A DNA stretch of 64,000 bases from Amoebophrya sp. A120 (GCA_905178155.1 CAJINV010000007.1:1965151-2029150), one strand, 5' to 3'. Shown: positions 1 through 64,000, counted from the first letter of the stretch. Notes: generated by a model not told the origin, from the sequence alone. Made by a program: numbers and translations.

Positions 1-1249
1 AGAGGTGGAGGGGTTTGGCGTTCGGCACGACGCAGCTGCTTTCGTGTGGTGTTACCCTTGATGGGAGCTGCTCGACGTCGGGGCCGCTTGTTGTACTAGT
101 TGTTTCAGGCCCACGAGCTTCGTCTTCCTCGGTGATATCATAATTCTCCGTCCTCTGAGTTTTTTCGGTTCGATTTCCCTCAATTGCATCGTGGTTCTCA
201 TTCTGGATAAACCCCGCGTGGCACATCTCGTAGCCGCCGATGGCCTCGTCTCCTTTGTAGTGCACGGTCGTGTGGTCCTCTTGTCTGCCGAACGCAAAAG
301 ACCACTTGGCAGCGCCGTCGATTTGTCCAAGCGCAATATCCACCGCCAAGTCGACTTTCACATACGGCCACTCCGGGTCATTTTGGTCAATGTTGTAGAG
401 AACAGAGACGGTCGCCGCCTGGATGATCGTGTTCATGTTTTTTGGTGTAGTAGTTTGTTTTAACGCTCCACCAGCAGCCGTCGATGTTGTAGTTGAAGCG
501 GATAGTAGTTGTTCTGATGTGCGGGGGCCTACTTCTTGTGAATCAGCATTGCTGTCGTCTCCTTCTGCCGCGCTTTCTCTACTTTTCCGAGTTTGCGTGA
601 GCGCCCGGAAGATGTGGAACCGCATCGGATCCCGAAGCCAGGAGTCGCGAAGCTCCGCAAAGTCGCCCACAACCGCTCTATCCTGTTCCTGTTTGTTATG
701 CTTCTGTTCATCAGCACGGTCAGCATTAGCTGCGAACGAGGTTAATGTTTTTCCGTCAGCTTCGCTACTGCTCCCTTCGCGACCTCGATGTGCACTCGCT
801 ATATCCGGATGGGTCCTACTGGCCGCCCGTCGGTACGCTCGCTTAATCGCCGCCTCGGAAAAGTCAGTCGTGCAGTCAATAAAATCCTCGGTACTTTTGG
901 TCGCGGCAGCTGCAACAGACGCAGTTTCGCGTCCACTTGCGCCCTCATCGGTTGCGTTTTTGTCCTCCAGTGGAGCCCCGGCATAATTGGCTGAACGTTC
1001 GACAGTAGAAGTAGTCTTGGCCTGGGCCGTCTTATCCTTGCGGCTATCAACACTGGGATTCGAAGTGGCTTCGACATTTTCGCCCGCAATACTCAGGGGC
1101 GAGTTGACAAAAGTCAGTATTATGGCAATGGCCAACGGCACACGTCGCAGTTGAATCATGAAGCTAAACAGGTAGGAATAAAGGCCGCGGCGTTGCCGGT
1201 ATAAGTCCCGGTAATGAAGATGTCGCTGCGCTTGTGGTGTTGACTCCAT
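1..1249 (-). CDS. J-domain (DnaJ/Hsp40-like) protein with N-terminal hydrophobic segment; 3' end runs off the window
   Basis: The frame is open from ATG 1249 (or 1159) to position 2, so it is absent from the ORF track. It contains FSEAAIKRAYRRAASRTHPD (862-803), matching J-domain helix II plus HPD. A hydrophobic stretch VPLAIAIILTFV lies near the start. Confidence 0.7.
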   Translation of the reverse strand, partial: MESTPQAQRHLHYRDLYRQRRGLYSYLFSFMIQLRRVPLAIAIILTFVNSPLSIAGENVEATSNPSVDSRKDKTAQAKTTSTVERSANYAGAPLEDKNATDEGASGRETASVAAAATKSTEDFIDCTTDFSEAAIKRAYRRAASRTHPDIASAHRGREGSSSEADGKTLTSFAANADRADEQKHNKQEQDRAVVGDFAELRDSWLRDPMRFHIFRALTQTRKSRESAAEGDDSNADSQEVGPRTSEQLLSASTTTSTAAGGALKQTTTPKNMNTIIQAATVSVLYNIDQNDPEWPYVKVDLAVDIALGQIDGAAKWSFAFGRQEDHTTVHYKGDEAIGGYEMCHAGFIQNENHDAIEGNRTEKTQRTENYDITEEDEARGPETTSTTSGPDVEQLPSRVTPHESSCVVPNAKPLHL

Positions 1250-2025
1250 CGTTCGATGTAAAGAGTGTCGTGATTATTTTGCTTACAAGCTTTTTTCTAC
1301 ACTCTACACTGTAAAGAAAATGGGTAAAACAGAGCAGGGTCACTTGGGGCGGTAGTTGCCTTGCAAGTCATATTCAATCTAGTCGCGGCCCAACTATAAA
1401 ATATTCTGCGATCATCAGATGCTTTTTTTGTTGAGTATACATCAACATCTTCACGAAGGAACCGAGGCCTGTTTCTACTGTTTAGCGCCACGATGATCTG
1501 TGTACGTCGTCGAAACAACTCTGTACAACTCTTCGGTGGAGGGAACGAAATACTTAAATGCATGCAAAGTTAGACCACGTGCGGTCGAATGATAGTTTCT
1601 GACGGTGGAAGATCGTACAAGATTGCTCACGACCAAGATAGTGAATCGCAGATCTCGTGTCTTGGTCTTCGTTCCATTTTTTCCACTATTGGTAAAAGAA
1701 CCTGATGAACCTCCAATCGAAGAAGTGACTTAATCAAAGGCTTCAGCTTCATCGTCTCTTGCTTCATCTCCAGGCTACTAAAGAAAAAGATCTCGATCTC
1801 CTGAGATTCTTGCTACGTCCTCGGGCACAAATCACTATCATGCAGCCCCGCAGGGCCGCCCTGAGGGCATTCCAAACGCTCCTTGCTTGGTTCTTCGACG
1901 GACAGCTTTTATTTTGTCATTGGTGCTGTAATAATGTAGATGTAGATCATTCTGACGCTGGGTACTTAGCTACCGAGCTTTTCTTTTCGTAGATTCTTCT
2001 TTGCTCAAAGCGTTCTTGGCTAGTG

Positions 2026-5000
2026 TCACCAGCTCGGCCAGTGAGTATAATCTTCTCTCAAAAATGCATTGCGCAGACTCTGATTTGCATCGGCCTCAGG
2101 GTCCGCCATGAGCGATCGCGCTTTCCTCCAGGTCAGCAGCCGCGCTCGATTCATCACTGCGTTGAACTTCTTCACCTCCTTCTCGTCGATCAGGTCCTTG
2201 AAGGCGTATCGGCTGCAAATATCAACATGTAGCCTGGGTTTCATCTATCGAGTGATGATTGTGAAGATCCTGAGGCAGTTAGTTTTTTTTCAGTAGCCTC
2301 TTCCACAATTTTTATCGGTTCTCTGGATCATCAGATGAAAAAGTAGGAAGTGTTGGTATTCATAGCAATAGTCATTTTTGATTCTGTGCATGTGCTAGCA
2401 CAAGAACAGACGCGCCGTCTCGGCGGCCATAGCTGCAGGATACATGGATCACAACTCTGAACAACTACCCAGGCTGACAGGATGTATGTTTGCAGAATGC
2501 ATAATTCCCCAGCTCTTGAAACCGCGTTGTAGAAGTAGTCAAACAAATCGCTGTCGGAAGCTTCCCCGTTCTTGATTTTTTCCGGTAATGCGTTGCAAAA
2601 ATAATATTAATATCGCACGAGACGGCTTAGAACTCATACACAATTTTCTACGTTTTTTCGAAAGAAGAAAGTGAAAGAAGAGCGTTCATGTTGTCATGTT
2701 CATGTAGATTCAGACAGCGTGTTCTTCGCGTGAGAGCAAAGAGCATATTTGTCAGACTATATTTTGATCTATCAGTACGCATCGTGCGATATCACTTTCG
2801 CTCGTCCGCAGGATACTGCTATAATGTTGGTACGCGGGAGGTCCGTGTCGAGTTGCCGCAGAGTGGGAAAGTTACTGGGCCACGTGCTGAGTGCCCATTT
2901 CTTAATTTCGGACAGCCAGTGAACGCCCTTGTCCTTGTCGATGTGACCTTTTATTTGTTGCAACGAATTTGTGTCCACAACTTCCTTCGGAACCCAGGGC
3001 AGCGAAAAGTACTTCTCTTTCAGCGAGGACTTCTCCGGTCGTGACGCCACCGCGGTGGACTTTGGCGTTGTTGCGCCCTCCTGTGCTGCACCAAGTACTG
3101 CTTGCTTCTGCTTCTCATCCACGACCGCGCTTTCGCTTTCCCCATCAAGGTTCTCCTTTGACTCCGCGTCCTCCTGATCATGTTCCTCCTCGTCGTCAAA
3201 TTTTAGAAAGAGAAAGTCCATTAACTCGTTGCCCTCAAGAACCCCGAAACGCAGCATCGTATCTGGGTCGGGCTTCGTGTATCCAGAAAAAAAAACCCAT
3301 CCCCATCCATTTTTTGCATGACAAACAAAGGTAAAGGAGCTTATGCATGTTTTGCATGACATTGACAAATTGGATGGGGATGGGTGTTTTTTCCTGGATA
3401 TCGTGGTCTGCTCCTGCGTTTTCGTGTTGTAGTACACGATGGGTGTGTCAGCTTGGTTGTTTTTCACCAGTAGCCACCCGTCCACCAACTCGAACATTGG
3501 CGTTTTCAGCAGCTTTCCCAGCGCTTCGTGCTCCTGTCGTAGGACCTTTTGAAAAACCACGCGCCGGAGCGTCGTTGCGATTCCAGTTTGGCTGTGCAGG
3601 TAGAAGATTCTCACGGGCGTGTCACCATGTTGCCCTCTATCTATTTTTTCCGCATCTTCTTCTTGTCCTAGCTTTGACTTTATTGTGTGCTTGTTGTGCT
3701 GTCCTTGGTGGCTATCAACTCCATCTTTGCCATTATTCTTGACGTGTTTCTTTGGCGTGGTCGAAGCTTTCTTGGTACAACTTCTTGTTCCATTTATTTT
3801 TGCGTTCGCCTTCTTGTCGTGTACGGCGATGTGCTGTTTCGAGGATGAATTTGCAACATTGCGAGGTGATGTTGAGTTTGAGGAAGAGGGTAATATGATT
3901 GACCGAGTAGATCGTCCTTCTCCGCTAATAAAGCGCTCGTTGATAGGCATCGTACGATAATCGCTGTTGTAGTGATCCAGCGAGCTATCGTCTACCGGAC
4001 CGGCCATCACGTACAGCCACCCTTCCGGCAATTCCTCGAGCTGCTGTGCGAGTCTGCAAAACCCGTGCCCAAAGGCCAGGTTTTTCTGTCTTTTGCGTAT
4101 CACTTTCAGTGGGAAAGTGCGCTTGGTCGACCCGTCTTGAAACTTCGACATGAGGAAGTCATGACACCAAATATAATGCGTGAGCTCGGGCGGAACCACG
4201 CTCAGTGTGGCCTTAGAAGTCTCTTCACCTCCTTCACGCTCAGCATCCACTCCGGCTGCAGATGGAGGTCCGTCAGCGGCAACCGCGACTGCAGTATTTG
4301 CAGCAGATGCGGTCTTCGTGCTGGGAGTTTGTGCAGTGGACAATGCTCCTGCAAGAACACCCGATGTTCTGCCTGTCGCATCGAAAGGGATTTGAACAGC
4401 AAGAAAGCTTTAAAAAAGACCATCCGGTGGGCGATCGAGATTCGCGCTGCAGGCGACTACAACTTCTTGCACATCCCCGGCAAAAAGAATGTTGCGGCAG
4501 ACTGGCTGTCCCGGCAGGGGCCAGGAGTGAGCGCAGCGAGAACCGAGTTCCACCGGCTCACTCTCGAAGGGAAACCTGTGCGGGAGCTGATCTACGACCT
4601 CTATCGGGTGAACATGCCCCCCCTGAAGTTGGTCGAAGAATTTGCCGCTCAGCACATCCAACGAGCAAAGAACGCGAAAGAGGAAAAGACGAAACAGAAG
4701 AAAGCAGAAAAAGCGGAGCAAGAAGTGAACAAGCAAAGGACGCAGCTTGATGCCATTTCCTTGACAGCCGCAGCGGTGTCGACAGCGCAGCAAGTAGCCG
4801 AGAGTGTCAGCGAGGAACTGACAGCAAGGAAAATCGACCCGCCGCTGCAGGTCCTGCCCGAGGAAAGCCCGCCGGAGCGGGACAGCCCAAGTCCCAGCCA
4901 GCGAGGGACTTGCACACCGAATGGGAAACGGAAAACGCCACAAGTTTCGATCTTGCTCAGCTCGCAAAAGAGGTTCACGGCACAGCAGCGCCTACCAGTG

Positions 5001-8000
5001 AAGCCCGTCCAGGGAAAAGTAAAAGTTTTCACGCACGACGACGCGAGGGGGAGCAGCATCTTCCTCAGGGCTGACGGTCAAAAAATCCTCTCTCGAGATT
5101 GATAGGTCCAAACCAACGGCAGCAGTTGTGGCTGTCTATTCGAGCGCTAGGCCCGGAGCGCGCGCATCGGTACATGTTGTATGCGACACGCGGCACGGCA
5201 ACACAGAAACAGGTGCGGGAACTGCTACGCAAGCACCTGCAGTCCCACCAGCCGATCGACATGTTCAGCGACGAGGCAGAATTTTGGTTCGGCCTCGAGG
5301 ATCAGCTTCGGGCGGGCGATGCACAAGTCGCCAGGGACGACCTCCCCAAGGAGGCAGCACCGCGCAAAAAGAAGACCACCCCACGGAGGCAGGGTAAAAA
5401 AGCCGAATCCGCGTTAGCAGTCCCTCCCAAAGACTCCCACGACCAAACCCCGAAAGGGCAGAAACCGAGCGGCCAGAACAGCACAAGCACCGCAGAGATA
5501 AGTGCTGCGACACCAGGGCAAGGAGGCAGTAGCAACGTGACTTCTACTTCTACTTCTACCGAAAGCCAACAGCTAGAGTTCAAAAATGTGCCCGACGCTC
5601 GTGGTGAGCTCGACTCTCGCTCAGAGACCGCTGCTAGGGCTGGCTCTCGGGATGAGATCGACGCTCCCACAGAGCTCGACACCGGAGGAAAAGACTTCGA
5701 TGAGGATGAGGAATTGTTCTGCCACACCATCGAAGGTGAGTACAGATGCGTCGAATTTGACTTCCGCTTGCTGGATATCGACCCAAAAGAATTCCAAAAG
5801 TTACAGCTCGAAGAATACCCGCCAAAAAAGCGCGCCCACAAAGTCTTCGAGGTCAAGGATGGCTTCCTGCTGAAAAAAGTACTAGAAGATGTGGGGCCTG
5901 TTCCGAAGATTGTTGCTCCAAAGAACTACACGACAAAAATCACGGAATTCTTCCACACCGACCCACTGCACGGTGGCCACTCCGGCCGCGAGAGAACGCT
6001 GGGGAAAGTCCGCGAGTTTTTCACTCACATGGACAGGTGCGGCAAGACAGGTCCGCCACTACGTCCGCGCGTGCCGCGTTTGCGCACAGAGCAAAACAAA
6101 AAAAGGCTTGACCAGCTTCGCGCGCAAGGATGGAATCGCAGTCCAGCCCTTACTTTGAAATCTGGCAGGTTGACTTTGTCGGGCCCATTACGAAGTCCGG
6201 GGGCTACTCCTGGATCTTAACGCTGATCGACATGTACTCGGGTTGGACAATTCTCGAGTGCACAGCAACGAAAGAAGCAAAGGAAGTAGCTGCAGTGATC
6301 TACTTCCGAGCGATCTGCGTCTTCGGTACTTAGATTCCGCGTCCTGCGGAGTGACCGCGGCACGGAATTTCTCGCGGCGATCGTGCAAGCGCTGTGCGAC
6401 ACCCACGGGATTAAACACATACTAGGAAGTGCGTACTCCCCTACTTCCCAATCCGAAATCGAAAGAATGCACAGAGTTCTCAGCGAATGCCTCCGCTCCT
6501 ACCTCATCGACAAATTTTTGAAAAAGAAAGTGCTCGACTGGCATCTGTTGATCCAGCCGGCAGCCTGGAGCTTCCACACGCACGTGCAGACAGGGAAGCT
6601 CGGCAAAAGTGCTTTCGAGATAGTCTTCGGCTGGCGCCCGAGCACATCTCTCACCATCGCAAAAAACAGCAGCGACTTCTTCTATCGTTTTTGGAATGAA
6701 AGAATCAAGAATATGATCGCGGTGCAAGACGAAATCATCGAGCTACAAAAAGAAAAGCAGGAAGAAATTGTAGAAAAACAAGGCGAAACGAAATTAAAGC
6801 AGGGCGATGTCGTCTTCATCCACAAAGAGATGCTCACGCAGGGCCTCTCGCACAGGTTGCAACCACTTGCGGATGGCCCGTACGAGGTCGAAAAAGTTTT
6901 CGGTAGTGCGATCACGGTCAAAACCGAAACTGGCAAAACGTTTCAAGTCAATTTGCACAGGGTCAAGTCAATCAGCTCGGGCTGACTCTCCGGATGAGAC
7001 TGACTGGCTACGAGCAGGAAAATTCAGAGTCCGCAGGAGGCAGGGTTGTAGACGGTGAAAAGATACCTAGTGAGAAGTGCGAGACTCTGAATTTCAGTGC
7101 TGTTGTTCAAGAAGAAAATGCGAGATGAATCAGACCGAGAAAGGAGCTACTGAAAGTTGAAAGAAAGAGAAAGATCAAAAGAGAAAAGTATGATCTTCCA
7201 CCTTGTCCAGTGTGCCCGCTTTAGGCTGTTTTGAAACAAGTCATTTTTGGTTTTTCAACACAGACATTGTTGTTTTCTTTCGCAGCGAATCTTCACCATG
7301 AACATGAATGAATGTCGATGAACATCTCAAAACAATAGGGCTTTTCTTATGGTGATAAAAGAATAAAAGTAAGAAAGGAATATATGAAAAAACATCTTTT
7401 TGCTCCTGCGGAGCAGCCTCTTTGTCAATCCTGGTGAAGTGTTCTGAGTCCCACGATCGGTATATTCTCACGCTTTTAGACAATGCTCCTGCAAGAACAC
7501 CCGATGTTCTGCCTGCACATATTTTCGTTTTCTCGTTTTCCACACTACAAGCAGAAGCCGCGTTTTTATTTGCTCTTGTTGTCTTCATATTATTGCTGCG
7601 AAGATTTTTTGATGGAGTCCCAACCGACTCGTTCTTCGAATTTTCCGATTCAACATGTCGCTGCGCTGTAGAAGATTGATTTCTCGCTACTTTATCACTT
7701 TCTGGAGGACGCTTGTTGGCCTGCTGCCCCTGCTCCACTTCCCGAGAATCATCCACCGTTTGCCCTACTTTCTTTCTCTCCACCCCGTCCTCTTCGTGAA
7801 TGGGCGCCAACGGGGAGTAGGTCTATCCAGGAGAAAACACCCATCCCCATTCATTTTTTGCATCACAAACACTGCACTTTATGCATGTTTTGCATTACAA
7901 ATTCGATGGGGATGGGTCTTTTTTTTGAGGATAAGGTCCACTCAATTGCTATGCCCCGGGAAAACTCGTCTTCTTGCAGCGCGCCAATTTGGGTCAGCTG

Positions 8001-8826
8001 CACCGGGCGACCACGGACCGCGAGGGAGGACACGTCGCAGAGTTTGCACGGACAGGAAGGCGGGCTGTAGGCGTAGACGGGTGCTGAAGTACTAGTAGAG
8101 GTCAAATTGTTCCCAGGTGCAGCTGATCTTGCGTCAGACGGTCGCTCATCTTCCGGCACATCGGGAATAGTAGTACCATGGAGGAGCGTCGCGTTTGAAG
8201 AGCAAGACAAAAGCTGCTCCTGTTCGACACAGTTGTTGATCTTCATGTAGTCCTTGTGCTCGATGTTGCAATGACGACCATCAATGCGCGGCATTTCAAA
8301 CGCAGCGCAGGTCCAGTGGTCGCTGAACCACGGGGCGAGGGCTTGCGCGAAGATTTTTTCTACCGGGCAAAAGAGGCGTGGGTGGATCAGTGTGCAAGCG
8401 ACGTACCCACACCGGCCAAACAGCTCGTAGATGGCGTCGCGCGCCAACAGGTTGGACTTTTTCGGCTTGAAGACTAAGCCAAGCAGTTGTTCGCCACGCT
8501 CCTTGGTCAATTTCCAGAAGCCGTGCCGCTTCAGGTCCAAGTCGAGCTTCGCTATTATTTTCTCCAGTTCTTGGTTCTTCGCATTGTACTGCATCGTCAT
8601 CTTCGTGTACTCCGCCAGACACTTTTGCACGTGTTGGCTGAGGGTCTTGCACCTCGCCGTTCGCGCCGCCGTCTCGCAGGCGCCTTTTAAAAGTCGGTCA
8701 CTCTCGGCCAACGTCTCATCGAGCGACTCGTCGCTGCTGTCGTCCTGTTTCATCGCTGCAATTAGGTTTTTTTGGGCTGTCTGCTCCTGGTTCTGGTAGT
8801 TCAGCCACTGTGCATTGCAAAAGTGG
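2026..8826 (-). CDS. Multi-exon hypothetical protein, probably the C-terminal continuation of the 8993-18572 gene; interrupted by introners and a 3.1 kb insert
   Basis: ORFs 7863..8840, 7241..7810 and 2772..4343 join in frame after removing 7824-7938 (giving ...GIAIEWT/YSPLAPIH...) and the 3140 bp between the 37-bp repeats (GRTSGVLAGALS). There is no ATG upstream of 8840 in frame. Exons below about 2800 are only partly resolved. Confidence 0.55.
3280..3400. mobile_element. Introner/MITE-like element, family A
   Basis: 30-bp TIR tatccagaaaaaaaaacccatccccatcca / tggatggggatgggtgttttttcctggata. TSD tcgtg at 3275-3279 and 3401-3405. Element plus TSD = 126 nt. Confidence 0.9.
4339..4375 (+). repeat. 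37-bp direct repeat, copy 1 (copy 2 at 7479-7515)
   Basis: gacaatgctcctgcaagaacacccgatgttctgcctg is identical at both sites. Confidence 0.95.
4376..7478 (+). mobile_element. 5'-truncated Ty3/gypsy-type LTR retrotransposon fragment inserted antisense in a host exon
   Basis: Bounded by the 37-bp direct repeat. Contains an RNase H C-terminus and integrase, with a purine-rich tract at about 7155-7190 downstream of pol. No LTR pair is seen. Confidence 0.75.
4394..6985 (+). pseudogene. pol: Degenerate pol (RNase H end, integrase zinc-binding, DDE core, GPY/F motif)
   Basis: RNase H end IRWAIEI...HIPGKKNVAADWLSR; zinc-binding HTDPLHGGHSG...YVRACRVC; core WQVDFVGP...LTLIDMYSGW, SDRGTEF and SAYSPTSQSEIERMHR; GPY motif LQPLADGPYEV. 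Broken by stops (5100, 6331) and frameshifts near 6030 and 6340. Confidence 0.85.
7824..7933. mobile_element. Introner, family A
   Basis: TIR tatccaggagaaaacacccatccccat. TSD aggtc at 7819-7823 and 7934-7938. Removing 115 nt fuses ORFs 7863..8840 and 7241..7810. Confidence 0.88.
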
Positions 8827-8992
8827 TATAATCTTCGCACTCGTTCATTTCGTACTAGTGGCCGCGGTGTTTTTGCATGACAGGTTTCATTGTCTCTCCA
8901 AAGCTGGCATATGAGCGACGTCTTACAAATTTTACTATATTCAACTTGAGAAAGCTTGTGTTTGTGATCATGCGATTTCTTTCTTACTTACT

Positions 8993-11900
8993 CTAAGTGC
9001 GTAGTGCGATTATACATGTTGCCACTTCTGCGATGCCTAGCTCGTCTAGCATATGGCCGACATTCGCGTTCTCCTTCAGCAGTTTCTCTCCGAATTCGTG
9101 GTTCGTTTTGTGCACCTGTTCCTGCAGGTCTCGCGCCGCGCCGAGCGAGTCCGCGTCCAGCTGCAGCCGCCTGATTTGTTCCTCCGGCGGTAGCAAAAGC
9201 CACTTGCACGGGGGTGCAAAGTAGTCCTGAATGCACGCGCCGAAGGTCTCCTGGGCCCACCGAAAGCTGTGTCCGCTGTGGGCACAGTAGATCCGCGCCG
9301 GGCAGGTTGAGGCTGTCGAAGATGTATTCTTTATCACAGCAACTGCAGCGCCAGGCGCCGGCGAGGAGGCACAGGAGCTCGCCTGTTGCACGGAGGAGAA
9401 GGACCTAGTACTCTGCACGGACGTGCACTTCCGCGCGAAACGATGGAAATCGTCCATGTCGAGGAAGCGATCCATCAAAGCGTTCCAGTTCACAGTAGCG
9501 GGCTTCAGAGCTTGGAAAATGCCGAGGATCTGGGCTTTGTGCAATTCCGATAATATTGTAGGAGGATAATATGCAGAAGCCTTCCTCTTGTTTTTCGTTG
9601 CAGAATGCACCGTCGCGGCACAGGAGCTCGAATAAATTTCTTTTGAAAATGTTGGGAGGTCGCTGTTTTGCTGTCCTGTCCCTTTCTTGTCCTCCTCTTC
9701 TCGCCGTAGTTGTCCACCTTCTCGCTCGGGCGTTGGCTGGATTGACTTCTCATCGTCACCTTTTGATGGCTCGGTAGCTGCAGGACCACCTCCTTCTTCT
9801 ACCGCACCCAAGTTGTCGTGGTCCACGTCACTGTAGTCGTCTGGCGGAGGAACATCAGGAGCTTCTCTAGAAGTACTAGTAACGGGCTGCAGCTGCGACT
9901 GTAGAAACCACGTTTGGATTTGCACCGCCCCTTCCCGCAAGTTTTTTCGGAGTTCGGCAAGTGCAACCATCCGGTTTATGGTAAACAGGTCCGTCACATC
10001 CAGGTTGTCCGGCCGCCCACTGCCGATGAATTCGCCGCATAGAGTCCCGATATTTACGACCGCGATGGCGGACTTGGAGTCTCTCTTTTCCGGAGCGTTG
10101 TCCGGCCGGTTCCACATGGTCAAGCTGCCGACTTCGAAAGTAGAGGTAGATTTCGAAGTAGTTGTGGGAGGTGCTGCGGGACCAGCGCCGGTGGCCACGC
10201 CCTTCGGTGTCATCGAGAGAGACTGCTTGGCCTTCGACCCGCTAGAAGTTCTTGAAGTTGTGCCCAATGTTGATGCGGCACAGGAACTAGTACTTGCTGC
10301 ACCGGTCGAACAACTGGAAGTTGCGGGTGCGGAGGACGTTGAAACTGATGTTCTCATAGGATTCATTCTCCGCTGTCTCACCTCCTTCAAAATCTTGTCC
10401 CCGACCGTGAGCCGGCCTGTCAAGTAATACCGGACCAATGCAAGCCGGTTGGATCGGTCCGCGAAGGGTAAGACGGACCGGAACAGCGACGGTCTCACGC
10501 CGGAAAGCCACAAGAATTGCGCTTCCGCAGCGGAGAACACGGGACAGGGTGGAGCTTTTGCCTTTGCTGGGAAAATCTTCGGGTCGACGGCGTGGCGATT
10601 CCATTCAGTCTTCGCTACACCTCCAGCAGGAGATGTGAAATTTTGACGCAGCTGGTGCTCCTGGTTAATATTCTTCGTGTTGCTTGATGCCTTGCCGTTC
10701 TTCAGGCTTTTTCTGTTCTTGGCGCTAACGACATTGCTGCCAGGGTTTTTACTTCCTGCTGCTGCCGGTGGTAAGATCTTCCGATCTCCGCCTGAGCAGC
10801 TTGCATCAAATAATTGCTCGTGGTGCAGCTGAAACACGCTTGCACTACTTACGACGCCCGGCTTCGTATCCGGGCGAACTTGGAGCCTGTGCGGATCTAC
10901 TTCGGACACACTTCGCTTACCGTCGTCGGCCTCTGACCCAGCTCCCGTACAACTCGTGTCGATCTTGCCACCAGACGAACCATCGTGAGGAAGAGCTTCT
11001 TTCTCATCGACCAATGTGTAACCGACCTTGAGCCAATGCTCCAGATAGTGCCGAGGCTCGAGCAAGTCCTTCCATGTGGTGCCGATAGTTGTGTCGTCGT
11101 GCTTGTAGTTCTTGTGCTCCTGCTGTGGTTCGTGGTTATTACCCTGGTTTATGATCTCCTCGACCTCGTCCACAGGGTGGTCGGCATGAACATCACGAGC
11201 GCCGCCGGCGCTAGTATTCTGATGCTCTTGTTTAACGCCTTCCTTTTTGTGTAGAATGCAGCGCCCTTCTTCGTCTACGCTTTGGCCGCGCACTTTTTCG
11301 ATTGCGCGCACAAACGACTGTAGGGCGGAACTCGACCACACCGAGCTGGAGTATGGGACTCTCAGGTGTGACGCTCTCAGCTGTTCCTGTTCCATGAATT
11401 TGTCATGCAAAATTGGCGTCAGCATCTACACGAAAAAGCTGCTTCGCGTGACAAATTCTCGACGCGCTAGATAGCATTACGATCTGCTCCAAACCTGTAA
11501 TGCAAAAGTAAAGGCGCAACCTTTTCGTTTTCCCTTTTGCCATGCTTGCATTACAAATTTCACGTAACAGTTGAGAGTGTACTAGCGCTTGAGAACGCCG
11601 TATGTAGTAGACCTGGAAAACGTCCGCCAGCGGCACTGCGTCCTCGTCAAAGTCTTTCAACATCGCCACGATTACGGAATACTTCGCGACGGTATATGCG
11701 GAGGCTGAAGCCGCGTGGTAGTAAACTGCTGCTCTGGACGAGGAAAAGGTCGTCGAGTTGTTCTTGTTCTTCATTTTTTCGCCGCCAGGAGCTGAACCAC
11801 CTCCGGCGCAGCTGTTCTTCTTATTCCAAAACAACTCGAGCGACCCTTTTCCGAAAGTCGATTTGTCGTGCAGCAAGTCGCTGAGGTCTTCAAATTCCAG

Positions 11901-14900
11901 GTTCAGATGCGTGCCGTTGGGTTCGAAAAAATCCACGCCAGAGGAGGGCGCGGACGCGAAACATGGCGGAGAAGGAGAAGATGGGAGAGAGGTTTTATCA
12001 TGTGCAGCACAACTTCTAGCGCTCTTGATGTTCTCGATTTTTCCATTTCCCTGTGCCTGTGCTGGTACTGTGGGAGATCGGGAGGTAGCACTGCTAGCGT
12101 CCTCGGCCGCCGGCGAGCTATTCAGTTGCGAAGAAGATGATCCCGACGCCGACGACGATGTTTCTTTTGGACTATTTATTCTGGCGTTTCTGTATTGTTC
12201 CTCTATTTCGGCAACTCTGCTTCTGTACACTGTGCGCTGAATCGATCCGAGTGGATACAATTTTTGTGCGACATTGTCGACAGCCTTAGCCTATCCTTTG
12301 CAAAAGTACTATCGCACACACGTGCACGTAAATCTAAATAATGGCGGTCATGCCATGACAGAAAATCGCTTCTCGTGGCTTTCATCTTAGGCCGATCTGC
12401 ATTGCTGGAAATTCTTTTATGATTGGAAAAAAATTGTAAAAAATGCAAGAATCCATTATATTACACACTTCTACGATAGTACGGCACTCCCCTTGCAGGA
12501 CATACAGTCCATGTCGCCTTCGAGGTCCCTAACCAGAAACAACTGTGGTCCGTCTCGGGCGCCATTGTGGGCTGGTCCTCATCTTCTGAAAGCAACTTGT
12601 CACAACAACTTCCAAGTCCCTGCCGACTCTCGGAGCTGCAAGCCTTTTCCGCTTCCTCTTCGCCGCCCAAGGAGCTGGAGCTACTTTCAAGAACAGCATC
12701 TTCCTGGTCCTGGTTCTCCTTCTCTGAAAGTTCCGCGAGGAGGGCCTCCTTGGCCGCACTACTACGGAGCGGGACTTCAGCTCGCTTAACAAATGATGAT
12801 GTGCTGGCCAGCTGCTCTTTACTAGAGTCACATAATTGTTGTTGAGAGCCAGCAGCGTAGTTGTACCCAGAAGCAGCTGCGCGCTCTTGTAATCGCCGGA
12901 CCTGTTGTAGAAATTCTCCGCCTTGAAAGCCTCTTATGACTTTTCCACCGGAGCCGAAATCCGAATCACTCAGGGAGGATTTGTTTTTGTTAGTTTCCTG
13001 GTCGTCCTCTACAACTGCAGGAGTCTCTTCGGGTTTCGGCTTCATCGCTGCGCTTGCGGCGTGCACTTCTTCTATGCCTCCTCGTCTTGCCGCTTCTTGC
13101 CGGCGCTGGGCGGGAGCACTAATTGGGGTCTGGATTGTTGTGCTTGGTCTGCTTTTCAAGAACAGCCTTCTCGGAGAAGAGGAAGGATCCTGCAGAGACA
13201 GCACTGACCATGGCTGTGGAGGAGACTCCTCCACAGCCATGGTCAGTGCTGTCTCTGCAGGATCTTCTTTCATCGTCTTGTTCGCCTCGTCATTACGAAC
13301 TTCTTCTGCCGTAGGTCCGGGAGTAGCTATTTCGTCGCTGCTTCTAGTACTAGCCGCTAGGGCTGGAAGGTCATTTGGCTCGACGTCCGATTTCTGCCCA
13401 CTTGCGGATCCGTCTTTCTCGGCGCGAATTTGTTTTGAAGCTTTCTTCACATTTTCTTTGAAGACATCAAAAAGCTTGTTGTTCTTGGACACTAGAGCTT
13501 TAATACGAGCACCGCGAGCACCGCTCTCGTGTTCCACATCGTCCTTCGCAAGGCGCGTGCGACTGCCTTGCTCATCTCCTTCTGGTTCCGCACTAGTTGT
13601 AGTAGTAATAGATTCATCCTTCTCTTTAACATCTTCCAAAAGAGCGCCAGCAGTCACAGCTCCTACCGCAGCTCCTCCCCCTGTATCAGAGCCGCACTTG
13701 TTCATCTTCCCATGCTCACTTTTCTTCACCTGTTCTGCCGCAATGATCTTTTCCATCTGTTCGTCCAACACGGCACACGCAATCTGCCAGTCCATGCCCC
13801 ACCGCTTCTCCAAATACTCTTTCCGCGCAGCATCAGCCATTGCCAACACCTCCTCTTTATCGAAAGAAAAAGCACTAAGGCCCATCGCATCCCAATTGAT
13901 TTTTTGTATGACAAACGCCTCCTGTAGTGCACGTTTTGCATGAGAAATTGGATGGACATGGGTCCTTTTCTTTGTTTGATACTCGTTCATCATCACCTCC
14001 ACCTCCGCGGGGCTTATCCCCACCTCGGCCCCCGCGTTTTTCGAAGACGTAGGAAGCAGGGCGCCGACGCTGGCCGTCGGGAGCGGCAACCCGCCACTTC
14101 CGGCGGACACAGGGAGAAACAGTTGCTGCATTGGGTCCTCATAGTGCATCGCGGATGCCATGGGCTCTTTCGCAGCCTCCAAGTAGGCTAGGCGGAGGAG
14201 GTTCTGCACCAAGACTTTGCAGGTTTCCAAGCCCTTCGGCACCGTGGGGCTGTGCTTCTGGAATTCTTCCGGCAGTTTCGGACACGGAACGAACAGGCCG
14301 GACGGAGCTCCACACAGCAAGCCGTTCGGATTGTCCGGGGCGAATTTCTTTTTGGCCGCCGGAGCATTTGTTGACGTTAGGGAGGTGGAAGAGCCTTTAA
14401 CATTGCTCCGACTAGTACCTCCCTCAGAAGATGCGCTGGACCCCCGGGGTATGGGAGTGTCAGGTTTGAAATCGACAAAGTTGAAATAACTTGTAATGCA
14501 TAAAATCTATACCAGTTGGAAGAGGAAGCCCAATTTCAAGCGGCGCATGACAAATTTCGGCGCCGTCTAAATCCAGCTTGTCATGCTGTTTAGGTAGAGA
14601 AGGCGTTTTTTGTCATGCTACTTTAGCAGCTCTACCGCAGACCCCAAACGGTCTGACAGTCGGCCTCACTTGCCGCCCCTGCAAGAGAGGCACTTCATGC
14701 CTTGCAATTTATGCATGAGAAATCATTTCAACTTTGACGATTTCGATCCTGACACTCCCATACGGGGGTGTTCTTCCGTATACCAGCTTTGCATTAGCTC
14801 GACGGAAAGCCAGGCGTGCTGCGCGGTTATGCTGAGTCAAAACGTCCCCACCCCAGAGTTGCCATGCAAATCTGCATGCCAAAAAAGTTTGTCATGCGGA

Positions 14901-17900
14901 GCGCCATGAGTGGCATTTTCTAGTCGTGTTTTAGAATTCGTGATGCTAGAATTAGCATGATCTACTAGATCTGCGATGCTGCTGAACTACCTAAGCAGCA
15001 TTACACTACGAGGACAAATTTGTCACGCCAAACAACCAAACCTGGCTGATTTGTCTAGCAGATTTCCCATCTTGACTCTGGTGTGGGGACGTTTTTACAA
15101 ATGATAACGGTGGTCTTCTTGCTACTTGCCGTGCTTGTGCCGGTCATCTTGCGCGTATTTTCTTTTAAGGAGCCCGAGCCGAAGCTAGCACCAGAGCCGG
15201 CCGTTGCCGCTTTACTATTTGCACAGTGCTGCTGCTGGTTTTTGACGAAATTTGAAGCCAAACGGGTCGAGTGGTAGTGGCAGCCAGTTTTCTTGTAGTC
15301 CTGCTTCATGTTTGAAATGGCTTTCAGCGTTTCTTCTGCCAACGCCTCCTGTTCTTTTATGCGGTTTTGGACAAGAGTGGCTGTTTCCAAAATCCGCAGC
15401 TTCGCTCGTTCGAAAAATTGCAACCGCGAAAAGACCATCTGCTTCAGCACCTCGAGTTGGTCTGTTGCCGTTTCATTTGTCATCTGGTGCTGGCCTGTTT
15501 GCTCCTTGTGCTGGAGAATCTTCTGGGTGTGATTTGGTACCACATCCTCGCGTTCGTCTGACGGCGCCTCTTGCAGTACGTCGTGGCCACCTCGTCCCGT
15601 CCTATCGTTTTCCAGCAAGAAGCTCGCCGCCTCGTCCTGTACGGAACCTACAGCACTATGGTCATCGATATTCAGCAACGTTTTTATGTCTGTGCGCGAT
15701 GATTTTTGCGAACGAGGCTGCGCATTCTGTTTGTTTGTGGTCGTGCGTCCTGAGATGTTCTCGAACGCGGAGTCTTCCGCGGTACTCGTCGTTGCAGAAG
15801 TTTCTTCAACATGTTCATCACAGCCGCGACGTTCTTGGCGCTGGTTTGGGTCTGCAGCTGGTACGTTTTTGCAGCTCCAGTCTAATTCGGAAAAACGAAG
15901 CAGATGATGTTGGTCGTTCTTCCCGCCCTCCGCCGCGCAGAACCTCGGGAAGAGCTCCTTCGCAGCGTAATCCACAAGATTTCGGAGAAGCGGATCGGAG
16001 AAAGTCAGAAAAGGGAACGGAAATTTGCGCGAGCTGATAAAGTCGCAAACCATTACCTTCCCTGCCAGCTTTTCCACACTGGCGTGTAATCTCCGACACA
16101 GGTTTATGGATGTGTCAGGATCGAAATTGTCAAAATCGAAAAATTTGTGATGCACAAAATGGATGCCAGTTGGAGCCTCAGTTTCCAAGTGGCGCATGAC
16201 AAATTTCGGGACCACCAAAATCCAGTCTGTCAGGCTGTTTGGGCAAAGCAGACTGCTCCTGTCATGCTACTCTAGCAACACATTGCATAACCCTAAACAG
16301 GCTTACAATCGGTCTCATTGGCCTGCTCCCCAATACAGGCGTCGCGTGCCCTACATTTTACGCATCACAAATTTTTCGATTTTATCGATTTCGATCCTGA
16401 CACACCCATAAGGTTTTTGCCCTTGTCCGGTAGTTCTCGTTCCAGCTTGAACGCGAAGCCTTATCAAATGCAAAAGTGTCTGGGTCTGGAAGAATGGAAC
16501 TTGTGATGCTGCATTTGGACTCTAAAAAAATCTGTATTGCATGACCAGCAAGAGGAGCCACATTTGTGCTACGCGAGGAGGGCATTTGTCATGCGGAAAT
16601 GGCATCAGGAAGCTTTCCAAAAATCTGTGATGCTGGGTCATGCATTACAAGCATCATGGGTCATGCCAGACAAGCATGGCAAGCCTTCCATTCTTCCAGA
16701 CCCAGACATTTTTACATTTGATAAGCCTTCTGAGATATCAAAGGGCAGCAGCGGAATTTTGTGACAGAGAGAGTACTCGTTGAAGTACTCGTTATTTTTG
16801 TGGCGAGCGCTCACCAATGTCTGCCGCGTGCTGGCTTTGGTGTTCAGCATCAAACTGAATGCCATGTAAAGTGCCATGCTGTGGTTCAAAAAGCGCGACT
16901 CCTTGGAGTAATCAAGCGGCTGCTGTTTCTGCGCTTTCGCTTCTTGTTGTAGACCCGAGCTGGCAGTGGAGTTTTTCCTGTCCTGTTCTTGCTTCTTGCT
17001 CTTCCTATGCGCGGCCCCAGCGCGCCAAAGCAAAATGGCCTCTGCCATGTACACTGTCACGAAGCTCTGCACGAGCCCTAGACGAAGTGCTGTGATGTCT
17101 CCTTCATCGTTTCCACCTTCGCTGGTCACACTTTGAGCCTTTTCATTGTTTTCATTTTTTTGGTTTTGCGCTACTTCGCCTCGCATCATGATAGTCGTAG
17201 GGACTACAGGTAGAGGACTTTGGGGTGGAGGTGGAGATCCACCGGACTTTTTGATACCAGAAGGACTCCTAGAAGGGTCGCTCCCGAATATTAACCGCGA
17301 CTCGCTAGTACCGCTTTCTTCACTTGCGTTCAGTTCTCGTCGTTGCTCCAAGACCGTCTCCTCACCACGCCGTTCTTCCTTGTCCAAGACCTCCCTGGCG
17401 AGAATCTGCAAACTTCGCCCGAACAAATGCTCTCCGCAGGCTAAGCAAGTGGCGTGATATTCCTCCGAGTTTGTCAGCGCTAGCTCGAGTAGCATCCTCG
17501 CTTTTTCGTATTCCGAGCGGTTCCGCAACTGCCGCGCTTTCTCCTCGAGGATCTGGATCTCTTCGTCGCCGGTTCTATTATCTTCATCCGTCTTCAAAAT
17601 AAAAAGCTCCTTGAGCAGACCCGTGCCCTGCTGCAGACGTTTCTCTTGTTTGTCTGTAAAGGCTTCCAGGTCGTTGATATGGGTTTTGTTCTCGATAATT
17701 TCGTCCAGCACTACTGTCAAAGCTGCGTAACCGGTGACCTCGATCCTTGCCGCTACGTCCTTTTTCACGTCAGATTTGTAACTCCAAAACCGATTCATCG
17801 TGTCGCGGGCTTTATTTGGATCAAAGGCGTTGATGTTTTGTCGCCTCTTTTCCTCCGAGTAAATTTCTTTTTTCCCTCCGTACAGCCTTTCAAGTTCTAG

Positions 17901-18572
17901 CGAACTTTTTGCAACCATGCCAACGTCTGGATCCCCCGTCGCGGCAATAAAATTCCGGACAAATTCATTGCCGAGGGAGTCCACCACAGCATCAGCCTCC
18001 TCGGTGTTTATCGCTTGCAACGCGCAGCCGACAGTGTCCCACGCCAGGCAGTTGTTCGGGTTGAGAAAGCCTGCAATCAGTCCCGTGCGGATGCTCTCGG
18101 AGAAGCGGTCCAGTTTGTACTGGCAATAGCACAATTCCGCGAAAACCCGCGACAGTTTGCAGCGGTTTCCGATCTTTTTGTACGCGTTGAAGAAGTCAAA
18201 GTTTTCCAGTGCGGTTAAAAAGGCTCGGGCGCTAAGCAGCGGCGCTCGGTCGCGTCGTCGCCCTGCTGAGGTAGAAATACTAGCAGTTTCGTTTATCTCG
18301 TTGTGGCTGGTCGTGCTCGCCGCGCAAGGTGATGTGCTGGTGCGGGAATAATTCTTATTCTCCGCGTTGGAAGTGGCTATGGCTTGGCCTTCATCGGCAA
18401 GCACAGCTGGCGAAGAAGTAGATGTCGACGCTGGGGATGAAGCAGTGGAGGACGCGACAGTACTAGGCGTAGCGGGGGCTGTTGCTCCTGCCGTCGTGGA
18501 AGTCGGAGTTGCAATTGCTCCCGCAAGGGGAAGAGGACCACGAGGACCAGCAGTCGCTTTGCCTCTCAACAT
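8993..18572 (-). CDS. Very large (about 2600 aa spliced) TPR-containing protein, 8 exons separated by 7 TAT..ATA introns
   Basis: ORFs 16638..18572, 15055..16218, 12461..14320, 11403..12260 and 8993..11425, plus micro-exons 16416-16461 and 14768-14827, form one frame after removing 267, 311, 284, 318, 129, 218-224 and 256 nt. TPR-like segment FAELCYCQYKLDRFSESIRTGLIAGFLNPNNCLAWDTVGCALQAIN. Confidence 0.72.
11352..11602. mobile_element. Introner (degenerate TIR)
   Basis: Left arm tatgggactctcaggtgtgacgctctcagctgtt vs reverse-complemented right arm tacggcgttctcaagcgctagtacactctcaactgtt. TSD tggag/tgtag. Removing 256 nt gives FQVY(Y/S)SSVW. Confidence 0.72.
12286..12504. mobile_element. Introner (old; left edge 12286 or 12292)
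   Basis: Shared inverted cores tgcaa and gtactatcg. TSD cagcc/cagtc. Either 224 or 218 nt restores the frame between ORFs 12461..14320 and 11403..12260. Confidence 0.5.
13858..13981. mobile_element. Introner, family A (degenerate, reads through in frame)
   Basis: tat...ata ends, cccatc/atggg arms and the internal ttttgcatgagaaattggatgg signature. TSD ctctt/ctcgt. Length 129 nt = 43 codons. Confidence 0.7.
14450..14762. mobile_element. Introner, family B
   Basis: About 55-bp TIR starting tatgggagtgtcagg. TSD cgggg at 14445-14449 and 14763-14767. Homologous to 16105-16410 and 46628-46946. Confidence 0.92.
14828..15106. mobile_element. Introner, family C
   Basis: IR aaaacgtccccaccccagagt / actctggtgtggggacgtttt. 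TSD gcggt/acggt. Removing 284 nt restores the frame. Confidence 0.8.
16105..16410. mobile_element. Introner, family B
   Basis: TIR tatggatgtgtcaggatcgaaat.... TSD aggtt at 16100-16104 and 16411-16415. Element plus TSD = 311 nt. Confidence 0.92.
16462..16723. mobile_element. Introner, family D
   Basis: 38-bp TIR tatcaaatgcaaaagtgtctgggtctggaagaatggaa with 2 mismatches. TSD agcct at 16457-16461 and 16724-16728. Element plus TSD = 267 nt. Confidence 0.92.
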
Positions 18573-20406
18573 CTTGCTAGTTGTATCAGTATCTCTAGCA
18601 CAATTTTTGTTTTTGTTCCATTCCTTCTTGAAGACTGGTAGTGGTTATGAACGAGCGAGCCCAATAAATCGCCACCGCAAGCGAAGACGCATGCTGTTGG
18701 GCTACCTGTGGACGCGCCTTTTCTTACCCGCGTCTGATTTTGCTTCTCGATCTCCTCCTTCGTCCTTTTCGCGATCCCATAGCCGGTCCCAATAATTCTC
18801 TTTCTGCGTTAGAGGGGGCCCAGCCACCAGGTTAGATCTCTACAACTACATACTCACTCATACGATTTTCTTGTTACAGTTGGCACTTTACTTAATACGG
18901 GCGGGACGAAGAAGCACAGAAGCATTAGAATACTCGAGCTGCAAAATCAAGAGCTTAGAAGCGGCACTTTCGGCGAGAAAAAGCTACTCAATTTTACCAT
19001 ACAGATTCTAAAGTCGGACGCGTGAGCAAAACTATACTTCGCTTGGCGGGACGAATTTGTCGAAGTTTGCGACCTCTATTTATTATCATGATGATCGAAG
19101 TTGTCCTTGTCACACACAGAACTACGCACAGTGAGACGCGCTCGCTGTCATCTTCATCTCTATGCGAAATTTTATTTATTTTCACATAAGCTGCAAGAGG
19201 TAGCGATTACACAAATAGTGCAACGAGTTATCAACAAACAGCTTGAGCTTGTTTTCCATATCGCTGTTGTTTCCTGATCCACGACAGACCCGCTACGCGA
19301 GAACGCTCTGTATCTGTCTCAGTGGATCGTGCCCTTCTGCAAGACGACTTGCTGCTTAAAGATAAAGAGACGAGATCTACATGCAGATCAATGGAGCAAC
19401 AGAGCAAGGATCATAGGAGCTTCTTTGCCGCACCACACAATCCCATGGACAAAGTTTGATCGAACTACGCGGCATTGCCTCTTGCGCCGTTACACTAATT
19501 AGTCAAACACCACTCACACAGCACTGATAGAAGAAGAGGTACTTATCACGTCTATCACGAGAATAAAGAAATCCATGACCATGTCCATGATGCCTCAATG
19601 GCACTACTTCAAGAAAATGCAGGATCCCGATGTCGATATAGGGTGCGACACGATCTTCTGTTTCCGCTTTTGCACTGACACGATCTTCTACGATCCTGCT
19701 GCTCAGCATGGTCCTGTTATGTCTGGTGCATATTGATCCATGGTCGAGTGTTTGTTTTGAAAATAAATGACTGCCACGATCCACCTGGTGCTTCCAGAAT
19801 AACAGCGCTGATCTTCCGGGTCTCACCGCAGCAGCCGTGCCGCCCGGTTAAGCACAACTACAGCCACACCTCCATAATCTTGTCAAATTTTACATAGATT
19901 TTTACATTCGGAATCATACGTTGTTCGTAGTCCATTTTGCGTTCTGAATTCGCGGGGGCGGGTTCCGCTGGGTACCAGTTCATTGAAACAAATATGAGAA
20001 ACATGATGATGCTACTTAGCGGACACTACAGGAGTAGTTTCTTTGCAGGCTTTTCTCCGGAAGATAGTGGTATGGCTAAAAAAAGGTCGTTGCAAGTAGA
20101 ATGAGGTACTGGCCTCGTCCTCCCGTGCTCAAGTTCTTTTTCATAGGCATGTTGAGGTTGTCGTGATGATTCATTTGCCAAAAATATGGACGTTCCTAGT
20201 TCGCATTCTGTCAACAGATCTAGTCGAGCGCCCGTTTTACTAGAGGGTAATTGTTAAATCAAGACATTCTTTCATGAATTCTGTTGCAGCTTTTATTTCG
20301 TGTAACAGATACATTTATTTTTGTCTAAGAGATACCAAACTCTACTTCTAATTGTCTTTTGTTTTCGAAACAACAGAGAACCTCGCCCGGTCCATCTCGA
20401 TCTCGA

Positions 20407-20443
20407 AACTTCATCACCGCTCCAATTCGATTACCAGCACATG
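20407..20443 (+). repeat. 37-bp direct repeat, copy 1 (copy 2 at 21994-22030, 1 mismatch)
   Basis: aacttcatcaccgc(t/g)ccaattcgattaccagcacatg brackets a 1550-bp insert. Confidence 0.9.
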
Positions 20444-20559
20444 TTGGTAGTGATTTGGACCAACTTTTTATCGGCCAAGAAAATCGAAAAAAAATCCGGT
20501 GGCGCGGCGAAACTGTAGAGGCCAGAGCCAACCAACTTAAGGGGGGCGATTCCCGATTC

Positions 20560-21210
20560 CCGATTTTTGCATTGCTCAAAATCGATTTTGCATTCCCGCA
20601 GACGCGGATTGCACAAAATCGATTTTGCATTGCACGAAACCGAATCCCGCAAAATCGATTTTGCATTGCACAAAATCGATTTTGTATTGCACAGCATCGA
20701 TTTTGCGTTGCACAAAACCGAATCCCGATTTTGCAGTGCACAAAATCGATTTTGCATTGCACAAAACCGAAAGCAGCAAAATCGATCTTGCATTGCACAG
20801 AAACGATTTTGCATTGCACAAAATCGATTTTGCATTGCACAAAACCGAATCCCGATTTTGCATTGCACAAAATGGATTCTGCATTCCCGCAGACGCGGAT
20901 TGCACAAAATCGATTTTGCATTGCACAAAACCGAATCCCGCAAAATCGATTTTGCATTGCACAAAATCGATCTTGCATTGCACAAAATCGATTTTGCACT
21001 GCACAAAATCGATTTTGCTCTGCACAAAACCGAATCCCGATTCTGCATTGCACAAAACCGAATCCCGCAAAATCGATTTTGCATTGCACAAAATCGATTT
21101 TGCATGGCACACAACGCAGATTGCACAAAATCGAAGCCGCAGACGCGGATTGCACAAAACCCCTCCTCCAGACGCGCAATCCCGCAGATTGCACAAAATC
21201 GATTTTCCAT
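20560..21210. repeat. Palindromic minisatellite, core unit TGCACAAAATCGATTTTGCAT (21 bp) with variant units
   Basis: Many copies of the palindrome CAAAATCGATTTTG, interspersed with TGCACAAAACCGAATCCCG and CCCGCAGACGCGGAT variants. Confidence 0.95.
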
Positions 21211-22078
21211 TCCCCCAGAACGCAGCGCCGACCACAAGGCCGGTTTTGAGCTGACCACAGGTGGTTCGATGTTGTGGGTCGCGCAAGGGCTGTTGAAGGC
21301 CACACAATCGCCCGACCACACAAAATCGATTTCGCAGCTTCCCAGGTCCGACAGAATCGAGCGGCCGCGTGGCTCAATATCGAGGCGGTGCGCCACGCAA
21401 TCCGCCGGGCCGACGGACTAGGGGGGAGAGCTTCCAGCTATGCGCTTTAGCGGATCTCCCACAAAATCGATTTTGTGTGTCCGCCCTTTCTTCGCGGATG
21501 CAGTCTCCCACGCCAATGCCTTACCAACCCCCGTCCCAGCCCGCGCCCTATGAGGTACGGGCAACGGGCCCTACCGCACCACCACTGACGCGGACATCGC
21601 ACAAGGAGCGGGCCAACAAAATCGATTTTGCGCGCCTCGGGTGATTGAACCCGCAGACGATTCTGCGAGCCTGAAGTAACTAAAACCCCCGACTCTGCGC
21701 CCCATCAAGCGCCCAGCGGCTGTCGAGGACTGAGCCGCGGCACCCACCGAGGGCTGTCTGTTCACAAAATCGATTTTGCGACCCCCGCGCGAGCCGAGAG
21801 CCTGTTCCTGGCGCCTCTACGGAGCTCAGAACACGCAGACGGGGCCCATGCCGCTCCCGCGGCTTTTCAGAACTTGGGCCCGGATGTAAGTCACAAGCTC
21901 GGGGGGCGTTTTTCATTGGTTTCTACGCTGGGCCAACGCGATGAATGTGCGGAACTTCATCGGGGCGCAAGTTCTGGAATTCGCGATCATCCCAACTTCA
22001 TCACCGCGCCAATTCGATTACCAGCACATGATCAAGCATCTAGAAGAACGAAGACACTTCCAATTCCCTCCCCCCTTG

Positions 22079-22705
22079 TTAAATCGCGGTATTCGCTGAC
22101 ACCGGGCGGCTGAGCCGCACGGAGGAGGGTCGGCTGTTGTTTCCGCCGTTCCCGCCGGCGGCGCTCGGCTCCGTGACGTTGAAAATTTTCGTGCCAATGG
22201 GCGGCACGTAGTGGCGGTCGACGGTTTGCAGACACTCGTGAAGATGCACGCGGAGAAACTCGGCACCCTTGTTCGGGTCCACGTATGTCGGGGTCGAACA
22301 GCTGTCCACACCGGACAGACGGTCCTGATAGTGAATAGTTTGGGTTAAATAATTTCTGTAGCAGATTGAGCAGGCCAGGCATGTTTTTTGATGCATCATA
22401 AAAAAAGAAGGAGCTGCTACAATTGAAATTGTGTAAGTACAACATGTCAATTCATAGTACCTTGAACTCCCGGATGATACTGCGATTGGCCTCAAAGTTT
22501 TCTCTGCTTTCCGCTACCGTGGTTTCCAAACGGCCAGCCTGGCTTATGAAAAAGACAACACATGGAAGATTTCTCATGTGGATGCATGACAGAGACAGCA
22601 GGAATAGCCGCATCCGCATGAGAAACTTTGTTGACTTTCCACTCTCATACGCATCGTCAGCTCTTCTAGTTGTCGGTGGTGCTCGATTTCCAAGCCCTCA
22701 ATTTC
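22079..22705 (-). CDS. Small multi-exon hypothetical protein (coiled-coil-like); 5' end unresolved
   Basis: Exon-like frames IEGLEIEHHRQLEELT, AGRLETTVAESRENFEANRSIIREFK and DRLSGVDSCSTPTYVDPNKGAEFLRVHLHECL join after removing 110 and 136 nt. Confidence 0.4.
22545..22649. mobile_element. Introner-like hairpin intron (TSD decayed)
   Basis: tatga...tcata ends. Inner IR tttctcatgtggatgc / gcatccgcatgagaaa. Removing 110 nt joins the flanking frames. Confidence 0.5.
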
Positions 22706-23491
22706 CTTCTCTCGCCGCCGGAAATCTAGGTTTTATTGAACGTGCAAAGTTGTTGTACTTCTAGATTAGGTTGACTCATCAATACACATGCCATACACGG
22801 CACCGACCACTTGACGATGGCGCTATCGCGCTTCTTTGGAATAGCCACGCTTGAAAACTACAAAGTAGAAAAAGGGACACTATTAACCTAAGAAAACGAC
22901 CGGACAAAATTACAGAGCAAAGAAACGGTAAAAACCTTCCTCCTGCTGGGTTGTTTTGGATCCCCACTCGGCTTCCCGTGACTGCTTTTCCCTCTCCATT
23001 ACGATATCCAGTGCCGCAATTTTTTTCTTGAAGATCTCTTCCTTCGTTTGGTCCTTCCAGAGCTGCAGCACGTGTGAGAGGAGGCCGGCTGTGATTTTTG
23101 TTTGTTAATATGCTCAAACAACGGCAGGAAAAGACGTTTAAAGAGATAAGCTCTACTGACGCATGTTTCGGTTTCCAACCCACATACGAGACAAAAACAA
23201 AATCATAAAATCGAAAAAAATGCAAACAAACCAGCACTTGGACTCAATTTATACTGTTCGTCTGCGTGAAGAATTTTGCGAAGTGTTCCTTCTTCGCTGT
23301 GAGGTACTTATTTTTCCAAAATCGGTTTTCTCCGTGCAAGCGCTGCAATGCGTATCCACGGTAAATTTACTACTCACAACAACTACTCCGCACAGATACA
23401 GGTTGCAGTTCGGCGTGACAAATGATGTCTTAATAGTCTTTCTTTATTTATTAAGTAAGTTGCCAAAATTCATATTCATTGCTTCTGCGCG

Positions 23492-24562
23492 TCATGTCGT
23501 GGGGTAAATCACTAAATTTGTATTGCGTAGTGTGCCCATCAGATTCCCGACATGCTCGACGACTTTTGTGGCCTTTGACGAGTGCTCGTCCATACTGTGA
23601 TCTTCCTCCTCCTCGAAAACTAACGGGCTATCAGGGGCGACTTGAAAACCTAATAAAGGAAGTGATGTTTTTGCGTTTTGTGTCATGCAAGACACGCGCG
23701 CTTCTTCTATGTCCTTTTTGTCATGCGCATCTGCGTGGGAGATGATGACGCTGGCAGTGTGCCCTTTACCGGACTGCTGCGTGCTACTCCCTCCTCTAGC
23801 CCGAGCGCATCTGCATGGGAGAATGGGCTGAAGAACCGTGTATGAAGACTTGTGCCAAATAATTCCGACTAAGTACTGAGTACGTGTTGCCCCCGTGGTC
23901 GCTGGTGGCTGCGTCTCCTCCACGGTGACTGGTTCCCGTCTACTGCTGGTGCCAAGAGAAATCCGCGATATTGGTGGCTGATAATGATTTTGTTTGACTT
24001 AGTCATACGGAAATCTTTTGGCATGCAAGTCCACTGCTATACGAGTACTGCAACATCTCACGACGGCGTCAACAGGAGTGGAAACGGCAACTAGGACAAA
24101 GGTACTAGAAGAACAGGCACAAGAGCAACCGCTTCTACCAAAAAATACCGGCACTGGCACCGTGGACGCGACTGGCATCTGAACCGTGTAAAAACTCTTT
24201 GGCGCCACTGCCGCACCTCCCTGCGCAATTTGGTTCCGCAGAAAGGAGCCGTCGAGTGACTCCGGGGAGTTTTTAAACACGATCGGCTGCAGCGGCGGGA
24301 GCCCGCGTGCGGAAAGTAAGGAGCCCCCGGCCCCGCTTGGCGGTTGCCTTGTGTTCACCGGCATCATAGCGGGTTTTCGATCGTGTTTCACAACGAAGTG
24401 AATTTGCCTCTTCGGTCTGATTTTTTTTTTGTGTGTTGATGTAGGTGCTGTCCTTTGTGAAGAGCTGTAGTGGGTGAGCGCACTGCTATGCGAGCTGAAC
24501 ACACAAGCGAAGAGATTGTCGATACACTCACTCGATGCTCTCATGATTTCTTGTGCGTACAA
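23492..24562 (-). CDS. Possible exons of an unresolved hypothetical gene
   Basis: ORFs 23999..24562 and 23492..23923 have the same low-complexity style as neighbouring genes. No domain is recognised and the junctions are unresolved. Confidence 0.25.
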
Positions 24563-25777
24563 AGAGGTCGAGTCGTCTCGTGTAGATGTAGTTCTACTTG
24601 TTCACCTGCAATCTTCGAGACGACTTCCTGAACTTTACGATTACGAATGCGATGTATAGCTGCAATTTCTTCACCTCTGCTCTCGAGGAGAACTACCTAG
24701 CTACTCGTCGTAATCAAATATAACGCTCAGGATTTTCACCAATTTCATCCCAACAGAGCCGCAGGACGCTCGTTGTCCGAACGGATGAAATAACGCAGAA
24801 AAACCACGAAGAGTTATAAGTAGCTGCACCTTCAACTACAGGAACAGAACTGCCGCAGATGGATGCAATACTTAGAAACGATAGAGTAACACTGACTCCG
24901 TATGAATATGGACATCGGGGAAAGGTCCTTCACCTTTCCACCTCGACCAGAGCACGAAGATCCGGTCGCCTTTGGAACACGACACGCTGCACAAGACGCG
25001 GATGAGCAGGGTAGGGCGGGACGGTGCAATCATATCTCTCATGTATCGGATTTGCATTTAGTCGTTGTCAGACAAAAGAGCAGTTCTCCAAAACTATTTC
25101 GTCTGCGGTTAGCAATAGCGGGTCTTCGGTAAAACATTCTTGTGGACGAAGTTCCTTCTGTAGTTCATGATGACGAGAACGAGATTAAAGATGAAGATGA
25201 ATAAATAAACAACACCCACATAAATGGCTTCTTGCTTTTCAAGATTTTGTGTTCTCAGGATGAATTCCAATTTTACTTTCCTAGTGTGTAATATCTGTAC
25301 CTTATTTTCGAAATTCCTCTAAATTTTCTTTGCCCCCACAAACCAAAAATGAAAAGATATATACCACTTCCTGTCTGATTTGTCGAGATGATGTTGAAGC
25401 GTGCTCTTCACAAAAACTTAGGCAAATGAAACAAATTCGAGGACTTATCTTCACATTAACACGACAAAACGCATGTATATCAAAAACAAAAAGTCAAGCT
25501 TATGAGGAGTAATGGTTGTTGTGTTGCTGAAGGAAAGCTGAAGCTAGGCTCCACCTCAAAAGAACATTTTTTTTTGCCACCCTGTACGGGCTGTCTTTGT
25601 CTTACGGCATTGAAGCTGCTCGAAAAGAGCACGAGGAAGAGGGCCATTTACAAGTAGCACGACGTTTTTCTCTTGAGAAGGTGCTGGTCTACTCTCTCAC
25701 TCTGCAACTGCTTCATTCCACGTGTCATATCAGTAAGTACTTCGTTCTCAAACTAATGCAGCTACTTTCAAATGGAA

Positions 25778-28700
25778 CTACAATCGCAGCAGTCTGGTCG
25801 GGTCCAATCCGTACGCCGCGCGCACTCGGTGGTACTCCAGTTCTTGCTTGAACTGTTGCACCTCGATCCCGACCACTTTTCCACTTTCGTCGAAGCGCAG
25901 CGGCGGCTGCCGATATACTGCCAGATCCGCGCCCAACCAGGTGCCCGCGCGCTCCAGGTTCTGCACCCAGTCCTTGCTGTGCCAGTGTTTCGTTTGCTTT
26001 TTGAGAAAAGGTTGAAGGGAAGAGGAGGAAAAAATTTGGAGCAGTTCCTCGGTCAACTCCTCCACCTGCATGGGATCGTCGTCTGGAGGATTGTTAATGC
26101 TAACGTCCCGCCGAGGCGTGGACGGTGGATCAGGTGCCGCTGCGTCCTGATCCATGTTTTCGAAGTGGCGCGGCGTAGAAGTTCCTTGGTGAGGACCGTC
26201 GTGCGGGGGCTCCTGTTCTTGGGGTAAGGAATTTCGGCCGGCGGGAGGGAGCGACACGCTGCTGCTCACGGTGATGAGGTTGTGGGCCGCGGGGTGGGCT
26301 GCAAATTGGTTTTGAGCTCCAGCACCTGCTTCTACTTGTCCTGCTGAAGTCTCATTCTCTATTCCCTGATCCTCCTCGTTGTTGAAAAAGGTCGAATAAA
26401 AAATCTCCTCCGCGTCGGGGAGGATGTTGTCCAGGAAATGCGGGTCATCTACAGCCTCTACCTGCTCTTCACCCGATTCAACACGGTAAAATTCTTGCTC
26501 TCGTCTTCTTTTTCCACCCTTAACCTGAGCTTCTACTTCCGCGAGTCGAGCAGCCAGTTTCTCCTGCTTCTCTTTTTCAATGTGCAGGCGCCACAGCCGT
26601 TCCGCGTCTTGTGGGTCAGGAGCCAAGAGGGCCATCCGGTCAAGCCCGGACGCCATCGGCGAGTGGAATAGCTGCTCTTCGTGGCGCCGCCGGCGTTGCT
26701 GCTGTTCTGGACTTGCGTCGAAAAAGTGATCAGTGGACGAGGAGGACGGGGTATTTTGCTGTTGCTGGTTTAGAGTCATCAACATCTCTGATGTGGATGT
26801 CGGTTGCGTTTCATGGAACTGTCCAAAAAGCGGCTGGCTTTCGCTTTCATAATTATCTTCATAACTACCGGCGCCAATGCCAGGGGTAGTTGTAGTATGC
26901 GCGTCTTTCCACGCAGCTCCCCGCCTTGTCTCTCTAGTACTACTGCTTTTTCTTGTTCTTTCTTCTTTACGATTCCTCCCAATGAACTCGGTATACACCA
27001 TCTCTATGATGATGACGGTCACGGCCATCAGTGCCCGTTCATACCCAACCTTAGTAGCGTAGTCCAGCACTAACCGCAACCCGCCCGCGTCGAGGAGCTG
27101 CGTGCACAGGCCGGAGAAAACTTTCAGCCACACGGGCGACAGCCGGAGAGAGAGTTCGCGGTCGTCGTCCCTTGCATTTTCGTCCTGCGGAAACGAGCCG
27201 GCAGCCTTCTGAAAGAGCTTGACAAACACGCGGTGCCGCAACGCGCGCTCCGGCCTCAGTCCCCAACCGTGCAGAACGATGAGATTTTTGTCCTGCTTGT
27301 TTCGCAAGGTGCGCCGAAGGAGGTGGTCCCCGCTGGTGGTAAGGGGGTTCGCTGTAGCGGCCTGGTCGAGTACGTCGTAGCTCTTGGTAAAATCTACTAC
27401 ATCATCCCGTCTTGTGGCCGACGAGGGACAGAAAGCTGCACCTCCTCCCAGTGTTGAAGGCGCTCCTGCACCACGATCTTGTGACTGTGAATTTTGTGAT
27501 GTAGCAGTTCCCAAGCACGACGGAGCCGGACTGTTTGCCCTGCAAAAATCGAGATTTTTCAGAGGGCGCAGACTTGCTCTTTTTCCGGGACTGCTACTGC
27601 TTGATGTGCTATCTCTATCTCTGCTGCGCAGTGGACGAGGAGCAGCAGCACCGCAGCAGCTCAGCGGACTAGTTAGGTCGAGATGTGTTATTCCGCCGCC
27701 CCCCACTCGGCCCCCGTAGCTCGAGGATAGCAAGGAGTTACTCTCGTGAGACGAGCTCAGGTACGAATTGTGCTCGTTGTATGCACAGACAAAAAGAGTT
27801 TATTCGCGCAAGTACAAATTATGGCACAACAGATCCACGTGCTGTTTTTGGCACAGGCATGAGCATGGTCCTCCAGCTGAAGCAAGATTGTACAATTTAT
27901 CAATATTGCTCTGTTGCTGCTTCAGTCGCGTACATGATTGAGCAAACGCATTGGAAAAAGATATTTTTGCAGAGTTTGTCGGGACCACTGCTCTATCCCG
28001 TTATCAGATTTTGTACATGCGCGATATCAGCACTGGTGGGTCGTTGTACTAGTTTTTCCTTTTGCCTACGTCCTGATAGAGAAGTGCGTCGGTTTTGCTG
28101 TCCCAGGTACACAGAGTGCATTCCATCTGCGGCACTAAGGCGACGGCGACGGCAAAGAACAAGATCGGTGCGTACTCTTTCACCAAATCGGGAGAAAACA
28201 GCCGCCGAAGCTCAAGGCCAAAAGAGCTGGGACCTGGGAACAACTTTGTGTTTGCTCCTGCAGCTCCGTCCCCTGTCTTAGTCCTGCCGAAACTTCTCGG
28301 CTCACGCTCGGCGCGTTCAAGTTCATCATCCTGCTCTCGGTCATCTCGTCCGTTGTAGTTCAAATGACTTCTCTGTTCCTCGCGACCGCGACTGCTCTCC
28401 TCAGAACTACTCGAGCCCGACGAGCTGGAGAGCGGGACTCTGTCCTTGTATCGCTTGCGTTGAAAATGGTGTACCAGATCGAGCGCCTTCTTTCCGCCGC
28501 CCTCAGTGCCGTGCAACGCCCCCTCCCCAGGGGAGGCTGTAGTACCTCCTGCCGAACAAGAAGCTCCTGCTTCTAGCGGCCTCGACGAGGTCGAACTCGA
28601 TGCTCCTCCCGTTACCAGCCCAGAAATGCCGGATATGAAGTGATAAGGCGCAGCGAAAACCATGTGGATGCCGCCGGCGATCGTCATTCCGCTGCTGGGC

Positions 28701-31700
28701 GCTGCGGCTTGTGCTTGCGGCGAGGGCTGTAATGACATTTGTGCATGTTCTACAGTAGTTCTTTCAGCAGGAGAGTTGTAATTCGGAAGATTGCCTGCGT
28801 CATAATCAGCTTCTCGCACTCGCCCCCCGCCAAACAGAAAGGGGTCCTCAGAAGTGTCGTTTCTCTGGTGCGCCGCCGGCACTGACTGGGATAAAAATTC
28901 CGTGCAGGGATAAAAGTTCGTCCTCTTCCACCCAGCACACTCTGCCTTATACTTCTCGGGGTAGCTCTGGATCTGATGTTGGCATCTCTCTCGAAGATCA
29001 GAAACGAATTCCCGGTAGCAAGTTTGCATGTCCCGTTGCGCCCAGCGGAGATGGTCGCTCTCGTTGTCCCCGAGGAGATCATCGTCGAAAAATTCAGCGT
29101 GCTTGTCCATTATTACATCAACTTCTGTTGCAGTGGGACTAGTACTGAAAATATCTCTTCGTGGAGGTGGTCCGGGTCGTCCCCCGTCGTCGTGCTCTGC
29201 CCCCGGCTCTGCGGGGGCGGCCCGTCGGTTAGAAGTTATCCAGGAAAAAGCACCCATCTCCATCCATTTTTTGCATGACAAATAGTGGAGTTTATGCATG
29301 TTTTGCATTACAGTTACAAATTGGATGGAGATGGGTGTTTTTTCCTGGATAGAAGTTCCTCTGTCTCTACTTTCCGCCTTTTGTTCTCGACCCTCTCGTC
29401 CTGCCCCGCTCGATACCAGCAGCGGCGGAACGGCAAACGCCGGCGCGGTGGTGACCTCTTGCCTCGGGAGCAGAAGACTGGCCTCGCCCTTCATCGTCAG
29501 GAGTATGCGCTCGCAGCAGTTGGGAATCGTCTGCTCCAGAAAGAAGAGCAACAACCAAAAGTATGCCTCCTCTTCTTCAAACTCGATATCCTGTGTAAAA
29601 GTCGTACTAATTGTATTTATGCATTACAAATCTAGTTCCTAAGGCAAATCCGCATGACAAATTCAATTTGTAATGCTGAGCCAATTTGTATTGCAATGTA
29701 TACTAGTACGATACTTGTGCAGTTCATACTCGACCGATAGCAGCAGTGTGAACACGAACAGGGTCATTCCCTGCGTGAAGCGCTTCGCCGAGGACGTAAC
29801 AGCAGTAGCACGGGCCACAGCTGCGGCGCCGGCCAAGGGGGTGGCTGATACTGTGGCTGCAGCTGGAATGGCCTGATAGGCGAGAAGAAGGTTTTTAATG
29901 GTCTGTTGTTGTGCTTCTGTTGGAAGATACTTCTCCGGCTCGGAAGGGGGCGGCTTTTCTCCTCGCTGTTCGGTGGAACTACAGTCTTCATCTTCGAGAA
30001 GTTCTGTCTGAGTCTGCTTCCCTCCAGGAGTTGTTCTTGTTTCGTGCTGGTGTACTATGTTATCGTCGACTCCGGACGACCACAGCCGCGCGGAGGCATT
30101 ATCTTTTGAGTTCTTTTTTTTGCATCGTCTCGTACTTCCTTTCGCTTTCGCGTCCTCGGTGTCGTATTTTTTCTCATGGACGCCCCCGCTGCTTTCATTC
30201 GCTTCCATCTGCTGATCGCCAATAATATCGGTTGCAGCTGTAGTTTCTTCTTCCCACGCGCTTTTCGAGGACGATGATCTGGACCAATCCGGAGCGACCA
30301 GCCAATGCGGTTTGAATCTGGGGTTGGATACCCTACTTCCTCTCCCACCGCTATTCTTGGAAGCCGCTGATGTCCCCGACGATAACGCCGCGTCCCCTTT
30401 CGAAGATTCGACCCTTGTCGTTGCGAAGGTTTCCAAAGCGCTGGTGTTATTGTGTACTACATCTCTTGCAGGCATTGCTCTTGGCAGCTCGTTGGATCGT
30501 TTTTGTTCATTCTTATCCTGCTCGGTGGTGCTGGAAAAGGTCGTCGAGAGTAAGGTCTTATCTTTTGTCTCACACAACAAGCTTTGCGAAGAAGATCCTA
30601 GACGAGGAAAGGGTCGTGTGCAGGCTGCGGGCTGCTGCTCCAGAGACACGACGCTCAAGAGGTCGCGCGTGCCTCTACTAGAAGGTCTCGTAGACGACAG
30701 ATGCGATGGCTGAGAGGTTCTTTCAGGCCATGGAGTACCCGCAGCTTGAAGGTCACAACTATTAGAGGTCGACCCGGTACTAGTCACCAGCTCCCTTAAT
30801 TTCAACGGCGGGACTAGGCAACTCGATGCAGCTCTAGTTCTTGCAGGTCGATGTGATGATGAAGTAGCAGGATCAACATCCCCATGCTGCTTCTCTTCAA
30901 CAGAAGTTGCTTCAACTTCATTGCTGGATCTGGATCTTGATGCAGATGCTCCTGAAGATTTTTCCTTTTTGTACAAAAAGGTTCTTGCCAAGTCCGCATC
31001 AATCGCCGGGCCGAAGACCAGTTCTAGCATTTTCCCTCGCGCCAACAGCACCGCGTAAATCCCGGCACCGGGAACCGTGTCGGGCGCGTTCTGCGTTTTT
31101 TGGTCGGTCTTGTTTCTCTCCAGCCATTCGTCGCTAGCGGTCCGGCAAGTGCGGGAGGGCTGTTTTGAAGAAAATGAGCTGGCACTTCTATCGTGCTGCT
31201 CGACCTCTTCATGTGGTGACATCAAGTTCAAGTCCTCGTCTCTCGGGAGTTGTTCTGTACTTCTTCCCGGTCGATCTCGATTCCTTTCCGTTCGCGCCTC
31301 TGGAAACACCAGCTGCTCGCCAGAACTGCTCTCAGTCGTGCCACCAGGTAGAGTAGAAGCAGCTCCGGCAGAAGAGAACTGCGATGAGGATACTGACCCA
31401 TGACCCCGCATGTCGCAGCGCGCCGTGCGCAACGCACTGGAAAAAGAGCGGAGAAACGGCGGGGTAGAATAAACCATTTCATCAGGGCCAGCACCAGCGG
31501 GGCGGGCCAGGTAAGGATCAGATCCTAGTACGAGAATGCTGCTGCTGTTCTTTCGACCGTCGTAATAGAGATCATCTTCATGCGCGGGATGTTGACCTCC
31601 GCTCGATGTTGTTCTTCCAGGGGGCAATAGAGGACCTTCTTTTTGTTCAGTGGAATTCGAGCAGCTGGCACCTCCGACAGCTGGTGCCGCTGCAACATGG

Positions 31701-34700
31701 TAGTGGTCCATGTTCAAAAACTTCCAGGGGGTCTGCAAACTGCTGAGCGGTCCGTGGTGCGCGCGCGTGTTTAGGAGTTCCAGAGACAGTAGATCGCGGA
31801 TGCCGTTCCCGAACATCTTCCGCGCAAGCACCGCTCGGCGTCGCCAAGAGACAGATATGTCGTAGGACGAGGCAAAGTCCACGTCCAGCTGCGAGGGCCT
31901 GGTGCGGAAAAGCCACGGGACCTCCTTCTGGTCGAAGTCGGAGGTATTGTGCTCGATATATTTCAACCTCTGCGGATCATCTTCTCCCGCGGGGGGAACA
32001 ACATCAGTCCGAGTCCGAGGGAGTAGAGAGCGAGTGTCTACTACTTCAGGGCCACCGTGGTTATTCTTATTTTCAACAAGATTTTGGCCGCTCTTGTTAT
32101 TTTCACGACGTCGACGACCACCGACGCTGGATAATAAAGCATGCTCTCCTGAAGATGAAGCATCTTCTTGTCGAAGCAATTGGACTCGCGGCGAAGTTCT
32201 TGTGCCTTGTTCTAGAACTTGCTGTGGACGAAGATCATCACGACGCACGTGGCCCCCGCCGCTAGCGGGGAGATCGCCTGCTTCTTTGCTCCAGCCGTGC
32301 GGAGACCAGACATTGTTCCCAACAGCAGTTGCAGTGCTGCTGGAATATACAGTCACATGCGGATCCCTCCTTCCTGTAGGGCTCGCGCTCTCGGAGGACG
32401 CCGAGTTCAGCCGCTCGACCTGGAGCAACGAATGGATAGAGGACCGTGGTGGATTTGTTCTGGAGGACAGCGTGTCGGTGTCGCCCAGGGCGAGACAAGG
32501 AGAAGTGCAGGACATACTCGTATCGTGTTGGCAACTACTAGTTGCACAAGCCGGATCTTCATGCTCAAGACTCAGGCATTCCTGCATCTGCTGTAGCTGA
32601 GCCGGGTCTGAAACGCTGCGCTCGTACACAGACGGCTGTATTTCTAGAGGGTCCACCCGTCCCTCCTGCACCTGCTTGCCACGTCCAGAGCTGAACAGCG
32701 CGTCCTCAGTTCTCTTTCGTAGTGACACTCTTGCTGCCGGGCTCTGAGCCATCCCAAACCTACCAAGCGCGGACGACGACGTTCTTGCTCCAGCTTGCTG
32801 CCGTTGCGGTCCAGCTCCGAAGATATTAGCAGCCCCTCTGCAGCTACTACTAGAACCCGCACTCATGATCTCGGGCGCGGCGCAGGCCGTCGCGGCGCTC
32901 TGTAATATTCCGAGGGAGCCGCGCGAGAGGAGATTATTGGTTCCCGTCTTGTTGCTCAACATACTGCCGATGCCGACAGAAGTCGTTGAGTCTACTTTTG
33001 TTTGTGTCGTGCCATCTTCCGCAGCGTGGAGGAGGTTTCTGCTCCCCGATCCTGATGCGCAGCTCCTCCCTGTGAAATCAGGAGAGGACGACAAGACACT
33101 CTGGATGCTCGAGGTGAAAGGCAACGCTGTGCTTTTTATCCATAGTAAATTTCCTGTACACGTACAAATCACCACTTTTTGTCATGCAAAATTGAAAAGA
33201 AACGCGGCTTCGAAAAAAAAAAAATTGCTGCCTTTTTGGGTGCTGCCGAGTGAATATATCTACCCGGAATGGTATCGCTAGTGAGATCCGGACTCACGGC
33301 GCTGCAGTAGCTTTCTCTAATCAGCTAGCGTCTTTAAAATTCTTCCCGGAAAGCCTTCGCCTGTCGCCCCCTCGACTCATAGCGACCGCGGCACAACATG
33401 CATCGCTATTAAATTTCGGGACAAGGGTCCCAAGGTGTGCCGACCCTGCGCCGCATTGCGCGTATTTCTGGGCGGGGACATGTGACAGAAGACACACCGA
33501 GGAGGATACAACAATGAGCCTGCCCGGCCGATTGATGAACTTAGGCAGTTGCGTTTTAGGTGAGAGACTAGTCAGTGGGCGGCTGTGTTTGATTTGGTTT
33601 CCGACTTTTTGAAAGCAGCCGCTAATGCATTTGGGCAAGCTGGCAACCCTAATTTCCAACTCGATGCGATGGCTAGTTTTGGCCTTTTGTAGCGTTCACG
33701 CACGGAAACAGTTTTTCACTTGGGCTGATCGGCTTCACAACCCGCGCGGCGAGATCTCCGGCGCGGAGATCGTCGCCAGCGAGAAAAAGCCGCGACATTT
33801 TCTTGCGAAAAAAATGCTCGCGAGTTCTGCAAAAACATTTTTTCAGGGCTCAACTTCTAGCTTTCAGACCGCCGAAATCACGCGACTTGTTTCTGTACAG
33901 TAGATTTTTCCCGCATGGTATGGTGAAGCGAAGCATGCTCCTGTACACCAGTTTTCTTTTAGAAAGTGGTGTACAGGAGCAGCATCCAATTGACCATACC
34001 ATGCAGATTAAATCTACTGTACACAAATCACGTGCGTGATTCTCACGTCGTTTGAATACTGCCAACAGCTCGAAAAAAAAATATCTACCAACCCTCTCCA
34101 ACCAACCCTCTCCGACCAACCCTCTCCGACCATCCCTCTCCAACCAGCCCTCATTTGAAAACACAATGCCGCAGGCCCATCCCTCTTGCCGCATGTCGCA
34201 ACCAGGTGACGCGGGGACATGGAAGCAGCAATCTGGACGAAGACAATCGGCCCAGTAGCGGTCCCGGCTTTGAAACATTTATGGGCCAGGCCGTATGAGA
34301 GCCAGCAGGCCACTCCGAAGTCGGAGGCCCCTGATGTGGTTCGGATGGATTTACTCAGACGCTCCTCCCTGTGAAATCAGGAGAGGACGACAAGACACTC
34401 TGGATGCTCGAGGTGAAAGGCAACGCTGTGCTTTTGGAAGTTGTCGTACTTGACGGGGTGAAAGAACATGTACGCGCGCCTTGTAGTACGCCAGTGAAGT
34501 AGGCGTTGGATCCGCAGGTTGTTGAAGATGTAGGATTGTTTTTGATCATACTTGCAGATGACATGAGTGACATTGCTGCTCCAACACTTTCCTCTTCGTC
34601 CCTAGGACTGCCGAGCGGGAGCGGCGTCGGCCGAGGTCGTTCTTGCTGTGGTTCAGGGAGGTCGACGGCCGTTCTTCTCTCAGCAGCCCCACCAGGTACT

Positions 34701-36415
34701 ACCGGTCCTGTTTGTTCTCCTACAGCTGTACTGCGCTCAAATGCCAGGCGTCCGCGCTCCACGGGAATTCGTAGCAGTTCTTTTGGGGGCACACCTGGTA
34801 AAGATGCCGCGGTATACTCGGGCGCAACTGCAGTTGGTGGTATAATTCGTCGTCCACTTATTCCCGACGAGATTCCTGCGTCGACACCGCCAACTTGTAC
34901 ATCACTAGACGACGTGGTCAATCCTCCTGCCACAGGAGAAGTCCTTACCCCCATGATGTTCTTCTCTCCTGTGTGCTCCTGCGTGGTGGACGTGGCGGGT
35001 GTTGGCGCAAACAAAAAGGCGGGCACTCCCATGGCGACGCGGCTGGGGCTGATGCTGATCTGTGTTTGCTGATACCGCATGTTTGCGAGCGACGGAGCTG
35101 CGGAGGCACTCAGCAACGGCGCGGAGGCACTCAACTGATCAACACCAGAAGTTGATGCTCCTTCGTCCTGGAAATTGTTATAGGGAAGTCGCAACGTCGC
35201 AAGTCGGCCTTCATCTGTCGCTAGTGTCCTCGTCGTACTAATATCATACCTGCAACAACTGCCTCCTGTCATCATAGAAGAAGTCGCGGTGCTCATCTCC
35301 CGCCCTTCTGTTGCAGGTCCGGCATCGTCCCCTGCTTCTCGCTTTCGATTTCTCGTCGAAGTAGACTGTTTTCGGGCCGCGATTTCTCCCTGTATAATTT
35401 TCGGCAAGCGAGCCGACGCGGCACTCGGAGTTGATTTTGATGTTGCGCCGGCGGCACTAGAGCTGCCAGAAGATGAGGGATGCTGCAAATTTTGGGCGTA
35501 GGAAGACGAAGAGGAACGAAGATTCTGGTGCACATCATAGTACAAATCCGGGGGCGAAGGTGCGGGCATCGGCACCGGTGCTAGAAGCGCTGGACCAGAA
35601 CAAGGCTGGGCACCTCCACCAACGGCGTCCGTTTGCTCGCGCGGGTTCTGCAGCAAAGTTGTTTCTGTTGTTCTACTAGTACTAGTACTTGGCAGAAGGT
35701 TATTAGCATGCCTTGCCCACAACTCGAAAAATCTGTCGTTTACATCTTGCGAAGGGGAAGCCTCCTGCATACTAGGAGATGGAGCTCCCGGATGTTGATG
35801 TGCCACAGCTACTGGCGCAGCAGTTCTTTGGTGCAGTTCGTGTGGCCGCGCGGCCTCTTGCTGGTGCTCCCCCACATTACCGCTGCAACGGCTCCAAGCA
35901 GCAGCTTGCTGCTGCTGCTGCTGATCCCTCGCCCTCCACACGCATTCCGCCTCCACGGCTGCAGTCGCAACCCGCTCGCGACTTATATTCTCTCTTGCAA
36001 TAGCGTTGAACTCCGTCTGCGTCTGCTCGTCTCCGCGTTTGAGTTTGACCCGGTCGGCGTCCGCGCGCGCCTTCGCAAGCCATAGGTCGTGGAGGGTGGG
36101 GTGCTGCCCATACACAGAGGCACTGTAGGCCGCTTCAACCAGGAGCACGCCATCAAAGTCGTGAGAGGAGGAGGTGGAGAGCGAGAGCAATAGTATCGAA
36201 AGACTTTTAATAAAAAACAAACAGCCCGTAGCTGTTGACGCGGCGGCAAAAGCACCTGCGAACAACCAGAAGTAAATCTTCACGACCTGCTGGTTGTTGT
36301 CGTGTCGAACTAACCCACTTCTCCCACCGGGGCGACACGAAAGCAACGCATGCAGCTGGCGACGATTCCAATCTCGTGCCCGACGACCACGCTGGTGTCG
36401 TGAAGATGGCGACAT
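25778..36415 (-). CDS. Large TBC-domain (Rab-GAP) protein, multi-exon
   Basis: IDADLARTF (IxxDxxR arginine finger, 31003-30977); KNLLLAYQA...FTQGM (glutamine finger, 29779-29765); LLLSVE/FEEEEAYFWLL, rebuilt by removing 29587-29733; LVPQMECTLCTWD. ORFs 34355..36415, 29663..33175 and 28049..29554 join in frame. The junction to ORF 25778..27733 is unresolved. Confidence 0.7.
29237..29351. mobile_element. Introner, family A
   Basis: 30-bp TIR tatccaggaaaaagcacccatctccatcca with 1 mismatch. TSD gaagt at 29232-29236 and 29352-29356. Element plus TSD = 120 nt. Confidence 0.92.
29587..29728. mobile_element. Introner
   Basis: tat...ata ends with IR cores tcgtacta/tagtacga and tgcattacaaat/atttgtattgca. 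Perfect TSD ctcga. Removing 147 nt restores the TBC helix. Confidence 0.85.
33062..33136 (+). repeat. 75-bp direct repeat of coding sequence, copy 1 (copy 2 at 34361-34435)
   Basis: The two copies are identical, encode KSTALPFTSSIQSVLSSSPDFTGRS in both flanking ORFs and bracket a 1224-bp insert. Confidence 0.95.
34088..34152 (+). repeat. 14-bp tandem repeat CCAACCCTCTCCRA, about 4.5 copies
   Basis: Directly visible inside the 33137-34360 insert. Confidence 0.85.
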
Positions 36416-38338
36416 TGCGGTTTTCTAATCAACTCTGGTGCTGCTCTGTCCTTTCATTATCTCAATGGAGTCTGCGTTCGAAGATGATCCATTACCATTC
36501 CACCACGGAAGCGGTCTAATGAGACAACCAATGTGACTTCCTCAACAGCAGGATTGCAACATGGACATGTACGAAAATATGTCTATGTGCATGATCATGA
36601 TAAGGTCTGCCAGAATGGAATTCCACGACGCAGCACCCTCACGCAGCAAAATAATCCGGTTTTCAACTAGTACACGTACACATTTCATATTGCGCGCTCT
36701 TGGACAACTACAACGAGCGGCATCATAACGATCCAAACTTATGAAGAACTCAGACTCTTATATACGTAATTCAGGCGTCTGCATTGTTGCCCACATGAAG
36801 ATCACAAAATGGGAAGATCTTGAAGAGTCGACTACTGGTACTGTGTCATGTCAATATCAACTGGTCAAGAAATGAAAACTGCACTCAAGATCGATGTTGC
36901 CAACAACAACATGATGCGTGATAATCGAAATCGATTCAGTTCGCAGGGAAGACAGATGAAAGACTTGCAGCTGACGCAGAAGTAGTCACGAAAAATCATC
37001 ACCATCCGGAAGACGTCCTGTCACCATAGACCTCCCAACGCTGATCAACATATCTCCCTCTGGTGCTGCTGGTGCGCAAGGAAAGGCAAAGAAAAACACA
37101 TCATCCTTGTTTCCAATCCTGCGGGGCTGTCAGAGCAACACAAGAAGAAGTTGTTGCTCTTTCTGGTACATTAGCAAGATTTGTTTCATCGCCGGGGATT
37201 ATATCAATCCATCAGCAAAACGGCTGCACCCACCAGCTGGGGTGGTAAAAGTCATCCCCCTGATGTTGTTGTCCAAGCGCAATCGCATTCAATGGTAGGT
37301 AAATACATTGCACCAAAGATAAAACAATAGCTCAAGTTTAATAGTCAGCTTCTTGCTGGTGTAGCAGGGAAAATTTCTGCCCGTTCTTCAAGCTCAACAA
37401 CAAATTGTACAGTGGACGAAACAGTTGTAACAACAAGTTCTGAGAGTGTCACGATGAATAAAGTGGGTGAGAATACAACAAAGCCAAGATTTTACACTGC
37501 TGCCTCAGGAGGCGTGATAGGATTCTCCTCGTGGGTGAAAAGTTTCATAGTTCTTTGTATGAAGATGCACCCAATTTTATTCTCTCTTCGGTGTTGGACT
37601 GTATTTTCGTACAAAAATTATTGTAGTAGCTCTAGAAGTTGCCACCTTCAATCCGACCACCAGAACATCGCAAGAGCAGGTGGAAGGATTTGGACGATGT
37701 GTAGTATCTTTCTCGGAATTTGAAACAAACTAGCGGGGAACTGGTCCTCCATAGATGTAAATTTTTGTATACTTTGTAGTTCATTACTCTACTGCAAAAT
37801 TTTCTTTCGAATGTTTATCCGGCAAGTTTTGAGTTTATCTGGAAATCGGATGGAAGCGATTCAATCTTCTGCAAACGTAAGCTCATTTATTTCCTGGTGG
37901 ATGACTACTTTGTTTCCTTGAAATTGTAAAACTCTTTTTTGCATGATTCCGCGCAAGTAGGTTTGGTTCTGATGCTTTTTGTGCGCTACAAACAAGCCTA
38001 AGCACCAACATAATGCACAAGCATAATCTCTTGCTTCCGACGAAGAACGGTTAATCTTTTCATCAAAGCTCGGATCTGATGTTTAAGAAAACTGACATCG
38101 CTCATCTTCTTGTTCATCCTTTATTACGCTCCCCGCAGCACCGGTACTAGGTCACCGGAAAACATGCGGAGGGAAGAGGGCACCGGAAGAAAGCGGTACT
38201 CGCCCTGCGGCTGCTGGTCCGTGGTTTGATAGGTGCCCTCCAGCTGGAACCATGGGCGGCACGGGTTCGGTGCTGTTTTGAAGATTTTGTTCACAACCAG
38301 GTTTTTTGTACTAACTTGTGGTGCTGTAAAAAAGTGCT

Positions 38339-41300
38339 TTACTTCTCGACGCACTGACTCTCAGCTACATCTTCATACAGAACGGAGACCGGACGGATGC
38401 TATATCGCTGCGGCATATACTTACAACTAACTGTGGGCGACAAACACAGCCACGTCCATGATCTGTCCAGCAAAGCACAACGTAGCCGTGCTTTAGAGCC
38501 AACCCGCGCGGCGTAATCCGCGTGGGATAAAATGCAAAAACTCGTCTTCAGATTAGCCGTGCTTAGGTACCTTATCTGCTGTCCGCTAAACTGCTTTTGC
38601 TTCCCGTTCATATCATTATGTCCCGCCTCCAGCTCCACCTCCTGCAGATTTTTATTTTCCCGAACAGTCCCTGCGACTGCTCTCGCCCGGGGATGCGCAC
38701 TCATCTGTCGAAAGACGCCGTTCTGGCGCTGGCGTTGTGGATCGTTTTGACCGTGCAGATTGTTCGTCGTGCCTACAGAGGCCCGGCTTTGCATCTGCGG
38801 GGAGCAGAAACGCTTAAAAGTCGAGCCAGCTGCTGGCTGGTTCGTTGGGAAATTGTTATTGATGCTTGCGCCTACTGCATTCATGTTCCGTGTGTGCAGT
38901 TGCGGGGATAGCTGCTGGTGTAAAAAGGACGTCGTGGTGGCGGCACTGACATATTGCGTCGGAAATTGTTGTTGTTCCAATTCCAACGCGCGACCTTCAT
39001 TTGTGTTCTGGAGACAGCTCATGCTGTTCACTGTTCCCCCAGTTCTCGCGGCAGGGTGCCACATGTTAACATTCTGGTGCGCAGCGGACGGGTGTTGAAC
39101 TATTCCTGTTGGCAGGATCGGCGCACCAGTTGCAAAATTGTTCGGCTGTTGCTGTTGCTGCTGGGGGAAAGTCGGGATGTTCAAATTCAACTGGACGTGA
39201 TGCTGCAGAAAATTCTGACGCTGGTTTTGATCCTGCTGCTGCTGCTGCCCGACGTCTTCGTTTCTGCCGCCGCGACTGGACGTCGGAGGGGTGCTGTACG
39301 CGCGCGCAGATTTGATCAACATTTGCTGGGTATTTTCCAGCGAATTGTCGGCGGCCGAATTATTCTTGTTGCCGTTATTTCTAGCGCCATACAGGCTCTT
39401 CCCATTCCCAGTCGTGCTCGTGGGGCCAACGCCGCCGGCTTTGATCCCACCATATTGGCGGCCGGAGCTTTTCTTGTGATCAACAGCTGCATGGTCTCGT
39501 CCTGTTTGTGCGTTCCTGTTTCTCGTCCGAAAGGACGACGATTCTTTGTGTTTTGGTACTGGTTTCTTGATATTCCCTGCACCCCCAACATCTGTCGCCG
39601 ATGATGCTGCGCTCTGTTCTTTGTTCCAAGAATGATTCGAAGATTTCTTATCCTTCACAACCGCCATCGTCTCTACTTGTCTTTTGTTCATCCTCGGTCC
39701 CACGAAAGCTGGCGGCTCCGGAGCCTCAGCGGACACCTGTCGTGGGAGCGCTTTCTGCGAGCCAGGAAACCCGCCAACACCCCGGCAGGCACGCCCGGTG
39801 GAGACCGTCAGGGGCTGAAATTGGGACTGCGACGAGTGGACGGGTTCCGGGCGTCGAGTCGCGATCGGAGGGGACAGTGCGCCAGCGCGTGTGTTGAGGT
39901 TGTTGATCATAACCGGGTTAGATGAGGTCATCTTCATGTGGGGCTGCGCGCTTGAAGATGCTGCAGCTCCTCCGTTTAATGTTTTTCCGTTTGTTCCCTG
40001 GTTGTCGCAGTTCAGAAGCGATCGCCCCCCTGGAGGCGGAGACAAGGACCGAAACTGGTAAGACCGCTGCTGCTGCTGCTGCTGCTCTCGGGCGGCCAAA
40101 GATGGAGCTAGTGCTGGTGCTTGTAATATTTTACCAAGAGCCGACGTTGTAGAAGAGCCGGTCATGACGTTGGTCACAGCAGTCTGGTCCGCTGCAAGTT
40201 GCGCTTGGGAATTCGAATGGCTATGCTGGCCTTGTTGGTGTTCCACCACATTCCTCACGTTCAGCAAACTCGCTCGGCTTGCAATGTTTGTGTTAACAAC
40301 TACTCGCTGTTGGTGTTGACCTCCGCATGAATTTGAACTGTTCACGCTCGGTGCAACACCGCTCCCGCGAGCCACGGGGTTAAATTGGAACTGGATGAGG
40401 CCCAGCCCGTCGCAGTTCCGCAAGACCGCGGTTGAGGCCGTTGTTCCGGCGTGCGGTGCCGCGGCTCCAGGGAGTTGTTCTTGCGCCGTCTGCTTGTGCT
40501 GGTGGTCATGCTCCTGCTCGAGGTTGTTCTTGTTCATGGTCGGAGCCATAACCATGTTGTTCTGCTGGTAGCTGCTGCCGCCCATCATGTACGGACGACC
40601 GTGAGCAGGTGGACCATTCACACTAGCTCCTGGACCACCAGGTCCGCCGCCTAGCGCAAAACTCAACTGGCGACGCATGTCTTGCGTCCAGTCCCCGGGT
40701 GTCGGGTCGCCCGTGTTGAAGCTCTTGCTTCCGGACCGGGATAATTTTGTCCCAGTCGACGACCTGGATTTGCTGACGATCGAGCTACGCAGGGTGGAGC
40801 TCAAGCGGCTCGAGGAAGGAGGAGGGTAGTCCTGCTCTACTGCAGTGCCCAAGCCCGTTTGCTGATGTGGAGCTAGTCGTCCTGCAGAATTTCTTCTGAA
40901 TTCACGGCGCAAGTCCTGGTCCGGCCCGCCGGCGGGACAAAGTCCGCGCTGCAAGGCCTTCGGCACAGACCCAGTGGCGGCCTCAGCATTGCTCCTCTTT
41001 CCCTTTCCGCCTGTTCTTGTTCGCGACTGACGAAAGTTTTGGGAAACTGCTGCTGCACTCGATGCCGTTTGCTTCTGGGCGGAAGAGGGGGGCAGCACAG
41101 CCAGCTTATCATTGTTTGTTCCTACAACTTGTTGTTTTCCTTTTGCCGGCGATAATGATGACGAGCTAGGTTGCTTTAATTTAGCCGGACTTTCTTGATA
41201 GTATTGATTCTGCTGATCAATTTTGTTCCTCGCCTTCGCGGTGGAGTTCATCGTTGGTCTCGCCAGCAACTCGGCGCGGACGGAGTGTCGCGTGAACAAG

Positions 41301-44300
41301 AGATTCTGGCTATTCTGCAAGCCGGAACTCGAACGCGCACTCGACTTGGGAGGTGCAGCCGAATTATCGGGAACATTGTTTCTGGCTGAGGCAAGTGCAG
41401 CGCCGGAGATGGAGGACGACGATTTGGATTTGGATGAAGATGAGGATGGGTCTTGATTTTTTAGCATCACGTCCGGCCTTTGATGCGTCGTCATGTAGAA
41501 ATTGCTCGTCGCGCCAACCTCATCTGTTGTTTCTGTGCCAGCCGCTTCGAATGAAGATCCACCGTCGCCGCGCGGAGAGCAATGAAATCCTGCTCTCCCA
41601 GAAGTAGATGAAGGAGTGTGAAGATGATCTTCAGCATGTGCATGTTGATCTCCCAGATAATTACTCCCAATACCGGTCCTCCGCGCCCCCTTGGACTCGG
41701 ACTTGGCTCCGGCGAGCTGCCTGGCATAGTTTTTCACCTGTTCTTTCACACTTGCTCTGGCCGAAGTGGCCGGCGTGCTGCCGCGCGGCGTAGGTTTAAT
41801 ACTGAGGGACGAGGAGTTACTGTTGCTGTCTTGCGGGACGAGGAGCTCGTCGGCGTGGCGTTCTTTTTGCTCCTCCGCAGGACCTCCGACTCCGTCCGTT
41901 GCAGCAACGAACCGGCTCTTGCGGAAATTTTTGGTGGTCTTGTAGGCCAACTTCGAAGCCGCGGCGGCAGCGCTAGTACCTGCGTCGCTGCGGCTTCTAC
42001 GCGAGGAGGAAGCAGTGCTGCTTGCGGATTTGTTGTATCTACTGGTGATACCCTTTGTTCTACTACACAACATACCCTCATCGTCGACGGCATGCCTCTT
42101 ATTCCCAGCGGCGCCACGATGACCTACAACTCGTTCCCCGTAGTTGTCTTTCGAAAACCCCGGCGCGAGGACAGAGTTGGAGGTAGAGGACAGCTTCTAT
42201 CATGTGCAAAAGTCATATCGCAATCGTACTACTACTAATTGCAGTCATGATGCATCATGACAAAACTCCCTAGCATAGCAAAATCCTTCTGAAAAAAAAC
42301 ATGAAAAATGTCTACTAGATGTAGATGCGATACTTTTCCTTTTGCAATGCATAGCTTCGAGGACTTAGCGCTGCTACTTTTCTTGGACGCTGACAAACTG
42401 TCCGCTGCCTTGAGCACAGCCACGTTGTGCCGCGCCCGTGCAATGGCTTCCTGCAGTATCAGGAGGAAAATTCAATACCACACACGTTGTTAGATACAAA
42501 ATCATTATCATCTTGTGTACCAAACTACAATATGTTTCCGATATAAAATCTTCATCATCATCTACGTTCAGCACCATCATGCACTCGTTCTTGTTTTTCT
42601 TTCACGAGTGCTGAACAACTGCAGTGAAAGTTATACATAGGTTTGTACGTGTGGGGTATGAAAACTACATATCACAAATTTGCATTCGCGTATCGAGCTC
42701 TGCCATTTCCTTTTCCAGGCGCAGTTGCTCCCGCACCGCTGCGCTTTCAATCAACGGCTGCAGCGTGGTTTCCACTGAGCTGGCGGCAGACGCATGCACA
42801 GAGGACGAGGCCGCGTCGGATGTTGGCTGTGCTGCTCCGAGGACGACGTGTGCAGCCCCCGCTAGCTCGACTTGATTCTTCATTCCTTCTCCTTGCTGGG
42901 CTCTCCAGGCCTTTTCGGCAGAATATAGACGGGCACAGGGCAACAGAGGGCGCGTGTTTTTTCCCCTCGGCCCCACTTCCCAGGGCCTATTTGCGGACTT
43001 TCTTGAGCACTTTTCTGCGCTAAAGTTTGCTTATCACGGTCGAAAAGGGGCGCCCGGTGAATTTTGGGGTGAATTTTGAAAAGGGCGCCGGTGAGTTTTG
43101 GCCTCCAGCTCCTGTTCAAAATTCGCTAGCGCATGGGAAACTCCGGGTTTTGGGGCTTCAAAAAAGTGTCGCAAAAACAACAACCTTCAAAATTCACCAA
43201 GAGAATTCTTGACCTGGGAGCCACGTCGAAAAAGACTTTCTCCGGAGGCAAAAACACACCTGGGGAGTTGTAAGCCGAGCACAGCAGCAGGCGAAGCAAG
43301 CTAGTGCCCGTGGCCGAGTCGTGCCTTCCCTTTCACCCGAGGCTGCTCCCAGATATCCAATTCCAAGCCACGACCACAACTCATGAGAGCGCACGTGTTG
43401 AACTAGTGCCCCTGTGTTCAGGCGTCGCCCTACGTCCCTTTCGACCATTCCAGAGAGGAACTTCTGAGGCAGACGCGCAGATGAACAAGAGCCCCACGAT
43501 CCACCTTCTTTGGTTACATATGCACTACACAGCCCGGCGGGCCCCCGCAAGACCACTTCTTTCGGTGCTGCAACTGCCACCGGGCGACGAGCAGCCCTTC
43601 ACGCTGCGTGGGCTGCTTGGGCCCGTGTCCAGCCCTTTACGCAGCGCATAATTCTCTTTGAAAGTAAATGCAAGTCATGCAATACAAATTCACTGCAAAT
43701 TCACCCGCCTGTATGCTAACGACCGTCCAAGGCATAATGCAGCCGCTAGCTCGACTTGATTCTTCATTCCTTCTCCTTGCTGCCGCTGTGGTCCACCCTC
43801 GTTTGCATTCTCTTTCGAGGCCGTTGCGCGGCTGGAGGAAGTGGAGGTCCTGAGACCTCCGCCAGTCGTCCCGTCACTGGGAAGATCTTCGCCACCACCT
43901 GTCGTGCTCAGAAGTTGCTTGCTCGGAGAAGTAAACGACTTCGAGCCTGGGTTAGATCTTTGGGCGGATGTAGGAGCTTCCGCGTGCTCATCAACATGAT
44001 TTTTTGCGTCCCGCTTTGGAATATCTTCATGTTCATCTTCATCCGCCCCCGGGTCTGCGTCATTCGTTCGTTGCTGATCGTTTTTTGAAGCCGCGGGCGC
44101 AAACGCAGCAAGCATCATCCCTGCTGTAATATCTTGATCGTCGGTCGTGGGGACAATAGGTGCAACGTCCTCAAACAGTCCTGGTCGACTCGCGTGGTCC
44201 GCTTCAGCGGAAGAAGATGTCCTCGGTTGTAGTTCTTGCCTGTCGTACAGGATAGTATCGCGTTTCCGGGAGGGCGAGTCGGCGAGTTGTTCGTGATTCA

Positions 44301-46291
44301 TGAACGAAAAGTCTTGAGTTACATCATTACAATCGCTTACATCATCAACTGCTGCCGGCAGAAGCGAAATAGTCTTGTCTCCGGCGCCTCCGGCTGAGTG
44401 CAATGTGAAAGTGGACATCAGGTGAACTTGTTGCGCATTCTGTGCGCTAGAAGTTGCTGCACCACCTACGAAGTCGCCAGCCGGTGAAAGTACCGGCAAG
44501 GAGAGTTCTGGCCCTCCTACGCCAGCGCCGCCATGGTTCATCGTTTTTTTGCTACCGTTGTTCGCCGCGCCAACAACCTCGTGCTCTGTACTACCGCCCG
44601 TCGCTACCAAAATTCGAGGGCGACGCGTCGTATTCCCTGAAAATTAACCATCCCCATCCACTTTTTGCATGACAAACACATGATTGTATGTATGTTTTGC
44701 ATGACAAATTGGATGGGGATGGTTAATTTTCAGGGAATACGTCGACATCGGGGGCGCGTCCTCGAACTCAATCGGCTGCGGCGCGGTGCCGCGCGGGTTG
44801 GGTACGGTGGCAGACTTATCCCACAGAAAAACACAAAGAAAAGCGAGTATTGTAGTGAAGCAAAAACAAATCAAAATCAATAGACAAACAGACTTCACCT
44901 GCAAATCTCACTAAAAGCGGGCTGTGTCGGGCTTATTGCTCATGCCGGAAGCGCATGTTGTGCGTTCTTTTTTCATCATTGCAAACGCAAAGAGATATAC
45001 TAGCTTTTTTTTATTTTTTCTGTGTGTTAAGAGTTCTCCTCCTCCAGATCCTCGTCCAGTATCGATATGTCCTGCTTCTGGAGCAGGTGCTGCTTCTTCA
45101 GCAGCTCGATTCTCCTGGTACTCGATTTAGATTTATTAATCTTTTCCTCGTGCAGATGAAAGTGTATGTCTTTACTTTGTTCGGCACAAGTAAGGTTGTT
45201 GTTGAGCAAAACCAGGTCGCTGTTGTTTACCGGGGCAGGAAGTCGTGTTGCATGGTCCCCTGATACTCCGTCGACGTCATCGTTCTGTGTATCAACTGAA
45301 AAAGTATCGTAATCGCACTCGCACTACAATAAAAAATGCATTAGGACTAGCCTTGATTACCGCATGACAGATTTCTATCTTCTCCCCGGAATAACCCAGC
45401 ATCTTCACAAGTTTGAAGATTTTTGTTCTGCGATTCCACATTGTAGGAAGCGATACTATATTTGCAGGAGCATTGGATAGTCATGCTCAGACGGCAACAT
45501 GCTGGGCGCGATCGTCAACACCGACTGTGACTCTTCGCCTTCAGCAAGCGAAAAACTCTGGTCCGCCACAGGTCCCTCGTGGTCGTCGGAAATAACTCTG
45601 TTGTGCTTGTCGAGATGCAGGTACCTAGACCGGACCTCGTTCGCTTTCTCTAGGTTCAACAGGTCTACTGCGGGTTTGTTCGAGTTACCGCTCTCGACGA
45701 CCCCCGTACAGCCACTCAACGCCGAATTTTCATTCATTTTGCCCGGCGAGAACCTCGGCCACAGAGCGGGGGGTTTCGCTAGATTTACACCCGGGTTGCT
45801 CATCTGCATCTCCATCTATGCATTGCAAAAGTAGCATATTTCTCATTCGTGGAAATTTCCTCGTAAAGTTCTAGTTTGGATAATTTTTTCATGGTGGTGA
45901 TTTGTCTTCCGTCATGTGCCACCTATGCAAGACTGTGATTAGGACATGTAGGATTAGGATATTACTTTTGCAGAGGTGATACCATCCGTGCACTTCCGAA
46001 GTCTGACACCGTCATCTCGCCAAGGGAAAGCTTGGAAATCGGCCGCGAAGCCTGTAGCGCCCCAGCAGCAGCAGGGTCGCAAGTTCCGACCTGTAGTTCT
46101 TCGTGCTTTTTAGTGCCAAGCGAGTCGCGGGACTTCTTACTGTTCGCATGAAATTGCCTTTGCGTGAGCGCCAATTTTGTCTCCAAAGCGGCAAGCCGCT
46201 GCTCTTCTAGCGGCAGCGACGTCGCAGGTTCGATGCCGGTGCTGTTTTGAAGGAAAGTTGTACCATTTTTTTCTAAAATTGTTCGGAACAT
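38339..46291 (-). CDS. Large low-complexity (Q/S/N-rich) hypothetical protein, about 8 exons
   Basis: ORFs 45962..46291, 45456..45815, 45027..45209, 44644..44904, 43690..44610, 42665..42976, 42235..42423 and 38339..42073 chain in frame after removing 170, 195, 218, 114, 884, 241 and 161 nt. The 195 and 241 junctions have decayed TSDs. The 3' end is uncertain and may include an exon near 38124-38240. Confidence 0.62.
42198..42353. mobile_element. Introner (tgcaaaag-type TIR)
   Basis: Left arm tatcatgtgcaaaagtcatatcgca vs reverse-complemented right arm tatgcattgcaaaaggaaaagtatcgca. Perfect TSD gcttc. Removing 161 nt restores the frame. Confidence 0.85.
42859..42898 (+). repeat. 40-bp direct repeat of coding sequence, copy 1 (copy 2 at 43743-43782)
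   Basis: ccgctagctcgacttgattcttcattccttctccttgctg encodes QQGEGMKNQVELA in both ORFs and brackets an 844-bp insert. Confidence 0.93.
44631..44739. mobile_element. Introner, family A variant
   Basis: Perfect 30-bp TIR tattccctgaaaattaaccatccccatcca. TSD cgtcg at 44626-44630 and 44740-44744. Element plus TSD = 114 nt. Confidence 0.93.
44817..45029. mobile_element. Introner (cacagaaaaa-type TIR)
   Basis: tatcccacagaaaaa / tttttctgtgtgtta. TSD agact/agagt. Removing 218 nt restores the frame. Confidence 0.8.
45817..45981. mobile_element. Introner (tgcaaaag-type TIR)
   Basis: tatgcattgcaaaagta / tacttttgcagaggtgata. Perfect TSD ccatc. Removing 170 nt restores the frame. Confidence 0.85.
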
Positions 46292-46538
46292 GAACGCACG
46301 TCAGAGATCTGATGTCTTTGTACTGTTACCTTTGCGCTATGGGTCGTGGAGCCAACAGGTAACAACAAGGATCAGGATGCGAAATAGCAGGTCAACAGTG
46401 GTCGTGTTTACATATTGACTAGGCAGATCTGCATCTGGAAGTAGAACGCACCTACTTAGAAAATAAACGCCAGGACCACGTAGTCAGTAACTTACTCATA
46501 GCTGTTGCGACACGATGACCACTTGCTCATCTGAGGTA

Positions 46539-49343
46539 CTAGTAGATTAATATATACCATTTCGTCGTAAAGGCTTGCAGCAGAAGGGAGAGTTCCTGCG
46601 ACGTATTCTCGACCGCACTGCAACACGTATGGAACTGTCAGGATCGAAATCGTCAAAGTTGAAATGATCTGTCATGCATAAAATGGATGTCAGCTGTAAC
46701 CCAGTTTCCACGTGGCGCGTGACAAATTTGGATCGAACCGAAATCCAGTTTGCCATGCTGTTTGGGTAAGGGCGACGCCTTTTGTCATGCTACTTTGCCA
46801 GCTCCCTTTCTGTTTCTACCTCTCAACAGGCTTACAATCTGCCTCACGTGCCATCCCGGCAAGACAGGCAACTCATGCCTTGCATAAAATGCAAGACAAA
46901 TCATCTCAACTTTGTCGATTACGATTTCAAACCTGACACTTCCATAACACGCGTGCGGAGCGTCCAGGTCGGCGGCGAATTCCGCCGCCGCCCGCGCCAC
47001 GCGTCGATAATTTTCCGAGCGAGCGACGGGATCATGATCGTCGTCGTGTTCGTGTCCTTGATGCCCCTTACCTCCAGCTTCTACCGCTCTCTCTCCGTCG
47101 TTCTGCTCCTCGTCCGAGGGTGAGCGTCTTCTTGGTCCTTTTTTGTCGTGGTTCGCAACAGCAGGAGCTTGTTCTTCTACCAAGTCATACTTCAATCCGA
47201 GGACCAGGATTGGGCCGGCGTTTTTCTCGAGCGTGGTCAAGATCGCGCCGCGTTGTTGCTGCAGGTACTGCACCGATTCCAGCTTTGTCACGTCGTAGAC
47301 GAAGATGACGGGCGTGGCCTTGTGCAGCGGCAGAATCCTGGGCAGCGTCAGGTACTCCTGAAAGTAACACGGCACCGCCGCGCCGGCCGTTTCTTGCCAC
47401 CGCTGGATAAGCGTGGTTTTCCCTACGGAAAAACCCCCGACAACCAGGATTTTCGGAACTGGAGCGGTGAAAAGCAGCTTCCTGCTCATCTGCGTTAAGA
47501 AGTCTGGCTCTTTCCTCCTCGCTTGTTCTGCCGAAGTAGAGGATGAGGAAGAAGTAGTTGAGACATAATTGTTTCTACTGCTGGGAACACCTCCTGTGCT
47601 GAGAATGTTCACTTTTCTCGTCATACCGGTGCCCCCGACGCCGGGGGCACTCGCACTGTTCGGCAACAAGCAAGTGCTAGGACCACTCGAAGTCATCGTC
47701 CCTGCTTCTGGACTACTCGCAGTGAGCGCGACCAGGGAGGAAATTTGGGTCAACAGCGCCGAAAGGTTAAGCCCCGTTTTCGCGGACGTGAAAAAGTGCA
47801 ACAACCGCATTTCGTCGCAGAAGTCCGCCACTTGTATCACACAGAAAAAAGCACGCAGGTCGAATTTGTAAAAATGCAAAAATAGAGACACAAAAAAAAA
47901 CTGCATCGCGTATCCTAGACAGCATGCTACGGGGCCGCCCATACATTCATTTTTCGCGGCATTACAAATTAATATCGATATCCCCTGCCTGCTTTTTTCT
48001 GTGGGGTAACTTCCGCGACTTGTTCAGAGGAAAGCTCTCCAGGCACCGGGCCCAACTGCTCATGCAGACAAAAGTTATTGTTGTTCCGCATCTGGTAATG
48101 TTGTTCTTTAACAGCTGCATTCGTCTTATTATTTCCGTGCTGCAGCAGATCTTTAACTTTATTTTTATCGTCCTGGAGGTCGTCGACCTCCACTCCGTCT
48201 GCTTTACAACCGACCACAAGCATGACGCAGTCGGGGCACTCCCGCGGGTTTCCCAAAATCTGCCGGTGCCAATGTTTCACACCGTCGAATGTGTCCTCAA
48301 AGCTCGTCACGTCGTACACTAACAGTGCCAACCGCGCATCGCGAAAGTAGCCGGCAAGCGCACGGTGCACATGGTCACCTCCGAAACCGCAATCGCACAG
48401 GAGAAAAGAAGTTTTTTCATCTACTTCACCGAACAATCCTGCAGCAGTGGGGGAGGATGTTGTTGTTGAAGACACCAGCGTTTTCGTCTGGTATTCCGTG
48501 GGATGGTATTGCGAAGTGAAAGCTCCTGCTGCAAGATTTTCGTGATCCTGACGCTTTTCTTGATCACCCAGAGGAGTTTCTTGGTCTTGCCCGGCCCTGC
48601 CCTCGACACGTGCAGCCTGTAGTATGAGGGTGAACAATTGCCTCTCCCGTCCCACATTTGGATGGCATCAACACAAGTGCTGGCTGCACAGATGCAGCTT
48701 TTGCATGACGCATTCACTTTCACGACCAATTCTAGTGCTGTTTCGGCTCCTTCGGAAACCTGTCACGCAAGCAGTTCCAAAGGGCAAAGGGTGGACTAGG
48801 CATTTTGCATGACAAATGACGGGGAGGGGGACGAGTTGTGCACTCTCATATGCAGCACCGCACTATCACTAGGAGGTGACGATGAAGAAAATGCTGCAGC
48901 GCTTCCACTTGCTTCTTCTAGAAGTGGCCCTACGCCTGTTCTACTTCTAGTTCTTCCACTTTTTTCGGAGATCGCTTTTTCTCCACTCCGTCGTGAGGCA
49001 GCCAGCAATAAACCTTTGCCGAGCGACGTCTTTCCAACAGCTGCGTCGCCGATATGGAGTCCCCAAACGACGCCACACTGCTAGCGGTTGCACGAATTCG
49101 CGACGCAAAAATACCAAAATAGTAATAGATGAAAGGGTGACCTTGCCAGTCCTCTTGCATTACAAAATTGGAAAGAAGTAAGTAGCTTAATCATGGATCA
49201 TATGAAGCGAGGCGGAGGCGGATGAAGATGATGGTAATTTTGCATGACAAATCAAGTATACATCAAACAAAGTAACGTTTGAGTCTCCCATACCCGACCA
49301 GAATGACCTTGCGGCCAGCCACCGTGCCGTGCTGGGAAGCCAT
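46539..49343 (-). CDS. Tandem two-domain Rab-like small GTPase (about 607 aa, 5 exons)
   Basis: Domain 1: RKVILVG/DAAVGKTS, YFRDARLALLVYDVT, VVGCKAD, FFTSAKTG. Domain 2: KILVVGGFSVGKTTLI, FVYDVT, VLGLKYDL, HAC/CSAVEN. Assembled by removing 245, 233, 179 and 324 nt. Confidence 0.82.
46628..46946. mobile_element. Introner, family B
   Basis: TIR tatggaactgtcagg / cctgacacttccata. Perfect TSD acacg. Element plus TSD = 324 nt. Confidence 0.92.
47835..48008. mobile_element. Introner (cacagaaaaa-type TIR)
   Basis: tatcacacagaaaaaagcacgcagg / cctgcctgcttttttctgtggggta. TSD acttg/acttc. Removing 179 nt restores the frame. Confidence 0.85.
48623..48850. mobile_element. Introner
   Basis: tatgagggtgaacaa / ttgtgcactctcata. 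TSD tgtag/tgcag. Removing 233 nt restores the frame. Confidence 0.82.
49053..49292. mobile_element. Introner splitting the P-loop
   Basis: tatggagtccccaaacg / cgtttgagtctcccata. TSD gccga/cccga. Removing 245 nt gives KVILVGDAAVGKTS. Confidence 0.85.
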
Positions 49344-51725
49344 AGTTTTTTGCCGCTCTGATTTTTGAAGACAACTTAGCACTTCGTCGAATTCCTGCGA
49401 GCGTGCTACTTCTACTTGCGTCCCTTTTATTGTGCTGCTGGATCGTTTAAGTTTATCCCGACCAGCGTGGTCTACCAACTTGCTGGAAGGGTTTTTGAAT
49501 AGAACCGCAATGCAAATGCATACACAAGCCCACTATGTTGAACAAGCTGGGCCGTTGGAGCTAGTTACTAGCTATAAGTAAAAACCTCTAGTACTTTAAC
49601 CTGAACAGAAATACATCGGACGAGGAGCGGAAACACGGGTGGTCTCAATCAATCTCTCATCTCCACGACGCTCCTGAACTCAACGACCTTTGCTATTACA
49701 ACTACAACGACTACGCGGCGGCCACCTCATAACCCACCTCTGCCGCTTCTAATGTGTTGTGGTTGTCATTGTCTTTACGAGGAATATGAATGATAATCTC
49801 TATCTATTCTATCAGGCTGCATCGCATTCTTTTCGTCCGATCATGTGCTTCCGACGAGCAGAGCCAGTCCACGACTGTGATATCACTCCACGACAATTAC
49901 ACTGGCAACCTCGAGAACTACCTCGAGGACGATGCACCAGGGGTCGTAACAATCAAGTGTATCATTTGGGTTTGTTTCAATATTGTATGAACAAATTATT
50001 TTCGTTTATTTGCATGATGTCGTGCTTGTACTATGTATTAAAAACTTGGTGTCATTGTCTTCGCTACAACACCAGACGATGATCATAATATCGCCCCCTC
50101 CCGTGGTCTCTCCCTTTTGCCCAAAGTAGCCGGATGAGAGAATTATATCAATATCACAGCTCTCGCTGTTGCTCTACTAGTTGTTTGTGCAGGTAGTTAT
50201 TCTCATCTACCTGCGCTTTGTCGATGCCATTTATTTTAGCCGACAGTTCTTCGGTCTTTATTGGTTAATAGAGGTCCTTCTTCGGTTTACCTTTCCGGCC
50301 TGCTCTGTTGTTTCTGCAATTTTTCAAAAAAAAATAAAATAAAACCGCACGAAACAGCTACAAAAAAAAGTGCAAAAATATCGCCGACACTTTGAAAAAA
50401 GTAAGCCGTGCCCTCGGCAAATACAAAATGAGCTTTTGCTTTGCCTTTTTGAGAAAAGCAGACTAGTGAAAAGCAAAAGAATGAGACTAAGGCTCAGGAT
50501 AAAACTAGATTTAAAAAATACTTCTGCACCTCCAAGAGTAACACATGGAGCTTTTTTACAGGGCGGTTGTTCATCCCGCTCCCGCATAGGCATAATTTTT
50601 ATCACATGAGAAAAAGCAACTGCACTAGCTTAATCTGTTCTTTGTTCATCTTCTATCATTGGCAAAATAAATGCACTAGCTCCATCTGTTCAATATCAAT
50701 ACGACGGAGGTGAAAGTAGAAGTGCAAATGACATCGGAAAGCGAAGTCGTGTAGTTCTTTTCTGGTGTTGTATTCTGCTGCTTCATGATCAACATTCATC
50801 AGAGCAGTGGTTCTCGCGATCGCTTTTTCAAGAGGCTTTTTTAAAAATGCGGCGCCGTCTGCGTGATCTGTCGTGCTCGTCCTGGCAATTGCCAAAGAAA
50901 TCGAGCAAGTACTCAGTCAATGGCCGCTGGGCCTACGTCCTAAGTGCTTGCCACAGAGCTCAACGAGGTTCGTGGTCAGTGGTGTGTTTTTCCGTTTCAG
51001 GACCGGTGTAATGTATTACAAGTCGGCAGGTTTTGTCGCCACAGTGTCTCGAGCAACGAGAAGCAGGAAACCGGGGAAGAGGGAGGGGCTTGCGTCCTAG
51101 GAGCCACAGCTCTGGACCTTAAAGCGCCAGGCTACGGCGACGGAGGCCGAGGCGCCAAGGTTGGTGAGTGCGGCCGAGTCAGGCGGACCGCCCCGGGCAA
51201 GCTCCCGGCGTTAATTCCCCTGCAATTTACTGTTAATGTTCCAGGTGGCCGGATGCGCCTCGCCCCGCTTTTGTCTTCAGGGTGGGAGCAGGAGGACACA
51301 CGGCGACGCAGGGCGCAGACCACCAAAGAGGGCAAAGAACTCCCCCAGGGGATGTCGCGCGGGGGCTCCACGTTGGGAAAACACCCCGGCGCGGCCGGAT
51401 CCCCCGGCAAGTGGCGAATGCACACGGGGCCACGTCGCGGGCTAGCGCCCCGGGGCCCCCCCTCTTGGGGCCAAGAAAAAAACAGGGGGCACCCCCAAAG
51501 GATGGGCATGCGACAAATGGGCGCCCCGGACATCCCACACCGAAACGGGAGACAAACCCCGGGGCCAACCACAAGGGGCCCGGCGGTATGGTGCGCCGGA
51601 AACCACGCGAAACCCTGCGGGGCCAAAGGACCTCCTCCACCGCGCCGGGAGGCGCCTCTTCGTTCCGGGCGCAAGGCGTGGCCAACCTCGAAGAGGCACG
51701 ACCACGATAATTCCGCGGCCGGATT

Positions 51726-51857
51726 CCGTTAATTCTACTGTTAATTTTTCTGTTAAATTTTTCCGTTAATTTCCGGGGGCTCGATTTCCCTTACGAATCG
51801 CCTCAGATGGAAATTAACGGAAAAACTTAACGGGAAAACTAACGGCATATTTAACGG
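51726..51857. repeat. 49-bp imperfect inverted repeat built from 4+4 tandem 12-bp units (YGTTAA core), 34-bp spacer
   Basis: 51726-51774 ccgttaattctactgttaatttttctgttaaatttttccgttaatttcc vs 51809-51857 ggaaattaacggaaaaacttaacgggaaaactaacggcatatttaacgg. Confidence 0.88.
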
Positions 51858-52979
51858 CGTCCCGCCTCGGCTTATCTCCGGAATTTACCGGAGAATTACC
51901 CGGACAACACCCCGACCCAAAGGGACGCCAGACGATTGACGGCAAAATACAAAAGGACCCGAGGGCGAGTCATCCGACAAAGGCCGCCACCCACCATACA
52001 CGCCACGCCCCCCCATCTTTCGCCAATAATAACCAGCGGGGCGCGCGTAGGGACACAACACGAACGGCCCCCAACCCAATGCTCCCCAAGGACCATCCCC
52101 CTGCCGCCTAACAAAGAACACAACACCGGGCCGAAGGGTCGCGGGGCCGAAACTATCCAGGGGCGCCTCTGCCTGGGGCCTTGGCGACGGAAAACCCGAG
52201 CGGGGGACACACGGAAAACCCAAAGACGACCGGGCCAGAGAGAGGCGAACCCTTCGCCTTTTCGCGAACTGCAGGGAACGGCCTCGGACACGCGCCACCC
52301 CAAACAAGGAAACTAGGCCGCTGGCGCATAAGGTTCCCAGCCTTTAAATTAATGGCTTTTTATCGGAACTTTACCACCCCGATTTTGCCCGGGGCGGGCC
52401 GCCTGAGCCGAGCACCCGGCCCCCGGCCGCGGGCTCTGGAACAAAGGAAAGGCCAGAAGCCGGGCGCAGAAGGAGGCCACTCGAGCAAGCTACGGCCAAA
52501 ATGTGAAACGCAGGCGAGAAGAAACGGGCCCCGAAACCGGAATGCCGAAAAGGCTTACGCGCCGCAGCGTTTCTTGGCCTTGCCGGCCTTCCCGGCTTCT
52601 TCTGCTCCGCCGGCCGGCCTTTTGGGCAAGGCCTTCGAAGGAGAAAGGCCGGGGGCGAAAGGCCTGAAAGCTAAAGGCCGCACCGGCGAAAGCGCAAGGC
52701 CGAAAAGCCGAAAGGCCGGGAACCCGAACCACCGAGAAGCCGAAAGGACGCGGAACCGAAAGGCCGCGGGACCGAAAGGCCGCGGAGCCGGAAGGCCGGC
52801 CCGCGGAGCCCGCCGTGCGGCCGGCTTTTCGTTCTCTTGCTTGCTTGCTTGCTTGCTTGCTTGGGTTTCATTTCCCGCCCCCCCTTTTCCCGGCCGGGTT
52901 TTCCCGCATTGGTCTCGCGTTTCTCGGTTGCCCTTCTCCCGGACCCCGTTATCCCTTGCTTTCGGTGCCTCGGCCGGCC

Positions 52980-53526
52980 GGTCGGCTTCTCGGCCGGCGG
53001 GCCTTTCGGCTTCTCGGCCGGCCTTTCGGCTTCTCGGCCTTTCGGCTTCTCGGCCTTTCGGCTTCTCGGCCTTTCGGCTTCTCGGCGGGCCGGCCTTTCG
53101 GCTTCTCGGCGGGCCGGCCTTTCGGATCGGCTTCTCGGCCTTTCGGCTTGTCGGCCGGCCTCTCGGCTTCTCGGCCGGCCTCTCGGCTTCTCGGCCGGCC
53201 TTTCGGCTTCTCGGCCGGCCTTTCGGCTTCTCGGCAGGCCTTTCGGCTTCTCGGCCTTTCGGCTTCTCGGCAGGCCTTTCGGCTTCTCGGCCTTTCGGCT
53301 TCTCGGCCTTTCGGCTTCTCGGCCTTTCGGCCTTTCGGCTTCTCGGCCTTTCGGCTTCTCGGCCTTTTTTCGGCTTCTCGGCCTTTTTTGTTTTCGGCCC
53401 CTTGGCCTTTTTTCGGCTTCTCAGCCTTTTTTCGGCTTCTCGGCCTTTTTTCGGCTTCCCGGCCTTTTTTCGGCTGCCCGGCCTTTTTCCGGCTTCTTGC
53501 CTTTTTTTCGGCTTCTCGGCCTTTCG
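52980..53526 (+). repeat. Tandem array, unit about CGGCCTTTCGGCTTCT (16 bp, variable)
   Basis: Directly visible. Inverted related copies occur at about 52690-52800. Confidence 0.93.
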
Positions 53527-53534
53527 ATCGGCTC

Positions 53535-54045
53535 AAAGAGAAGCCGGGAAAACAGAAGCCGGGAAAAGAGGAGCCGGGAAAAGAAGACACCGGGAAAAGA
53601 GAAGCAAGCCGGGAAAAGAAGAAGCCGGGAAAACAGAAACCACGAAAAGAACAAACCGGGAAAAGAGAAGCCGGGAAAAGCAGAAACCGTCCGAAAAAAG
53701 AGAAGCCGGAAAAAGGAGAGCCGGGAAACCCAGAAAAGAGAAACCGGGAAAAGAGAAACCGCTAAAGGAGAAACCGCGAAAAGAGAAACCGGAAAAAGAG
53801 AAACCGAGAAAAGAGAAACCGGGAAAAGAGAGACCGGGAAAAGAGAAACCGGGAAAAGAGAAACCGGAAAAAGAGAAACCGGGAAAAGAGAACCCGGAAA
53901 AGAGAAACCGAGAAAAGAGACCGGAAAAAGAGAAACCGGGAAAAGAGAAATCGGGAAAAGAGAAACCGAAAAAGAAGAAACAGAAAAAAGAGAAACCGAA
54001 AAAGGAGAAACAGAAAAAAGAGAAATCGGGAAAAGAGAAACCGGG
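53535..54045 (+). repeat. Tandem array, unit about GGGAAAAGAGAAACC (15 bp)
   Basis: Directly visible purine-rich array, followed by a short inverted remnant at about 54047-54080. Confidence 0.93.
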
Positions 54046-54654
54046 ACTCTCGGTTTCTCGATTCTCGGTTTCCGGTTTTGCGTTGCTCGATTCGGCTCAT
54101 TTTATGCCTGGCCATGGATTAACTTGATAATACTAGTATGATTTATAGAGTATTGAATTAAGTATATGGCGCTCCTCTTGAGTGAGCATGTGCTTCCCAT
54201 GTGCCTGCTACTAAAGTAATTCTTGCGCTTTCAATTGCAAAAGCATGTCTTGCATTGTCAACTGCAAGAGCATGCAGAAGACGTTGGTTTTCTCCACTCA
54301 GCTCCCGCCAGAGTTGTCTACAAATCAGCAAGGCCACGCTCTAGCTGGTCGCCTCTCGTCGCGTTCTCGTCATTTTCGACCTCGCTTCTATCTTCCTCTT
54401 CCTGGTTCGCCAGCAGTTCTCTACTGCGCAGACGTTCGGACGTCTGATACGCAGGGGTCACGTGAAACCGCAGCAAATGATGTTTGTAGTTTGCGGACTT
54501 GGTTTTCCCAAACTCCCCGAGAAAGCGAAACCTGAGTCGGTCGCCTTCCTGCGCTTGCTGGAGCAGCGGGTGCTCCTCTCGCAGGAGACGGGTGCTCACT
54601 CATGCATTGCAGATATGTCGGGGCCTGAGTCTTTGATGAATGTTGATGCAGATA

Positions 54655-57600
54655 TCAGCAACACAAGTTTCCAGACCCAGACATATTTGCAGTGGATATC
54701 ACTTCCGGCGGTACCGCGGTTGGCGCACGGGGCTGGGCCGCCGGCACGAAGAGGTGGAATCCACAGATGCTGAGCTGATGGTCGTGCAGCGCCTCGATCG
54801 TAATTGACTTGAGGACACGGTGGACAGACGCATCGTAATGAAGAGTTTCGGGAAAGGGTACCGGCAAGCTCTGCAAACTGGTGGTCTCATCGTCAAAGTA
54901 AATCTTTGCACCTTTGATTCTGTTTTGGTCTCGAAAGTTTATTTTTCCATCAGGATAAAGACGCGGAAAAATGCGGAAGCGGGTGACGTAGCGGGGCTGG
55001 TTGTCCCGAAACTGCACGCGCCATGTCCCCCTTGGCAGGCTGGTGGCGGCAAACACCTGAACTTCGTTCAGGTTTAGCATGCGCTTCAATGGATCAGGCG
55101 ACGTCATGGAGGCCGTGATGCCGGGCAGCTCGATGGTTAGGTACTTGCCCTTCTTGTCCCCGCAGGTCACTTTAGCGGTGGCCACCTCCCCGGACACCAC
55201 GAACCGGTCTTTGCAGGTAGCTCCTTCGCCTTCTTTGCAGATGATGTGCTCGCAAACTTCGACAGGATCAGGGTCCGGACAAGGGTCCCCAGGCGCGGTC
55301 CCCTGCCACCACTGCCGGGTTGTGCCGGTTGGGGTATGCCAGCGGGAAGTGGCGGTCCTGTCGCGTGCGGTGTTGGTGAGCAGAACCCGAAGGCCGGCGT
55401 TCTGCTCCCTGGCGAGGTTTCCCTCCGGCCGGCCCGAGTTCCCAGCGTCCCACGTGTGGGAATGATCATCATAAATGAAAAACAATCGGCGAAGCCGAAA
55501 TAGGTCACCTCCATCGTGCCGCGTGCTCAGCTCCACATGGCTCACCGGAGTGTCGTCTGGTAACTCTATTTGTATCCAGGGGCACTTCTGGGCTGGTGCG
55601 CCATACGAGTCGTCGGCAGTTGTGAACATACCACCGGCCACGTTTCCGTCAACGAGCAGTGGCGCGGCGGTGTGCTCGTTGAACTCGCTCGAGACCGTCA
55701 CCTTGTCCGCCGCCAGTGCGAGATGGGCAGCTGGAGAGGTTGTGCCAGTGGACAGCGAACACATGTTGCGGTATTGCAGGTCCCCGCCTTCTCGGTAGTG
55801 CAGCGGGTTCATGGGATTGCAAGCGGCGGCGTCGCTACACGATTCCTCACCAACAGCCGTGGCCGTCAGCAAAAGTGGGTCCACCTGCATGTCGTTGTCC
55901 GGCACCGCGAAGCTCTCGCGCTCGACCTGCTGCAGCTTCTCCACTTCCCAAGGCTCCACGTACCGTTTTTTCCATCCGCACGACATACTCCCATCCCACG
56001 AGCCAAAGCCGCCCCGGGCTTCCACCTCCTATCCACTGTAGAAAATTATATCGCGCTCGTATGAATATTACAAAGTGCCAGTCTTGCTGCATGACCGATG
56101 GAGTTCTTTAGTTTTATTTATACCATAATCTGCATGACAAGTTAATCCAATTTTCTTCTTGATGTCATGCGACTTAAATTTATACCAGTACGATACTTTT
56201 GCATTGGATACCTCCGCGAAGCCCGCGATGTCACACAGCCGCAAAGACAACCCGTCGTCGCTGCCAATGCAGCTATGTCCGCCGCTGATACACCGCTCGC
56301 CGCGCGTGCCCACTCCTCCATACTGCGCGCGAAGTGCCAGCGTGGTGCGCTGCGTCACCTCTGTTCGGTGACTTTTGCTGTTCAAGTAGTTCTGCTTGAG
56401 GTTGCTCCCCCCCACCAGGCATAGGAAACCAACCATGGCATGACACCGCACATCGTTAGCGCACTTCTCGAGCATGTAGTTGTGGTCCTTGATCGTCGAT
56501 ATTGTCATTGGACCTGGATCGCTTGCTGATGCCGGTCCCCCGTCGAAATCCGAAGTGGGGTTGGTTTTCAAAACGCAATGGGTGTGCGTTCGCGATTGCG
56601 ACAGATCTGCATCTGCATTGGAGTCTTTGTAGTACACCCATTCCCAGACAAACGAGGGGCTCACCGCGCATTGGTGATACGCGCCAGCCGGATTCGGAAA
56701 CAGGTCCGGGCGGTGGACTTTCAGCGGTTGGCACTCCGCCGGATCCGTCGTGCTGGTTGGGTCGCAGCAGACGCCGCGCTCGCCCGTGATCGAGTCGCAG
56801 GCGGCACAGAACCCGGCACTCGTCCCCTTGTGTGGGTCGCATACGTTCAGGCAACTACCGATCTGGTTCCCGCACCCCACGCACTTCGACACGGGCGCGC
56901 GGGCCGCCGCCAGCGTGACCGTCAACGAGGCGACCCGTGCTGGCACGGGATCCGCGCTGTCCTTCGGCCGCAGAAGCTCCACGCGCAATTTCGTGGCCAT
57001 GGTGACCCGGTTCGCCGCGGTCAACGGCATCTGCTGCATCCGCGACCGAATGCCAATCGTGCGGTCCGTGCCCCAGCGAACCACGATGCGCAGCGAGGCC
57101 AGCGCGTCGAGGTCTCAAGCGTTACATTGATAGTCGTTACATGACTTTGTGATGCTGCGAAAATAGGAAATAAAGTGAAAGGCAACGGGGGGGCTTGATC
57201 ATGTGCGTCTTGCATTACAGACGACTTGGCACGGATTTCAGTGCAATTTTGCGCGTCGAGCACCACGATATGTCATGCATACCCGACTGCACCACATCAA
57301 AAACCTTTGCACCGTCGCCGCAAGTAGCTGCTTCGGACCACGATATGTCATGCAAAGCACCACCTTGAACGTATGGAGGACGATAGTACTTCTACTTCTG
57401 CATGATCACAAATCATGTAATAACGATCAATGTAACGCTTAAGAACACCGTACAGCGTCCCCGTCAGTTGCGAGGAGCTATCCAAGATGACAAAAACATC
57501 ATCACAATCACAGTTGCCTTTGCACAAGTTTTTTTTTTTTTGCGAATGCAAAAAGATCTACTTATCTATCATAATTGCGATTGTGATGGCATTTTCTTGC

Positions 57601-60600
57601 TCCTGCATAGGACCAGTCCCGCTGCCAGTCGTCCAGGATGCCACGCTTCGCGCTCTGGTATAGGTGCGGCGTTGCCCGGGAGAGACCCAATGCCGCCGGT
57701 GCTTCCGGATCGTACACGACCAGGTACAATTTTTCGCGGCGAAAGAAGTAGATCCCCGCCGTGGTAGGACAAACTACGATGGGGTAGGGCATTCTTATCA
57801 GAGTGTTGCCGCTTTCCGTCCTGGAGCCAGGAAAGTCCGCACTTTGCCGCCCGCTCCCGGCGATGCTGTGCTTGTAGGAGTAGACCGTGGTCACCCCGCC
57901 GGGCTGCGCTGGGTCCGTCCCGCCACCGCAGTCCCGGACTAGTCCCTGATGATTTCGAAACGCTGCCACGTTTGCTTCCGCGGCGAGAGTCCCCGGGCCA
58001 AAATTCGCCGGGTCCGCGTAGAATCCGGCGTCTTCCGCTTCCGAGCACATGTGCAGGTAAATGCGAGTCTCTGTGAGGAAATTCGGCGAACCGGGATGGC
58101 TCCAGATCTTCACGGCCGTCCCCAGGGACATAATGGATTTGTAGTCAAACTCGTCCCGCGCGACATAGACGCACAGATCGTGGTTTTCATACGGGCCCCC
58201 AACGCTGTTCACCTTCCGGGTGCTGGTCGGCGTGACACGCCACGCGCTCTGGTCTGCGGGAAGCCCTTGCCCCCGCTCTTCCAACCACCGAATGGGGATC
58301 GTCCGCGTCGCCGGGTTGAGCACTGTTCTGTGATTTTGCGTGCGTTCCACCTGCTGGACTAAGCGCTCGAAAAGAAAATTATTGTACATGAATGAATAGA
58401 GCGAGAAGCTCGTCGGAGTCCGTGGTCCTCTATTCCGGACAACCTTTGGGGGCAGTACCGCGTTACTTGGCATCTTTTTGCCGGGACTCGGGGGGACCAG
58501 GGTTTTCTGAGCGCACTCACAAATGAAGATCAGCTGCGTCCCGGAGTCTGTGTCGGATCCGTCGCTCTGCTTGTGGATCTTCACCTGCGTATTCGGAAAC
58601 CCCACACGCTCGAAGCCGCTGCCATAGATCCTTCCGTCGTCGTTACTCTGCTCTTCCCAAGTCGGATGCGCCCCGCTGTGGGTGCCCCCGATATTGCGGA
58701 GGGAAGGCATCCACTCCTCTTGCGTGTCCCACGCATTCTGGAAGGCTTGCTGGTGGAAGACAAAAATTTCCAGGAAAACGTTGTGGATGTCGATTTCAGC
58801 AACCACCGTGTTCTGGTCCCCCGTCCCCTTGTTTCGCGGGAACTGCAGAAAGACGCACTCTGGTAGGTAGCCGAGTTGCATAGCCGCGCTCTTCTTCGCG
58901 AACTCTGCCCGGGCCGCCGCGTCGTCGGGGCGCTCGGCCAGTTCCGCAAAAAAGTCAGCGTCGTGGATCGCCACCAGGTTCTTGAAGGCGTCGTTGTGTC
59001 GCAGAAACTCCTCGCTGTCCGTGAATGCCTTCTGGTCCTCTTCCGCGACATGCAGTGCCCAATATTTCAGGGAAATCATTTCAAACGGAAAGTTTGCCCG
59101 GACCTCGAACTGCGTTACGCTCCCAATTGCGGGGTACCTCGCGTATCCGACGTTTCGCAGGTAAATATGCACGCCGCAGAAGTCCGGGGGATGGTCAGCT
59201 GTTTTCCCAGGCAGGTGGCTGATCTTAATGGAATTCACCCACCGCCCAACCTGCACCCAGATGCTACCTCCGGGTCCGCTGGAAACCCACTTCCCCTCGC
59301 TGCCCGCATTGCTGAGTGCGTCGTAGTTGGCATGCGTCTTCGAGTAATAATCTAGGAGCACCACTTCGTCTACCTTCACCTTCAGTCCGTCACCCGGGAA
59401 GTGATTTGATCGTCCAAACAGTGTGAAACCTTCCACCATGCGCTTTCCACCGTCGTTCCAATATAGCCAGAGGGCTGCGTCTGAAAACGAGTGCGGGCCG
59501 TCCGAGCAATATTTGAGGCCGTCCATGTAGGCAATATCCGCGGAGACCCGCCGTCTACGTAAATCCGAGTATTTACGGAGCAGCTGCGCTTCGTATTTGC
59601 GGTTATTGGGTGGCTCGGCGCCTTTCGTATAATTCGCCCTCATTCCCTGGTAATTCTCCACCAACGTGGTCCAAGAAGATGGCGTTCTGTCTTGGTCGGG
59701 CGGAAACGGGAGAGGAACACCGGTGATTGGGATCATGAGATAGAGATGAAATCCGAAAAGAACGGCTTCCCCGGTACTGCCGCGTGGTCCAATTTTCAGT
59801 TTGGTTCCGACCTTGTTCAATAGGTAGAACTCCCCGTCCGTACGGGGTTCGCTCGTGATTTGTATGAGCTCCACGTCGTCCACGTAGATGTTGAACTGGT
59901 CCAGCGAGCCATATGGCGACGCTCGACCAAATAGCATGACCCCGGCGATGGGGCGCGCCGCACCGTCGGCGAATTCCACCTCCAAGGCCGTGCTCGTTTC
60001 TTTAGCATGCCACACATAGGGTCGCTCTGGGTTCGTCACCATGTTATTACTGCCCCCCGAGTCGACGGAAAAGTCCGTGTAGGGTCGGTTGAAGATCTGC
60101 CGCACGTCTCCGCCGAACGAGAGCGAAGCTTCCCCGGTGGCGGTGAGCCCATACCCCGGGTCAAGGGCGCCCGTGAAGGGGTTGCGAATCGGCATAGCGT
60201 ACTGCGGCACCCGGAGATACAAGTGGAACCCGCATAGCCGCAGCGCGCCCGTCGTGTATGAGGCGATGTTGCCGGCTACGATTCGCAGCTCGGTTGCGAA
60301 GGTGGGTTGCAAAAGAGGCACCCACTGGCCCCGCTTCGCCGCATCGTCCACCGTTTGGATGGTCACGCCGGAAAACTTGCCGTCCAGATACACTTTGGCT
60401 TGGTTCATGCCGTCGTTATCATCTTGGTAGGGCCCGTAGTTCGTTTCCGCACGAAACCACGCAAACCCGGCTAGTAACCGGGGCCGGTCGTCCGTAAACC
60501 GGACCTGCCACCAAGTTAGCTCGTACGTCGGGCGAAGGATACCCCCGGCCTCCATGGGCGCCCACTGCTCGCCCCAGGTGCACCAGGGTTTCGCATGTCC

Positions 60601-63147
60601 ATCAACTTTGGTGCAAGTGTTGGTGGATGAGTACGTACGCCGTAAAGGGTTATCGGCCGCGACCTTTCCGTCCCAGGTGTGCACGGAGGCATCCCAGGAG
60701 GGATCCGGGTTCGATTTAAGGTTGTACTGCGAGGCCGTCAGACCTACGGCCGGATGAGGGGTCCCCAAGCTGTCGCCGACATTCTCTTCCAACATGTACA
60801 GGCCAGTGGGCAGTGAGTCCAAATATGAGGGTTGGGAGAACGCTTCTCCGAGCATTTGGAACGCCCCGAGACGGATCGCCATATAATTCGATCCGGACAT
60901 TTGTTGGCTGTCGTCTGGACCTACGTCGACGACGTCACGGAACATAGTACAGCAATCCCAGTTGTTCGAGAGCTGGCCATTATTTCCGAGGGTAAAAAAG
61001 TTGCAGCCTTGTTTAAAACACTCCGCAGCGCACTTGTCGACCTTGCTTCCGTATGCGTTCTGCATGTACCGACTTTCGTTTCCAGTATTACCATGTGAAA
61101 AATCGCCAGTGTTTTGGTCTCGGCCAGAGCAGGCACCGTAAATGCCAAATGCACCCCGCGACGCGTACCAATTTTCCGGCGGAACCGCCTTGATTTCAAA
61201 CGCCCCATGCGACATCCCGAAATTAAAGTAGGTGCCTTCAAACCCTCGCCACCAATCGGCAGTTGCATCGCCTGTAAATTCGCTTGGGTCGGTCTTCGGC
61301 ACAAGACGTTGTGCGTTGTAGAAAATGGTACAACACGGCTTGTGTTGAAAGTTTTTGGCGGCTGTGTAGGGGTTCCTCTGCAGGTCCCAAACCTCAAACA
61401 TGACAGCATCAGCTGCGTCCGCCTCTTTCGCGCAACCTTCCACCGTGCCGTCATACGGCTCGTCTGCTACTCCTTGCTTGTCAGCCCAAACCGTTCCGCT
61501 TTCGGGGTGCCGGTCCCCGCAATACCCAAACTCGTACTTTTTCAACCCGTCCCAATTCGTCAGTGGCTTCCCAGAGCGAATGAGCAACCTGTGCACAGGT
61601 GTGGGATTTTGGTCGTTCACGATGGCCGCGGCGGTTTCACTCAGCGTCTGTGTCGTGAGCCGGCGCGCGGTGGCTTCGTTCCCCAGCCACACGTGTATGC
61701 CCCCAACGCGCAAGGCCGGCCGCGGCCGCGACAACCGCTGCAGGAAGGCGGCCTGGTAGTCGGGGTCTTCCTCGAACTGGCGCTGCCGATATGCCAAGGT
61801 GTAGCCGGCGTCGTCGTCTTCAAATCCACCCTCCAGCACAACCTCCAGAACCCGCCGTTCCACGCGGAACGACTGGCCTTCGTACACGGGGACGTGTGTG
61901 AGGCCGATGTCGGCCAACCTTTCCGGCTCGTCCGCAGTGCGGATCAGGATCCGCGTGCCTCGCATGTCCGCTTCAGCGCCCTTCTGGGCGTAAATCGTCA
62001 AGCGCGAGACGTAGCGTGCCTCCCCGTCGCGAAACCGCGCCCGCCACCGAAGCTTGTTCCGCTCCAGCTGCTCTACCATCGCGGAAAAGTTGCCGGAATC
62101 AGCAGCCAGAGCAGCACCAGCACTGGACGTCGAGTAGGAAGTTGTACTAGAGATCCCCCGCGCCATGGGACTATCATTCGTCCACCCAACGCCAACATGC
62201 TGATCAACTACATTCGTCTTGTTGTAAAAGGCCGACTCGAGCACGGCCGCTAGGTTCCACGTCTTGACCGTAGCGTTCAGGGGTCGCAGCAAAGCGGTCT
62301 CCAAAGCGGAAAGCTTTGCCGTTTTGGGGTCGTCTGTCTCCGTGAACGGTTGCATCAGATCATTCGCCACACTTATCCACAAAAAGAGGCCCATCCATAT
62401 CCATTTTCTGCATGATGTTGACCACATCAAACTACACGGGACTCTACTCTTTCTATGCATGCTTTGCATCACAAATTGTATGAGGTCGATGGGTCTCGGT
62501 CTCCTTCCTTTATGGCTAAGATTGCAGCACGTGTTATCTCCGTCCACTTCGGGCGCCCGCGGCGGATTGCAGCATGCCATCCTTGTCTCCAAGGAGCGCA
62601 AGCTTGTGGCTCGTCCTCGCGGCAGGACTTCTTCTAAACCTGCGTCCGATGCTGGACGTGGTGAAACCTGCATGATCGGGCTGGTGGAAGATGATGCGGC
62701 TGGTGGTGGCGGTGCTGCGCCGGATAATATTCCTGTCTGTGGTGCTGTACTACTACTACTACTACTACTACTACTAGAGAAGACTTGCGCGGCAGCATGA
62801 GAAGGGTCGACGTCGCGACCCTTCGAGCCGCTCGAAGTAGATTGTGGCTCTAGCACAACAACTACATCTTCAACTTTTGTTTTTCTCGTGGTCGTGGGGG
62901 TAGTTGCAGCACTAGTGTCGTGTGCTGCGCCGACGACGGGGTCCGCGTGGCCTTGATCGTCTTTCAAATTTGAAGCAAAAGCGACTTTGTGTAGTTCTAG
63001 GCCTAGTTCTTGGTCTTCATCCACCGAAACCCCGTCATCTTCTGCTTTTTTAGCAGCGACCAAGACGACGGCACGTCGTGGGAAGTCAGCACTACACCAA
63101 CCTCCGAGAAGTTGTTGCTGCCCTAGTTCTTGTCCGTGCAGATACTT
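54655..63147 (-). CDS. Large multi-domain protein with F-type lectin/discoidin-like repeats and PAN/apple-like Cys modules; both ends unresolved
   Basis: ORF 57562..63063, micro-exon 57458-57478, ORF 56068..57084 and ORF 54655..56025 join after removing 136, 353 and 186 nt. FTP-like segment PWIQIELPDDTPVSHVELSTRHDG...CGDKKGKYLTIELPG...LNEVQVF. Five units end in G(F/V/I)H(L/I/V)(Y/F/W). Two modules of the form CAxE...CCT(I/M)F. The frame stays open upstream to about 63150. Confidence 0.68.
56030..56210. mobile_element. Introner (tgcaaaag-type TIR)
   Basis: Left arm tatccactgtagaaaattatatcg vs reverse-complemented right arm tatccaatgcaaaagtatcg. Perfect TSD cctcc. Element plus TSD = 186 nt. 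Confidence 0.85.
57105..57452. mobile_element. Introner with about 40-bp IR, left tip decayed
   Basis: aagcgttacattgatagtcgttacatgactttgtgat / atcacaaatcatgtaataacgatcaatgtaacgctt. TSD cagcg at 57100-57104 and 57453-57457. Removing 353 nt restores the frame. Confidence 0.78.
57479..57609. mobile_element. Introner
   Basis: tat...ata ends. IR catcacaatcacagtt / aattgcgattgtgatg. TSD ggagc/ggacc. Element plus TSD = 136 nt. Confidence 0.78.
62374..62518. mobile_element. Introner, family A (degenerate, reads through in frame)
   Basis: Left arm tatccacaaaaagaggcccatccatatcca; internal tatgcatgctttgcatcacaaatt. TSD acact/agatt (3 of 5 match). Length 150 nt = 50 codons. Confidence 0.58.
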
Positions 63148-64000
63148 TATTCCCTATAACGGCAAAATTGGTATTCGTATTCAAAAATCGCAAAAATTTT
63201 TCCCCCCGCCCAGCTCACTAGTGCAGACGCCCCCGCCTGCGGTGCCTGTTCTTCCGCCTCCGGTTTAAAGCCCTCGACGGCCGCGCTCCGCCTCTCGGTG
63301 TTTGAGGAAGCCGCCAAGGGGTGGTGACCGATAGCGCAATGACTGGCCCGATCTTGTGGCGGCGCTGGAGAGCCGAAAACGGGTCGCGCCTGGCTTGGGG
63401 GTTTTTGACGGGCTGCAGCTGTCTCGCGGCTTGTCCGTGTCAGCTGCTCTCGGCGTGGCTACACCGCCGGCAGATGGGTCCTGCACCTGCGGAAAATTTA
63501 GTGCCGACGAATCCAACGCACCATATGGGGCATTACCTGGCCCCTAGATTCTCGGGGCGCCCTACGGGCACCACGCCCACCACTCAGCTGCGCCGTGGAG
63601 GCGAAGTGGCCTAGAAATGCGCTGCGGCCTCCGCCTACGAAAGTGCCTCTTTGGATTCTTGGCCAGGAAGCAACATCTGTGGCCGCCGCCAAGCGTTCAG
63701 AGGAAGCGGAGCATTTGCAGCAGCCGGTCTCGCGGACCGGCAAATTTGATGACTCGGGGAAAGGATTTTTGCCCTTCCGGATGCCGAGCAAAAAACGCCG
63801 GCTTTTTTTGAATACCAAAGTCAAACACGGTGTGAAATTGGTATTCACGGGAAATTCCGACTTTGGTATTCAGCGACATTTGACCCCCCTCTCTTGGGGG
63901 CAATCTTGGGCAGCTGAATACCAAAGTTGCGCGGAAGAAAATCCGTCCGAGGTCTCCGTTTCCTGTGAACGCTTGGCCGCGGCCACAGATATTGCTTCCG
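63148..64000. mobile_element. Left end of a probable larger insertion continuing beyond the window
   Basis: The coding frame ends at tattccct (63148), the same start as the 44631 element. The interior is GC-rich, with repeated and inverted ttggtattc motifs at about 63168, 63810, 63838, 63863 and 63916. Confidence 0.4.

Follow-up and report, generated by a model that had tools for sequence, protein, structure and literature searches.

The window, the whole stretch of 64,000 nucleotides analysed here, belongs to Amoebophrya sp. A120, since the named A120 proteins P0001 and P0004 map to it (P0001 with 99% over 57% of the query). We rebuilt 27 candidate elements with TAT...ATA ends from the sequence between positions 3275 and 62523, 26 of which lie inside 3275-57614. 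Two families are repeated within the window, with five and three copies, and the DNA depth over the elements is very high in run X1. The elements carry terminal inverted repeats (TIRs) and a target duplication and have no coding capacity, with stops or frameshift lengths inside them, as in MITEs. They are the published inverted-repeat introners of Amoebophrya A120 (Farhat et al., 2021), a class that is already known.

In that paper (PMC7789003), the A120 inverted repeats are 8-20 nt long and start with TAT + 7 nt + AAA, direct repeats of 3-5 nt and non-GT-AG borders are described, and an alternative mechanism is proposed. The organism, TIRs, direct repeats and non-GT-AG borders are common to those introners and ours. 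Farhat et al. count 66,565 introns in A120, 65% of them (~43,000) non-canonical, and report that a cognate autonomous transposase was not found. TIR elements with LTR-like ORFs have since been described in A120 (Gozashti, 2025).

Border dinucleotides

Let k be the number of nucleotides (0-5) of the upstream 5-nt duplication that are passed by a sliding cut. On the transcribed (minus) strand a GT-AG option exists in 2/27 elements, 56030 (k=4) and 57479 (k=1), and a GC-AG option in 1/27, 16462 (k=2). The preliminary description had reported the scarcity of such borders, and our rebuilt set returns the identical three elements. As it also stated, the duplications CACGA (3280), GACCT (7824), AACCT (16105) and ACTTC (29237) offer no register with GT. 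A GT-AG option arises in 3.3% of random 5-mers of the window and a GC-AG option in 2.5%, so that 0.7 GT-AG matches are expected by chance among 22 elements [P(>=2)=0.16]. The matches are therefore at chance level, and canonical borders are not under selection. Introns of this sort number more than 22 in the window, several of them without a recognisable duplication (for example 42920-43737 and 45286-45480).

RNA junctions and the cut register

Runs X3 and X6 (and X5) are presumed to be RNA; X1 is a DNA run. The material consists of contigs, not reads, from which minor isoforms are dropped. A first set gave 15 of 51 joints, of which 11 element joints were used; two canonical introns were kept as controls, and the empty-site joint 42858>43743 was set aside together with a joint present in DNA only. 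From the 12 joints listed in a second set we set aside seven DNA-only repeat cross-matches with sides of 20-22 nt. The gene at 54.3-63.3 kb has contigs from X6 and none from X3/X5, which has no bearing on its expression. The spliced introns and the two controls are as follows, with element borders given at k=4.

42194..42354 (-), introner intron, 161 nt, CT..AG, exact duplication GAAGC; RNA joint 42191>42353 (X3, X6); this copy alone leaves the register free
42453..42693 (-), introner intron, 241 nt, AT..GC, two mismatches, k=4-5; joint 42451>42693 (X3, X6)
42920..43737 (-), intron without duplication, 818 nt, TT..CT, k=4 exact; joint 42919>43738 (X3 only); it sits in an 884-nt insertion absent from runs X1 and X6
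44627..44740 (-), small-family introner intron, 114 nt, GT..AC, exact duplication; joint in X3, X6
44813..45030 (-), introner intron (44817), 218 nt, TT..TC; joint 44811>45030 (X3, X6); upstream allele ACTCT survives in RNA, k>=2
45286..45480 (-), introner intron, 195 nt, CT..CA, duplication decayed (four mismatches), k=3-4; joint 45285>45481 (X3, X6)
45813..45982 (-), introner intron, 170 nt, GT..TG, exact duplication; joint in X3, X6
46624..46947 (-), introner intron of the ~315-nt family, 324 nt, TT..TG, exact duplication; joint in X3, X6
47831..48009 (-), introner intron (47835), 179 nt, TT..AG, k>=1; RNA joint 47829>48009
48619..48851 (-), introner intron (48623), 233 nt, AT..AC; RNA joint 48617>48851; upstream allele CTGCA survives, k>=3
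49049..49293 (-), introner intron (49053), 245 nt, GT..GG; RNA joint 49048>49294; downstream allele TCGGC survives, k<=4; the junction peptide shows that it splits a GTPase P-loop motif
54597..54699 (-), introner intron, 103 nt, AT..TG, 3' arm end ATG; joint in X6
56026..56211 (-), introner intron (56030), 186 nt, GT..AG; joint in X6
57101..57453 (-), introner intron, 353 nt, GT..CT, 3' arm end ACG, terminal pairs broken; joint in X6
57475..57610 (-), introner intron (57479), 136 nt, CT..TC; joint 57472>57609 (X6)
62370..62519 (-), introner intron, 150 nt, TT..TG, two mismatches, k=4-5; joint 62368>62519 (one X6 contig, depth 4.8)
38273..38570 (-), canonical control intron, GTAC...CTTCAAAACAG (U+2, A+3, A-7); joint in X3, X6
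46242..46557 (-), canonical control intron, GTAT...CTTCAAAACAG (U+2, A+3, A-7); joint in X3, X6

Among the joints listed, all 16 element joints in RNA contigs remove the element plus 5 nt, with the excised length exact; the removal is seen in RNA contigs, not in DNA contigs. The sole register allowed by all 16 junctions is k=4, which puts the 5' cut 1 nt before TAT and the 3' cut 4 nt after ATA and gives introns of the form N-TA(T)...A(TA)-NNNN. It is read directly from joint 42919>43738, where the slide is 0. Since this one junction alone fixes k=4 and the others give ranges, a spread of cuts over k=3-5 is only disfavoured; if cuts were uniform and independent, a register shared by all would have P=0.004 with nine informative copies and 0.015 without 42924.

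Each of the eight copies named in the preliminary description carries a single mismatch in its duplication, and the surviving allele did serve to place the cut in five of them (44817, 47835, 48623, 49053 and 57479), alongside four further informative copies. At 57479 the upstream allele GGTCC is kept (k>=2), and the GT-AG option at k=1 is thus unused, as read from one X6 contig of depth 8.4 with one side of 20 nt. As had been proposed, the cut follows the element ends irrespective of dinucleotides: one register is shared, and a GT-AG alternative was bypassed. At k=4 the borders are GT-AG in 1/16 and non-GT-AG in 15/16; the first intron base is T in five, G in five, C in three and A in three, and AG ends the intron in only 3/16. 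The GT..AG of 56030 is an accident of its duplication, GGAGG, coinciding with k=4 by chance.

Further introns were taken from the annotation or predicted from the element ends.

2203..2504 (-), intron, 302 nt, TT..CC; annotation of P0001, k=4 among three protein-reproducing cuts
2583..2816 (-), intron, 234 nt, GT..CG, 3' arm end ATT; annotation of P0001
3276..3401 (-), small-family introner (3275), 126 nt, AT..CG, duplication CACGA; annotation of P0001
4338..7522 (-), 3185-nt gap in P0001, holding a decayed integrase-like insert (rve match weak, below cut-off); candidate intron, the gap ends fitting N-TAT and A-7
7820..7934 (-), small-family introner, 115 nt, TT..CC, duplication GACCT; annotation of P0001
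8805..9040 (-), intron, 236 nt, CT..GG, arms TAG and ACA; annotation of P0001
12288..12505 (-), intron, 218 nt, GT..CT; annotation of P0004, k=4 among three protein-reproducing cuts
11348..11603 (-), predicted intron (11352), AT..CC; k=4 predicts upstream allele CTACA
13854..13982 (-), predicted intron (13858), GT..GA; k=4 predicts upstream allele ACGAG
14446..14763 (-), predicted intron of the ~315-nt family, GT..CC
14824..15107 (-), predicted intron (14828), TT..CG; k=4 predicts downstream allele ACCGC
16101..16411 (-), predicted intron of the ~315-nt family, TT..CC, duplication AACCT
16458..16724 (-), predicted intron (16462), TT..GC at k=4; its GC-AG option at k=2 is indistinguishable from k=4 in mRNA
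29233..29352 (-), predicted small-family intron, CT..TT, duplication ACTTC; the ortholog P0002 runs uninterrupted across the site
29583..29714 (-), predicted intron, GT..GA, two mismatches

A protein search over copies 11352, 13858 and 14828 gave no match, P0001 starting downstream and P0004 stopping short. We discarded P0002 at 29587 as evidence, as it looks like a gene-finder guess, and treated a 15-nt gap in P0001 (~9245-9259) as an annotation artefact. The unverified candidate 27776-28027, and 33137 for lack of a defined 5' end, were left out of the final set, which comprises 31 introns: the 16 seen in RNA and the annotated ones (23 together), and the predicted ones. The 5-nt repeat over the exon/intron border is exact in 13 of the 31, has one mismatch in eight and is decayed (two to four mismatches) in ten. 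The inverted repeat conforms to TAT + 7 nt + AAA, with T, A and T at +2, +3 and +4 in 31, 31 and 24 of 31 introns and A at +14 in 25/31, and the arms are paired.

Conserved bases and the route of removal

At k=4, U+2, A+3 and A-7 are invariant in 16/16 spliced introns, in 23/23 with the annotated ones and in 31/31 with the predicted introns, eight of the 31 having been picked by their TAT/ATA ends. The stem partner of A-7 varies, with T+4 in 11/16 (Fisher p=0.043) and 24/31 (p=0.011). For the partners of +2/+3 the comparison is 56/62 versus 62/62 (p=0.028), and on the 16 introns alone it is not significant (p=0.24). Two canonical introns were available, and both begin with GTA and carry A-7. 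GT/GC...AG, as in U2-type introns, occurs in 1/16, and U+2 with a purine at +3 in 16/16 and 31/31.

These data modify two earlier ideas. That splice-site choice is independent of dinucleotides stands insofar as the element ends fix the cut, but the donor is not signal-free, since U+2 and A+3, as in a canonical GUA donor, come from the element's own TA. That the cut is measured from the stem base stands as a fixed relation to the element ends; the stem base itself is doubtful as a ruler, because the terminal pairs are often predicted to be open and the arms are asymmetrically conserved. The terminal pairs are predicted to be unpaired (P<0.25) in 8/16 spliced introns, and only about four form in 42920-43737, although long-range folding prediction is unreliable.

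Our model is that element and 5 nt are removed in one shared register, probably by a modified or relaxed major spliceosome that reads U+2, A+3 and A-7 instead of GT-AG. Insertion of the element would duplicate 5 nt of the target. Bases two and three of a GUA-like donor would come from the left inverted-repeat end, which would set the 5' cut 1 nt before TAT; from the right end would come A-7, an adenosine that follows a U-rich tract and may be the branch nucleotide, with the 3' cut 6 nt further on. As 1 nt of the upstream copy and 4 nt of the downstream copy make up one duplication, almost any insertion would leave no scar. Pairing in the inner stem (+9 to +16) probably assists in drawing the intron ends together. 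The assignment of A-7 as a possible branch point is a guess from its conservation in 31 introns of one window; its context is G/C at -8, unlike a CTAAC branch motif, the U-tract lies upstream of it, and the asymmetry of that tract is weak (p=0.19, 0.035 and 0.054) and was given no weight. Against the model, loss of both G+1 and AG removes contacts used by known spliceosomes.

In favour of the model, 83/89 spliceosomal proteins and the U2, U4, U5 and U6 RNAs were reported in A120, with U1 undetected, by Farhat et al. (2021; PMC7789003). That U1 went undetected would suit a route independent of the spliceosome, as suggested for euglenid nonconventional introns, in which an endonuclease and a ligase dock on the hairpin and the exons are joined after cuts 1 nt upstream and 4 nt downstream of the hairpin base. 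A fixed asymmetric register with free end dinucleotides points the same way, as do similarly built euglenid introns, which leave as circles without lariats (PMC11282704). In-register pairing lies above chance at +9 to +16; at +9 to +11 it reaches 12, 13 and 12 of 16 against about five under independence, which fits a structure-reading enzyme equally with transposon ancestry. We consider this route rather unlikely, given the predicted unpaired ends and few terminal pairs noted above, an asymmetric conservation that matches the GTA and A-7 of canonical introns, and the single orientation relative to the transcript that family copies share (5/5 and 3/3) despite symmetric ends. We know of no candidate enzyme for it.

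Donors of the minor (U12-like) spliceosome have the consensus RTATCCTT and tolerate odd end dinucleotides. TATCC does stand at +2 to +6 in 7/31 introns, and Physarum provides a precedent of repeat-ended U12 introns, but RTATCCTT is matched in 0/31, the first base is free, and U11, U12, U4atac and U6atac were not found in A120 (Farhat et al., 2021); removal by this spliceosome is improbable. Self-splicing is more improbable still: internal TGTCATGC/TGTAATGC motifs are common to many copies, but they are missing in several spliced copies, lengths span 103-818 nt, the interiors are unrelated, and a search of the whole window at the Rfam gathering score gave no match at all, to group I/II introns or otherwise. 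A hairpin with a direct repeat is the classic setting of false introns, and the RNA status of X3 and X6 is itself inferred. Template switching at such sites, or DNA excision as in ciliates, is nevertheless largely refuted and the least credible origin of the joints: some have a slide of 0-1 and so no repeat to support switching, retained introns would break the frame or add stops (16/16; 11 shift the frame, and 15/16 disrupt it in any frame), canonical introns are likewise skipped in X3 and X6, an oligo-T end stands at 37170 in X6, and the DNA run X1 has 0/16 joints among those listed.

Relation to other introns and implications

The introners of Fritillaria borealis (PMC11282704; bioRxiv 10.1101/2025.08.15.670264) are also transposon-derived, with inverted repeats, a target duplication and mostly non-GT-AG borders, and there the U2 spliceosome has adapted to the introner ends. 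They differ in that Fritillaria borders prefer AG-AC and AG-AT, whereas +1, -2 and -1 in A120 are free target bases, and in that U1 is retained and modified in Fritillaria but undetected in A120. Euglenid nonconventional and diplonemid non-canonical introns (PMC11282704; PMC12621601) likewise combine end pairing at a set offset with duplication-like repeats and no GT-AG. Those of euglenids have CAG/CTG at +4..6/-8..6 but no pyrimidine tract and are excised as circles, in contrast to the TA at +2/+3, A-7 and U-tract at -15..-18 of A120; here +4 is T in 24/31 and -7/-6 are A/T. For a branch adenosine so close to the 3' end there is a precedent in the U2 introns of Yarrowia lipolytica, whose branch motif normally sits 1 nt from the acceptor, which places the branch A near -6 (PMC2911113); those introns differ from the A120 elements in keeping GT, YAG and a CTAAC motif and in having no transposon ends.

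The elements and their non-canonical borders were already published; the fixed register is what is added here, and we did not find this rule in the literature searched. The legend to Fig. 3 of PMC7789003 describes an unknown border and splice sites whose position relative to the hairpin varies, whereas we find one register with invariant U+2, A+3 and A-7. The register is compatible with the parts of that paper that bear on it, namely Table S4, in which T stands at +2 in all nine commonest A120 and all nine A25 border types, the sentence on direct repeats and the legend to Fig. S23.

A single register with three invariant bases makes the model testable, in the location of the branch, the bases to mutate and the changed spliceosome contacts, and provides a rule for re-annotating the ~43,000 non-canonical introns of A120. 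Because the cuts remove exactly one target duplication of any sequence, insertion is possible almost anywhere without damage. More tentatively, a single A120 spliceosome might use one rewritten code for canonical and introner introns alike, with donor N|UA, branch A-7, a 3' cut 6 nt on and no need for G+1 or AG. If so, the transposon ends would be the code and any insertion would instantly be a scarless intron, while chance matches to the code would rescue unrelated insertions, such as the 884-nt insert missing from some runs and the 3.2-kb retro-like insert.

Introners of the window and their removal from RNA

The minus strand of the window carries long reading frames that are interrupted by AT-rich inserts. 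A protein search from one exon led to the Amoebophrya sp. A120 protein P0001, which follows positions 2029–10366 residue for residue, and a second named A120 protein, P0004, corresponds to 11835–12706. Non-canonical introns are reported to exceed 60% in A120; many have inverted repeats of 8–20 nt, starting with TAT + 7 nt + AAA, and many have direct repeats of 3–5 nt (Farhat et al., 2021; PMC7789003). The elements in the window, referred to here by their coordinates, are these introners.

Several Ras/Rab-like GTPase domains lie within one transcript (46946–49565), where an introner directly ahead of a P-loop has a synonymous mismatch in its duplication. One large exon, roughly 1600 codons long and lacking any Pfam match (57565–63153), belongs to a gene that carries five or more introners. 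A 79-nt perfect palindrome lies within an open frame (13186–13264), complex tandem arrays (units of 21 nt with a palindromic core; 8/16 nt and 15 nt) occupy GC-shifted intergenic segments at 20553–21134 and 52656–54046, and a 46-nt inverted repeat lacking TAT/ATA ends extends to the window end (63666–63999).

Contigs of public sequencing runs were compared over 34600–50300 (15 listed of 51 joints) and 54300–63300 (12 of 12). Run X1, about 25-fold deep over these stretches, behaves as DNA. X3 and X6, RNA by inferred label, skip two canonical GT–AG introns and X6 terminates in oligo-T at 37170; both therefore behave as mRNA. The listed joints include 16 element joints (ten in X3 and X6, one in X3 only, five in X6 only), and X1 has no depth at these 16. 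The skipped length is exactly the element plus 5 nt in 16/16, and record 9 of X3 holds no additional letters across its joints (record coordinates). Within 54876–55796 there are 11 listed places at which X6 agrees with the window and X1 departs from it, reflecting either a paralogous copy or a line difference.

A single cut register

The preliminary description held that sliding the cut through the 5-nt duplication gives GT–AG at 56030 and 57479 and GC–AG at 16462 only. Our scan of 27 rebuilt candidates, in which k is the number of upstream-copy bases left in the 5' exon, reproduced this result (k = 4, 1 and 2, respectively). Since 3.3% of random 5-mers yield GT–AG, 2/22 is at chance level (P = 0.16); at 56030 GT–AG happens to coincide with k = 4. 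Nine of the 16 RNA joints are informative for the register.

Registers permitted by the informative RNA joints (elements transcribed on the minus strand)
47835, minus strand, RNA joint: k ≥ 1
44817, minus strand, RNA joint: k ≥ 2
57479, minus strand, RNA joint: k ≥ 2
48623, minus strand, RNA joint: k ≥ 3
49053, minus strand, RNA joint: k ≤ 4
45290, minus strand, RNA joint: k = 3–4
42457, minus strand, RNA joint: k = 4–5
62374, minus strand, RNA joint: k = 4–5
42924, minus strand, RNA joint: k = 4, no slide

The sole value common to the nine is k = 4, an agreement with a probability of 0.004 under independent random k (0.015 without 42924). Because k = 4 alone fits all informative joints, the intron is N-TAT...ATA-NNNN. 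Seven junctions of annotated proteins, which are annotation rather than reads, also permit this value. Element 57479 separates the hypotheses, as GT–AG demands the downstream allele and the register the upstream one; the upstream allele is found in a single contig (depth 8.4), which on its short side covers 20 nt of exon with an intron on either side. Copies with one mismatch thus reveal the cut position, as had been anticipated, and with further informative copies they share k = 4; the alleles surviving at 44817, 47835, 48623, 49053 and 57479 are all compatible with it. The single register and the allele kept at 57479 support, in part, the earlier proposal that distance rather than dinucleotides sets the cut.

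Larger insertions are also present. At 42859–43782 an 884-nt insertion lies between a perfect 40-nt exon duplication; it is missing from X1 and X6 and present in the window and X3, in which 818 nt are spliced out according to the k = 4 rule and 66 in-frame bases remain. The insertion has the appearance of an intron gained very recently (or lost by recombination), without a 5-nt target duplication. A 3.1-kb insert (4339–7515) with decayed integrase-like frames on the plus strand (rve E = 3.6e-4, below cut-off) comes with an exon duplication of 37 nt. The insert and 15 codons of the empty-site frame are left out of the annotated protein at sites compatible with N-TAT and A-7, either through rescue by cryptic signals or as an annotation artefact. 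A 1299-nt insertion (33062–34435) has a perfect 75-nt exon duplication and a clean element arm at one end; the closest N-TA donor would retain 77 nt and shift the frame.

Conserved end bases and the stem

At k = 4 the first intron base is unrestricted and AG terminates 3/16 introns. U+2 and A+3, counted from the 5' cut, and A-7, counted from the 3' cut, occur in 16/16 RNA-shown introns, in 23/23 when annotated introns are included and in 31/31 with those predicted. The two canonical introns carry the same bases, since both start with GTA and end with CTTCAAAACAG.

Ends acting purely as a stem would be expected to decay equally in both arms. The observed decay is unequal: the A-7 partner is T in 11/16 (p = 0.043) or 24/31 (p = 0.011), and the +2/+3 partners are retained in 56/62 (p = 0.028; p = 0.24 for the RNA-shown 16 alone). 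The terminal pairs have a predicted probability below 0.25 in 8/16 spliced introns. These results cast doubt on the stem base as the ruler envisaged earlier. On the other side, the inner pairing at +9 to +11 is retained in 12–13 of 16 versus about five expected. On account of this excess the stem, held in fixed register, is taken to be genuine and possibly of importance; transposon ancestry alone could also explain the inner pairing.

All copies in each of two element families have the same orientation. Motifs TGTCATGC/TGTAATGC recur in both orientations inside many elements (3280, 7824, 29237, 29587, 44631 and others); their positions in the small family are close to -48 and -80 relative to the 3' cut. 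They may serve as transposase sites or as upstream branch sites.

Table S4 of PMC7789003 gives T at +2 in 18/18 of the commonest border types of both strains, and the repeats of strain A25 are described there as beginning with TTA; N-U-A may therefore be a donor common to A120 and A25.

Mechanism and significance

We consider it probable that a modified major spliceosome removes the introners. A120 is reported to retain 83/89 spliceosomal proteins together with U2, U4, U5 and U6, U1 being undetected (PMC7789003). U+2 and A+3 would be the remnant of a GUA donor, and A-7 would supply an adenosine about as far from the 3' end as the branch of Yarrowia introns (PMC2911113). Judged from sequence, A-7 is possibly the branch point; its context is unlike the usual branch motif. 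Work on Fritillaria shows that introner ends can come to be handled by a retuned U2 spliceosome (PMC11282704; 10.1101/2025.08.15.670264). Removal by a nuclease and ligase is a less likely route, with precedents in euglenids, where intron circles occur without lariats (PMC11282704), and in diplonemids, where paired intron ends exist alongside an intact spliceosome (PMC12621601). That U12-type splicing, self-splicing or an artefact accounts for the joints is unlikely.

The introner class, its unusual borders and the call for an alternative mechanism are already published. The Fig. 3 legend of PMC7789003 describes splice sites whose place with respect to the hairpin varies and calls the border unknown. 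Among the papers listed in literature searches on Amoebophrya introns (PMC7789003, PMC11282704, PMC12130899 and PMC11453091 among them), no title or abstract opening states a fixed register or branch position. To a known introner system our analysis adds a cut rule that is real and sharpened.
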